Source: Hemiscyllium ocellatum (Eukaryota). From it: 64,000 nucleotides of DNA. Both the position numbers and the translations under genes were made by a program. Where the stretch lies: contig NC_083413.1 in assembly GCF_020745735.1 (NCBI RefSeq), positions 98,676,409 to 98,740,408 of the forward strand. Reading direction: 5' to 3'. Below, one piece after another: positions 1 to 64,000 of the stretch. Below the pieces are notes generated by a model that was given only the letters and a program-made list of their open reading frames with translations, had not been told where the DNA came from and did no database searches. Each line of letters begins with the position of its first letter. The stretch's first letter is position 1.

Positions 1-430
1 CCAAATCGGCTGGCTCACTCTCCATCTTGATAAAAAAGTTGTATCATGTCATGGTCACTCATCCCCAAGGAGTCTCACGCAGCTAGATTGGCCATGATTC
101 CCTTCTCATTACACAGTACCCAGTCTAAGATGGCCTGCTCTCTAGTTGGTTCATCCACATATTGGTTAAGAAAACCATCCTGTATGTACTCCAGGAATTT
201 TTCCTCTAAGACATTGTGGCTAATTTGATTTGTCCAATCTAGATGCAGATTAAAATCACCCATGATCACAGATGTCTCCATATCACATGCTTGGCTAATT
301 TCCTGTTTAATACTATTCCGATATGACCACTGCAGTCTGGGGGTCTGTCTATGACACCCACTAATGTTTTTTGTCCCTTGGTATTTCACAGCTCCACCCA
401 TACAGTCTCCACATTGTCAAAGCTAATGTC
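1..430 (-). mobile_element. Decayed CR1-type LINE, ORF2 endonuclease fragment
   Basis: ORF 75..401(-) contains VIMGDFNLHLDW and QYVDEPTREQAILDWVL, typical CR1 APE-endonuclease motifs. Boundaries approximate. Confidence 0.8.
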
Positions 431-779
431 CTAAAAAGAGATGAACAAAAATACGTGACCAGGAATTGAGATATTTCTGCTCAATTATTGATCTTGATTT
501 GATGTTAATTAGCCTTGTCGACTTTCAATGAATAGCTTCGTAAAATCTGGGACCGCCAGCAGAAGGTGATGAGCTAGAACATTTGTGGAATTGCTTTCTC
601 AGTAAATGAACATAGATACAACTTGTTGAGTTTTTCACAGTAGATGACAGCAGGTGGAAGTGACGGCTGATAGTAGATCCTTCAACCAACACCTTCACTC
701 ATAAAAAGTTAAGGCACACAAAAGATTGACTGAGGCTACTTAGTTTAACATCATTTATTGAAAAAAATGGTGGAGTCTT

Positions 780-1400
780 TAAAAAAGGATGTTCCAGCAG
801 AAAACTGGGAATGGCTTTACAAAATGGAAATCTTGCCTGATAAATGTATTGGAATTCTTGGAGAAAATGGAGGATACCGTGATTGTAATATGTTTTGATT
901 TTCTGAAGGTGTTTGATAGCACCCATGCATAAGATTACTGAATAAGAAAGGAGCCTTGGCTTTGGACGGACTGTATTAACGTGGAGAGAGGATTTTTGAA
1001 ATCCCAATCCGAAAAGTTTGATGAAGTGTTTTATTTTACAGGATGTCAAAGTGTGGAGTACCACATAAATCTGTTCTGGGGGACAAAAAAATGTACAAAG
1101 TATTTTGATGACTTAGATGAGGAAAGTGAGTATATTGTAGGCAAGTTTGCGAAAGACACAAAAATTAGAGCGGAGACAAGTGGTGAGTATGACACAAAAA
1201 GAAGTTTGTGGAGCGATACAGATAGGACGAGAGTGAACAAGGAGCTTTGCACATTAATGTAATGTGGATTAAATAAATGAGAACAGACATAAACCGTGAA
1301 CTTGTGCATTTTAACAGGCAAGATAGAGATTGAATTCAGAAATCTACAGAAAGTCTGCATCTCCGAACCACAAAACGTTAGCTTTTAATTTCAACTGTCA
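780..1400 (+). mobile_element. Heavily decayed CR1-type reverse transcriptase fragment
   Basis: Around 880-930 a degenerate match to the D-x-x-LDFxKAFDxVPHxRL motif (tttgattttctgaaggtgtttgatagcacccatgcataagatt). Many stops and frameshifts. Confidence 0.5.
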
Positions 1401-1539
1401 ATAAAGATGGCAAATGTCATGTTGGGGTTTGTTTAAAAACTAATGGAATATTGAGATTAGGAACAGTCAGATAGAGCAGCGAATGTGTAGCTGAGGAACT
1501 GCTGCAGGGGTTAGGATTCCCATTTTTCAATCATTGGGA

Positions 1540-3085
1540 TCTCTTCAGGGATAGAAATGATCTATATAAGAGGGACCTGACTTGGAAGGGGACCGATATT
1601 CTTGTGGGGAAATTTGCTAGCAGTATGCTGAAGGTTTTAAATTAGTAAGGGGGATGGTGGGAACTAACAAGATAGTGAGAAAAGAGAAGTGTTTGAGTTG
1701 AGATGCGGTCAGCAATTCTCGGGGTCAAGGCAGACGACAGTTTGGCAAGAGCAAGGTAAGACTGTTAAACTGCATTTACTTTGATGGAAGAGGCCTGACA
1801 TGTGAGACAGATGAACATAGAGCATAGATGGGAATGTGGGACAAGGATATCATTACCATTACAGAAATGTGGCTCAGGGATGAACAGGACTGGCAACTTA
1901 ATGTTCCAGGATACAGATGTTATAGAATGGATAGACAGGAGATGGAGATGGAGGAGTGTTTTTGGTTAGAAAGAACATTACAGCTGGATGTAGAGAGGAT
2001 ATTTCTCGGAGACTGCCCAGTGAAGTTTTATGGATGAAACTTAAAAATAAGGAAGAGGTGATGACCTTGCTGGGATTGTAAAATGGGCCTCCTAATAGTC
2101 AGTGGGAAATTTACAAGCGATTATGCTTTCTGTAAGGAAAGAGGGTAATGGTAGGGAATTTTAACTTTCCAACCAGAGTTTGGGGTAGTGTTAAGATCTT
2201 GGAATGTGGAGAAATTGATTAAGTGTGTACAAGAAAACATTGTTATTCAATATGTGGATGCACCTACTGGACAGTTCGCAATACTTGACCTTCTGTTGGG
2301 AATCAAGGCAGGACAAGTGACTGAGGTGTCTGTAGGGACACGCTTCAGGGAAAGTGATCATAATTCTATTGGTTTAATAATAATGATGAGAAAGGATAGA
2401 ATTGATTTAAAAATGAAAGTTTCAAATTGGAGTGTGGCCAGTTTCAATGGTATAAGACTTTGAGATGTTGGTTGGGGGAGGTTATTCACAGGTAAAGGGA
2501 CGCCTGACAAGTGGGAGGCCTTTAAGAATGAGACAATGAGAGTTCAGTGATGGTATGTTTCTGTTTGTGTGAAGGGCAAGGCATGGGAAAAGCTCAATGA
2601 TGAGGGAAATTGCAACTCCTGTCCAGAAAACGAAGGGGGCATTTATCAGATATAGACAGCTGGGATTGAGTGAATCCTGAGAAGGGTGTAAGGGCAGTCA
2701 GAGTATACTTCACCAGGAAATCATGAGGGAAAAAAGAGGGCATGAAATTGCATGGCAAATAGAATTAAGGAGAATCCGAAAAGATTCTAAAATTATTTTA
2801 AGGTTAAAAGAATAACTAAGAAGAGAATACAGCCCTTAAAGATCAAATGAGTTCATCTTACAGAAGAGGAGGTGTTGGAGGTCTTAAAGTAGAAAAATGG
2901 AAATAAATCCTGGAGAGCTGATTAGGTATTTCTCAGAACTTTGTGGGAAGCTAGGGAAGGGATTCGTGGACCCCTTGCTGAGATATTTGTAACATCGATA
3001 ATCATAGATGAGATGCCAGACGACTGGAGAGTGACTAATGTGGCAGCATTATTGAAGAAAGTTGTATGAAAAGCCAGGGAACCAT
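1540..3085 (+). mobile_element. Decayed CR1-type LINE (ORF1 end, endonuclease, start of RT)
   Basis: ORF fragments DIITITEMWLRDEQDWQLNVPGYRCYR (1828) and QYVDAPT..ILDLLLG..GQVTEVSVG..SDHNSI (2188); DWRVTNV..LLKK-like motif near 3020. Confidence 0.8.
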
Positions 3086-3234
3086 AAATTGGTGAGCCTT
3101 TCACGCCAGAGATGCTGCCAGACCTTCTGAACATTTCCAGCAGTTTCCGTTTTTGTTTCTGCTACACAGCATCCATTGTTCTTTCAGTTTTTACTTAGTA
3201 GTCAGAGAGCATTACGTTTTGGATTGGAGGCCTG

Positions 3235-4455
3235 TTAGAACATAACAACATCCAAACATTAGAAATACGATCAGGAGTAGGCCATCTGACCCCACAGTCT
3301 GCTCTGCCTTTCAATATCATCATGGATCATCTTTCAATGGACTAAGATTCCACTTACCCACCCGCTCACTATAACCCTCCATTCCTTTACTGTTAAAAAA
3401 TCTATTTTACCTTTAAAACATTCAACAGGTTGGCCTCAGCTGCTTCACTAGGCAGGGGATTCCACAGCTTCACAACCCTTGGGTGAAGATGTTGATCCTC
3501 AACTCAGTCCTAAATCTGTTGCCCTTATTTTGAGGTTATGCCCCGTCGTTCTAATTTCACCCACCAGTGGAAATAGCCTCCCTGCTTCTGTCTTATCTAT
3601 CCCATTTATAATTTTACAACCCCCCTCCCACATTGTTATGAATTCCAGTGAGTATAATCCCAGTCTGCTCAATCTCTCCTCACAAACCAACCCCCTCATT
3701 TCCAGAATCAACACAATCAACCTCCTCAGCAAACCCCACCCCAGTGCCATCTCATGTAAGTGATGAAAAGTGTACAGAGTACTGCAGGCATGGTCACACC
3801 AGCGCCCTATACAGCTGCAGCAGAAAGTCCTAATTTTAAACTCTGCCAATGAAGAACACTATTCCATTTGTCTTCCTAATTAGCTACTGTACTTGCAAAC
3901 CATACTTTTGTGTTTCATGCACAAGAACAGCCAAGTCCCCCTGCACAGCAGCATTCTGTTTGTTATTATTCCTACCAAAATGGATGACCTCACGTTTACT
4001 AACATTGTACTCCATCTGCCAGACTCTTGCCCACTCACTTAACCTGTCTATATCCTCCTGCACACTTTGCTCTATCACTCATTTAAGTGCCTTCTGCGAA
4101 CTACAACACACTACACTTGGATCTCTAACTAGAAGCAATCGACCTGAATTGTAAACAATTGCAATCCCAACACTCATCCCTGAGACACACCACTCGCCAC
4201 TGATTGCCAACCAGAAAAACACCCATTTATCCCCACGTTTTGCATTCTGTTAGTTAACCAGTTTTCTGTCTCTGCTAATGCATTGCCTGTAACACTGTGC
4301 ATCTTTATCTTATGCAGCAGCCTTTTGTGCAGCATCTTGCTGAATGCCTTTTGGAAATCCAGATACACCACGTTCACCAGTTCCCCATTGTCTACCACGC
4401 TCATTATGACCTCAAAGAATTCCAATTAATCAGTTAAACATGACCTGCCTTTCAT
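3235..4455 (-). mobile_element. CR1-type LINE 3' portion (RT and tail)
   Basis: ORF 4174..4425(-) VVYLDFQKAF..HKRLLHKIK..WLTNR.QNVGINGCFSGWQSVASGVSQG; ORF 3884..4078(-) WARVWQMEYNVSKREVIHFGRNN. Confidence 0.85.
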
Positions 4456-4469
4456 GAACCCAAACTTTA

Positions 4470-5270
4470 TTAAATAAATGTGAGGTGCTGCATTTTTGTA
4501 AGGCAAACCAGGGCAAGACTTATACAATTAATGGCTGGGCCTTGGGGAGTGTTGCTGAGCAAAGAAACCAAAGGGAGCAGATGCATCATTCCTTGAAAGT
4601 GGAGTTGCAGGTAGACAGGGTGGGGAAGAAGGTGTTTGGCATGCTTTCCTTCATTGGTCATAACATTAAGTGTAGGAGTCGAGATGTCATCTCTCAGCTG
4701 TACAGAACATTTGTGAGGCCACGTTTAGAATTATTACAGACAAATCTGGCTGACCATTTCTGTGAAGGATTTTGTGAAACTTGAGGGGATGTAGAAAAGA
4801 TTTCCAAGAATGATGCTGGAACTGGAGTGTTTAAGTTATAAGGTGAAGCTGAATAGGCTGGGGCTTTTCTTTTCCCTACAGTGAGAGGAAAGGAGGCTGA
4901 GGAGTGGCCTGAACAAGACCCTATAAAACCATGCAGGGCATTGATATGGTGAATAGCCAAGGCCTTTTTCCTCGAGTGGGAGAGTCCAAAACTAGAGGAC
5001 AGCAGATTAAGGTGAGAGGAGAAACGTTTGAAATGAACCTGAGGGGTAACCTTTTCACGTGTGTGACTGGAAACAGCTGCCAGTGGTAGTGGTGGAGGTG
5101 GGTTCAATTACTGCATTTATAAGGCACCTGGATGGGTGTATGAACAGGTAACATTTAGAGAAAGATAGGCCAAATGTCTGGTAAATGGTACTCAGTCAGG
5201 TTGGGATATCTGGGCAGTGCAGTTGGACCGAAGGGTCTGTTTCTGTGCCTGATATCTGTATGACTATAAT
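4470..5270 (+). mobile_element. CR1-type LINE 3' end
   Basis: ORF 4485 (LHFCKANQGKTYTINGWALGSVAEQR..LYRTFVRPRLE) matches CR1 post-RT C-terminus; CR1-like tail near 5230-5270. Confidence 0.8.
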
Positions 5271-5299
5271 GTTTGTTAAAACTGAAAAGAAGCTCTATT

Positions 5300-5790
5300 T
5301 TTACCACAGCTGGAATACTGTGGACTGTTCTTGGGACTCATCTCACAAAGAAAAGGTACACTGGACTGTGAGACAATCCACACGAGGTTTAGTCGACTGA
5401 TCCTGAGGATGGAGGGACTGTCTTGAGAGTAGAGACTGAGTCGTTTGGGCCTATACTCATTAGAACATAGAAGATTCAGTGGTGACATTCTGAAACATCT
5501 ATTATTTTCAGGAAACTTGATGGTGTAAATGCAGAAATGTAGTTTCCCCTTGTGGGAGAGGTTCGGGCCAGTGAGTAAAATCTCTGAATTAGAGGTCACA
5601 AATGTCAGGCAGAACAGAATTTTGTCTCCCAGAATGTAGTGAATCTGTGGAATTTGTTTCCATAGAACACTGAAGGCTGAAATGGGCAGGTTTTGATTTG
5701 GGAATTGAATCAATGCTTACAGTTAAACGCTGTAAAAATGGAGGTGAGGATTATCAGCTCAGCTATGATGTCATTGTTTGGAAGCCCAAA
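5300..5790 (+). mobile_element. CR1-type LINE 3' fragment
   Basis: Degenerate RERLSRLGLYSLE.RR..GD..ET-type sequence at 5425-5500, homologous to the other CR1 3' ends here. Confidence 0.6.
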
Positions 5791-6360
5791 CCCCATTGGC
5801 TGAACAGACTGCTTCTGGTTCCCTCTCATTGACTTTTGCTCTAAGTTAGTCTTTTCAGAATTATATAGGTCTCATCTAAATTAACCTCCATGTTTGAAGC
5901 CCAGCTGCTTCAATCCCCCCTCATCATGAAAAAAGACAGGGATCATCTTTCTCACTGTTTGGTGGCATTGCATTCTGCCTCTAATGCAGTGACTACATTT
6001 ATAGTCCTTCAGTTCTGTTAAATATTTGTCAAACACAACCACGGCTGTCACAGAAAAGGTTAAAGACAGATCAAAACTACATTTAAACTACCATATCAAG
6101 CACACTGTCGGCATGTGTTGCATGGAATACACACATGTTGCATATTAAAGCTCTCTCAGTACTCATCCATTAAACACTGCAAGGGTTGTTCAGAGATGAT
6201 TTGCTTATGTGTGCGTGTATGTCTGTGCCTGTAAATGATAGTCTACTTGTATAACAAAGTTTCGATGTATAGTGTTGTTCCCTTTTTATTCTGGTGTCAA
6301 GCATTTCAAAATCAGAAAGACAGTGGGTAGGAGTTCAAATCCCTTCACACGGCTACATCA

Positions 6361-6670
6361 AATTAGATTAGACTTACAGTGTGGAAACAGGCCCTTCGAG
6401 TCCACACTGACCCGCCGAAGTGCAACCCACCCATACCCCTATTTTACCCCTTACCTAACACTGGCAATTTAGCTTGGCCAATTCACCTGACCCACACATC
6501 TTTGGACTGTGGGAGGAAACCTGATCACCCGGAGGAAACCCACGCAGACATGCAAACTCCACACAGTCACTCGCCTGAGTCGGGAATTGAACCCGGGTTA
6601 CAGGCGCTGTGAGGCAGCAGTGCTAACCACTGTGCCACCGTGCCGCCCACTGTGCCACCGTGCCGCCCAC
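6361..6670 (-). mobile_element. tRNA-derived shark SINE (HE1-like)
   Basis: Minus strand starts gggcggcacggtggcacagtggttagcactgctgcctcacagcgcc (tRNA-like A box region), central gtgtggagtttgca block, tail ending ...aagtctaatctaa. Confidence 0.85.
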
Positions 6671-8464
6671 CAATGTTTTCTGTGATTGTACAGCTCATGT
6701 AATGTGCTGGGTAAATCTCCCTCTATATTGTGTTGTCCAATGCAATCATGTCAAATATATTTTGGTTTAGACACAGAGTAGAGCTGCATCCAGGATTCCC
6801 TAAAAAACATCCTCCCAGAGTCGATACAGAATAAATTGACCTCTATAATATTAAACCTTACATGAGATGTGCAGCGTCAGGTTAATTGTAGACTAAATAT
6901 GCATTACATTGAACCATTAAACATTCCTCAGACAAGAATAATAGTGCAGAGATACAATGAAAACACTAACACAGTAAAGTCTTGCAGCCTCATTCCTATC
7001 AAGCGTTTCCAGATCACTCAATGCTCAGACAGATTTTTGAGAAAATCTTGTTGTCCTGACTCAAATCTCTCGAAAGAAATGGATGAATTTGGCTGAGAGG
7101 CAATGTTGGTGAGGTGTTGGCTTCATGTTATTGGGGAAAACATTGTCCGATTGTGGAGAGGCAAAACAAGGCATCAGAGATAAAGAAAAAAGGGGGAAGG
7201 CAGGAGGGGAAGAGAGAAAAAGAGACACAGAAATATTAGCTGTGCCAATGTATCTCTTAATTATAGTTTTTTGACTAAACATGACAATTGATACCTCTGT
7301 CATTCAACAATCATACAACTTATGTATTAAAAAGTCCGAACATCAATTAGTATTGGAATCCATTGAGTTATTTGCATTTTTTCCACAATTCGTGTGCTGT
7401 GCTTGTAGGGAAATATAAATGAGGGTTTTGTGGTTCTGTAATCTATTCTGAGAATTCTATTTCTGTGTTTATTTACATAAATGCTTAATTGGCTTCAAGG
7501 AAGTGATGTTGGCAGCAAAGCCAGGTGAATGAAGTGATTTGGTGGTAAGTTTCAAATCGAAACAAGTTTATTTTAAGAATGTTGACCATTTGCAGAAGTG
7601 AATAAAAATTTATGAAGCCGAATTGCAACAGATTTTATTTATTTCTGAAAGATAAATAATTTAAAACTTTTATTTAGGTTAACAATTCAGTGCTGAAAAT
7701 TCTGCAAATTTAGAATATTCACGTGAAATACAGGAACTGCCGCAACAATTACATTTAATTGATATAGTTGTTACGAGGTTTCGTTACACGTATTACTTAA
7801 TGGTAAGGGTCAGCAATGAGTCCCTATCCCCAACTGCCCATTGAATAGCTTGCTAAAGCCACTTCAGAACACAGTCAATTACTTCCCAGTGGGTCTGGAA
7901 TCTCATGTCGGCCAGACCATGTAGATGTGACAGATGCCTTGCCATTCGTGAACCAGCTGTTTTTGTATTTTTCCATTGACTCGGATTACATGGTCATCAT
8001 TTGCCTTCCTTTCTGATTCCAGGATTTCTTTAAATTCAAATTTCACTCAAATGCAAAACGATGATATTTCAAACCCTGTCCATTCAACATCAAAGTGGAG
8101 TTCGAGAATACTGGTCTCATGATATCATCACTGTGATCCGAATGTTGGAAATGTACAGAAAGCACAGAAATGCAATAAATCTGACACTTTACATCATGAA
8201 CAAATATTGGAGTGGAATACTGGCAAGAACTCTCTTGCTGTTCACAGCAACATCACATTGCATCCAATCACCAATCTAAAATCTGTCTGAAGAGCCTGAC
8301 TCACCGTCATTTGCATTTGTTGAATTCTTCACTGAATTATGAAAGCGTTAGTCACATATCCCAAGGTGGTCATCAGCTCCCATTTTGAGGCCTGCCATCT
8401 TGTTCGGCTAATTATGGTTGATCTTTCTTAAGAAGCTTTATTACAACCAAATGGCTTCTCAGTC

Positions 8465-8682
8465 GAGACTGTAGTGCTGGAAAAGTACAGCAGGTCAGGC
8501 AGCATCCGAGGAGCAGGAGAATCGACGTTTTGGGCATAAAGCCTTTATTAAGATACCTGATGTAGTTGTTATGCCTGGGACGTTGATTCTCCTGCCCCTT
8601 GGATGCTGCCTGACCTGCTGTGCTTTTCCAGCACTACATTCTCAACTCAGATCTCCAGCACCTGCAGTCCTCACTTTCTCCT
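8465..8682. mobile_element. Short hairpin-type repeat, family 1 (degenerate)
   Basis: ctggaaaagtacagcaggtcaggcagcatc at ~8478 and its reverse complement at ~8603-8635; same family as 10230-10456. Confidence 0.75.
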
Positions 8683-9049
8683 GATGGGTTTCTTAGTCAG
8701 GTTCGGCACAGGAAAGGAACCATCGCCTTTTTGTTGAACAGGTAGGGAAGGCCAGGTAGGAAGGTCGCACATCCTCCTCTGAAGGACAATACTGAACCAT
8801 GTAACATGCTTCAAAACTTTGGTAGGTCTGTGATTATCATTCGTTACTTCAGCAGTTTCATTTCATACTCTTTCATTAATTGAAGCTACTATGGTATAGT
8901 TTGATTCTGGAACTTTACTCCAAACCTTTTGATTGCTTATTACATGCTCATAATGCCTCCTTAACCACTTTCTCAAACTGTCATGTTAGCCTCAATGATT
9001 TTTTTATTGACTCATGGAACACGGTGGTTGCTTTTAGTTGTCGGTAGGT

Positions 9050-11050
9050 GTCCTTCAGAAGATGGCAGAAAGCTGCCTTTCTGAAATAACATCTTCCAAA
9101 ATGACCTGAGGAAGGGAATTCCAGATTTTGACCCAGTTACAGTGAAAGATCGATGATATATTTCCATGTCAGGATGCTGAGTAGTTTAGAGAGGAGCTTA
9201 CAGTGGTGCTGCTCCCATGTATCTGCTGTTCTTATCCATCGAGATGCAAGTGGTAGTGGGAAGGTACTGTGTAAGGAAGTGGCTAAGTTACTGCAGTGCA
9301 GTATTTTAGATAGTGCATACGGCTGGTATGCCTGAAGAAGGGCTTATGCCCGAAACATCGATTCTCCTGCTCCTTGGATGCTGCCTGACCTGCTGCGCTT
9401 TTCTAGCAACACATTTTTCAGCATATGGCAGGTACTAAGCATCAGATTTGGAGGCAATGGACGCTTGTGGATGTGCTGCTGATCAAGTGGGATGCTTTGT
9501 CCTGGACAATGCCTAGCTTCTTGAGTGCAGTTGAAGGTGCTCCTGTCCAGTCAAAGGGCGAGCTGTGCTATTACCCTCCTGACTTCTGTCTCTTAGACAG
9601 TCAGTTGGCTTTGCAAGTCAGGAGGGTGAGTTACTCGCTACAGTATTCCTAGCCTCTGGCCTGCTCTTACAACCATTGAATTTATATGGAGTGTCCAGCT
9701 CAATTTCTAATGAACAATAAAACCCAGGATGTTACACTATTGAATGCCAAGGGGTTTTGGTTAGATTGTCTCTTATTGTCAATGGTCATTGTCTCGCAGG
9801 TTTGTGGTGTGAATGCTATTTGCCACTTGTCAGCTCAAGGCTGGAAATTGTCCAGATTTTGTTGCGTTTGAATGTGGACTGAGCAGTCCCAAAAAAAGTG
9901 CTAGATCAATGCAGATTTCACTTCTGACCTTCTGAGGGAGGGAAAGGCATTGCTGAAGCAGCTGAACATGATTGGGCCAAGGACACTTTCTTTAGGAACT
10001 CCAACAGAGATTTGCTTTGGCTGAGACGACTGCCCTCTAACAAGCAGAGCCACCTTCCAATGTGTGAGGTCTGACTGCAGGCAGCAGGGAGGTTGTCACC
10101 TGATACCCATTGAATCCAGTTTTGCTAGGACTCCATAATATCACACTCTGTCAAATGTGACCTTAATGTGAAGGGCTGTCACTCTTCCCTCATTTCTGGA
10201 ATTCAGTTCTTTGTCCATGTTTAAATCAACTAGGAGAAAGTGAGGACCGCAGATGCTGGAGATCAGAGCTTAAAAATGTGTTGCTGGAAAAGCGCAGCAG
10301 GTCAGGCAGCATCAAAGGAGCAGGAGAATCGGCGTTTCGGGCATAAGCCCTTCTTCAGGAATCAGGCTTCAGAAGGGCTTATGCCCAAAACGTCGATTCT
10401 CCTGCTCCTTTGATGCTGCCTGACCTGCTGCGCTTTTCCAGCAACACATTTTTAAGCCATGTTTAAATCAAGTCTGTAATTCAGTCATGAGCTGAGTAGG
10501 CCTTGCGTAACCCACATTTTATGTCACTGAGCAGGTTATTACTGAGCTAGTGCTGCTTGATAGCACTGTTGAAAGCACCTTCCTACACCTAACTCATGAT
10601 TGAGCATGGACTGATGGAGCAGTAATTCGCCAGGGTGGTTTGACCTATTTTCTGTGCACAGGACATGCCTGGCCTATTTTCCACATTGTCCATGCCAGTG
10701 TGGTAGCTGTACTGGGAGTGCTTGGCTAGCACAAGTCAGCAGTATTATTGCCAGAATTTTGTCAGGCTCCATAGCATTTGCAGTAACCAGTGCCCCCCAA
10801 CAGTGCCTTGATTTCACATGGAGAGAAGCGAATTCCCTGAAGACAGGTATCTGTGATATTGGTGATCTATAGAAGATGCTGAGATGGATCAGACAATTGG
10901 CACTTCTGGCTGACGATTGCTGTGAATGCTTCAGCCTTAACTTTTGCGCTGATGTGTTGTGCTCTCCAAAGCAGAGCAAGGGGATATCTGTGGAGCTTAT
11001 TCCTTCAATGAGTTGTTTAATTATCAACTTTAGTTCATGACTTGATGTGG
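9050..11050 (-). mobile_element. Old decayed LINE-like sequence interrupted by younger short elements
   Basis: Repeat-like degenerate sequence without intact ORF; interrupted by a half family-1 element (9331-9422) and a full one (10230-10456). Family not assignable by eye. Confidence 0.4.
10230..10456. mobile_element. Hairpin non-autonomous retro-insertion, family 1, with 15-bp target-site duplication
   Basis: Near-perfect inverted arms 10268-10358 and ~10369-10457; direct repeat ccatgtttaaatcaa at 10215-10229 and 10457-10471. Confidence 0.9.
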
Positions 11051-11129
11051 CAGCACTGCAGGCTCAGACCCCAGTTTCCTAAAGTAATGGTCTAGCCACA
11101 ATATCTCCAGACTATAACTCCAACCCACA

Positions 11130-11720
11130 CTCCATGATGTGGATATGGACAACAGAAGATCGCTTATCCTTTGTATTTGTAGATTCCAACAATGCATCGT
11201 ATATTCACTTCATTTGTTAGTCTTGAAAATGCTTTACTTCACAGACTTTAGGATATAATGTTCTGTTTTCAATTCTTCTCTCCAACAGGCAAGGTCATCG
11301 ATGTCACACTAGCTTTCCTCCTCATTAATTGCAAAACCAAACGTTTTTCACCTCATCTTTGAACTTACTGATCAAAATTGCTACATTCTTGACTAGATCG
11401 TTCATATACGCTGCAAACAGCAAAGGATCCAGCACCAAGTCGTATAGTAAGCCACTGGACACAAGATGTCTTCACAATGTCTACCTTCGACCATTACCTT
11501 CTGCCAACAAATAACCCTTCGATGCATTTGCCAAACTGCACCAGATCCCATGAACCCTTAGTATATTGAAGATGCAAGACCTGGTCAAAAACCTGATTGA
11601 AGTCAAGAAGCATTACATCCACTTTTTACACCCGATGGCACATCTCATTGCCTCTGCGGAAAACAGAATCAACCACTTCCGATATGATCTCACTTCCACC
11701 AAAGCCCTGCTGAATTTTAT
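11130..11720 (-). mobile_element. Decayed LINE RT fragment
   Basis: Degenerate antisense RT-like sequence (e.g. 11560-11620 reads as DVMLLDFNQVFDQVLH on the minus strand); no intact ORF. Confidence 0.5.
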
Positions 11721-12924
11721 TGCTTAAATGTTACAATTCCAACTTTTAATGAATGCTGTCTCTTAGATTTATTTATTACCTTCCCTCAAGCTTTCTACTT
11801 TTAAACATAAACTACATATTGTCATTTCGCTCCTTTCACCCGATGATATCTCTTCTTATCTCTCTGACAGATAATTTACTCGAGCTGAAATAATCTTGTG
11901 TCTCTTCTGCTTCATTCTGGAAAATGGGAATGGAATTGAATACAATGTTGAGACCAACAGCAAACTGTCCGTTTGTTCTTGACACTGTCAGTGTGTGTTC
12001 ACCCTCAGAGGTAGGAAGACTGTTTGTGCTGATAATACGGAAAGTAGCGCCTGATGTATCATTCTCAGCTGGTGCGCAACTTCCTGTTTCTATGTGCCAG
12101 CAGCAAGCCACACATCTCACTTCTGATCAGAAAATAAACCCAGGGGATACAATCTGGCAGAAACACCTGCCAATGTGGCCTAGATCAGGACACAGAGTGT
12201 GAAGTGATCACATTGAAGTGACATTTGCAAATCGACCTTTCGATCTCTATTTCACGGTCTGATTCCAGGACGTCGTTGGACGAGTCTCTCGACGATCTAA
12301 CAAGCTCATTCGATTCACTAACGTCTGGAACACATTGACATGCACCTTTCCATGTCTTTGATCTTGTACTACTTGTTACTCTCTCTTCAGATTTAATGTT
12401 CCCAGCTTTTGATTCTGTCTTCTGTATCCATCACCTTCCCACCCAAATACATTCTGTTTGATCTATTTCCTAAATTTTGATCAACTAAACAAATAATACA
12501 GTTTAGTACAGACAGGTATGTTGGTGTGTCCGATTAACAGAATCAATATATGGAGAGATCATATTGGCTGTATCTAAATCTGACCAACATTGAATTCAAA
12601 TAAACCACCGCACTGTGTGGTTTCAAACCTTGCAAATCTTCTCTCTTTGATAGAGCTTGTTCTAACAGTTAATTCTTGTCTTGATTATTTCAGAAACTAT
12701 AACTAAAAATCCCTATTTTTAACCAAGTTTCAAATATTATTACAAGTTGCAGCACTGGCATTTCCTACAGTGAGCGTTGTGGTGTTTAAATGTTCTGGTC
12801 AAAATTTGCTTCAAGCAGAAGACTGAACCATTGGTTTCTCTGAGTTCCCAGCCACTGCCCTTGCAGTTCCATAATAACTGCAAGCTATTGATAAGCCCCA
12901 GAATGAACAGAATGTCCAGGCCCT

Positions 12925-14040
12925 GTACACATCCAAACGCCATGATGGAGGCCTCGAAGCCCTCCGTTTCTTCCTGTCATGCCAACCCAAGCAGTACATG
13001 CTCAACCTCAACTACATTTCCTTTCAATCCTCCCACTTCCTCCAAACCAAAGGGGTAGCCATGGACCCCAGCTATGCCTGCCTCTTCGTCAGATATGTGG
13101 AACAGTCAATCTTCCACAGCTACACCGGTATCATTGCCCACCTTTACCACCGCTACATTGATGACTGTATCAATGCCACCTCATGCAACCACTAGGAGGT
13201 TGAACAGTTCATTAACTTTACGAAAACCTTCCACCCTGACCTAAACTTTACAGGGACCATCTCGGACACCTCCCTCCCTTTCCTAGACCTCTCCATCTCT
13301 ATCTCCAGTGACCAACTAAACATTTACTACAAGCCCACTGACTCCCACAGCTACCTGGACTACACCTCCTCCCACCCGACCTCAGGTAAAAATGCCATCC
13401 TTTATTCTCAATTCCTCTGCCTCCACCGCATCTGCTCCCAGGAGGTCCAGTTCCACCATAAAACATCCCAGATCCTTTATCAAAGAATGCAATTTCCCCT
13501 CCCACGTGGTCGATGATGCCCTTGAACCCCATCCCTCCAATCGCAACAGGGAGCCCTCCTGGTCCTCATCTTCCACCGCACCAACCTTGCATACATCATA
13601 TCATCCTCTGCTGCTTCCACCACTGTAAACAGACCCCATCACTCGGGGTATATTTCCCTCCCTACACCTATCGGCATTCCGGAGACACCATTCCCTCCAC
13701 GACTCCCTCGTCAGGTCCATGCCCCCCACCAGCCCACTCCCCACCCCTGTCACCTTCCCCTGTCACCACAGGAAGTGCAAAACCTGCGCCCACACCTCCC
13801 CCCTCACCTCCGACAAGGCCCCAAATGATCCTTCCACATCCCACAGAAACTTATCTATACTTCCACAAATGTCATCCACTGTGTCTGTTCCACCCGATGT
13901 AGTCTCCTCTGCATCAGGGAGACAGGACACTAACTTGCAGATCATTTAAGAGAACATCTCTGGGACACCCGTGCCAACCAACCCCACGGCCCTGTGGCTG
14001 AACACTTTAACTCCCCCTCCCACTCCACCAAGAACAGCCA
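12925..14040 (+). mobile_element. Penelope-like retroelement remnant (RT C-half and GIY-YIG endonuclease)
   Basis: Translations FLQTKGVAM.PSYACLFV.YVEQ, RYIDD, YKPTDSHSYLDYTSSHP, KNAI.YSQFL.L.RICS, and a decayed Cys-rich/GIY-YIG-like segment at ~13850-13960. Confidence 0.85.
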
Positions 14041-14569
14041 GTCATATTCCTGTTCAATTCCAATGAATAAATACAAAATAACGAGTCTGAATTTGGGATG
14101 ATATTGATAGGATTTATTTCAATCTAAGCATGAACAGATTATTTTGACTTAACAGGTGGAGAGATTCACTTCCTGAAAAAGCAGCTCAAGTGATATAAGC
14201 TGGCACCAAACCGAGTTGGTCAATACTGAGGCAAAAGTACAGCATCCAGTCTTGAGTGAAATAAATAAAGAAACTATCTTAACCCCGGAACAAGATAGAG
14301 TGTATTAAATATGAACAAAGACTCGAGTATTTTAGGATATAATAGAAAAGTAATTTATAGTATATTGAAATGCAAACAGAGATGTGAAGCCTCTACATTC
14401 TTCCTAGCTAAATTAATCATTTCAGAAATTTGTTAATTTTCATGTGTCACTCGTCGGTCCATTCCACGAACCTTGCGAGGTCCTTGTTAAATTCTGAACC
14501 ATCAGGCGATGGTTCTCAGTGGTTGCGAGTTTCATGTTACAGCAAATTGTGATGTTGTCCACTGTATGC

Positions 14570-15150
14570 CAATGTCTTAGTTAAAAATTTGAAGCAATCA
14601 CAACTCCAAACATTTACACAATATCACTATGGATCTTCCTTGAGTCCAAAAAAAAATCCCTTTGATCAATGATTTCTAAAATTTGTTCCCATATCTTTTT
14701 TTGAAGGACGTTTTCAAATAACTTGAAGTGCAAATGGTTCACATCAGTCGGAATACAGTAACATTTCATGTGTTACCCCACACAAAAAAAATCAAGCAAT
14801 TTTGTTATCACGAGTTGTTCTAAGCAAGTCTAGGATGGACTGTTTTATCAAACAAAATCATTTCCAATGTTGTGAGGGCTCGTCTATCTTCTGTGCAATG
14901 GTCTGAATTTTGTATCTGAATGCAGATGTAACTGGCTGCTCTGGGTAAAAGTACAGTTTGTGCCTTTCACATTGTTAATGTGTATTGCTGACTTTAGTTG
15001 AATAAAGTGATGTTGTCCCAGGCATCGTCTGGCACCATTCATTAGACCATTAATTTCCACATTGCTAGCCGGAGAGTCAGGTGGAGTTTATTAATATCAT
15101 TGAACCGAAGGCTTGGAATATTTCCGGTATGAATCATGTGAATTAGAGCC
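14570..15150. repeat. Nested inverted repeat, arm A
   Basis: Reverse complement of ~16779-17373 (e.g. gatcttccttgagtcc vs ggactcaaggaagatc; ccattaatttccacatt vs atgtggaaattaatgg); estimated 80-85% identity. Confidence 0.85.
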
Positions 15151-16778
15151 TCTGAACGAGACAAAGTAGGAAAGATGAATTGAGGAAAGATGAAGTTTTC
15201 ACGACAGAGAGAGATCACTTCGCCCATTACACCTGTATCATGTGAAAACAGAACCTTCCAGCCAACACCCACTTTATAGCATGTTGTCCATAACCCTGCA
15301 GGTGATAGCACTTGAAGTAAACATTCGGGAACATTGTGTAGGGTCTAATCCATTATCAACATAGATATGATCTCCAATGCTGTAAATCCTGGCTTATGGG
15401 GAAAAAAGTAGGGGCAGAACACCCATTTCTAAACGTTGTTTCTCAGGACGTTTTGACAATTCTTGACTTAATATCATTGTAAACTGACATGAAAAAAATG
15501 CAGACATGTTCCCCAGAAACGCTGACTGCAACATACCTTTACTCAGTCAAGATCAGCAAGATGAATTAAGAAAGTTTTTAAAAATCTTTCTTTTAACTGA
15601 TTATTGACAACACGGATTTCACAAAGTGAAAAGTACAGAAGGGAAGGGTGGAGGGCTGGGTGTGGACGATGTTCACTTGTGAGAAACAAAGCTCACACAC
15701 TTCAATAATTTCAGTCCGAGACAAAATCTGAATCAGTGGTGCCCTTTATTTTACTCTTGCAAGACGGTGTGATGTCCACTTTCCACAAGGCAGGGACACA
15801 CACACTGAATTCAACTAATACACGATATTTATGTAATTTGGTTTCTATTTTTTTATTTCATTGCTCCTCCCCTGTTTACATCTTCCACTTCCCTAAGACC
15901 GGCGCCCTCCTTGTCTGTGACAAATGCTTATTTCTGGCCTCACAAGGCTGTTTGACCTCATCCCGCTGTGGCCCATTGTTAGGCATATCCTTTCTTCACT
16001 ATTATCTATTCCCTCCATCTGTGCCTTCCCCTACCATACTGATCCTTATGAACCTTTTAATTGGGGTTTGTTCCTGTGTTTCAGTAAAAGTGGGAAACAG
16101 ATGTTTATACCTACTGTTTGTACAGGCGTATCTAGCTTAACTCCCTCCCCTCACAGCATCTTATCTATTCGTCTGTAATATCTACCATTGTTTTGCAGTC
16201 ACGTTTCATTGTTGCATACAATTTTAGTGAATACAAAAACAATTATGTATTTCCTCCACATCGTTTCCATTCTTGTTGACTCAGCTCTTGGCTGAAACAA
16301 TTACACACTGGTGTGAGTTCATTTACTTTGTATAAGTAATTATAATTGCAGAAGTAACACTACTTTACCTATATCCCACACACTGTTCCCTGATGTCTGG
16401 TTGCATTTGTGAGCAACAGGTGAACCTGCGAACCAGATTCAGGATGGTACTGCAGGTATTTCAGCAGATACTGTGTAAACGGAATTCTCCCATAAATCAG
16501 CAATGACATGAACATTTATTTTTTATGGTGTTTGAAACCAAATAAAATTGAACAATATGCTGGGACAAGTTCCTTTCATTTCTTTGAACTAGTATCAAGG
16601 GACACTCTCTGTGGGCCTGGGGTGGCAGGAGGATCTTTAACAGCAGAATGTGAGGGAACAAAGTTACCGTTGGAAATCCAGATAGACTGGAACTTGTTTC
16701 ACTGGAGGGTGAGAGTTCGGCGGGGGGGGGGGGGGGGACCTCATATAAGTTTATAAAGCCATGAGTGGAAAGGTGAAT

Positions 16779-17373
16779 GGCTCTAATTTACATGATTCAT
16801 CTTGGAAATGTACAAAGCTTTCGTTTCAAAAATATCACATATCAATAAACTCCACCTGATCCTCTGGCGAGTGATGTGGAAATTAATGGTCTAATTAATG
16901 GTGCCAGACGATGCCTGGGGCAACATCCCTTTATTCAACTAAAGTCAGCAATATACATTAACAATGTGAAAGGCGCAAACTGTACTTTTACCCAGAGCAG
17001 CCAGTTTCATCTGCAGTCAGACACAACTTCAAAATTCAGACCATTGCACAGAAGATAGACGAGCCCTCACAACACTGGAAATGATTTTGTTTGATAAAAG
17101 AATTCATCGTAGACTTCCTCAGAGCAACTCATGTCAACAAACTTGTTTTTTTTGTGTGTGGGGTAACACACGAAATGTCACTTTAATACGATTGATGTGA
17201 ACCACTTGCATTTCAGAAGTTATTTGAAAACGTCCATCACATTAGATACGCGAATAAATTTTACAAATCATTGATCAAAGGGGACAATCTTTTTTGGACT
17301 CAAGGAAGATCCATAGTAATATTTTGTAAATGTTTGGAGCTGGGATTGTTCTCAATTTTTGACCCAGACATTG
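16779..17373. repeat. Nested inverted repeat, arm B
   Basis: Partner of 14570-15150, separated by a ~1.6-kb spacer. Confidence 0.85.
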
Positions 17374-17399
17374 TTGTATTTTCCCTATGGTGGGGGATT

Positions 17400-17685
17400 T
17401 CAACAATAGGGAACATGTTTTACAATGAGAGGAGAAAAATTTTTAAAACGATATCAGAGGCAGCTTTTTATACAGAGAATGGTTTGTGTGTGGGATGATC
17501 TGGTGGTGGATACTTACAACCTATAGAAGACATTTGGATAAGTAAATGAATATCAAATGTTTGGAAGGATATGGGCCAAGTACACACAGGTGGGATTAGT
17601 TTAGTTTGGGATTATGACTGGCATGGACTGGTTGGACTGAAGTGTCTGTTTCCATGCTGTCTCACTCCATGACTCTATGACTATT
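17400..17685 (+). mobile_element. CR1-type LINE 3' tail
   Basis: tttatacagagaatggtttgtgtgtggg...tgtctgtttccatgctgt...atgactctatgactat, CR1-like 3' end with short tail repeat. Confidence 0.7.
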
Positions 17686-18841
17686 TATCAATTTTTCTCA
17701 ATATTAAACAGTGCTGTAGTGATCCTCGAATGAACTGTTGATGTTTAGGTTGTGTCTGAGACTCTGCGAATATTTCCTTCAATGAGAGGAGTAACTAGTT
17801 CTCCAAGTTTCACAACTGAAAAATAAACTTTTCTCCAGTATTGTTGCTGAGTAGATTTGTTCCTGCAGAGGCAGTGGTTATGGTCTGCAGTTTGCTTTCC
17901 ACCAACTGGTCAACAGTGAGACAAAATATCTTTGATCCCCTGCAGAAACTCCACCCGATTCCAGTAAATGAACCTGGGAACTCAAGGACCTTTTCTGCAG
18001 TCAGCTTAATTGCTGCCAACTATTGTATCTGGTCGATTAAAGGGAAAATGAATCAACTAAAGTAAAATCCTACCAAACAAACTATATTTTCCCATTTACT
18101 CACAATGGATACATTTCACTTGGCATTTCTTCTTTAAAAAGGAAAGTCACTGAATACAGCATTCACTGTATGACTATCAGAAACAGGACATTGAATGCAG
18201 TGATGTTCTGGTTAGTTCAGCCTGTTTATTGAGTATCTTTAAAGCTCCTGAATATGAAGTTAATGGATCCAAAATCCCACATTGCAGTAACATTTGTTAT
18301 CATCTCAAAGTAAATTAACAAACTTGAATTGGTTCAAACTCACATCACTTGGTACACCATTCACTGATTCATTTATCTCATTAAAACTGAGTGGGCCCTT
18401 TATACATGGTTAACACTGGTGTCGTGTAACAGCGAATTTCTGCTTATTTTTATGAGTTAACTGCCCCTGTCAGAGCTATCAGTGAGCAGAGAAATGTACT
18501 GTTTATAACCTACATTCGCGGTAATGATTATTGTAATACTCTCTAATTTAACCAAACACTCCTGATGTACCCAGACAGTTACCTGCAATGGTTTAGATGT
18601 TGAGGATTTTATTAAAAAAAAACGTATGGACTGTCCTGTTCTAGTTCATTAGATGCTCTTTCAAAAGTTTACCTAGGTGTTATGTATCACTGCCAACTCA
18701 CTTTTTGTTTCTCCGGCACACAGCTTTCCTTTACTATGCATTTTAAAAAATTTGAAAAAAAAGATGCAAGGAGAGACATTCTGCAATGTAAGGAGGTGCT
18801 TCTAATCTCCGGGTCCAAGCTGTTTAGTGATATCCACTCAC

Positions 18842-19287
18842 ATTCTGAACATAATCACTTTAGACCTGCTCCATATTAGGTTGCCTAAATGGAATTTAGA
18901 AACGCAGATTAGAAATGGGATGTTATTTTGTAAAGTGAGAGAGACGTTGAGTGACAGCAAAAATAAAGTCACTCATTTTGTTGGTTAATAATATGATTGA
19001 AGTTCTTTTTAGCTTTATCTGCTTGTGGTGGAATGTAGAATTAAAGGGAGTTAACTTCTAATTGAATATTCTGAATATAATCACTTTGGACACGCTCTGT
19101 ATTCAGTTGCCTAAATTGAATTTTGAAATGTTTAGTATGAATTACATGTTATTTTGTAGTGGGACAGAGACTGGCAGTGTCCTGGGGAAATAAAACTCAA
19201 TTGTTTTACTAGCTAGTAATATGTTTGAACTTTGATTTTAGTTTTATCTGTTTGTGAATGAATGTAGAAATAAAGGGAGGTAACTTC
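18842..19287 (+). repeat. Old ~226-bp tandem duplication upstream of the VH promoter
   Basis: attctgaacataatcacttt..gttgcctaaat..aatgtagaattaaagggagttaacttc (from 18842) repeated as attctgaatataatcacttt..gttgcctaaat..aatgtagaaataaagggaggtaacttc (from 19068). Confidence 0.85.
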
Positions 19288-19563
19288 CGGATGGATTTAT
19301 TTTAAAACAAAATACTTGCAACTATCATGTGAAATAGACCTGAAGGTACTCAATTTTACTTCCACCATTAAAAAAAACACTCCCAAAGAAGCTATTCAGC
19401 AAAATAAATATCCCAAGATGTGTATATATCCATGTTTAAGCGTAACCTGGTAAATACATGAGCCCATGTGTTGGGGCTGTGCAAGCTGAGACCAGGATCC
19501 AGTCTCAGCCTCCAGCAGGAAACCAACAGGCGGAAGCTGTGAGCCTGCCCTTTCCGATGGCCA

Positions 19564-19570
19564 TATAAAT
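19564..19570 (+). promoter_or_regulatory. TATA box of VH promoter (+ copy)
   Basis: TATAAAT 93 bp upstream of the leader ATG; Ets-like cggaag at 19531; no ATGCAAAT octamer seen in the preceding ~400 bp. Confidence 0.75.
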
Positions 19571-19656
19571 CCTAGGCACTGGACCGTAATTCAACACTCC
19601 GGGATCGGCTTTGTTTAGAAAGATCTTGACAGAACCGCTTCCCAGAAGTTATCAGA

Positions 19657-19705
19657 ATGATTGTGTCGACAATTTTTCTCAGTTTATTACTGACTTTCTT
19701 ATCAT
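19657..19705 (+). CDS. IGHV: IgH leader exon (+ copy), MIVSTIFLSLLLTFLS
   Basis: ATG 19657, hydrophobic signal peptide, phase-1 GT donor at 19706, 107-bp intron to AG at 19811-19812. Confidence 0.95.
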
Positions 19706-19812
19706 GTGAGTGTTTTTTTTTGTTTAAGTCTGTCTTTGTTGCTGTTTCAATGTTAGTCTACCTCAGGAATGTAAAAGTAATGCTCATGGTTTATTTCTTG
19801 TCTTTTTTAAAG

Positions 19813-20117
19813 GTGTCCAGTCGGAGATTGTTTTGACCCAGCCAGAGGCAGAGACTGGCCATCCCTCAGGCAGCCTGACACTGACCTGTAAAACCAGCGG
19901 GTTCGATCTCAGCAGCAGCTACATGCACTGGGTCCGCCAGGTTCCCGGCCAGGGTCTGGAGTGGCTGCTGTACTACTATAGTTCATCCAGCAATAACTAT
20001 GCACCAGCGATTCAGGGTCGATTTACTGCGTCCAAAGACAATTCAAACAACATTTTCTCGTTGAAAATGACTAACCTGAAGATCGAAGACACCGCCATCT
20101 ATTACTGTGCAAGATAC
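19813..20117 (+). CDS. IGHV: IgM VH segment (+ copy), [18 protein letters not shown]...YYCARY
   Basis: Open frame with conserved Cys, WVRQ and YYCAR; directly followed by an RSS. Confidence 0.98.
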
Positions 20118-20156
20118 CACAGCGAGAGGAACCAGGGCTGGACCCGTTCAAAAACA
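20118..20156 (+). other. VH 3' RSS, 23-bp spacer
   Basis: CACAGCG 20118-20124, 23 nt, TCAAAAACA 20148-20156. Confidence 0.95.
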
Positions 20157-20504
20157 GCTCGAGGGAACATTTTGTCAATTCCATCATAAACTGATGGTCA
20201 GTTTGAGTTTTAAATGCAATTATACCAACTGCGATCTGAAGCAGACCTCAGGCTGCCTCTTACAAAGCTATCAAAGAGGAAATGTACCATTTAAACTAGG
20301 AAACTGGTGACACAATGGGACAATGTTTTAGGCATGTCATATGTACTGCTAACACTTCCATCAATTAAATGCTGGGACAAAATATATCTGACAGCTCAGG
20401 AAATCACTGCTAATTGTTATGTCAACTATGGCATTCATTCTAAACATGATCAGTACTAAATGGCTCTTTCAAATGAAAATTGAGACCTAGAGTAAAGAAC
20501 AGAG

Positions 20505-20584
20505 AATGAGTGTACTGGTCTACATCATTGTGATACTACAGTGGGTCACAGTGCTGTGCACAGCGACATCCTCATACAATAACC
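20505..20584 (+). other. D1 segment ATACTACAGTGGGT (20533-20546) with 12-bp 5' RSS and 22-bp 3' RSS
   Basis: 5': AATGAGTGT (weak nonamer)-12-CATTGTG; 3': CACAGTG-22-ACAATAACC. All three D1 frames are open. Confidence 0.93.
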
Positions 20585-20840
20585 ACTGACAAGGATTTAT
20601 CTCAAATTGGTGATTTCTACCGTGGCAGGAGCGTGAAATAATGTGAGATGCAATTTAAACACAATCCAGTCGGGCTAGTTTGTACAAATGTAGAATTATT
20701 TTCTACCTTCTTCGTGTTGATTGTCAAGTTAAATGCAGACCAAACCTGGAAAAGTATTCCAAGCTTTCAAAATACAATGAATAGTAAAAGCTGAAATAAT
20801 GCACCAAATCATTTTTAAAGGAGTCTGAATCACTGCTTTC

Positions 20841-20865
20841 TAGGAAGTGAAGAAATTATTTGCAT
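20841..20865 (+). promoter_or_regulatory. Ets-like site plus octamer between D1 and D2
   Basis: AGGAAGTGA 20842-20850 and ATTTGCAT 20858-20865; the motifs are seen directly, function is inferred. Confidence 0.4.
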
Positions 20866-20887
20866 TTTACAGTTTACAGTCTGTCAT

Positions 20888-20958
20888 AGTATTTGACACA
20901 ACGTGTCTCACAGTGATATAGCTGGAGTGACACTGCAATTATGATCAGTACAAAAACC
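20888..20958 (+). other. D2 segment ATATAGCTGGAGTGA (20916-20930) with 12/12 RSS
   Basis: 5': AGTATTTGA-12-CACAGTG; 3': CACTGCA-12-ACAAAAACC. Confidence 0.92.
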
Positions 20959-21284
20959 TATTCAGCCTCCATTGTTTGAAAATAGTCAGTGATTACTTCT
21001 ACAAACCGTCTTAACTTGCAGTGCAGTATTAGTTCTGTGGGGCTTTATGCCAGTATCACTATTTAATTTGTAAAAGTGTTGGGTAATTATTGATACACCA
21101 GTTGGGGATTTTGAGAATCAGCTATGTGTTACTCTGTGAAGTATAAAACAGTATTAAAATTTATCAAGAATGATCAGAATTCACTCGCGCAATTATGTGA
21201 TGAAGATTTATCGTGACTTTATTTTGCCTGTGGTTCTGAAAATTTAAAATGATGGTAGATTTTTGATTTGTTTTATGCAGAGCT

Positions 21285-21323
21285 AGTTATTGTGTGATCC
21301 AGTCCAGAGAATGTAACACTGTG
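21285..21323 (+). other. JH 5' RSS, 23-bp spacer
   Basis: AGTTATTGT 21285-21293, 23 nt, CACTGTG 21317-21323. Confidence 0.93.
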
Positions 21324-21371
21324 ACTATCTTGGCTACTGGGGCCAAGGGACCATGGTGACAGTGACTTCAG
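21324..21371 (+). CDS. IGHJ: JH segment (+ copy), YLGYWGQGTMVTVTS
   Basis: WGxG motif, phase-1 GTAAG donor at 21372. Confidence 0.98.
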
Positions 21372-21916
21372 GTAAGAACTTTGAACATTCTTAGTGACTT
21401 TTTAAAAACTTTCTATTCATGTGACTAATTTCTGAATTAAATGAAACTCAGATTCTGTGCTGAGTTTGGTTTGGTTCGGATTGATTTTTGTTCAGACTGA
21501 TTATAGACTTCAGTTAAGGCTCAGCAAATAGTTAAAATGGTGATGATGGAGTCATTTGCTCAGTGTATCTCTTTTTTTTGATCAGATGGACGTTCTATGT
21601 GGCTGGGTTACTTGAAACACCTAATGTCTCTTAATCAGTCAGCTATAAATAATGTTTAATGTCAGTGACACCCTGACTGTGAGTTTTATTATCAACAACA
21701 AATGCTACAAATTCAAAGATGTTCAAGATATTACCAAACATGACTAAAATATGCTAAAATATCATTATTCATTTCTTGAATATATGTTCTTACCATGATT
21801 ATATTTTCTCATTTATTTTGTTAATTTTGTTGATGACAGGCAGGTTAGAAACTGTCATCAAAGTTTCTTGCGGTGCTATATTGCATTCTGGTGATTAGAT
21901 TCGGAGTTTGTTTTAC

Positions 21917-22200
21917 TTGATTCTGTTGAATTGAGTTGATTGGATTTTGGCTTTGTTTTAGTTGATTCGGGTTGAACTGTGTTGATTGGATTCTGACTTT
22001 GTTTTTACTTGGTTTTGTTGAATTGTGTTGATTGACTTTTGAAATGGTTTTATTTGATTCTGTTGAATTGAATTGGTTGGATTCTGATTATGTTTCATTC
22101 AAATCTGTTGTTTTAAGTTGATTGGATTCTGATTTTATTTTCCTTGATTCTGTTGAATTGAGTTGATTGGATTCTTATTCAGTTTGTGAAATTGATCTGC
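21917..22200 (+). repeat. ~45-bp T/G-rich minisatellite, ~6 units
   Basis: Unit starts at 21917, 21962, 22009, 22054, 22098, 22144; core ttgattctgttgaattgagttgattggatt. Confidence 0.9.
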
Positions 22201-23788
22201 GTTTTCGTGCTTTCTGAATCGATGTTTTCTTTCTGGTGAGGAGATTGACTCTCTGGAATACTTTTCATTACCAATATTTGTGAAGTTCTTTTGTTTTTCA
22301 TGAATCATTTCTGCATTTGTTAAACTTATATGACACATTTTTCTCTGCTTGATTGAAAACATGACATCCATTTGTAACGGTCTGAAAAACAACTTAAGGC
22401 AGAAACCCAGATGTGTGAGAAATGAAAAAAAAATGAGTTTTTAATGGATTGACTTTAAACAAAAAACTCCGTTCTAATTGTAAACGAACTGACTTTTGTT
22501 TTAAGTAGCCTCATTCAAAATAAAATTTGGGACCTAAATCTGAAACTGCAGAATTGATCAGATTACGTAATTGAAACTAACTTAAAATTATAATGTGGTA
22601 ATATTTGTCCATTCAGTAATTTTGTTTTGACCATGAGGTGATTAATCAATATATGCCTTCAACCCCACTCTACTGTGCGCTGCACAAGATTGTCATGATC
22701 AGGAAGGGTGTGCAGGTTAGAAATAAATTGAACTATTGCCAGAAACGTTACAGCTTTAAGTGTTAAGTCCCCTCACAAACAAGGTTGCTATTATGACCTG
22801 TTATTTCTATTCAATTTAATCATTAGTTTGCTTGATTCTGAGCAGCTTTGTTAGACTTCAATTTGGTTTTATTTGTGAGGTGACATCATGTTCTTGGTTC
22901 TGTTGAAAATGTTTGCAGAGCTAGTTCTGCTGCAAACATACCGTGTTGTGATCTGGTGATCGTTGATCTGTTGAGGAGGGACTGTGCTTGGGTAACATTA
23001 AATGTGTTATATTTGGGAAACCGTTTCTGGTTTCTACATTGTTTTTGCAATGTTAACACGGTTGGTGACAGTGAACTGCTCTTTCCTCATTCAATGCAAT
23101 CAGCATGCGAGTTACAATTTCATAAAGTCTATTATAAAGTGAAAGGCAAATTGCACAGGTTTTAGAAATGAAGGGAAAACAGATACCTTCAGGTGCTATT
23201 TTTACTTAAAATAAATAATTAAGGATTAATCTAATCCATGCTTTACAATCCAAATTCGAAACTCAACTATCTAGTTCAATCACAAGGTCTGTCTTTAAGC
23301 AGTTTACAAGTCATAGAGAAATATAAATAGAATTTCAAAAGTCTAATGTTCTAATTGTTCTTGCTCTCGAGCAAAAATGCCATGACTGTGCTATAATTGA
23401 TCAAGAAACACCTTTCAATTCCGCTGTACACTACATACATATTTTTCTGGCTGGAAAAGATCATTGGCAAAGACCATTTGGAAATTCTGCTCAATTCTAT
23501 GAAGAACAGATCAGTTTCACTGCTTTGAACAGTTTCACATATAACTTGAGTTAATTAATTGTTATGTCCCTGATTAAACTGGATTTGCAGGATAAAAATA
23601 AAACATTAACTGAATTATTTAACCTGCACAGTACTTTAGGTGTTCCCAATCTGTGCATGTTAAATAAATAGTTACATTTTACAACAAAATATCAACTGAA
23701 GAGTCATTCTTCGGGAAACAACTGCTATAGTGAATTATGTGACCAACCAAATTTCGAATTAATTAAAGTAATCCACTCATGAACTCCA

Positions 23789-24130
23789 GGGCAGCATGGT
23801 GGCTCAGTGATTGGCATTGCTGCCTCACAGCGCCAGGGTCCCAAATTTGATTCCACCCTCGGGTGACTGCCTGTGTGGAGTTTGCACATTCTCCCTGTGT
23901 CTGCGTGGGTTTCCTTCGAGTGCTGTGGTTTCCTACCACAGTCCAAAAGATGTGCAGGTCAGGTGATTGTGCAGTTTAGCACAGCCATAGTGTTCAGGGA
24001 TGTCTAGGTTAGGGTGCATTAGTCAAGGACAAATATAAATTAGGGGGAATGGGTCTGGGTGGGCTACTTACTGTTCAGAGGGTCAGTGTGGAATTGTTGG
24101 GCCAAATGGCCCGTTTCCATACTGTAGGAA
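23789..24130 (+). mobile_element. tRNA-derived SINE (HE1-like)
   Basis: gggcagcatggtggctcagtg..gctgcctcacagcgcc head; homologous to 6361-6670. Confidence 0.85.
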
Positions 24131-24372
24131 CTCTCCTCTTAAAACCATGGGAGTACTTGCTGCAAACGCAGAAAATTCATTTTACATCGATGTGTTCAGG
24201 CGTATGCAGAGTTCACAAATTTGCAGAAGACATGAACTAGAGGATAACAGAGCACATTGTTTATTCAAACACTGAAAATAGAGTAATATTTTTTTAATTA
24301 ATATACTTGATCGATTTATTGCAATGTAGCGATCTGAAGGAATCTGCTCACATTAGTTCAGTGTGACAATCA

Positions 24373-24662
24373 TTTAGATTAGATTTCCTGCAGTATGTAT
24401 CAGGCCATTTGGCCCAACAAGTCCACACTGACCCTCTGAAGAGTAACCCACCCAGACCCATTCCCCTACCCTATATTTACCCCTGACTAATGCACCTAAC
24501 ACTATAGACAATATAGCATGACTAGTTCACCTGACTTGCACATCTTTGGATTTTGGGAGGAAATCCACACAGACACAGGGGAGATTGTGTAAACTCCACA
24601 TAGGCAGTCACCCGAGGCTGGAACCGAGCCTGGGTACCTGGATCTGTGAGGCAGCAGTGCCC
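24373..24662 (-). mobile_element. tRNA-derived SINE (HE1-like)
   Basis: Antisense copy with tail ttagattagat at ~24374 and head gaggcagcagtgc at ~24650. Confidence 0.85.
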
Positions 24663-27377
24663 ACATTTACTTAGACATCCGTTAAAGTGGGCAACTCCAG
24701 ACAGAAGCATGTTTTCAATTCATACCTTTTTCAACATTTTAGTTCATTACAAGCAGTTAACAAGAAAATAACCTTGCCCTAATTCCTTCAACAGAAATGC
24801 TTTCCACACTGGAATGCAGTATTGTTTATGCAGTGCATGCAAAATCTCCACAATTCGAGGAACGTTTTAAGAATATGTAAAAATAATTTAGAGAATAATC
24901 CATTTCCTCCAGATCTGTGCTTTAATTGGCGATATTTCCCACCTCAATAATTTTGTTAAATACAATGACTTATTAAGTTTATGAACTCAGTGGTTATTTA
25001 TGTTCATTGTGAACACATTCTCGTTCACATTAATCCACTGGTTAGTTCCTCTGATGAATATTCAATTACAGTGAATATATTTGACGTGAGGAGTTGAGCA
25101 ATGTATCCTCTGGGATTAAGTCTGTTGTACAGTTTGTTTCAGTGCTATCTCTGACTAACTTGTCCACGGTCCTGACCATTTATAAATTGTCCAGTTCGGA
25201 TACCTGAATCTCAGACAGTTCAATTTTATCTCGCGCTTCAAAACCACTTTTATCTGCCAGAAATACAATATTTGATTAGGTGCCTCAGAATTGAGAGCCC
25301 TGACTAAGTTGTTCCAATCAGAACGAACGTTTCAGGAACAAAAGGCAGATAGCAAGAGATTTGAAATTGGTTGTTGACAACAAGAGATATTTGATTGAGC
25401 GAGGCAGAGGGAAATATGCTGCAGATTTTCTTTGTGCCTCAGTTATGCAGGAGATGTTTCGTGGCACTATGTAAAATCAGAATTTTTTTTTGCATCTTAT
25501 TATTTGAAAACTTATTATCAGCTTTTAATGTTACTGGCAATGGTCTTATTACACTTCAAAACATTTTAATCTTTTTCGAACTAAGTAGACCGTCTGGTGC
25601 AGCAACATTCACAGGGGAAAGAGGAAGGGAGTTCGAGGTTGGAATCTAGTGACAGTGAATTGATGGCAATGCAATTCCTAGTTTTATTGCTCTGTAGTTC
25701 CCATCGAGTTTGAACAATTTGGAGCAGCTGTCAAAGTATTCTTGGATAAATGTTGAAATGTTACTTCCATTGTACAAACATTCTGGAACAATCCCTGGTT
25801 GTTGGAAGGTGTTAATAACTAACATGGTTTATAAACTGTCAAAACAGGTGAGCTGTGTTCTCCGTGATAGTGTCGAGCTCATTGTGTTCAGGTCTGTTGT
25901 GATGTTGTGGTAGGGTCCCTGATTCTGTGTCAGGTGGCCTGTGTTCACTTACAACCTGCTAGAGAGGTATGTAACACCATCTCTTATCAGGTTACTTCAG
26001 TACAAGAAAGCAGATTGAGATGTTTGGGTGTTTGTTGGAATTCCACTCACAGAGGCCAGTGAAATCTATTCAATCGCTGTCCTGACTTGTGTCTCTTAGA
26101 CATTAAACAGAATTTTGGTGGTTAGCAGCTTTTTCCAGATCAATATTTGTTCACAAGCTTTTGTGCATCGCTAGATGGGGTTAATGGAGTAAGTGCTCAA
26201 AGAAATCCCAGCTTTTGACTTGCTGTTCTAACAATATCATTTATAACTAATCCCGAATGAATCATTTTCAAAGTATATTTGATGAGATTTTGCTTAGGCT
26301 GTTTTACTTTATATTAAACCAGTGCTGTAGCTGAATTTGATTGTTCAGTACTGTGGGGGTTTCCGCTGAATCCAACACTTGCAGCAGATGGTGATAGCTT
26401 TTCAGTTGGTCTTCCATTGCTATCTCAGACCGTCCAGTACCTCTGCTAAGAATCCTTTTTCCAACAGGAGTCAAGCCAACGTAATCACTGTTTATCTCAA
26501 CGGGTGTGAGCTCTTGTGCCAAAAACATGAAAACAATTTGGTGAAGAGGGGGTCTCTGGATGGGAAAGGTTCACCTTGCCTTCTCTCCACAGGAGCTGCT
26601 AGACCTGCTGAGTTTCTTCAGAAGTTTCTGTCTTTATTTTGGTTTTCTAGCATTTAAAGTTTGTTGTTTCATTGAAAAACGTTCTGTTCGATTAAACACG
26701 TTCTTCAGAGAAAGGAACATTTGAACAAATTGCAAATGTTCAGAGATATTATTGAATTTGAGTGCCCTGATCTCGAGCTGTAGTTTCACAAGAAACTATT
26801 ATGAAGTAACAACACACTGCAGAGTGCAGTGGCTGCTGTAATTGGGTGGAAGTTATTTTGATCACTCAAATAGAGAATGTCAGTGATCCCGTTCCAAATA
26901 ATCAACAGAAGTTTTTTTTAAAGCATGTGTGAAACAATTAATTTATCGAAATATTTTAATAAAAAGTATTCACGGCCAGTGCTAGCTTAATGAATGACAC
27001 AATGATAGGAAGGTAGGAACAAGAGGAGGGCACTCAGCCCCTCTAGTTGTTCCCCCACTTACTTAGATCATGGTGCATCTGTGAGCTCAATCCACAGGTC
27101 TCCCTTTGGCTAAAGCTCTTTAACACCTTTGTCTAACAAGCAAAAGCTATCCCAGATTTACTGATTTGACTGCCCATAACAAAGGGAGACACCATTTCTG
27201 AAAGACATTCCTGTGAGTACTGTGACACAATGAGGCTGGGATTAATTGCTCATGAAAGTAAACTTTAAATATCTGACAATTTCCAATTGAAACATCCCAA
27301 TCATCATATTTCATTAATTTAACACTATACTTCCCTGGAATCAAGAAATATAATGTGTGATTGCCTTGCTAAAAATG

Positions 27378-27580
27378 AGGAGAAAGTGAGGACTGCAGAT
27401 GCTGGAGATCAGAGCTGAAAATGTGTTGCTGGAAAAGCACAGCAGGTCAGGCAGCATCAAGGAGCAGGAGAATCGACGTTTCGGGCATGAGCCCTTCTTC
27501 AGGAAGGGCTCCTTGGATGCTGCCTGCTCCTTGGATGCTGCCTGACCTGCTGCGCTTTTCCAGCAATACATTTTCAGCAG
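27378..27580. mobile_element. Hairpin retro-insertion, family 1, with TSD
   Basis: Inverted arms; ttgctaaaaatg duplicated at 27366-27377 and 27581-27592. Confidence 0.9.
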
Positions 27581-27679
27581 TTGCTAAAAATGAGGGAAGC
27601 TTCATTCCTATTATATGATTAAGAAATAGCTCTGTTCATTCAGTGAAAACACAGTCAAATCACTCAAAAGGAAACCATG

Positions 27680-27883
27680 ATTTGGAGATGCTGGTGTTGG
27701 ACTGGGGTGTACAAAGTTAAAAATCACACAACCCCAGGTTATAGTCCAACAGGTTTAATTGGAAGCACACTAGCTTTTGGAGTGACGCTCCTTTATCAGG
27801 TGATAGTGGAGCGTCACTCCGAAAGCTAGTTTTCTTCCAATTAAACCTGTTGGACTATAACTTGGTGTTGTGTGATTTTTAAA
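27680..27883. mobile_element. Hairpin retro-insertion, family 2, with TSD
   Basis: Inverted arms aaaatcacacaac..ggagtgacgctcc / ggagcgtcactcc..gttgtgtgatttt; flanked by aaaaggaaaccatg (27666-27679) and aaaaggaaatcatg (27884-27897). Confidence 0.9.
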
Positions 27884-28524
27884 AAAAGGAAATCATGTCA
27901 TCTTGTGAAGACACACAAGTGCCTCAAATAATTTTCAATTCTTCTAGTGGTTGTTTGAATCTCGAGACAGGTGTGGAAGTGTCAGACTTTTTATATCGCC
28001 TTGAGAAACAAGTTGTCATCAGTCTATTTGAATTGCTGAAGTTTGTGTGGTATTAGCACATTCACAGCGCTGTTAGGAAGTGAGTCCCATGGCTGTGATT
28101 GAGGAAGAGGAAACGGGCAGGGAAATAGTTGAGAGTTAAGTTGAAGTCTGATTTGGAGGAAAGCTTCACATGCATGTGTGCCCTTATCCTCAAGGATCAC
28201 AATTTTGGAATATGCTGCCGAAGGGACATGTCAGCATGCAAAATGGAAGCTGAAGAAGGCATCTCGGCCTCTCTAGAAGGCTATTCCATTCATGGGATCA
28301 TCATTAATCTTGCTGCTCATCAATCTTCCCAACACACTGATAACATTGGACCTGATTGTTTACTGTTCAACACAAGAATGGTGAATTCGTTTGGAATTCT
28401 CCACCACAGAAATTCATAGATTCAAGACTCATAGATTCTTGAAAGCGTTGTCTCAAGTACCTAGTGTGTTGAAGGTGTTTGGCGCACGTACCTTCATTGG
28501 TCAGAGCACTGAGTGCAGGAGTTA

Positions 28525-28755
28525 GGGCTTCATGTTGTAATTGTCCAAAACATTGGAATGAACTGCCAGAGGAAGTGGTAAATGCAGAGATCGGTCCCAC
28601 ATTGAGAAGCCATTTGAACAGCTACAGGAACTGGATCGGTCTGGATGGATATGGACCAAAGGCAGGCAAGTGGAATGAGTTTAATTTGGGAACTCTGGTC
28701 AGCATGGATGGGCTGGACCAAGGGAACTGTTTCTGTGCTGTACGACTTTATGTCT
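28525..28755 (+). mobile_element. CR1-type LINE 3' tail
   Basis: WNELPEEVV-like translation and CR1 tail ending ctgtttctgtgctgtacgac. Confidence 0.7.
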
Positions 28756-29387
28756 CACTGACTTTATGGTGGATAGGCTCAAAGTTGGAAGGTGGTGAGC
28801 AAGTGAGGGGCTAGATTGGGCATGTGGGAGAGTTTGGGCTGGTAGGCTGGTAGGCTGGCTGCTGGGTAAGCTTGCGTGCACTCTGTCTGGCAAGGTGGCA
28901 TCAAGGTAAATGGTAATGGTCACAGGATAATTTGGTCGAATTGTGCTTGGTAGGTGAGGGGTAGTTTGAGCTGAAATGCAGGAGGTCTGTCTTTGCCAGG
29001 CTGGTTTATGGAGAGGTGGGCAGGATGCCAGGCTGGTTAGTGTAGAGGTGGGCAGGGTGCCAGGATGTTTCAGGGGGTGGAAGGTCACTGTAATGAAGTG
29101 ACAGGTGGACGTGTTGTCAAAATGCAAAGCTCAGAGTCTGGCAAAATGGTAGGTTGTAAAGCACAGATGCCAAAGGAGCTAGGATGCAATGTGCACAGGT
29201 TGTCTTGGGTAAGATGAGAGGTCAGTGATCAAGGGCTGAGGTCATGTCTTGGGTAGTGGGCTTTTGTCAGAGGTTGTGGAAATGATGGTGTCAGGTCCAG
29301 TCAGGGCCAGGTTCACCATGGACCAGGTACAGGGCGGCAGGAGTGTAAATGACTGAAAGGAATTGAGATCATATGTCCATCTGGAAT

Positions 29388-30050
29388 ATAGAATATAGAA
29401 CATTACTGTGCAGTACAGGCCCTTCAGCCCTCGATGGTTCCACAGGTCAGTGTAAAAATCTGAAGCCTATCTATCCTACACTATTCCATTTTCATCCATA
29501 TGTTTATCCAATGACCTTTTAAATGCCCTTAAAGTGGGCGAGTGTACTATTGTTGCAGGCAGTGCGTTCCATGCCCCTACCACTCTCTGAGTTAAGAAAC
29601 AACCTCTGACATCTGTCATCTATGTCCTCTCCTGCTAGCCATCACTATTCAAGGAAAAAGACTTTCACTGTCCACCCTCTGTTTATCTTTTATGTCTCAA
29701 TTAAGTCAACCTTCTTCTCTCAAACAAAAACAGCCTCAAGACCCTCATCCTTTCCTCATTAAACCTTCCCGCCATACCAAACAACATCCTGGTAAACCTC
29801 CTCTGAACTCTTCCAAAGCTTCCACATTCTCTCTATAATGTGGCGACCAGAACAGTACACAATACTCCAAGTGCAGCTACACCAGAGTTTTGTACAGCTG
29901 CAACCTAACCTCGTGGTTCTGAAACTCAGTCCCTCTATCGATGAAAGCCAGCACAAAGTATGCCTTCTTAACAACTCTATCAAACTGGCTGGCAACTTTT
30001 AGGGATCTGTGTACATGGGCACCGAGATCTCTCTGCTCAGCTACACTGTC
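29388..30050 (-). mobile_element. CR1-type LINE 3' end
   Basis: Antisense CR1 C-terminus with tail repeat atagaatatagaac at ~29388. Confidence 0.75.
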
Positions 30051-30444
30051 AATATGGATTGCCTTGGATGTGTTTTGTGTGATAGGGGGTTGTGTGTTCC
30101 GGGCATGAATGGGTGTATAGCAGGGTGGGGTTTGTCAATGTGAGTGGAAATTTAGGTCTAGGCAGAGTAAGTGCAGTGGTTAGTCTGAGAGATGAGGTTT
30201 GGTGGTGAACTGCGTATCAGTTTGATAGTTATTAAAGTTAAAGATTACTTGTTCATTTCTCAAATCATATTTACATAAATACTCAGCTGTAACACTCCAA
30301 AGTCTCTGAACTTAATGGTCCTCCATTTTTCAGAGGCCTCCAGAATTCAGATCATTGTAAATTAGATGTTTCAACTTCCAGCCAATTGGCCTGAGTTCAG
30401 CCGTGACAGCCATCCTCCCCGTCCCAGTGCTCAGCTCCTGCCTG

Positions 30445-30479
<35 letters not shown>
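30445..30479 (+). repeat. (TGC)11 microsatellite
   Basis: Direct count; the mirror copy at 48143-48168 has 8 CAG units. Confidence 0.95.
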
Positions 30480-30480
<1 letters not shown>

Positions 30481-30524
30481 GACCTTCCTCCCAGAGAGAA
30501 CATTCTGTCTTACATTGATAAGTG

Positions 30525-30842
30525 AGGAAGGCTCACTGGACCTGATTTCCAAGTATGGGGACGGCAAACACGAGGGGACACAACTTTAAAGTGAGGGGAG
30601 ATAGGTATAAGACAGATAGCAGAGGTAGTTTCTTTACTCATTGAGTAGTAAGGGTATGGAGTGCTTTGCCTGCAATGGTAGTAGATTCGCCAAGTTTAAG
30701 TACATTTAAGTTGTCATTGGACAGGCCTATGCATGTACATGGAATAGTGTAGGTGGGATGGGCTTCATATTAGTATGTCAGGGCAGCGCAACATCGAGGG
30801 CCGAAGGGCCTGCACTGCACTGTGATGTTCTATGTTCTATGA
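30525..30842 (+). mobile_element. CR1-type LINE 3' end
   Basis: CR1 C-terminal sequence ending gttctatgttctatg. Confidence 0.75.
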
Positions 30843-30908
30843 TTCACTCTGATTTCTCTCCGGGGGTACTGCCAGCTGTTGGGTATTTCCAGCAGCACGG
30901 TACCTAGT

Positions 30909-31222
30909 GGGGCGGCACGCTGGTTCCATGGTTAGCGCTGCTGCCTCACAGTGCTAGGGACTCTGGCTCCATTCCAGCCTCGGGTAACTGTCTGTGTGGA
31001 GTTGGCACTTTCTCCCCATATCTGTGTGCATTTCCTCCCACAGTCCAAATCTGTACAAGCTGGGGAAATTGCAAATGTTGTGTTCAGTGATTGGGAGGTT
31101 AGATGCATTAGTCAGGGTTAACCGTAGCATAATAGGGTAGAGGAATGGGTCTGGATGCGTTTCTTTTCAGAGGGTGGGTGTGGACTTGTTGGGCCAAATG
31201 GCCTGTTTGCACACACTGTAGA
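30909..31222 (+). mobile_element. tRNA-derived SINE (HE1-like)
   Basis: ggggcggcacg..ggttagcgctgctgcctcacag head and conserved body. Confidence 0.85.
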
Positions 31223-31571
31223 ATTTCGATGAATCTGCATTTCCTTGGTTTGTATTTTGTGAAACTTCTCTGCTCTTCACAGCAATCCAATGAAAGTGTC
31301 AATTGGTGAGATCTTCAAACAGTTACTGGGGTGGGATCAGGATGTTCTTCTTCCTAAATTATATGGCAATGGTCAAGGTCGAGGGCATGTTTCTCAAGAG
31401 GGAACCAATGATCATGATCAGCAACTGGTAGGAAACAAAAATAAACTCCAGTTATGCTGTAGACTTCAGCGGGAGCATACTGGCAAACGGTTACAGCTGA
31501 GGATACATTTGAGTAACTGATAAGGTCAAATTAACAGAAACTAACATGCTCAATTGGTCATTCTATTGTAG

Positions 31572-31880
31572 AGACACCATCTCCCCCCACGCTTTATGGC
31601 CTGGTCTCCTCCTGTGAGGAGCACAGCACCGGTTCGACAATCTTTGGTTGTTTGGTGATGGACTATTCCCCAGAAGTCACCAAGGTAACCTGGAAGAAAG
31701 GTGGGGTGCTAATCACGAATGGTGGATTGAAGACTTACCCATCAGTGAGAAACAAGAAGGGAACCTACACCCTGAGCAGCCAGTTAACCCTGCCCGGGTC
31801 AGCGGTAGATTGCCCCAGCAAAATCTACTGTGAGGTTCAACACAGCGGGTCACACAAGAGCAAAGAAATGCCATGTCCAG
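31572..31880 (+). CDS. IGHM: IgM Cmu1 exon (+ copy)
   Basis: AG/GT bounded, 309 nt, phase 1-1, open: [46 protein letters not shown]. Confidence 0.97.
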
Positions 31881-31984
31881 GTACGTATTGTGGGAACTGA
31901 GATAAACAGAGCATCTGGCATTAATATGAATAAGGCATTATTTATAACCATTTTCACAGAATCCCCTTATACAGCACAGGAAAA

Positions 31985-33050
31985 AGGCCCTTTGATCCAT
32001 CCAGTTTACGCCTATCAATAACAGCCACCTAACTATTCCAGTCTCATGTGCCAGCACATGATCCATTGCCTTGTGTGACTTGCCCTTGCAAGGATGCATC
32101 TCAATACTTCATACTTATTATGAGGGGCTCAGTCTCTACATGACTTATAGGTGCTGAGCTCCAGGCTAACACCACCCTCTGTTTGATTTTGTTTTCCCCT
32201 GAGATCCACTTGGAACCTCCTGGCCTTACCTTCACCCTGCGCCCCTGAGGCATTGATCTCTCCATCAAGGGGAAAGGTTTCATCCAGTTTACCCAGTCTC
32301 TGCCTAAAATAATTCTAGACATCATGATAATCTTCTCCCTAATTCTCCTCTGCTTCAAGGAAAACCCCTGTCTATCTCATCTAGTTTCATAACAAAAACC
32401 CTCCAACCCAGGCAAGATCCTGGCAAATCTAATCAATACTGCCTTCAGTGTAATCACATTCCTTCGATAACATGCACACAACGCTTCGGTATGGCCTAAC
32501 CAGTGTTCTATCAAGTTCCAGTATCATCTCCCGATTCTTCATTGTCAATGTCTAGGCTAATAAAAGCAAATATCCTCCCACCTCCTTAGTCTCTTTATCC
32601 AGACGACACAGTACTATAGGGGATCGGTGGGTACATGCACCAAAGATCCTCAGGCCTTTCCAGGGTTCCACCATTCAAAATGTCATACCTCACAGATTCT
32701 TCTGCCGAATTACATTACCTTACATTTATCCAGAATAATTTCCATTTGCAACTTCTCTTCACATACAACCAACCCTTTTATATCCTCCTGCAATCTAAAG
32801 CCATAATGCTCATGACTTACCAACATGACAGTTTTCATTTCATCTGTGAATTCACTGGTTAATCCTCCTAAATTTGAGTCTCAATCATTGGTATGTAAGA
32901 GAAATAACGTGGAAATCAACCCCAATCCCTACAGAACACCAGGAGACATAGATTCCCAGTCACCCAGACACCCGATGACTATTATCCCCTGCTCCCATCA
33001 CTCAGCCAGTTCTCGATCCAATCTGTCAAATTAACTCGGATCCCATTGGC
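31985..33050 (-). mobile_element. Decayed CR1-type LINE 3' portion in the Cmu1-Cmu2 intron
   Basis: Antisense CR1 C-terminal motifs (ORF 32101..32358: MKPFPLMERS..G.R.KVR). Confidence 0.65.
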
Positions 33051-33589
33051 TCTGATTATTGCTATCATCTGGACATCGAGTTATCTCTCTGAAAACTACT
33101 ATCAAATTGTTACACATGACTTTCTCTCAATAAAACTATGCTGAAAATTGTTGATTTATCTTCCAAATGAAGACTAATTTCACTTTTCAATAGTTTCCCT
33201 ACCACTGAGACTAGCTTGACAGATCTGTGTTTTCATTATTTATCCCTTCCTTTGTCCTGCGTAATAGTGCAACGTTGGCTGATCTACACTCACTTGGCAC
33301 AACTGCTGTGGCCAGACAGTAATTCTAAATTATTGTTAGCGACCCAACTATTTCATCCTTGCATCGCTCAACCGCTTGATATACTTTTCATCTGCCCTGG
33401 AAATATAACCACTTTTCATTTAGCAAGACAACACAGAACATCACGTCATGTGCCCTAATTTCTGAAAGTACATCACAACACTCCTCCATGATTTCTGTCC
33501 CCACATTGTCCCTCTTACTAGTGAACACTGACACAACACATTCGTTTTGACCACAACCTAATCCTCCGGCTCCACTCCAATAATAACAC

Positions 33590-34860
33590 TTAATGGGCAT
33601 TACTGTTTCCCGAATAATTCTTTTATTATGAATGAGCCTGTAACTTTTAAAAATATTTTCCTTTATTTTGACTCCTATTATTTTCTCATGGTCCCTTTTG
33701 CTCTTCTAATTCCTTTCTCTTTCAAACTCCCCCTTGCGCGTTCTGTACTCCAGACTAATTTCTATTGTTTTGAGATTTCAGTATAGACAGGAAGCCTCCC
33801 TTGTTTCTCCTTATCTCACCCTCCATGCCCTTTGGTGTCCAGAGCACGTTACATTCTTGGTCCCATTCAGTGGCTTCCTGGGAAATATCCTCCTTATGAT
33901 TTTCCTGTCTCTTTCTTAAATGTTTCACACTGCTCTGACTCAGATTTACCAATAAGTGTCAGCTTCCAGTCCGCTCTGGTTAAGTCATTACCTGATCTTA
34001 CTAAAATTGTCCTTCCCCTTTTCAGAACTTTGGGCCAATGTCTATTCCTTTGCAGTACAATCTGAAATCCAACTGATTTACGATCACTGTCTGCAAAGTG
34101 CACCACCATTGATGTTTTACCCAATGGGTCGACTTCATTCCCAAAAGTTAAATTCAGGTTCACCCCTCTCTTGCAAGGTCTGGATTAAAATTCTCTGTAT
34201 TAACACATACTTTGTTTAAATATTCTCCTGGGGGCATTTTCAGAATTGTGCTCCCTCTAAACGTTAGACAAAATGAATATCCAAGCCTATGCTGAGGAAG
34301 TTAAAAACCTCTTTTCTCATTCCCCTATTTAATTTACATATCTCTGAAATTTATCCATGTATTTGCACTTGGTCTTTTGGATCTATAGTAAGGCCTATCG
34401 TGCTCTCCCAGTAGTTATGTTTGCTGTATTTTGGTTTTGAAGTACTGTCCATTTGCCTTTGTTCGAGGAGGTATCTATGATTTCATTTCTCTTTACAGCC
34501 TAAAATACTCTTGTCAGAATTGTGACAGAAGCAACATTCCGTGCCGCAAACCCCTGCCCCATCCTTTTCCATCTTTCCCTGTCTCGCCTGAAGGCATTAA
34601 ATCCTGGAAAATTGAATAGCCACTCCTGCCCCGCTCTCAATATGTCTCCGTGATAGCAACAGCATCATTTCCTCATTTATGCCGGTAATTCATCTGCCTT
34701 GATCATCAGACTCTGTCATTAAAACGAATACCATCCAACGTTGCTATCTCCCTTCTGATGTTACCGGCCTATAGTTTCTATGCCTCCTTGACTCCCTTGC
34801 TGTGTCCTATAATTTAGCCTTTCACATTGTCCTGATGATCTTTCTGTGTGGATCCCAGCT
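33590..34860 (-). mobile_element. Decayed CR1-type endonuclease region in the Cmu1-Cmu2 intron
   Basis: Antisense fragments such as NLTFGNEV..HFADSDRKSV (33894..34163) resemble LDL..GNE..HF..SDH..V. Confidence 0.6.
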
Positions 34861-34983
34861 TCTCCAGCACTCTGCACAATTATGATTCTTGTATCCATTA
34901 ATCACAAGAAACCTTGATATATGAGAACTGATTGTATTTGTTATGAAATTCATCAGATAATTTATGCGATGTGTTTCCTAAAG

Positions 34984-35295
34984 GTACAGGTCCTCTCCCA
35001 CCAACTCTTCTCCTAACTGTGAGCTCCAGTGAAGAAATCGCAAGCAGCAAGTTTGCAACTGTCGTTTGTTCAGTCATCGATTTCCATCCGAAGGCAATCA
35101 ACGTGAGTTGGTTGAAAAATGGCCGACGCTTGGATTCTGGCTTCTTCACGTCTCCCGTGTGTGAGGCGAACGGGAACTTCTCGGTGACGAGTCGGCTGAT
35201 GGTCCCTTATGGTGAATGGTACAACAGCGCAGTCTATACCTGCCAGGTCACTCACGAAGAGAACATTCAAAGTAAAAACATCACCGCACTCCAGG
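34984..35295 (+). CDS. IGHM: IgM Cmu2 exon (+ copy)
   Basis: AG/GT bounded, 312 nt, open: [42 protein letters not shown]. Confidence 0.97.
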
Positions 35296-35519
35296 GTAAG
35301 AGACACACACTGAGAGAGCTACAAATCACTCTGAACTCTGATGTGAATCAAACACACTAATTTATCAGGCGTAGTAAACAGCACGGTACAGCTTCTCATT
35401 TCCCAGCATGTCACGTATCTCATTTCAGTTTGAATGTTACATTAGCATTGCTCATAATTCAACATTTTGGCAAGTCAGAAAAGCATGTTTCCTCTCTGTT
35501 GAAGATAGATATATAGACA

Positions 35520-36000
35520 GTGAGCTTTGTTAAATAGTTTGTTAAATAGTTTGTTGCCTGACCATGCTGGGAGAGGCATTCAGAGTGCTGAATCCTTGCC
35601 TGGTAGTGGCTTCAAGGATAAGTTTGGGGGTGGAGGGGGGATATTGGAGAGATATCTAATTGAAACATAGAAAATACTGAGAGACTGAGGTCGAGTGAAT
35701 GTAAATAGATGTTTTGACTGGTAGGCGAGACTAGGACCCAAGGGCACAGTCTCAGGATCAAAGGGGCACCGTTTAGAACTGAGATGGGGAGGAATTTCTT
35801 CAGCCAGAGGGTGATGAATCTGTGGAACTTGTTGCTGCAGAGGGCTGTGGAGACCAGGCCATTGTGTATATTCAAGCCAGAGATGGATCGGTTCTTGTTT
35901 AGTGTGGGGAGAAGACCATAGAATGGCTTTAGCCCAAATCTCGATTTTCCTGCTCGTCGGATGCTGCCTAACCTGCTGTGCTTTTCCAGCATCATTCTGA
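35520..36000 (+). mobile_element. CR1-type 3' fragment plus partial family-1 short repeat
   Basis: LRIRGAPFRTEM.RNFFSQR-like CR1 tail at 35750-35820; ggatgctgcctaacctgctgtgcttttccagca at ~35960. Confidence 0.65.
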
Positions 36001-37250
36001 TCTAAACTCTGGATTGGCTGAACAGCCTTATTCTGGTCTCAAAATGACGTGGTTAAAATATGCAGTGACCCTAACTTGAAAATAAATCAAAATGCGTTCA
36101 ATGCTTCACTCCCTGATCAGGAATGACCTGTTGGCCTTGGACAGTGTACGACATTGATTTTTATCTGGTGCTGAGCTCTTTAACTTCATTTATGGGATCA
36201 GACCACAGACCAAGTGGGTATCACATTTGATGAACTGGGATAAACGTGATCTCACTGAGCCTCTTTAAGATGCTCTCTGTAAGTAGTGGATGAGGCAGGA
36301 GAATAAATTCTGGTAAGAATGCTACAATAGGGATGAGTGAACGAGGAACTGAGACAGGCTGATTTAGCCGGGTTTGGGGTGGCGATGTTTACACAGTGGG
36401 TAGTGGATGTCTATAAAATTAGTGTACATTTCCATCACGTTTGTAGATTAATTTAAGACGCTTTTGTTTGTTTTTTTTCTCCCCTGCTCTATGAAGAAAT
36501 TAAAAAATGCAGCTTGGTAAATAAAGTGAAAGTACAGACCAGTCATGAACTAACTGAATGGAGGGAAAGACTTAAGGAGATGGGTGTCCTTCTCGATATC
36601 CAATGCTGTACTCAGTGCCTTGTTTTCAGATCTACTCCAAACTCAGCCCACGAGGAACAATGACATAAATCAGAGAATGACATCACACCAATAACGCAAA
36701 GTATTTTTGATCACGTTAAATATAATGAACAGAATTTCCATGGATATTCACTGCTCCTGTAGCACTTTAGAACTCTGCAAAGAGAATAATTATTATTTCT
36801 TATAATTTGTCCAAAATTTGGGATGTGATTTGGCAGTCAGCGTGACCAGCGCACTTGCACCTAAGGGTTATGAACATGGAAATGAACTCATATATTCAGA
36901 TTACTCTTGTCACAAGTATCAATAGATGGTCTTAAGTGAGAGACAAACTCTGAAAGAAAGGTAATTCCATGGGTTACATCATGGTATCTTCGATGATTTT
37001 ACTTTTTTCACAGCTTTCACTTGTTACAAAGCCAGTGTTCTTTTGGAATAATTACACAGGGTATGTCATAGGTAATCACAAATGCTTTCACAAATCAAAA
37101 TACATCAACAATAGTAAGCATTGTTTCAGCAATGGTTGGAGTTGCCATTTTGAAGATGGTGTCTTCACCCTGTGAAGAAGTAATCTGAAGATTGGGTGTT
37201 TGTATCATAAAGGGGCATTTTTCATTGACTTTGATTTTTTTGTTTCATAG

Positions 37251-37559
37251 AAGATACCGAGTGCCACCCTAACACCGTTAAAATCCTCCCACCGCCAATC
37301 GAACAAGTCTTACTGGAGGCGACGGTGACGTTAACCTGCGTTGTGTCCAATTTTCCATCTGGAGTCAGCGGGACCTGGAAGCAAGAAAAGAAGCTTCTGA
37401 AAACCGAGATTGCTGACCAGCCTGGACAGACTCCCGACAGCGTGATCAGCAAATTAGACATTTCTACTGAAGCCTGGCTGAGTGGTGTTACTTTTGAATG
37501 TGTGGTGTACCATCAAAATCTACCGACTCCGCTGAGAGACTCCATCCACAAGGAGAAAG
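37251..37559 (+). CDS. IGHM: IgM Cmu3 exon (+ copy)
   Basis: AG/GT bounded, 309 nt, open: [42 protein letters not shown]. Confidence 0.97.
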
Positions 37560-37916
37560 GTGAGCGGTGAGATTAAAACACAAAGCATCCCATGTGGAAT
37601 CCAGATCCAGTTACATCAATGGCAGGCTTTCATTGGTAATGAACAAACACCGTTGGGAGCATTAATGATGCATCTGAAGGCAGGATAACTAAGTAGCTGA
37701 TAAAGAAAAAGATGGACCAAAGGATATTGTATTCTGATTAAGTCAGATAAGGTGGGAAGAAACCTGGGGTGTGATGTCACCATCAGCAATGACAGTTGGA
37801 CAGAATGCCCTTGTTGTGGGCTGGAAACATGGAGGCAACTTTCACATTAAACTTTACTTGTTTTACTGAACAGAATGTGTACTCTTTTAGAAAACGAAAG
37901 TGAATAAATCCCAAAT

Positions 37917-38116
37917 NNNNNNNNNNNNNNNNNNNNNNNNNNNNNNNNNNNNNNNNNNNNNNNNNNNNNNNNNNNNNNNNNNNNNNNNNNNNNNNNNNNN
38001 NNNNNNNNNNNNNNNNNNNNNNNNNNNNNNNNNNNNNNNNNNNNNNNNNNNNNNNNNNNNNNNNNNNNNNNNNNNNNNNNNNNNNNNNNNNNNNNNNNNN
38101 NNNNNNNNNNNNNNNN
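37917..38116. other. Assembly gap (200 N)
   Basis: Exactly 200 N, probably a placeholder length. Confidence 0.99.
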
Positions 38117-38439
38117 GTGCACCGAAATTTTGGTCTGTTCACATTGTGTCAGCATCATTATGTGAATATGCCACTTCATTGCTGCCTATGCTTATCTTGT
38201 AATGTCTTTGTGAGGGTTCACTTTTCATTAGTGCTATCTAAAATGTGTGCTTATGTGTCTGTTTCAGGTCCTACCTAAACTAGGTTATTTTCATGTTTAT
38301 GCTTAATAAATGTTAGCATGCAAAGTCATGTTTTGATGGATGTTTATATTTATATGATGATGTCTGCTTGTGTGGCAATCTTTCCCAAACCCTCTCCTGA
38401 GAAGCTTGTTTGTGTTACTGTGTGTGGATGCTTGCTGAT

Positions 38440-39050
38440 GCTTGTGCTCATTATCCTCATTTAATAAACGCCCCTCTATTTATTGATCTATGCACTTGTG
38501 TGTCTGCATGTGAGACTCGGAATTTGTGTGTACGTGTGACATTGTATACATGCTGATCAATGTGGTTTAAAAATAACTAATTAAGCTGCCTCTGTCATCG
38601 TATGTTTGTGATTCTGAAAATGGGAAAATAATGATATTAATGTTTATCTCTGTGCACTTATGTGCCTGTGTGAGTTGACATGTGGGAGGACATTTTTTGG
38701 AATTTGTATCTGTGTGTTCATGCGTGTATGTCTGTACGCATTGTGCTGTATGAATGTATATGTATTCATGCCCATTCGTGTGTTACCGTGTGTCTATATT
38801 TCTCATGGTTAAGTGTGAGTACCCTGATCATTTGTGCAAATAATTTTCTTTCGGTGTATGTGAGTTTTTGTATGAGCTTAGGTGAGTGTTCAAGTACCAC
38901 TTGCATGTGTGGCTCTGTGCGAGTATGCGTGTGTGACATCTTATCTGTATGCACATTTGAGTGTGCACATCAATATGTGTCTTTAGGTGAGAGCCCATAT
39001 ATGTGTCATTCCGTGTGTATTTGCGATCATCTCTCTGTATCTGTTTTTAT
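38440..39050. repeat. Degenerate TG/CA-rich low-complexity tract
   Basis: Dense tgtgtg/tgtatg/tgcatg motifs; unpaired in the inverted duplication. Confidence 0.75.
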
Positions 39051-40169
39051 ACCAGGCTGCAATTTTTATTATTCTAATTTATTGTTCTAATTTTAATGGA
39101 TTGCCTATAATTAGATTTGACCTTGGTGTTGTAGGAAACATTTCCCATCGTCGTGAAGAGATAAGCGTTTTATGAGCAACTCTTCTGTTGCAGTGATAGA
39201 ATTTCTGTCTCTGAGAGAAAAGGCGTGAGTTCAAATCCCCACTGCCCCAGAGATAACATTTCTGAATATGTTTATTAGAAAATGTCTACTTGTGTTCTGT
39301 ATGTGAAACAAAATGGTATCAGGTATTCGAATACCAGAATTGATCCCATGTGCTCCAGAAAACTGAGACAAAACTATAGAATTCAAACCGGGACAATGCA
39401 AACACCAGTTTTGGATTAGGGGAATCAATGTTAATCATTTGTTAACAGGGCCAAGCGTGTCCAACATGTTTCAAAGGTATTATTTTGCATGGAAATGTTC
39501 AATCTTTGGACAGTAAGCAAGAAGCTGACTGTTCCTGTTGGTAACTGGGTTACATTACAGAGGACATCGACCATGAAAACTCTGCACAGGGAGCAAGAGG
39601 ACAGACCATTCATCGTTCCCCTCCCCTCTGCTCCACGACAACTTATCTGTCATTTCTCTTTGGTGTGAAAGTGAAGATATATTCTGTCAACTCATGCGCT
39701 GGCGCAAGATCCCTGGCAGTTCCCCAGAAACAACGGTTACATTCAAACTGTTCTGCACTCTTTACGATTGGTATGTTCCAATCAAATTTAATTTGAAACT
39801 GTCTTAAATTTACATTTCCAATTGGTGCAATGTGGCAGTTTAAAACTGACATGAATTTTATAAGAATGTCCAATCAGGGGAATCAAGAACACCAAGTTCA
39901 AAACTCGTGCTCTACCCTTGACATAAAATGGACATTGTCAGATTTTGTCACAGAGGGATTTAAGATGGACAAGGGACTTGGCGGAATCCTGCAATGAGTG
40001 AGCTTTACTCTGTCTCTGACCCAGGGTGTATCTGAGCAGAGAACATTAACTGCACAAGACACTTGTCCTAGACCTGTTAATAACCCACTTTAACTACAGA
40101 GATGGAATGGAAGTCAGAGTGAGAAACAACTCATTCAGTATTTAACTCACAACTGGAGGAAAAAGAAAC

Positions 40170-40216
40170 TTTATTACTTCTGTTGAATTATTAAATGCAA
40201 CTTTGAGATTTTTATT
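40170..40216 (-). terminator. Secretory-form polyadenylation signals
   Basis: AATAAA at 40216-40211 (overlaps the stop codon) and at 40175-40170, the latter followed by T-rich gtttctttttcc. Confidence 0.8.
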
Positions 40217-40603
40217 GACATGAATTAACAGTGTCCATCAGTGCAAGTGAAATGTTTACGAAACTCGGTTTACCGCTGGATTTATCGACTGTTCTGTTGA
40301 TGATCTTCAATGGAATCGCTTCATGTCCCACCACACAGGAGTAAGAAGCACCGCTGGCCCACTCCTCCGCTGTAATGGATAACAGGCTGTACATGAAGAA
40401 GGAAGTGTTGTCACTCTCCGCCATCACCTCGGTGTTCTTGTAGTTACTGGGATTCACCTGCTTGTCATTGTTTGTCCACTTGACGAAGATCTCTCGGGGG
40501 GAGAAACCTCTCACTAAACAGGTGAGGGAGAGAAACCTCTGAGCGGAGATTTCTTCTGTTGGTGGCAGGAGGACCGACACTGATGGCTCCAGCGGATTAA
40601 TCA
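40212..40603 (-). CDS. IGHM: IgM Cmu4 plus secretory tail (- copy)
   Basis: Acceptor tctgcag; [60 protein letters not shown]; tail has NIS glycosylation site and penultimate Cys; internal G|GTAAAC donor for the membrane form after 40274. Confidence 0.98.
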
Positions 40604-41050
40604 CTGCAGAATATTTGAGACAAATATAAATCAATCAAAAACATCCTGAACCAATATCACAATTTCACTCAATATTAAAATATGCCATTTTTAATTTGGG
40701 ATTTATTCACTTTCGTTTTCTAAAAGAGTACACATTCTGTTCAGTAAAAAAAGTAAAGTTTAATGTGAAAGTTGCCTCCATGTTTCCAGCCCACAACAAG
40801 GGCATTCTGTCCAACTATCATTGCTGATGGTGACATCACAACCCAGGCTTCTTCCCACCTTATCTGACTTAATCAGAACACAATATCCTTTGGTCCATCT
40901 TTTTCTTTATCAGCTACTTAGCTATCCTGCCTTCAGATGCATCATAAATGCTCCCAACGGTGTTTGTTCATTACCAATCAAAGCCTGCCATTGATGTAAC
41001 TGGATCTGGATTCCACATGGGATGCTGTGTGTTTTAATCTCACCGCTCAC

Positions 41051-41359
41051 CTTTCTCCTTGTGGATGGAGTCTCTCAGCGGAGTCGGTAGATTCTGATGG
41101 TACACCACACATTCAAAAGTAACACCACTCAGCCAGGCTTCAGTAGAAATGTCTAATTTGCTGATCACGCTGTCGGGATTCTGTCCAGGCTGGTCAGCAA
41201 TCTCGGTTTTCAGAAGCTTCTTTTCTTGCTTCCAGGTCACGCTGACTCCAGATGGAAAATTGGACACAACGCAGGTTAACGTCACCGTCGCCTCCAGTAA
41301 GACTTGTTCGACTGGCGGTGGGAGGATTTTAACGGTGTTAGGATGGCACTCGGTATCTT
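41051..41359 (-). CDS. IGHM: IgM Cmu3 exon (- copy)
   Basis: 309 nt, intact splice sites; 3 amino-acid and 2 silent differences from the + copy. Confidence 0.97.
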
Positions 41360-43326
41360 CTATGAAACAAAAATCAAAGTCAATGAAAAATGCCCCTTTC
41401 TGATACAAACACCCAATCTTCAGATTACTTCTTCACAGGGTGAAGACACCACCTTCAAAATGGCAACTCCAACCATTGCTGAAACAATGCTTACTATTGT
41501 TGATGTATTTTGATTTGTGAAAGCATTTGTGATTACCTATGACATACCCTGTGTAATTATTCCCAAAGAACACTGGCTTTGTAACAAGTGAAAGCTGTGA
41601 AAAAAGTAAAATCATCGAAGATACCATGATGTAACCCATGGAATTACCTTTCTTTCAGAGTTTGTCTCTCACTTAAGACCATCTATTGATACTTGTGACA
41701 AGAGTAATCTGAATATAATGAGTTCATTTCCATGTTCATAACCCTTAGGTGCAAGTGCTGTTGGTCACACTGACTGCCAAATCACATCCCAAATTTTGGA
41801 CAAATTATAAGAAATAATAATTATTCTCTTTACAGAGTTCTAAAGTGCTACAGGAGCAGTGAATATCCATGGAAATTCTGTTCATTATATTTAACGTGAT
41901 CAAAAATACTTTGCGTTATTGGTGTGATGTCATTCTCTGATTTATGTCATTGTTCCTCGTGGGCTGAGTTTGGAGTAGATCTGAAAACAAGGCACTGAGT
42001 ACAGCATTGGATATCGAGAAGGACACCCATCTCCTTAAGTCTTTCCCTCCATTCAGTTAGTTCATGACTGGTCTGTACTTTCACTTTATTTACCAAGCTG
42101 CATTTTTTAATTTCTTCATAGAGCAGGGGAGAAAAAAAAAACAAACAAAAGCGTCTTAAATTAATCTACAAACGTGATGGAAATGTACACTAATTTTATA
42201 GACATCCACTACCCACTGTTTAAACATCGCCACCCCAAACCAGGCTAAATCAGCCTGTCTCGAGTTCCTCGTTCACTCATCCCTATTGTAGCATTCTTAC
42301 CAGAATTTATTCTCCTGCCTCTTACACTACTTACAGAGAGCATCTTAAAGAGGCTCAGTGAGACCACGTTTATCCCAGTTCATCAAATGTGATACCCACT
42401 TGGTCTGTGGTCTGATCCCATAAATGAAGTTAAAGAGCTCAGTACCAGATAAAAATCGATGTCGTACAATGTCCAAGGCCAACAGGTCATTCCTGAGCAG
42501 GGAGTGAAGCATTGAATGCATTTTGATTTATTTTCAAGTTAGGGTCACTGCATATTTTAACCACATCATTTTGAGACCACAACATCATAAGATAGAGGAT
42601 CAGAATAAGGCTGTTCGGCCAATCCAGAGTTTAGATCAGAATGATGCTGGAAAAGCACAGCAGGTCAGGCAGCATCCGATGAGCAGGAAAATCGACATTT
42701 GGGCTAAAGCCATTCTATGGTCTTCTCCCCACACTAAACAAGAACCGATCCATCTCTGGCTTGAATATACACAATGGCCTGGTCTCCACAGCCCTCTGCA
42801 GCAACAAGTTCCACAGATTCATCACCCTCTGGCTGAAGAAATTCCTCCCCATCTCAGTTCTAAACGGTGCCCCTTTGACCCTGAGACTGTGCCCTTGGGT
42901 CCTAGTCTCGCCTACCAGTCAAAACATCTATTTACATTCACTCGACCTCAGTCTCTCAGTATTTTCTATGTTTCAATTAGATATCTCTCCAATATCCCCT
43001 CCACCCCCAAACTTATCCTTGAAGCCACTACCAGGCAAGGATTCATCACTCTGAATGCTTCTCCCAGCATGGTCAGGCAACAAACTATTTAACAAAGCTC
43101 ACTGTCTATATATCTACCTTCAACAGAGAGGAAACATGCTTTTCTGACTTGCCAAAATGTTGAATTATGAGCAATACTAATGTAACATTCAAACTGAAAT
43201 GAGATACGTGACATGCTGGGAAATGAGAAGCTGTACCGTGCTGTTTACTACGCCTGATAAATTAGTGTGTTTGATTCACATCAGAGTTCAGAGTGATTTG
43301 TAGCTCTCCCAGTATGTGTCTCTTAC

Positions 43327-43638
43327 CCTGGAGTGCTGTGATGTTTTTACTTTGAATGTTCTCTTCGTGAGTGACCTGGCAGGTATAGACTGCGCTGTTG
43401 TACCATTCACCATAAGGGACCATCAGCCGACTCGTCACCGAGAAGTTCCCGTTCGCCTCACACACGGGAGACGTGAAGAAGCCAGAATCCAAGCGTTGGC
43501 CATTTTTCAACCAACTCACGTTAATTGTCTTCGGATGGAAATCGATGATTGAACAAACGACAGTTGCAAACTTGCTGCTTGCGATTTCTTCACTGGAGCT
43601 CACAGTTAGGAAAAGAGTTGGTGGGAGAGGACCTGTAC
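43327..43638 (-). CDS. IGHM: IgM Cmu2 exon (- copy)
   Basis: 312 nt, intact splice sites; 4 amino-acid and 2 silent differences from the + copy. Confidence 0.97.
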
Positions 43639-46600
43639 CTTTAGGAAACACATCGCATAAAAGTTATCTGATGAATTTCATAACAAATACAATCAGTTCT
43701 CATATATCAAGGTTTCTTGTGATTAATGGATACAAGAATCATAATTGTGCAGAGTGCTGGAGAAGTTGGGATCCACACAGAAAGATCATCAGGACAATGT
43801 GAAAGGCTAAAATTATAGGACACAGCAAGGGAGTCAAGGAGGCATAGAAACTATAGGCCGGTAACATCAGAAGGGAGATAGCAACATTGGATGGTATTTA
43901 ATGACAGAGTCTGATGATCAAGGCAGATGAATTACCGGCATAAATGAGGAAATGATGCTGTTGCTATCACGGAGACATATTGAGAGCGGGGCAGGAGTGG
44001 CTATTCAATTTTCCAGGATTTAATGCCTTCAGGCGAGACAGGGAAAGATGGAAAAGGATGGGGGCAAGGGTTTGCGGCACGGAATGTTGCTTCTGTCACA
44101 ATTCTGACAAGAGTATTTTAGGCTGTAAAGAGAAATAAAATCATAGATACCTCCTCGAACAAAGGCAAATGGACAGTACTTCAAAACCAAAATACAGCAA
44201 ACATAACTACTGGGAGAGCACGATAGGCCTTACTATAGGTCCAAAAGACCAAGTGCAAATACATGGATAAATTCCAGAGATATGTAAATTAAATAGGGGA
44301 ATGAGAAAAGAGGTTTTTAACTTCCTCAGCATAGGCTTGGATATTCATTTTGTCTAACGTTTAGAGGGAGCACAATTCTGAAAATGGCCCCAGGAGAATA
44401 TTTAAACAAAGTATGTGTTAATATAGAAAATTTTAATCCAGACCTTGCAAGAGAGGGGTGAACCTGAATTTAACTTTTGGGAATGAAGTCGACCCATTGG
44501 GTAAAACATCAATGGTGGTGCACTTTGCAGACAGTGATCGTAAATCAGTTGGATTTCAGATTGTACTGCAAAGGAATAGACATTGGCCCAAAGTTCTGAA
44601 AAGGGGAAGGACAATTTTAGTAAGATCAGGTAATGACTTAACCAGAGTGGACTGGAAGCTGACACTTATTGGTAAATCTGAGTCAGAGCAGTGTGAAACA
44701 TTTAAGAAAGAGACAGGAAAATCATAGGGAGGACATTTCCCAGGAAGCCACTGAATGGGACCAAGAATGTAACGTGCTCTGGACACCAAAGGGCATGGAG
44801 GGTGAGATAAGGAGAAACAAGGGAGGCTTCCTGTCTATACTGAAATCTCAAAACAATAGAAATTAGTATGGAGTACAGAACGCGCAAGGGGGAGTTTGAA
44901 AGACAAAGGAATTAGAAGAGCAAAAGGGACCATGAGAAAATAATAGGAGTCAAAATAAAGGAAAATATTTTTAAAAGTTACAGGCTCATTCATAATAAAA
45001 GAATAATTCGGGAAACAGTAATGCCCATTAAGTGTTATTATTGGAGTGGAGCCGGAGGATTAGGTTGTGGTCAAAACGTATGTGTTGTGTCAGTGTTCAC
45101 TAGTAAGAGGGACAATGTGGGGACAGAAATCATGGAGGAGTGTTGTGATGTACTTTCAGAAATTAGGACACATGACGTGATGTTCTGTGTTGTCTTGCTA
45201 AATGAAAAGTGGTTATATTTCCAGGGCAGATGAAAAGTATACCAAGCGGTTGAGCGATGCAAGGGATGAAATAGTTGGGTCGCTAACAATAATTTAGAAT
45301 TACTGTCTGGCCACAGCAGTTGTGCCAAGTGAGTGTAGATCAGCCAACGTTGCACTGTTACGCAGGACAAAGGAAGGGATAAATAATGAAAACACAGATC
45401 TGTCAAGCTAGTCTCAGTGGTAGGGAAACGATTGAAAAGTGAAATTAGTCTTCATTTGGAAGATAAATCAACAATTTTCAGCATAGTTTTATTGAGAGAA
45501 AGTCATGTGTAACAATTTGATAGTAGTTTTCAGAGAGATAACTCGATGTCCAGATGATAGCAATAATCAGAGCCAATGGGATCCGAGTTAATTTGACAGA
45601 TTGGATCGAGAACTGGCTGAGTGATGGGAGCAGGGGATAATAGTCATCGGGTGTCTGGGTGACTGGGAATCTATGTCTCCTGGTGTTCTGTAGGGATTGG
45701 GGTTGATTTCCACGTTATTTCTCTTACATACCAATGATTGAGACTCAAATTTAGGAGGATTAACCAGTGAATTCACAGATGAAATGAAAACTGTCATGTT
45801 GGTAAGTCATGAGCATTATGGCTTTAGATTGCAGGAGGATATAAAAGGGTTGGTTGTATGTGAAGAGAATTTGCAAATGGAAATTATTCTGGATAAATGT
45901 AAGGTAATGTAATTCGGCAGAAGAATCTGTGAGGTATGACATTTTGAATGGTGGAACCCTGGAAAGGCCTGAGGATCTTTGGTGCATGTACCCACCGATC
46001 CCCTATAGTACTGTGTCGTCTGGATAAAGAGACTAAGGAGGTGGGAGGATATTTGCTTTTATTAGCCTAGACATTGACAATGAAGAATCGGGAGATGATA
46101 CTGGAACTTGATAGAACACTGGTTAGGCCATACTGAAGCGTTGTGTGCATGTTATCGAAGGAATGTGATTACACTGAAGGCAGTATTGATTAGATTTGCC
46201 AGGATCTTGCCTGGGTTGGAGGGTTTTAGTTATGAAACTAGGTGAGATAGACAGGGGTTTTCCTTGAAGCAGAGGAGAATTAGGGAGAAGATTATCATGA
46301 TGTCTAGAATTATTTTAGGCATAGACTGGGTAAACTGGATGAAACCTTTCCCCTTGATGGAGAGATCAATGCCTCAGGGGCACAGGGTGAAGGTAAGGCC
46401 AGGAGGTTCCAAGTGGATCTCAGGGGAAAACAAAATCAAACAGAGGGTGGTGTTAGCCTGGAGCTCAGCACCTATAAGTCATGTAGAGACTGAGCCCCTC
46501 ATAATAAGTATGAAGTATTGAGATGCATCCTTGCAAGGGCAAGTCACACAAGGCAATGGATCATGTGCTGGCACATGAGACTGGAATAGTTAGGTGGCTG

Positions 46601-46741
46601 TTATTGATAGGCGTAAACTGGATGGATCAAAGGGCCTTTTTCCTGTGCTGTATAAGGGGATACTGTGAAAATGGTTATAAATAATGCCTTATTCATATTA
46701 ATGCCAGATGCTCTGTTTATCTCAGTTCCCACAATACGTAC

Positions 46742-47050
46742 CTGGACATGGCATTTCTTTGCTCTTGTGTGACCCGCTGTGTTGAACCTCACAGTAGATT
46801 TTGCTGGGGCAATCTACCGCTGACCCGGGCAGGGTTAACTGGCTGCTCAGGGTGTAGGTTCCCTTCTTGTTTCTCACTGATGGGTAAGTCTTCAATCCAC
46901 CATTCGTGATTAGCACCCCACCTTTCTTCCAGGTTACCTTGGTGACTTCTGGGGAATAGTCCATCACCAAACAACCAAAGATTGTCGAACCGGTGCTGTG
47001 CTCCTCACAGGAGGAGACCAGGCCATAAAGCGTGGGGGGAGATGGTGTCT
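46742..47050 (-). CDS. IGHM: IgM Cmu1 exon (- copy)
   Basis: 309 nt, intact splice sites; identical to the + copy by manual comparison. Confidence 0.97.
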
Positions 47051-48142
47051 CTACAATAGAATGACCAATTGAGCATGTTAGTTTCTGTTAATTTGACCTT
47101 ATCAGTTACTCAAATGTATCCTCAGCTGTAACCGTTTGCCAGTATGCTCCCGCTGAAGTCTACAGCATAACTGGAGTTTATTTTTGTTTCCTACCAGTTG
47201 CTGATCATGATCATTGGTTCCCTCTTGAGAAACATGCCCTCGACCTTGACCATTGCCATATCATTTAGGAAGAAGAACATCCTGATCCCACCCCAGTAAC
47301 TGTTTGAAGATCTCACCAATTGACACTTTCATTGGATTGCTGTGAAGAGCAGAGAAGTTTCACAAAATACAAACCAAGGAAATGCAGATTCATCGAAATT
47401 CTACAGTGTGTGCAAACAGGCCATTTGGCCCAACAAGTCCACACCCACCCTCTGAAAAGAAACGCATCCAGACCCATTCCTCTACCCTATTATGCTACGG
47501 TTAACCCTGACTAATGCATCTAACCTCCCAATCACTGAACACAACATTTGCAATTTCCCCAGCTTGTACAGATTTGGACTGTGGGAGGAAATGCACACAG
47601 ATATGGGGAGAAAGTGCCAACTCCACACAGACAGTTACCCGAGGCTGGAATGGAGCCAGAGTCCCTAGCACTGTGAGGCAGCAGCGCTAACCATGGAACC
47701 AGCGTGCCGCCCCACTAGGTACCGTGCTGCTGGAAATACCCAACAGCTGGCAGTACCCCCGGAGAGAAATCAGAGTGAATCATAGAACATAGAACATCAC
47801 AGTGCAGTGCAGGCCCTTCGGCCCTCGATGTTGCACTGCCCTGACATACTAATATGAAGCCCATCCCACCTACACTATTCCATGTACATGCATAGGCCTG
47901 TCCAATGACAACTTAAATGTACTTAAACTTGGCGAATCTACCACCATTGCAGGCAAAGCACTCCATACCTTTACTACTCAATGAGTAAAGAAACTACCTC
48001 TGCTATCTGTCTTATACCTATCTCCCCTCACTTTAAAGTTGTGTCCCCTCGTGTTTGCCGTCCCCATACTTGGAAATCAGGTCCAGTGAGCCTTCCTCAC
48101 TTATCAATGTAAGACAGAATGTTCTCTCTGGGAGGAAGGTCA

Positions 48143-48168
48143 CAGCAGCAGCAGCAGCAGCAGCAGCA
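48143..48168 (-). repeat. (CAG)8 microsatellite, mirror of 30445-30479
   Basis: Direct count. Confidence 0.95.
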
Positions 48169-50721
48169 CAGGCAGGAGCTGAGCACTGGGACGGGGAGGA
48201 TGGCTGTCACGGCTGAACTCAGGCCAATTGTCTGGAAGTTGAAACAACTAATTTACAATTATCTGAATTCTGGAGGCCTCTGAAAAATGGAGGACCATTA
48301 AGGTTCAGAGACTTTGGAGTGTTACAGCTGAGTATTTATGTAAATATGATTTGAGAAATGAACAAGTAATCTTTAACTTTAATAACTATCAAACTGATAC
48401 GCAGTTCACCACCAAACCTCATCTCTCAGACTAACCACTGCACTTACTCTGCCTAGACCTAAATTTCCACTCACATTGACAAACCCCACCCTGCTATACA
48501 CCCATTCATGCCCGGAACACACAACCCCCTATCACACAAAACACATCCAAGGCAATCCATACTGACAGTGTAGCTGAGCAGAGAGATCTCGGTGCCCATG
48601 TACACAGATCCCTAAAAGTTGCCAGCCAGTTTGATAGAGTTGTTAAGAAGGCATACTTTGTGCTGGCTTTCATCGATAGAGGGACTGAGTTTCAGAACCA
48701 CGAGGTTAGGTTGCAGCTGTACAAAACTCTGGTGTAGCTGCACTTGGAGTATTGTGTACTGTTCTGGTCGCCACATTATAGAGAGAATGTGGAAGCTTTG
48801 GAAGAGTTCAGAGGAGGTTTACCAGGATGTTGTTTGGTATGGCGGGAAGGTTTAATGAGGAAAGGATGAGGGTCTTGAGGCTGTTTTTGTTTGAGAGAAG
48901 AAGGTTGACTTAATTGAGACATAAAAGATAAACAGAGGGTGGACAGTGAAAGTCTTTTTCCTTGAATAGTGATGGCTAGTAGGAGAGGACATAGATGACA
49001 GATGTCAGAGGTTGTTTCTTAACTCAGAGAGTGGTAGGGGCATGGAACGCACTGCCTGCAACAATAGTACACTCGCCCACTTTAAGGGCATTTAAAAGGT
49101 CATTGGATAAACATATGGATGAAAATGGAATAGTGTAGGATAGATAGGCTTCAGATTTTTACACTGACCTGTGGAAGCATCGAGGGCTGAAGGGCCTGTA
49201 CTGCACAGTAATGTTCCATATTCTATATTCCAGATGGACATATGATCTCAATTCCTTTCAGTCATTTACACTCCTGCCGCCCTGGACCTGGTCCATGGTG
49301 AACCTGGCCCTGACTGGACCTGACACCATCATTTCCACAACCTCTGACAAAAGCCCACTACCCAAGACATGACCTCAGTCCTTGATCACTGACCTCTCAT
49401 CTTACCCAAGACAACCTGTGCACATTGCATCCTAGCTCCTTTGGCATCTGTGCTTCACAACCTACCATTTTGCCAGACTCCGAGCTTTGCATTTTGACAA
49501 CACGTCCACCTGTCACTTCATTACAGTGACCTTCCACCCCCTGAAACATCCTGGCACCCTGCCCATCTCTACACTAACCAGCCTGGCATCCTGCCCACCT
49601 CTCCATAAACCAGCCTGGCAAAGACAGACCTCCTGCCTCAGCTCAAACTACCCCTCACCTACCAAGCACAATTTGACCAAATTATCCTGTGACCATTACC
49701 GTTTCCCTTGATGCCACCTTGCCAGACAGAGTGCACGCAAGCTTACCCAGCAGCCAGCCTACCAGCCCAAACTCTCCCACATGCCCAATCTAGCCCCTCA
49801 CTTGCTCACCACCTTCCAACTTTGAGCCTACTCCACCATAAAGTCAGTGAGACATAAAGTCGTACAGCACCGAAACAGTTCCCTTGGTCCAGCCCAGCCA
49901 TGCTGACCAGAGTTCCCAAATTAAACTCATTCCACTTGCCTGCCTTTGGCCCATATCCATCCAGACCGATCCAGTTCCTGGAGCTGTTCAAATGTCTTCT
50001 CAATGTGGGACCGATCTCTGCACTTACCGCTTCCTCTGGCAGTTCATTCCAATGTTTTGGACAATTACAACATGAAGCCCTAACTCCTGCACTCAGTGCT
50101 CTGACCAATGAAGGTACGTGCGCCAAACACCTTCAACACACTAGGTACTTGAGACAACGCTTTCAAGAATCTATGAGTCTTGAATCTATGAATTTCTGTG
50201 GTGGAGAATTCCAAACGAATTCACCATTCTTGTGTTGAACAGTAAACAATCAGGTTCAATGCTATCAGTGTGTTGGGAAGATTGATGAGCAGCAAGATTA
50301 ATGAAGATCCCATGAATGGAATAGCCTTCTAGAGAGGCCGAGATGCCTTCTTCAGCTTCCATTTTGCATGCTGACATGTCCGTTCGGCAGCATATTCCAA
50401 AATTGTGATCCTTGAGGATAAGGGCACACATGCATGTGAAGCTTTCCTCCATATCAGACTTCAACTTAACTCTCAACTATTTCCCTGCCCGTTTCCTCTT
50501 CCTCAATCACAGCCATGGGGCTCACTTCCTAACAGCACTGTGAATGTGCTAATACCACACAAACTTCAGCAATTCAAATAGACTGATGACAACTGGTTTC
50601 TCAAGGCGATATAAAAAGTCTGACACTTCCACACCTGTCTCGAGATTCAAACAACCACTAGAAGAATTGAAAATTATTTGAGGCACTTGTGTGTCTACAC
50701 AAGATGACATGATTTCCTTTT

Positions 50722-50925
50722 TTTAAAAATCACACAACACCAAGTTATAGTCCAACAGGTTTAATTGGAAGAAAACTAGCTTTCGGAGTGACGCTCCACT
50801 ATCACCTGATAAAGGAGCGTCACTCCAAAAGCTAGTGTGCTTCCAATTAAACCTGTTGGACTATAACCTGGGGTTGTGTGATTTTTAACTTTGTACACCC
50901 CAGTCCAACACCAGCATCTCCAAAT
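50722..50925. mobile_element. Hairpin retro-insertion, family 2 (mirror copy)
   Basis: Mirror of 27680-27883, TSD at 50708-50721 and 50926-50939. Confidence 0.9.
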
Positions 50926-51024
50926 CATGGTTTCCTTTTGAGTGATTTGACTGTGTTTTCACTGAATGAACAGAGCTATTTCTTAATCATATAATAGGAA
51001 TGAAGCTTCCCTCATTTTTAGCAA

Positions 51025-51227
51025 CTGCTGAAAATGTATTGCTGGAAAAGCGCAGCAGGTCAGGCAGCATCCAAGGAGCAGGCAGCATCCAAGGAGCCCT
51101 TCCTGAAGAAGGGCTCATGCCTGAAACGTCGATTCTCCTGCTCCTTGATGCTGCCTGACCTGCTGTGCTTTTCCAGCAACACATTTTCAGCTCTGATCTC
51201 CAGCATCTGCAGTCCTCACTTTCTCCT
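51025..51227. mobile_element. Hairpin retro-insertion, family 1 (mirror copy)
   Basis: Mirror of 27378-27580; one TSD carries a substitution. Confidence 0.9.
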
Positions 51228-54200
51228 CATTATTAGCAAGGCAATCACACATTATATTTCTTGATTCCAGGGAAGTATAGTGTTAAATTAATGAAATATG
51301 ATGATTGGGATGTTTCAATTGGAAATTGTCAGATATTTAAAGTTTACTTTCATGAGCAATTAATCCCAGCCTCATTGTGTCACAGTACTCACAGGAATGT
51401 CTTTCAGAAATGGTGTCTCCCTTTGTTATGGGCAGTCAAATCAGTAAATCTGGGATAGCTTTTGCTTGTTAAACAAAGGTGTTAAAGAGCTTTAGCCAAA
51501 GGGAGGCCTGTGGATTGAGCTCACAGATGCACCATGATCTAAGTAAGTGGGGGAACAACTAGAGGGGCTGAGTGCCCTCCTCTTGTTCCTACCTTCCTAA
51601 CATTGTGTCATTCATTAAGCTAGCACTGGCCGTGAATACTTTTTATTAAAATATTTCGATAAATTAATTGTTTCACACATGCTTTAAAAAAACTTCTGTT
51701 GATTATTTGGAACGGGATCACTGACATTCTCTATTTGAGTGATCAAAATAACTTCCACCCAATTACAGCAGCCACTGCACTCTGCAGTGTGTTGTTACTT
51801 CATAATAGTTTCTTGTGAAACTACAGCTCGAGATCAGGGCACTCAAATTCAATAATATCTCTGAACATTTGCAATTTGTTCAAATGCATCTTTTCTCTGA
51901 AGAACGTGTTTAATCGAACAGAACGTTTTTCAATGAAACAACAAACTTTAAATGCTAGAAAACCAAAATAAAGACAGAAACGTCTGAAGAAACTCAGCAG
52001 GTCTAGCAGCTCCTGTGGAGAGAAGGCAAGGTGAACCTTTCCCATCCAGAGACCCCCTCTTCACCAAATTGTTTTCATGTTTTTGGCACAAGAGCTCACA
52101 CCTGTTGAGATAAACAGTGATTACGTTGGCTTGACTCCTGTTGGAAAAAGGATTCTTAGCAGAGGTACTGGATGGTCTGAGATAGCAATGGAAGACCAAC
52201 TGAAAAGCTATCACCATCTGCTGCAAGTGTTGGATTCAACGGAACCCTCACCGTACTGAACAATCAAATTCAGCTACAGCACTGGTTTAATATAAAGTAA
52301 AACAGCCTAAGCAAAATCTCATCAAATATACTTTGAAAATGATTCATTCGGGATTAGTTATAAATGATATTGTTAGAACAGCAAGTCAAAAGCTGGGATT
52401 TCTTTGAGCACTTACTCCATTAACCCCATCTAGCGATGCCCAAAAGCTTGTGAACAAATATTGATCTGGAAAAAGCTGCTAACCACCAAAATTCTGTTTA
52501 ATGTCTAAGAGACACAAGTCAGGACAGCGATTGAATAGAGTTCACTGGCCTCTGTGAGTGGAATTCCAACAAACACCCAAACATCTCAATCTGCTTTCTT
52601 GTACTGAAGTAACCTGATAAGAGATGGTGTTACATATCTCTCTAACAGGTTGTAAGTGAACACAGGCCACCTGGCACAGAATCAGGGACCCTACCACAAC
52701 ATCACAACAGACCTGAACACAATGAGCTCGACACTATCACGGAGAACACAGCTCACCTGTTTTGACAGTTTATAAACCATGTTAGTTATTAACACCTTCC
52801 AACAACCAGGGATTGTTCCAGAATGTTAGTACAATGAAAGTAACATTTCAACGTTTATCCAAGAATACTTTGACAGCTGCTCCAAATTGTTCAAACTCGA
52901 TGGGAACTACAGAGCAATAAAACTAGGAATTGCATTGCCATCAATTCACTGTCACTAGATTCCAACCTCGAACTCCCTTCCTCTTTCCCCTGTGAATGTT
53001 GCTGCACCAGACGGTCTACTTAGTTTGAAAAAGATTATAATGTTTTGAAGTGTAATAAGACCATTGCTGATAATAAGTTTTCAAATAATAAGATGCAAAA
53101 AAAAATTCTGATTTTACATAGTGCCACGAAACATCTCCTGCATAACTGAGGCACAAAGAAAATCTGCAGCATATTTCCCTCTGCCTCGCTCAATCAAATA
53201 TCTCTTGTTGTCAACAACCAATTTCAAATCTCTTGCTATCTGCCTTTTGTTCCTGAAACGTTCGTTCTGATTGGAACAACTTAGTCAGGGCTCTCAATTC
53301 TGAGGCACCTATTCAAATATTGTATTTCTGGCAGATAAAAGTGGTTTTGAAGCGCGAGATAAAATTGAACTGTCTGAGATTCAGGTATCCGAACTGGACA
53401 ATTTATAAATGGTCAGGACCGTGGACAAGTTAGTCAGAGATAGCACTGAAACAAACTGTACAACAGACTTAATCCCAGAGGATACATTGCTCAACTCCTC
53501 ACATCAAATATATTCACTGTAATTGAATATTCATCAGAGGAACTAACCAGTGGATTAATGTGAACGAGAATGTGTTCACAATGAACATAAATAACCACTG
53601 AGTTCATAAACTTAATAAGTCATTGTATTTAACAAAATTATTGAGGTGGGAAATATCGCCAATTAAAGCACAGATCTGGAGGAAATGGATTATTCTCTAA
53701 ATTATTTTTACATATTCTTAAAACGTTCCTCGAATTGTGGAGATTTTGCATGCACTGCATAAACAATACTGCATTCCAGTGTGGAAAGCATTTCTGTTGA
53801 AGGAATTAGGGCAAGGTTATTTTCTTGTTTACTGCTTGTAATGAACTAAAATGTTGATAAAGGTATGAATTGAAAACATGCTTCTGTCTGGAGTTGCCCA
53901 CTTTAACGGATGTCTAAGTAAATGTGGGCACTGCTGCCTCACAGATCCAGGTACCCAGGCTCGGTTCCAGCCTCAGGTGACGGCCTATGTGGAGTTTACA
54001 CAATCTCCCCTGTGTCTGTGTGGATTTCCTCCCAAAATCCAAAGATGTGCAAGTCAGGTGAACTGGTCATGCTATATTGTCTATAGTGTTAGGTGCATTA
54101 GTCAGGGGTAAATATAGGGTAGGGGAATGGGTCTGGGTGGGTTACGCTTCAGAGGGTCAGTGTGGACTTGTTGGGCCAAATGGCCTGATACATACTGCAG

Positions 54201-56389
54201 GAAATCTAATCTAAATGATTGTCACACTGAACTAATGTGAGCAGATTCCTTCAGATCGCTACATTGCAATAAATCGATCAAGTATATTAATTAAAATAAA
54301 TATTACTCTATTTTCAGTGTTTGAATAAACAATGTGCTCTGTTATCCTCTAGTTCATGTCTTCTGCAAATTTGTGAACTCTGCATACGCCTGAACACATC
54401 GATGTAAAATGAATTTTCTGCGTTTGCAGCAAGTACTCCCATGGTTTTAAGAGGAGAGTTCCTACAGTATGGAAACGGGCCATTTGGCCCAACAATTCCA
54501 CACTGACCCTCTGAACAGTAAGTAGCCCACCCAGACCCATTCCCCCTAATTTATATTTGTCCTTGATTAATGCACCCTAACCTAGACATCCCTGAACACT
54601 ATGACTGTGCTAAACTGCACAATCACCTGACCTGCACATCTTTTGGACTGTGGTAGGAAACCACAGTGCCCGAAGGAAACCCACACAGACACAGGGAGAA
54701 TGTGCAAACTCCACACAGGCAGTCACCCGAGGGTGGAATCAAATTTGGGACCCTGGCGCTGTGAGGCAGCAATGCCAATCACTGAGCCACCATGCTGCCC
54801 TGGAGTTCATGAGTGGATTACTTTAATTAATTCGAAATTTGGTTGGTCACATAATTCACTATAGCAGTTGTTTCCCGAAGAATGACTCTTCAGTTGATAT
54901 TTTGTTGTAAAATGTAACTATTTATTTAACATGCACAGATTGGGAACACCTAAAGTACTGTGCAGGTTAAATAATTCAGTTAATGTTTTATTTTTATCCT
55001 GCAAATCCAGTTTAATCAGGGACATAACAATTAATTAACTCAAGTTATATGTGAAACTGATCAAAGCAGTGAAACTGATCTGTTCTTCATAGAATTGAGC
55101 AGAATTTCCAAATGGTCTTTGCCAATGATCTTTTCCAGCCAGGAAAATATGTATGTAGTGTACAGGGGAATTGAAAGGTGTTTCTTGATCAATTATAGCA
55201 CAGTCATGGCATTTTTGCTCAAGAGCAAGAACAATTAGAACATTAGACTTTTGAAATTCTATTTATATTTCTCTATGACTTGCAAACTGCTTAAAGACAG
55301 ACCTTGTGATTGAACGAGATAGTTGAGTTTCGAATTTGGATTGTAAAGCATGGATTAGATTAATCCTTAATTATTTATTTTAAGTAAAAATAGCACCTGA
55401 AGGTATCTGTTTTCCCTTCATTTCTAAAACCTGTGCGATTTGCCTTTCACTTTATAATAGACTTTATGAAATTGTAACTCGCATGCTGATTGCATTGAAT
55501 GAGGAAAGAGCAGTTCACTGTCACCAACCGTGTTAACATTGCAAAAACAATGTAGAAACCAGAAACAGTTTCCCAAATATAACACATTTAATGTTACCCA
55601 AGCACAGTCCCTCCTCAACAGATCAACGATCACCAGATCACAACACGGTATGTTTGCAGCAGAACTAGCTCTGCAAACATTTTCAACAGAACCAAGAACA
55701 TGATGTCACCTCACAAATAAAACCAAATTGAAGTCTAACAAAGCTGCTCAGAATCAAGCAAACTAATGATTAAATTGAATAGAAATAACAGGTCATAATA
55801 GCAACCTTGTTTGTGAGGGGACTTAACACTTAAAGCTGTAACGTTTCTGGCAATAGTTCAATTTATTTCTAACCTGCACACCCTTCCTGATCATGACAAT
55901 CTTGTGCAGCGCACAGTAGAGTGGGGTTGAAGGCATATATTGATTAATCACCTCATGGTCAAAACAAAATTACTGAATGGACAAATATTACCACATTATA
56001 ATTTTAAGTTAGTTTCAATTACGTGATCTGATCAATTCTGCAGTTTCAGATTTAGGTCCCAAATTTTATTTTGAATGAGGCTACTTAAAACAAAATTCAG
56101 TTCGTTTACAATTAGAACGGAGTTTTTTGTTTAAAGTCAATCCATTAAAAACTCGTTTTTTTTTCATTTCTCACACATCTGGGTTTCTGCCTTAAGTTGT
56201 TTTTCAGACCGTTACCAATGGATGTCATGTTTTCAATCAAGCAGAGAAAAATGTGTCATATAAGTTTAACAAATGCAGAAATGATTCATCAAAAACAAAA
56301 GAACTTCACAAATATTGGTAATGAAAAGTATTCCAGAGAGTCAATCTCCTCACCAGAAAGAAAACATCGATTCAGAAAGCACGAAAACG

Positions 56390-56672
56390 CAGATCAATTT
56401 CACAAACTGAATAAGAATCCAATCAACTCAATTCAACAGAATCAAGGAAAATAAAATCAGAATCCAATCAACTTAAAACAACAGATTTGAATGAAACATA
56501 ATCAGAATCCAACCAATTCAATTCAACAGAATCAAATAAAACCATTTCAAAAGTCAATCAACACAATTCAACAAAACCAAGTAAAAACAAAGTCAGAATC
56601 CAATCAACACAGTTCAACCCGAATCAACTAAAACAAAGCCAAAATCCAATCAACTCAATTCAACAGAATCAA
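56390..56672 (-). repeat. ~45-bp minisatellite (mirror copy)
   Basis: Mirror of 21917-22200. Confidence 0.9.
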
Positions 56673-57217
56673 GTAAAACAAACTCCGAATCTAATCACCA
56701 GAATGCAATATAGCACCGCAAGAAACTTTGATGACAGTTTCTCACCTGCTTGTCATCAACAAAATTAACAAAATAAATGAGAAAATATAATCATGGTAAG
56801 AACATATATTCAAGAAATGAATAATGATATTTTAGCATATTTTAGTCATGTTTGGTAATATCTTGAACATCTTTGAATTTGTAGCATTTGTTGTTGATAA
56901 TAAAACTCACAGTCAGGGTGTCACTGACATTAAACATTATTTATAGCTGACTGATTAAGAGACATTAGGTGTTTCAAGTAACCCAGCCACATAGAATGTC
57001 CATCTGATCAAAAAAAAGAGATACACTGAGCAAATGACTCCATCATCACCATTTTAACTATTTGCTGAGCCTTAACTGAAGTCTATAATCAGTCTGAACA
57101 AAAATCAATCCGAACCAAACCAAACTCAGCACAGAATCTGAGTTTCATTTAATTCAGAAATTAGTCACATGAATAGAAAGTTTTTAAAAAGTCACTAAGA
57201 ATGTTCAAAGTTCTTAC

Positions 57218-57265
57218 CTGAAGTCACTGTCACCATGGTCCCTTGGCCCCAGTAGCCAAGATAGT
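57218..57265 (-). CDS. IGHJ: JH segment (- copy), YLGYWGQGTMVTVTS
   Basis: Identical to + JH; RSS heptamer 57266-57272, 23 nt, nonamer 57296-57304. Confidence 0.98.
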
Positions 57266-57630
57266 CACAGTGTTACATTCTCTGGACTGGATCATACAAT
57301 AACTAGCTCTGCATAAAACAAATCAAAAATCTACCATCATTTTAAATTTTCAGAACCACAGGCAAAATAAAGTCACGATAAATCTTCATCACATAATTGC
57401 GCGAGTGAATTTTGATCATTCTTGATAAATTTTAATACTGTTTTATACTTCACAGAGTAACACATAGCTGATTCTCAAAATCCTCAACTGGTGTATCAAT
57501 AATTACCCAACCCTTTTACAAATTAAATAGTGATACTGGCATAAAGCCCCACAGAACTAATACCGAACTGCAAGTTAAGATGGTTTGTAGAAGTAATCAC
57601 TGACTAGTTTCAAACAATGGAGGCTGAATA

Positions 57631-57700
57631 GGTTTTTGTATTGATCATAATTGCAGTGTCACCCAGCTATATCACTGTGAGACACGTTGTGTCAAATACT
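57631..57700 (-). other. D2 segment ATATAGCTGGGTGA (57659-57672) with 12/12 RSS
   Basis: Same RSS heptamers and nonamers as + D2; coding part is 14 nt rather than 15. Confidence 0.92.
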
Positions 57701-58003
57701 ATGACAGACTGTAAACTGTAAAATGCAAATAATTTCTTCACTTCCTAGAAAGCAGTGATTCAGACTCCTTTAAAAATGATTTGGTGCATTATTTCAGCTT
57801 TTACTATTCATTGTATTTTGAAAGCTTGGAATACTTTTCCAGGTTTGGTCTGCATTTAACTTGACAATCAACACGAAGAAGGTAGAAAATAATTCTACAT
57901 TTGTACAAACTAGCCCGACTGGATTGTGTTTAAATTGCATCTCACATTATTTCATGCTCCTGCCACGGTAGAAATCACCAATTTGAGATAAATCCTTGTC
58001 AGT

Positions 58004-58083
58004 GGTTATTGTATGAGGATGTCGCTGTGCACAGCACTGTGACCCACTGTAGTATCACAATGATGTAGACCAGTACACTCATT
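58004..58083 (-). other. D1 segment (58042-58055) with 12/22 RSS
   Basis: Identical to + D1, including the weak 5' nonamer. Confidence 0.93.
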
Positions 58084-58431
58084 CTCTGTTCTTTACTCTA
58101 GGTCTCAATTTTCATTTGAAAGAGCCATTTAGTACTGATCATGTTTAGAATGAATGCCATAGTTGACATAACAATTAGCAGTGATTTCCTGAGCTGTCAG
58201 ATATATTTTGTCCCAGCATTTAATTGATGGAAGTGTTAGCAGTACATATGACATGCCTAAAACATTGTCCCATTGTGTCACCAGTTTGCTAGTTTAAATG
58301 GTACATTTCCTCTTTGATAGCTTTGTAAGAGGCAGCCTGAGGTCTGCTTCAGATCGCAGTTGGTATAATTGCATTTAAAACTCAAACTGACCATCAGTTT
58401 ATGATGGAATTGACAAAATGTTCCCTCGAGC

Positions 58432-58470
58432 TGTTTTTGAACGGGTCCAGCCCTGGTTCCTCTCGCTGTG
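58432..58470 (-). other. VH 3' RSS, 23-bp spacer (- copy)
   Basis: CACAGCG (58470-58464), 23 nt, TCAAAAACA (58440-58432). Confidence 0.95.
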
Positions 58471-58775
58471 GTATCTTGCACAGTAATAGATGGCGGTGTC
58501 TTCGATCTTCAGGTTAGTCATTTTCAATGAGAAAATGTTGTTTGAATTGTCTTTGGACGCAGTAAATCGACCCTGAATCGCTGGTGCATAGTTATTGCTG
58601 GATGGAGTATAGTAGTACAGCAGCCACTCCAGACCCTGGCCGGGAACCTGGCGGACCCAGTACATGTAGTAGCTGCTGAGATCGAACCCGCTGGTTTTAC
58701 AGGTCAGTGTCAGGCTGCCTGAGGGACGGCCAGTCTCTGCCTCTGGCTGGGTCAAAACAACCTCCGACTGGACAC
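58471..58775 (-). CDS. IGHV: IgM VH segment (- copy), [18 protein letters not shown]...YYCARY
   Basis: 305 nt, open, conserved Cys/Trp, AG acceptor at 58776-58777. Confidence 0.98.
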
Positions 58776-58880
58776 CTTTAAAAAAGACAAGAAATAAACC
58801 ATGAGCATTACTTTTACATTCCTGAGGTAGACTAACATTGAGACAGCAACAAAGACAGACTTAAACAAAAAAACACTCAC

Positions 58881-58929
58881 ATGATAAGAAAGTCAGTAAT
58901 AAACTGAGAAAAATTGTCAACACAATCAT
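58881..58929 (-). CDS. IGHV: IgH leader exon (- copy), MIVLTIFLSLLLTFLS
   Basis: ATG at 58929, GT donor, 105-bp intron. Confidence 0.95.
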
Positions 58930-59015
58930 TCTGATAACTTCTGGGAAGCGGTTCTGTCAAGATCTTTCTAAACAAAGCCGATCCCGGAGTGTTGAATTAC
59001 GGTCCAGTGCCTAGG

Positions 59016-59022
59016 ATTTATA
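59016..59022 (-). promoter_or_regulatory. TATA box of VH promoter (- copy)
   Basis: TATAAAT, mirror of 19564-19570. Confidence 0.75.
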
Positions 59023-61211
59023 TGGCCATCGGAAAGGGCAGGCTCACAGCTTCCGCCTGTTGGTTTCCTGCTGGAGGCTGAGACTGGATCCTGGTCTCAG
59101 CTTGCACAGCCCCAACACATGGGCTCATGTATTTACCAGGTTACGCTTAAACATGGATATATACACATCTTGGGATATTTATTTTGCTGAATAGCTTCTT
59201 TGGGAGTGTTTTTGTTAAATGGTGGAAGTAAAATTGAGTACCTTCAGGTCTGTTTCACATGATAGTTACAAGTATTTTGTTTTAAAATAAATCCATTCGG
59301 AAGTTACCTCCCTTTATTTCTACATTCATTCACAAACAGATAAAACTAAAATCAAAGTTCAAACGTATTACTAGCTAGTAAAACAATTGAGTTTTATTTC
59401 CCCAGGACACTGCCAGTCTCTGTCCCACTACAAAATAACATGTAATTCATACTAAACATTTCAAAATTCAATTTAGGCAACTGAATACAGAGCGTGTCCA
59501 AAGTGATTATATTCAGAATATTCAATTAGAAGTTAACTCCCTTTAATTCTACATTCCACCACAAGCAGATAAAGCTAAAAAGAACTTCAATCATATTATT
59601 AACCAACAAAATGAGTGACTTTATTTTTGCTGTCACTCAACGTCTCTCTCACTTTACAAAATAACATCCCATTTCTAATCTGCGTTTCTAAATTCCATTT
59701 AGGCAACCTAATATGGAGCAGGACTAAAGTGATTATGTTCAGAATGTGAGTGGGTATCACTAAACAGCTTGGACCCGGAGATTAGAAGCACCTCCTTACA
59801 TTGCAGAATGTCTCTCCTTGCATCTTTTTTTTCAAATTTTTTAAAATGCATAGTAAAGGAAAGCTGTGTGCCTGAGAAACAAAAAGTGAGTTGGCAGTGA
59901 TACATAACACCTAGGTAAACTTTTGAAAGAGCATCTAATGAACGAGAACAGGACAGTCCATACGTTTTTTTTAATAAAATTCTCAACATCTAAACCATTG
60001 CAGGTAACTGTCTGGGTACATCAGGAGTGTTTGGTTAAATTAGAGAGTATTACAATAATCATTACCGCGAATGTAGGTTATAAACAGTACATTTCTCTGC
60101 TCACTGATAGCTCTGACAGGGGCAGTTAACTCATAAAAATAAGCTGAAATTCGCTGTTACACGACACCAGTGTTAACTATGTATAAAGGGCCCACTCAGT
60201 TTTAATGAGATAAATGAATCAGTGAATGGTGTACCAAGTGATGTGAGTTTGAACCAATTCAAGTTTGTTAATTTACTTTGAGATGATAACAAATGTTACT
60301 GCAATGTGGGATTTTGGATCCATTAACTTCATATTCAGGAGCTTTAAAGATACTCAATCAACAGGCTGAAGTAACCAGAATGTCATTGCATTCAATGTCC
60401 TGTTTCTGATAGTCATATAGTGAATGCTGTATTCTGTGACTTTCCTTTTTAAAGAAGAAATGCCAAGTGAAATGTATCCATTGTGAGTAAATGGGAAAAT
60501 ATAGTTTGTTTGGTAGGATTTTACTTTAGTTGATTCATTTTCCCTTTAATCGACCAGATACAATAGTTGGCAGCAATTAAGCTGACTGCAGAAAAGGTCC
60601 TTGAGTTCCCAGGTTCATTTACTGGAATCGGGTGGAGTTTCTGCAGGGGATCAAAGATATTTTGTCTCACTGTTGACCAGTTGGTGGAAACAAACTGCAG
60701 ACCATAACCACTGCCTCTGCAGGAACACATCTACTCAGCAACAATACTGGAGAAAAGTTTATTTTTCAGTTGTGAAACTTGGAGAACTAGTCACTCCTCT
60801 CATTGAAGGAAATATTCGCAGAGTCTCAGACACAACCTAAACATCAACAGTTCATTCGAGGATCACTACAGCACTGTTTAATATTGAGAAAAATTGATAA
60901 ATAGTCATAGAGTCATGGAGTGAGACAGCATGGAAACAGACACTTCAGTCCAACCAGTCCATGCCAGTCATAATCCCAAACTAAACTAATCCCACCTGTG
61001 TGTACTTGGCCCATATCCTTCCAAACATTTGATATTCATTTACTTATCCAAATGTCTTCTATAGGTTGTAAGTATCCACCACCAGATCATCCCACACACA
61101 AACCATTCTCTGTATAAAAAGCTGCCCCTGATATCATTTTAAAAATTTTTCTCCTCTCATTGTAAAACATGTTCCCTATTGTTGAAATCCCCCACCATAG
61201 GGAAAATACAA

Positions 61212-64000
61212 CAATGTCTGGGTCAAAAATTGAAAACAATCCCAGCTCCAAACATTTACAAAATATCACTATGGATCTTCCTTGAGTCCAAAAAAGATTG
61301 TCCCCTTTGATCAATGATTTGTAAAATTTATTCGCGTATCTAATGTGATGGACGTTTTCAAATAACTTCTGAAATGCAAGTGGTTCACATCAATCGTATT
61401 AAAGTGACATTTCGTGTGTTACCCCACACACAAAAAAAACAAGTTTGTTGACATGAGTTGCTCTGAGGAAGTCTACGATGAATTCTTTTATCAAACAAAA
61501 TCATTTCCAGTGTTGTGAGGGCTCGTCTATCTTCTGTGCAATGGTCTGAATTTTGAAGTTGTGTCTGACTGCAGATGAAACTGGCTGCTCTGGGTAAAAG
61601 TACAGTTTGCGCCTCTCACATTGTTAATGTATATTGCTGACTTTAGTTGAATAAAGAGATGTTGCCCCAGGCATCGTCTGGCACCATTAATTAGACCATT
61701 AATTTCCACATTGCTCGCCAGAGGATCAGGTGGAGTTTATTGATATGTGATATTTTTGAAACGAAAGCTTCGTACATTTCCAGGATGAATCATGTAAATT
61801 AGAGCCATTCACCTTTCCACTCATGGCTTTATAAACTTATATGAGGTCACCCCCCACCCCCCGAACTCTCACCCTCCAGTGAAACAAGTTCCAGTCTATC
61901 TGGATTTCCAACGGTAACTTTGTTCCCTCACATTCTGCTGTTAAAGATCCTCCTGCCACCCCAGGCCCACAGAGAGTGTCCCTTGATACTAGTTCAAAGA
62001 AATGAAAGGAACTTGTCCCAGCATATTGTTCAATTTTATTTGGTTTCAAACACCATAAAAAATAAATGTTCATGTCATTGCTGATTTATGGGAGAATTCC
62101 GTTTACACAGTATCTGCTGAAATACCTGCAGTACCATCCTGAATCTGGTTCGCAGGTTCACCTGTTGCTCACAAATGCAACCAGACATCAGGGAACAGTG
62201 TGTGGGATATAGTGTTAGTGTTACTTCTGCTATTATAATTACTTATACAAAGTAAATGAACTCACACCAGTGTGTAATTGTTTCAGCCAAGAGCTGAGTC
62301 AACAAGAATGGAAACTATATAGAGGAAATACATAATTGTTTTTGTATTCACTAAAATTGTATGCAAGAATGAAACGTGACTGCAAAACAATGGTAGATAT
62401 TACAGACGAATAGATAAGATGCTGTGAGGGGAGGGAGTTAAGCTAGATATGCCTGTACAAACAGTAGGTATAAACATTTGTTTCCCACTTTTACTGAAAC
62501 ACAGGAACAAACCCCAATTAAAAGGTTCATAAGGATCAGTATGGTAGGGGAAGGCACAGATGGAGGGAGTAGATAATAGTGAAGAAAGGATATGCCTAAC
62601 AATGGGCCACAGCGGGATGAGGTCAAACAGCCTTGTGAGGCCAGAAATAAGCATTTGTCACAGACAAGGAGGGCGCCGGTCTTAGGGAAGTGGAAGATGT
62701 AAACAGGGGAGGAGCAATGAAATAAAAAAAAGAAACCAAATTACATAAATATCGTGTATTAGTTGAATTCAGTGTGTGTGTCCCTGCCTTGTGGACAGTG
62801 GACATCACACCGTCTTGCAAGAGTAAAATAAAGGGCACCACTGATTCAGATTTTGTCTCGGACTGAAATTATTGAAGTGTGTGAGCTTTGTTTCTCACAA
62901 GTGAACATCGTCCACACCCAGCCCTCCACCCTTCCCTTCTGTACGTTTCACTTTGTGAAATCCGTGTTGTCAATAATCAGTTAAAAGAAAGATTTTTAAA
63001 AACTTTCTTAATTCATCTTGCTGATCTTGACTGAGTAAAGGTATGTTGCAGTCAGCGTTTCTGGGGAACATGTCTGCATTTTTTTCATGTCAGTTTACAA
63101 TGATATTAAGTCAAGAATTGTCAAAACGTCCTGAGAAACAACGTTTAGAAATGGGTGTTCTGCCCCTACTTTTTTCCCCATAAGCCAGGATTTACAGCAT
63201 TGGAGATCATATCTATGTTGATAATGGATTAGACCCTACACAATGTTCCCGAATGTTTACTTCAAGTGCTATCACCTGCAGGGTTATGGACAACATGCTA
63301 TAAACTGGGTGTTGGCTGGAAGGTTCTGTTTTCACATGATACAGGTGTAATGGGCGAAGTGATCTCTCTCTGTCGTGAAAACTTCATCTTTCCTCAATTC
63401 ATCTTTCCTACTTTGTCTCGTTCAGAGGCTCTAATTCACATGATTCATACCGGAAATATTCCAAGCCTTCGGTTCAATGATATCAATAAACTCCACCTGA
63501 CCCTCCGGCTAGCAATGTGGAAATTAATGGTCTAATTAATGGTGCCAGACGATGCCTGGGACAACATCACTTTATTCAACTAAAGTCAGCAATATACATT
63601 AACAATGTGAAAGGCACAAACTGTACTTTTACCCAGAGCAGCCAGTTACATCTGCATTCAGATACAAAATTCAGACCATTGCACAGAAGATAGACGAGCC
63701 CTCACAACATTGGAAATGATTTTGTTTGATAAAACAGTCCATCCTAGACTTGCTTAGTACAACTTGTGATAACAAAATTGCTTGATTTTTTTTGTGTGGG
63801 GTAACACATGAAATGTTACTGTATTCCGACTGATGTGAACCATTTGCACTTCAAGTTATTTGAAAACGTCCTTCAAAAAAAGATATGGGAACAAATTTTA
63901 CAAATCATTGATCAAAGGGATTTTTTTTTGGACTCAAGGAAGATCCATAGTGATATTGTGTAAATGTTTGGAGCTGTGATTGCTTCAAATTTTTAACTAA
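61212..64000. repeat. Mirror of the nested inverted repeat (arms ~61212-61806 and ~63427-64000)
   Basis: Mirror of 14570-17373. Confidence 0.85.

What the first reader, a model, noticed from the sequence alone, without database searches (positions are those of the whole stretch)
14577..64000. Two IgM clusters arranged tail-to-tail as a giant near-perfect palindrome
Seen: arms of at least 23.3 kb with all exons, RSSs and transposon insertions mirrored around a ~2.8-kb centre. Known: shark IgH genes are multiple VDDJ-C miniloci. Inference: a convergent palindromic pair could exchange sequence arm-to-arm and produce antisense read-through. Caveat: a placeholder gap is in the centre, so the orientation, or even paralogy versus two haplotypes, may be a scaffolding artefact.
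Basis: partly seen in the sequence, partly recalled or inferred. Interest (0 to 1): 0.75.

Follow-up and report, generated by a model that had tools for sequence, protein, structure and literature searches.

The report
Mirrored shark IgM clusters across gap
Two nearly identical shark IgM antibody gene clusters do face each other across an assembly gap, but the "palindrome centre" only reflects where two contigs stop, so the mirror arrangement is unproven and otherwise ordinary.

Summary
The inverted repeat is real. Window 14577-37916 matches the reverse complement of 40694-64000 over 23.4 kb at 98.5% identity (240 substitutions, 31 indels), and every IgM element is mirrored. Neither end of the repeat is biological. 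The outer end is the window edge. The inner end of the left arm is the last base before the 200-N gap, 90 nt short of where its Cmu4 exon should begin. The "2.8-kb centre" is the gap plus the right cluster's own Cmu4 exon and 3' flank. Neither cluster has membrane exons in the assembled sequence, so several kb are missing and no symmetry axis has been sequenced. Divergence is even at about 1% (K2P 0.0104) with no long identical tracts, so there is no sign of recent arm-to-arm exchange. CpG transitions are enriched, so the differences are real mutations and not consensus errors. Public short-read contigs show extra variants and skewed variant fractions, which fits a family of roughly ten or more near-identical clusters. 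My odds: true convergent paralogues with an unassembled middle about 0.45; real paralogues wrongly placed or oriented about 0.3; allele or false duplication about 0.2. Earlier notes of this scan report another IgM palindrome, on a different piece of this genome.

The parts
14577..37916 (+). Left copy ('left arm'): an IgM cluster with 5 kb of upstream sequence. It is cut by the contig end 349 nt after Cmu3.
   Evidence: the contig end is visible
37917..38116 (.). Assembly gap of 200 N. It is a placeholder. It must hide at least the left Cmu4, both sets of membrane exons and any true centre.
38117..40693 (-). The alleged centre. It is the right cluster's Cmu4 exon (40212-40603; stop 40212-40214; AATAAA 40211-40216), 90 nt of intron and 2.1 kb of 3' flank. 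No membrane exon was found here.
40694..64000 (-). Right copy ('right arm'): the mirror image of 14577-37916, cut by the window end.
19657..20157 (+). Left cluster: leader 19657-19706, V exon 19813-20117, and V RSS (heptamer CACAGCG, 23-nt spacer, nonamer) 20118-20157.
20533..21371 (+). Left cluster: D1 20533-20546, D2 20916-20930 and J 21324-21371, each with flanking RSSs. The cluster is unrearranged.
31572..31880 (+). Left Cmu1 exon. It has no differences from the right copy.
34984..35295 (+). Left Cmu2 exon (the acceptor could instead be at 34991).
37251..37559 (+). Left Cmu3 exon, the last exon before the contig end.
58431..58929 (-). Right cluster: leader 58880-58929, V exon 58471-58775 and V RSS 58431-58470.
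57218..58055 (-). Right cluster: D1 58042-58055, D2 57659-57672 (1 nt shorter than the left D2) and J 57218-57265.
46742..47050 (-). Right Cmu1 exon.
43327..43638 (-). Right Cmu2 exon.
41051..41359 (-). Right Cmu3 exon.

Best explanation
Contig A (ending at 37916) and contig B (starting at 38117) each carry one copy of the same IgM heavy-chain cluster unit of more than 23 kb. I read them as two distinct germline paralogues from a young multi-copy family of near-identical IgM clusters, lying convergently (3' end to 3' end) on the chromosome as the product of an inverted segmental duplication. The real middle is not assembled. It should hold the left Cmu4, both pairs of membrane exons and any spacer, at least several kb in all, and is represented only by a 200-N placeholder. 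Each cluster would work as an ordinary independent shark IgM minilocus: RAG joins V-D1-D2-J within the cluster, and the product is spliced to that cluster's own Cmu exons. The two clusters contribute slightly different germline CDR1, CDR2 and D2. The copies have drifted apart evenly to about 1%, so they are not being homogenised; the mirror layout is a historical by-product and not a working device. Shown: the repeat itself, its cut ends, the even divergence, the intact elements, and the presence of extra variants in reads. Inferred: paralogy, true adjacency and orientation, and the size of the missing middle.
For: Both assembled gene parts are intact and collinear. The differences are real mutations. 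Transitions outnumber transversions 148 to 92, and 41 of 240 substitutions are CpG transitions although CpG sites are only 2.8% of positions. Divergence (K2P 0.0104) is about five times the parental nucleotide diversity of 0.002 reported for the species that earlier notes name (PMC10587355). That assembly is trio-binned and was purged of duplicates, and both steps work against retained alleles. Short-read contigs from three samples in two studies show a second sequence type about 1% away inside the 'centre' (an 890-nt contig with 10 differences). They also show letters absent from both arms at 12 listed sites. Minor-variant shares run from about 4-8% up to 50%. Contig depths are 10-25 times those of the rarest variant contigs. 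Together this indicates many near-identical copies, so paralogues at this distance are expected. A related bamboo shark is reported to have 37 IgM clusters.
Against: Nothing sequenced links the two contigs. Adjacency and orientation rest on a scaffold join alone. The left arm ends exactly at the contig end, the pattern also produced by a misplaced or allelic contig. Both contigs are seen only over 26-38 kb, so their sizes, and hence how reliably they were oriented, are unknown. No usable read depth was available, because all runs were contigs. In a multi-copy family, trio binning by parent-specific words can fail, so a maternal allele could have survived. The same genome has probable false duplications at other gaps (unchecked notes).
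Confidence: 0.45

Rival explanations
1. Both contigs are real, distinct paralogous clusters of the same family, but the join is wrong. Contig B is misplaced or flipped, or other unplaced cluster-bearing scaffolds belong between the two. In that case there is no palindrome, and the arrangement may be tandem or unlinked.
For: The join is a 200-N placeholder with no sequence support. Both contigs break inside a cluster, as expected where a family of ten or more near-identical copies defeats assembly and read mapping. The assembly is reported to have 1,937 minor scaffolds. Earlier notes place many IgM clusters on separate pieces and next to gaps.
Against: At 5 or more listed sites in 3.4 kb, the two copies share letters that are rare or unseen in the read contigs. 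They therefore look like close relatives within the family, which fits a local duplication better than a random juxtaposition. The scaffolds were curated.
Confidence: 0.3
2. False duplication: the two arms are the two alleles of one cluster. A maternal or unpurged haplotype contig was kept in the paternal assembly and scaffolded beside its partner in the wrong orientation.
For: The overlap runs to the last base of contig A, and contig B simply extends 2.6 kb further, which is the classic look of an overlapping haplotig. There are no large insertions or deletions between the arms. Reads from a multi-copy family can lack parent-specific words and so be dealt to both haplotype bins. Other probable false duplications are noted in this genome.
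Against: The 1.04% substitution divergence, even over 23 kb, is about five times the reported diversity. The assembly was trio-binned and passed through purge_dups. Variant shares in the read contigs are not 50:50 and more than two sequence types exist, so one locus with two alleles cannot explain the data by itself.
Confidence: 0.2
3. Fold-back assembly artefact: the same DNA was assembled twice on opposite strands, for example from hairpin or chimeric long reads.
For: The layout is inverted and abuts a contig end.
Against: The 240 substitutions show a germline mutation spectrum with sixfold CpG-transition enrichment, and only 31 indels accompany them. Consensus errors from long noisy reads would be mostly indels and far rarer.
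Confidence: 0.03

Closest known systems
Shark IgM heavy-chain cluster (minilocus: VH-D1-D2-JH-Cmu1-4 plus membrane exons, many copies per genome)
   Same: Each arm has a split leader and V exon with a 23-spacer RSS, two D segments with RSSs, one J, a J-Cmu1 intron of about 10 kb, and C1-set exons. The right copy ends in a mu tailpiece. The unit size of about 19 kb from V to Cmu4 agrees with the 18-20 kb clusters described for horn shark (abstract of PMC2191167).
   Different: The left copy lacks Cmu4 and both copies lack membrane exons in the assembled sequence, because the contigs end there and not because of decay. The copies are unusually alike in introns and flanks (98.5%).
Conversion-maintained palindromes of sex chromosomes (e.g. 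the human Y ampliconic palindromes; from general knowledge)
   Same: Long inverted arms of more than 20 kb that carry whole genes in mirror image.
   Different: Those arms are more than 99.9% identical through ongoing arm-to-arm gene conversion and have a sequenced spacer. Here the arms are 98.5% identical with evenly spread differences and no conversion tracts, and no spacer has been sequenced.
False duplications at contig ends or gaps in long-read vertebrate assemblies (retained haplotigs, overlapping contig ends)
   Same: A near-identical copy that starts or stops exactly at a gap. Other gaps of this genome carry similar notes.
   Different: The orientation is inverted and not direct. Divergence is about five times the reported heterozygosity. 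The assembly was trio-binned and purged. The reads indicate a real multi-copy family.
Oppositely oriented Ig clusters in fish light-chain loci (zebrafish IgL; PMC3014032, title and abstract only)
   Same: Ig V-J-C type clusters that occur in both orientations on one chromosome.
   Different: Those are light-chain clusters, and inversional rearrangement between clusters is proposed for them. Here the RSS-bearing ends are more than 36 kb apart and face outward. No inter-cluster rearrangement was tested.

Membership tests
Shark IgM heavy-chain cluster | A V exon (V-set) with a split leader, followed by an RSS | tested here: met
   V-set E=6e-19. The leader, intron, V exon and the CACAGCG-23-nonamer RSS were read directly. 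Both copies are open.
Shark IgM heavy-chain cluster | Two D segments and one J, each with RSSs, within about 1.5 kb of V and unrearranged | tested here: met
   D1, D2 and J, with their heptamers and nonamers, were read. The right copy is the same apart from a 1-nt shorter D2 and two spacer changes.
Shark IgM heavy-chain cluster | Four C1-set Cmu exons, the last carrying the mu secretory tailpiece | tested here: inconclusive
   The right copy has four C1-set exons, and its last one best matches the Cmu4 and tailpiece of solved IgM structures (E about 1e-51). The left copy has only three, because the contig ends 90 nt before the fourth.
Shark IgM heavy-chain cluster | Two membrane (TM) exons downstream of Cmu4 | tested here: not met
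   No hydrophobic exon candidate lies in the 2.1 kb after the right Cmu4. The sequence stops at the gap, so they are absent from the assembly, not shown to be absent from the genome.
Conversion-maintained gene palindrome | Arms more than 99.9% identical, or with long identical tracts from recent conversion | tested here: not met
   Identity is 98.5%. The longest identical tract is 599 nt, within chance (P=0.22). The variance-to-mean ratio of differences in 500-nt bins is 1.7.
Conversion-maintained gene palindrome | Continuous sequence through a defined spacer or axis | not testable with these tools
   The axis, if there is one, lies in the N run. The only runs on offer were short contigs. Gap letters were not to be looked up.
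False duplication (retained allele) | Half read depth over both copies | not testable with these tools
   All four runs were contigs. The tool itself states that such depth is not a copy number.
False duplication (retained allele) | Divergence within the range of heterozygosity, and only two sequence types per individual | tested here: not met
   K2P is 0.0104 against a reported pi of 0.002. Read contigs show third letters and minor shares of about 4-8%. This holds only if the species named by earlier notes is right, and contig depths are rough.

The most novel reading that the evidence does not exclude
IgM (and perhaps kappa) clusters of this shark multiply as inverted pairs through fold-back duplication. 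This pair would then be an intact, potentially functional example about 1% old. Together with the contiguous 32-kb IgM palindrome noted elsewhere in the genome, it would point to fold-back duplication as a recurrent way in which the cluster family expands.
Probability: 0.2. Interest if true: 0.55.

Novelty: new member of a known kind. Interest (0 to 1): 0.27.

Why it matters
How the dozens of shark antibody miniloci are arranged and multiplied along chromosomes is poorly documented. A verified convergent pair of intact clusters would add one data point on how the family grows, and a natural pair for studying cluster-by-cluster exclusion. As it stands, the main value is cautionary. The apparent giant palindrome cannot be taken from this assembly. 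Counts of IgM clusters in this genome are unreliable wherever near-identical copies meet gaps.

Tried and rejected
1. Read evidence. The one read-laying run could use only short assembled contigs (Logan). These give no usable depth, no long spanning pieces and no strand-switch joints, so paralogy versus allelism and the orientation were left open.

2. Finding the source animal. A second run search on the left flank (the first attempt failed as busy) was meant to identify the source animal by a word share near 1. All runs of the species hold only 0.60-0.66 of the flank and 0.52-0.61 of the arm stretch, so none stands out.

3. Membrane exons. Two hydrophobicity scans found none in 38117-40211.

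4. Simple repeats as the cause of the break. Only one 29-nt tandem repeat lies near the gap, and contig A ends in ordinary sequence.

5. Conversion tracts or an identity gradient towards the centre. None was found; if anything, divergence is highest in the last 3 kb.

6. Literature. Five searches found no description of tail-to-tail IgM clusters in sharks. This is a limited library, so absence there proves little.

7. Neighbouring windows. Look-ups beyond this window are not possible.

8. Gap content.

Full report
**What is in the sequence**

The window has a single N run, 37917-38116. A repeat search and a BLAST of the two sides of the gap give one long inverted match. It pairs 14577-37916 with 64000-40694. 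A global alignment has 23,378 columns, with 240 substitutions (148 transitions, 92 transversions) and 31 indel events totalling 109 nt, the largest being 23 nt. The mirror repeat is therefore real and far beyond chance.

Both of its limits are technical:
- 14577 pairs with 64000, the last base of the window.
- 37916 is the last base of the left contig.
- The two copies match to that last base. The right copy then simply continues, and 90 nt later reaches a splice acceptor and an open C1-set exon.

**Gene content**

The left copy lies on the plus strand:

| Element | Coordinates |
|---|---|
| Leader | 19657-19706 |
| V exon | 19813-20117 |
| V RSS (23-nt spacer) | 20118-20157 |
| D1 | 20533-20546 |
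| D2 | 20916-20930 |
| J | 21324-21371 |
| Cmu1 | 31572-31880 |
| Cmu2 | 34984-35295 |
| Cmu3 | 37251-37559 |

The left contig then ends. The right copy, on the minus strand, has the same elements at mirrored places. It also has Cmu4 at 40212-40603, with the secretory tailpiece and an AATAAA overlapping the stop codon. Pfam gives V-set for the V exon and C1-set for all four C exons. The last exon best matches Cmu4 and the tailpiece of solved IgM structures.

The alleged 2.8-kb centre is therefore 200 N plus the right cluster's own last secretory exon and 2.1 kb of its 3' flank. I found no membrane exon in that flank. Both genes lose their 3' ends at contig ends. If the layout is true, the gap hides at least the left Cmu4 region, both sets of membrane exons and the real axis. 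That is several kb, not 200 nt. The two sides of the gap are not continuous with each other.

**Nature of the differences**

- Substitutions run at about 10 per kb along the whole length.
- The longest identical tract is 599 nt, around Cmu1. This is no longer than a uniform scatter gives (simulated P=0.22).
- There is no rise in identity towards the gap.
- CpG positions are 2.8% of sites but carry 41 of the 240 substitutions as transitions.

These are germline mutations. They are not consensus errors, and the two arms are not the same DNA assembled twice. K2P distance is 0.0104.

Coding sequence is no better conserved than non-coding: 20 changes in 1,285 coding nt, 15 of them changing the amino acid, against 1.0% elsewhere. 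Eight of the coding changes fall in the V exon, mostly in CDR1 and CDR2. This agrees with the separate note s1-198201. D2 differs by one nucleotide in length. All assembled elements of both clusters look usable.

**Evidence from public runs**

Two run searches found runs of one species (three to four samples, two studies) and of related species. All were kept only as short assembled contigs. No run holds more than 0.66 of the sampled words, in the arms or in the left flank, so the source animal cannot be picked out.

I laid four runs on 38117-44116. The contigs are 130-900 nt long and break at nearly every variable site. I compared the listed differences with the arm alignment:
- Of the 25 listed places inside the arm part, 13 are arm-differing sites, and at all 13 the contigs carry the left-arm letter.
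- The other 12 are places where both arms agree but the contigs show another letter. At five or more of these, the arms' shared letter is rare or unseen.
- Inside the "centre" there is also a second sequence type about 1% away, for example an 890-nt contig with 10 differences.
- Where both letters are seen away from contig ends, the minor share ranges from about 4-8% to about half.
- Ordinary contigs here are 10-25 times deeper than the rarest variant contigs in the same run.

I read this as a family of roughly ten or more near-identical copies of this stretch. The two arms appear to be close relatives of each other and minor members of that family. This is an inference: contig depth is not a copy number, and no single-copy baseline could be measured. 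It fits the 37 IgM clusters reported for a related bamboo shark (PMC8692893). It also means the "centre" is not unique sequence.

**Assembly context**

Earlier notes of this scan call this genome the epaulette shark. I could not verify that. If it is right, the reference has these properties (PMC10587355):
- It is the paternal half of a trio-binned assembly of noisy long reads.
- It was purged of duplicates.
- It was scaffolded with linked reads, optical maps and Hi-C, then curated.
- The parents' nucleotide diversity is 0.002.

The arms differ five times more than that, and evenly. Together with trio binning and purging, this argues against two alleles of one locus. It does not exclude alleles, because reads from a multi-copy family can escape parent-specific binning. 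The same notes list probable false duplications at other gaps, and a contiguous 32-kb IgM fold-back palindrome on another piece. These are leads that pull in both directions, and none was checked here.

**Verdict**

My odds:

| Reading | Odds |
|---|---|
| Two true paralogous clusters lying convergently, with an unassembled middle | about 0.45 |
| True paralogues wrongly placed or oriented | about 0.3 |
| A retained allele (false duplication) | about 0.2 |
| A fold-back artefact of the same DNA | negligible |

Whichever holds, the copies are not kept alike by exchange. Each cluster would work as an ordinary independent IgM minilocus. The published pedigree offers a clean test through co-segregation of arm-private variants. 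Spanning long reads or optical maps would settle the structure.

Noticed in passing
window 42517-42916 (mirror at about 35.7-36.1 kb): A short interspersed repeat inside the Cmu2-Cmu3 intron. Read-contig depth here is thousands of times that of its surroundings (about 10^6 in one run), and many contigs branch off at 42645-42700 and 42806. It is a very high-copy transposon family of this genome.
   Followed up: no
window 14570-15150 and 16779-17373 (mirrored at 61212-61806 and 63427-63994): Each arm contains its own 600-nt inverted repeat at 85% identity, with 1.6 kb between the halves, about 2.5 kb upstream of the leader. It may be a pair of transposon copies or a hairpin-type element.
   Followed up: no
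window 19813-20117 versus 58471-58775: The V exons differ at 8 of 305 nt (2.6%, against 1% background). Seven of the changes alter the protein, mostly in CDR1 (SSSYMH versus SSYYMY) and CDR2 (YYYSSSS versus YYYTPSS). This agrees with the separate note s1-198201.
   Followed up: partly
window 12001-14000 and 32001-34000 (mirror 44001-46000): Strong strand-asymmetric composition (GC skew about -0.32 to -0.34). This includes most of the Cmu1-Cmu2 intron. The two plus-strand stretches are not similar to each other by BLAST. The cause is unknown.
   Followed up: no
window 75-401 (minus strand) and 2188-2463: Fragments of a LINE-type endonuclease/reverse-transcriptase gene in the left flank (Exo_endo_phos_2, E=1e-5, just under Pfam's cut-off).
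   Followed up: partly
window 30445 / 48169 and 36033 / 42602: The largest length differences between the arms include a (TGC)3 microsatellite step and a 23-nt insertion in the right copy. No transposon is present in one arm only.
   Followed up: yes
window 38117-44116 in runs of related species: Runs of four other, coded species hold 0.23-0.34 of the words of this stretch and 0.12-0.33 of the left flank. For the nearest species this implies roughly 2% divergence, about twice the distance between the two arms.
   Followed up: partly
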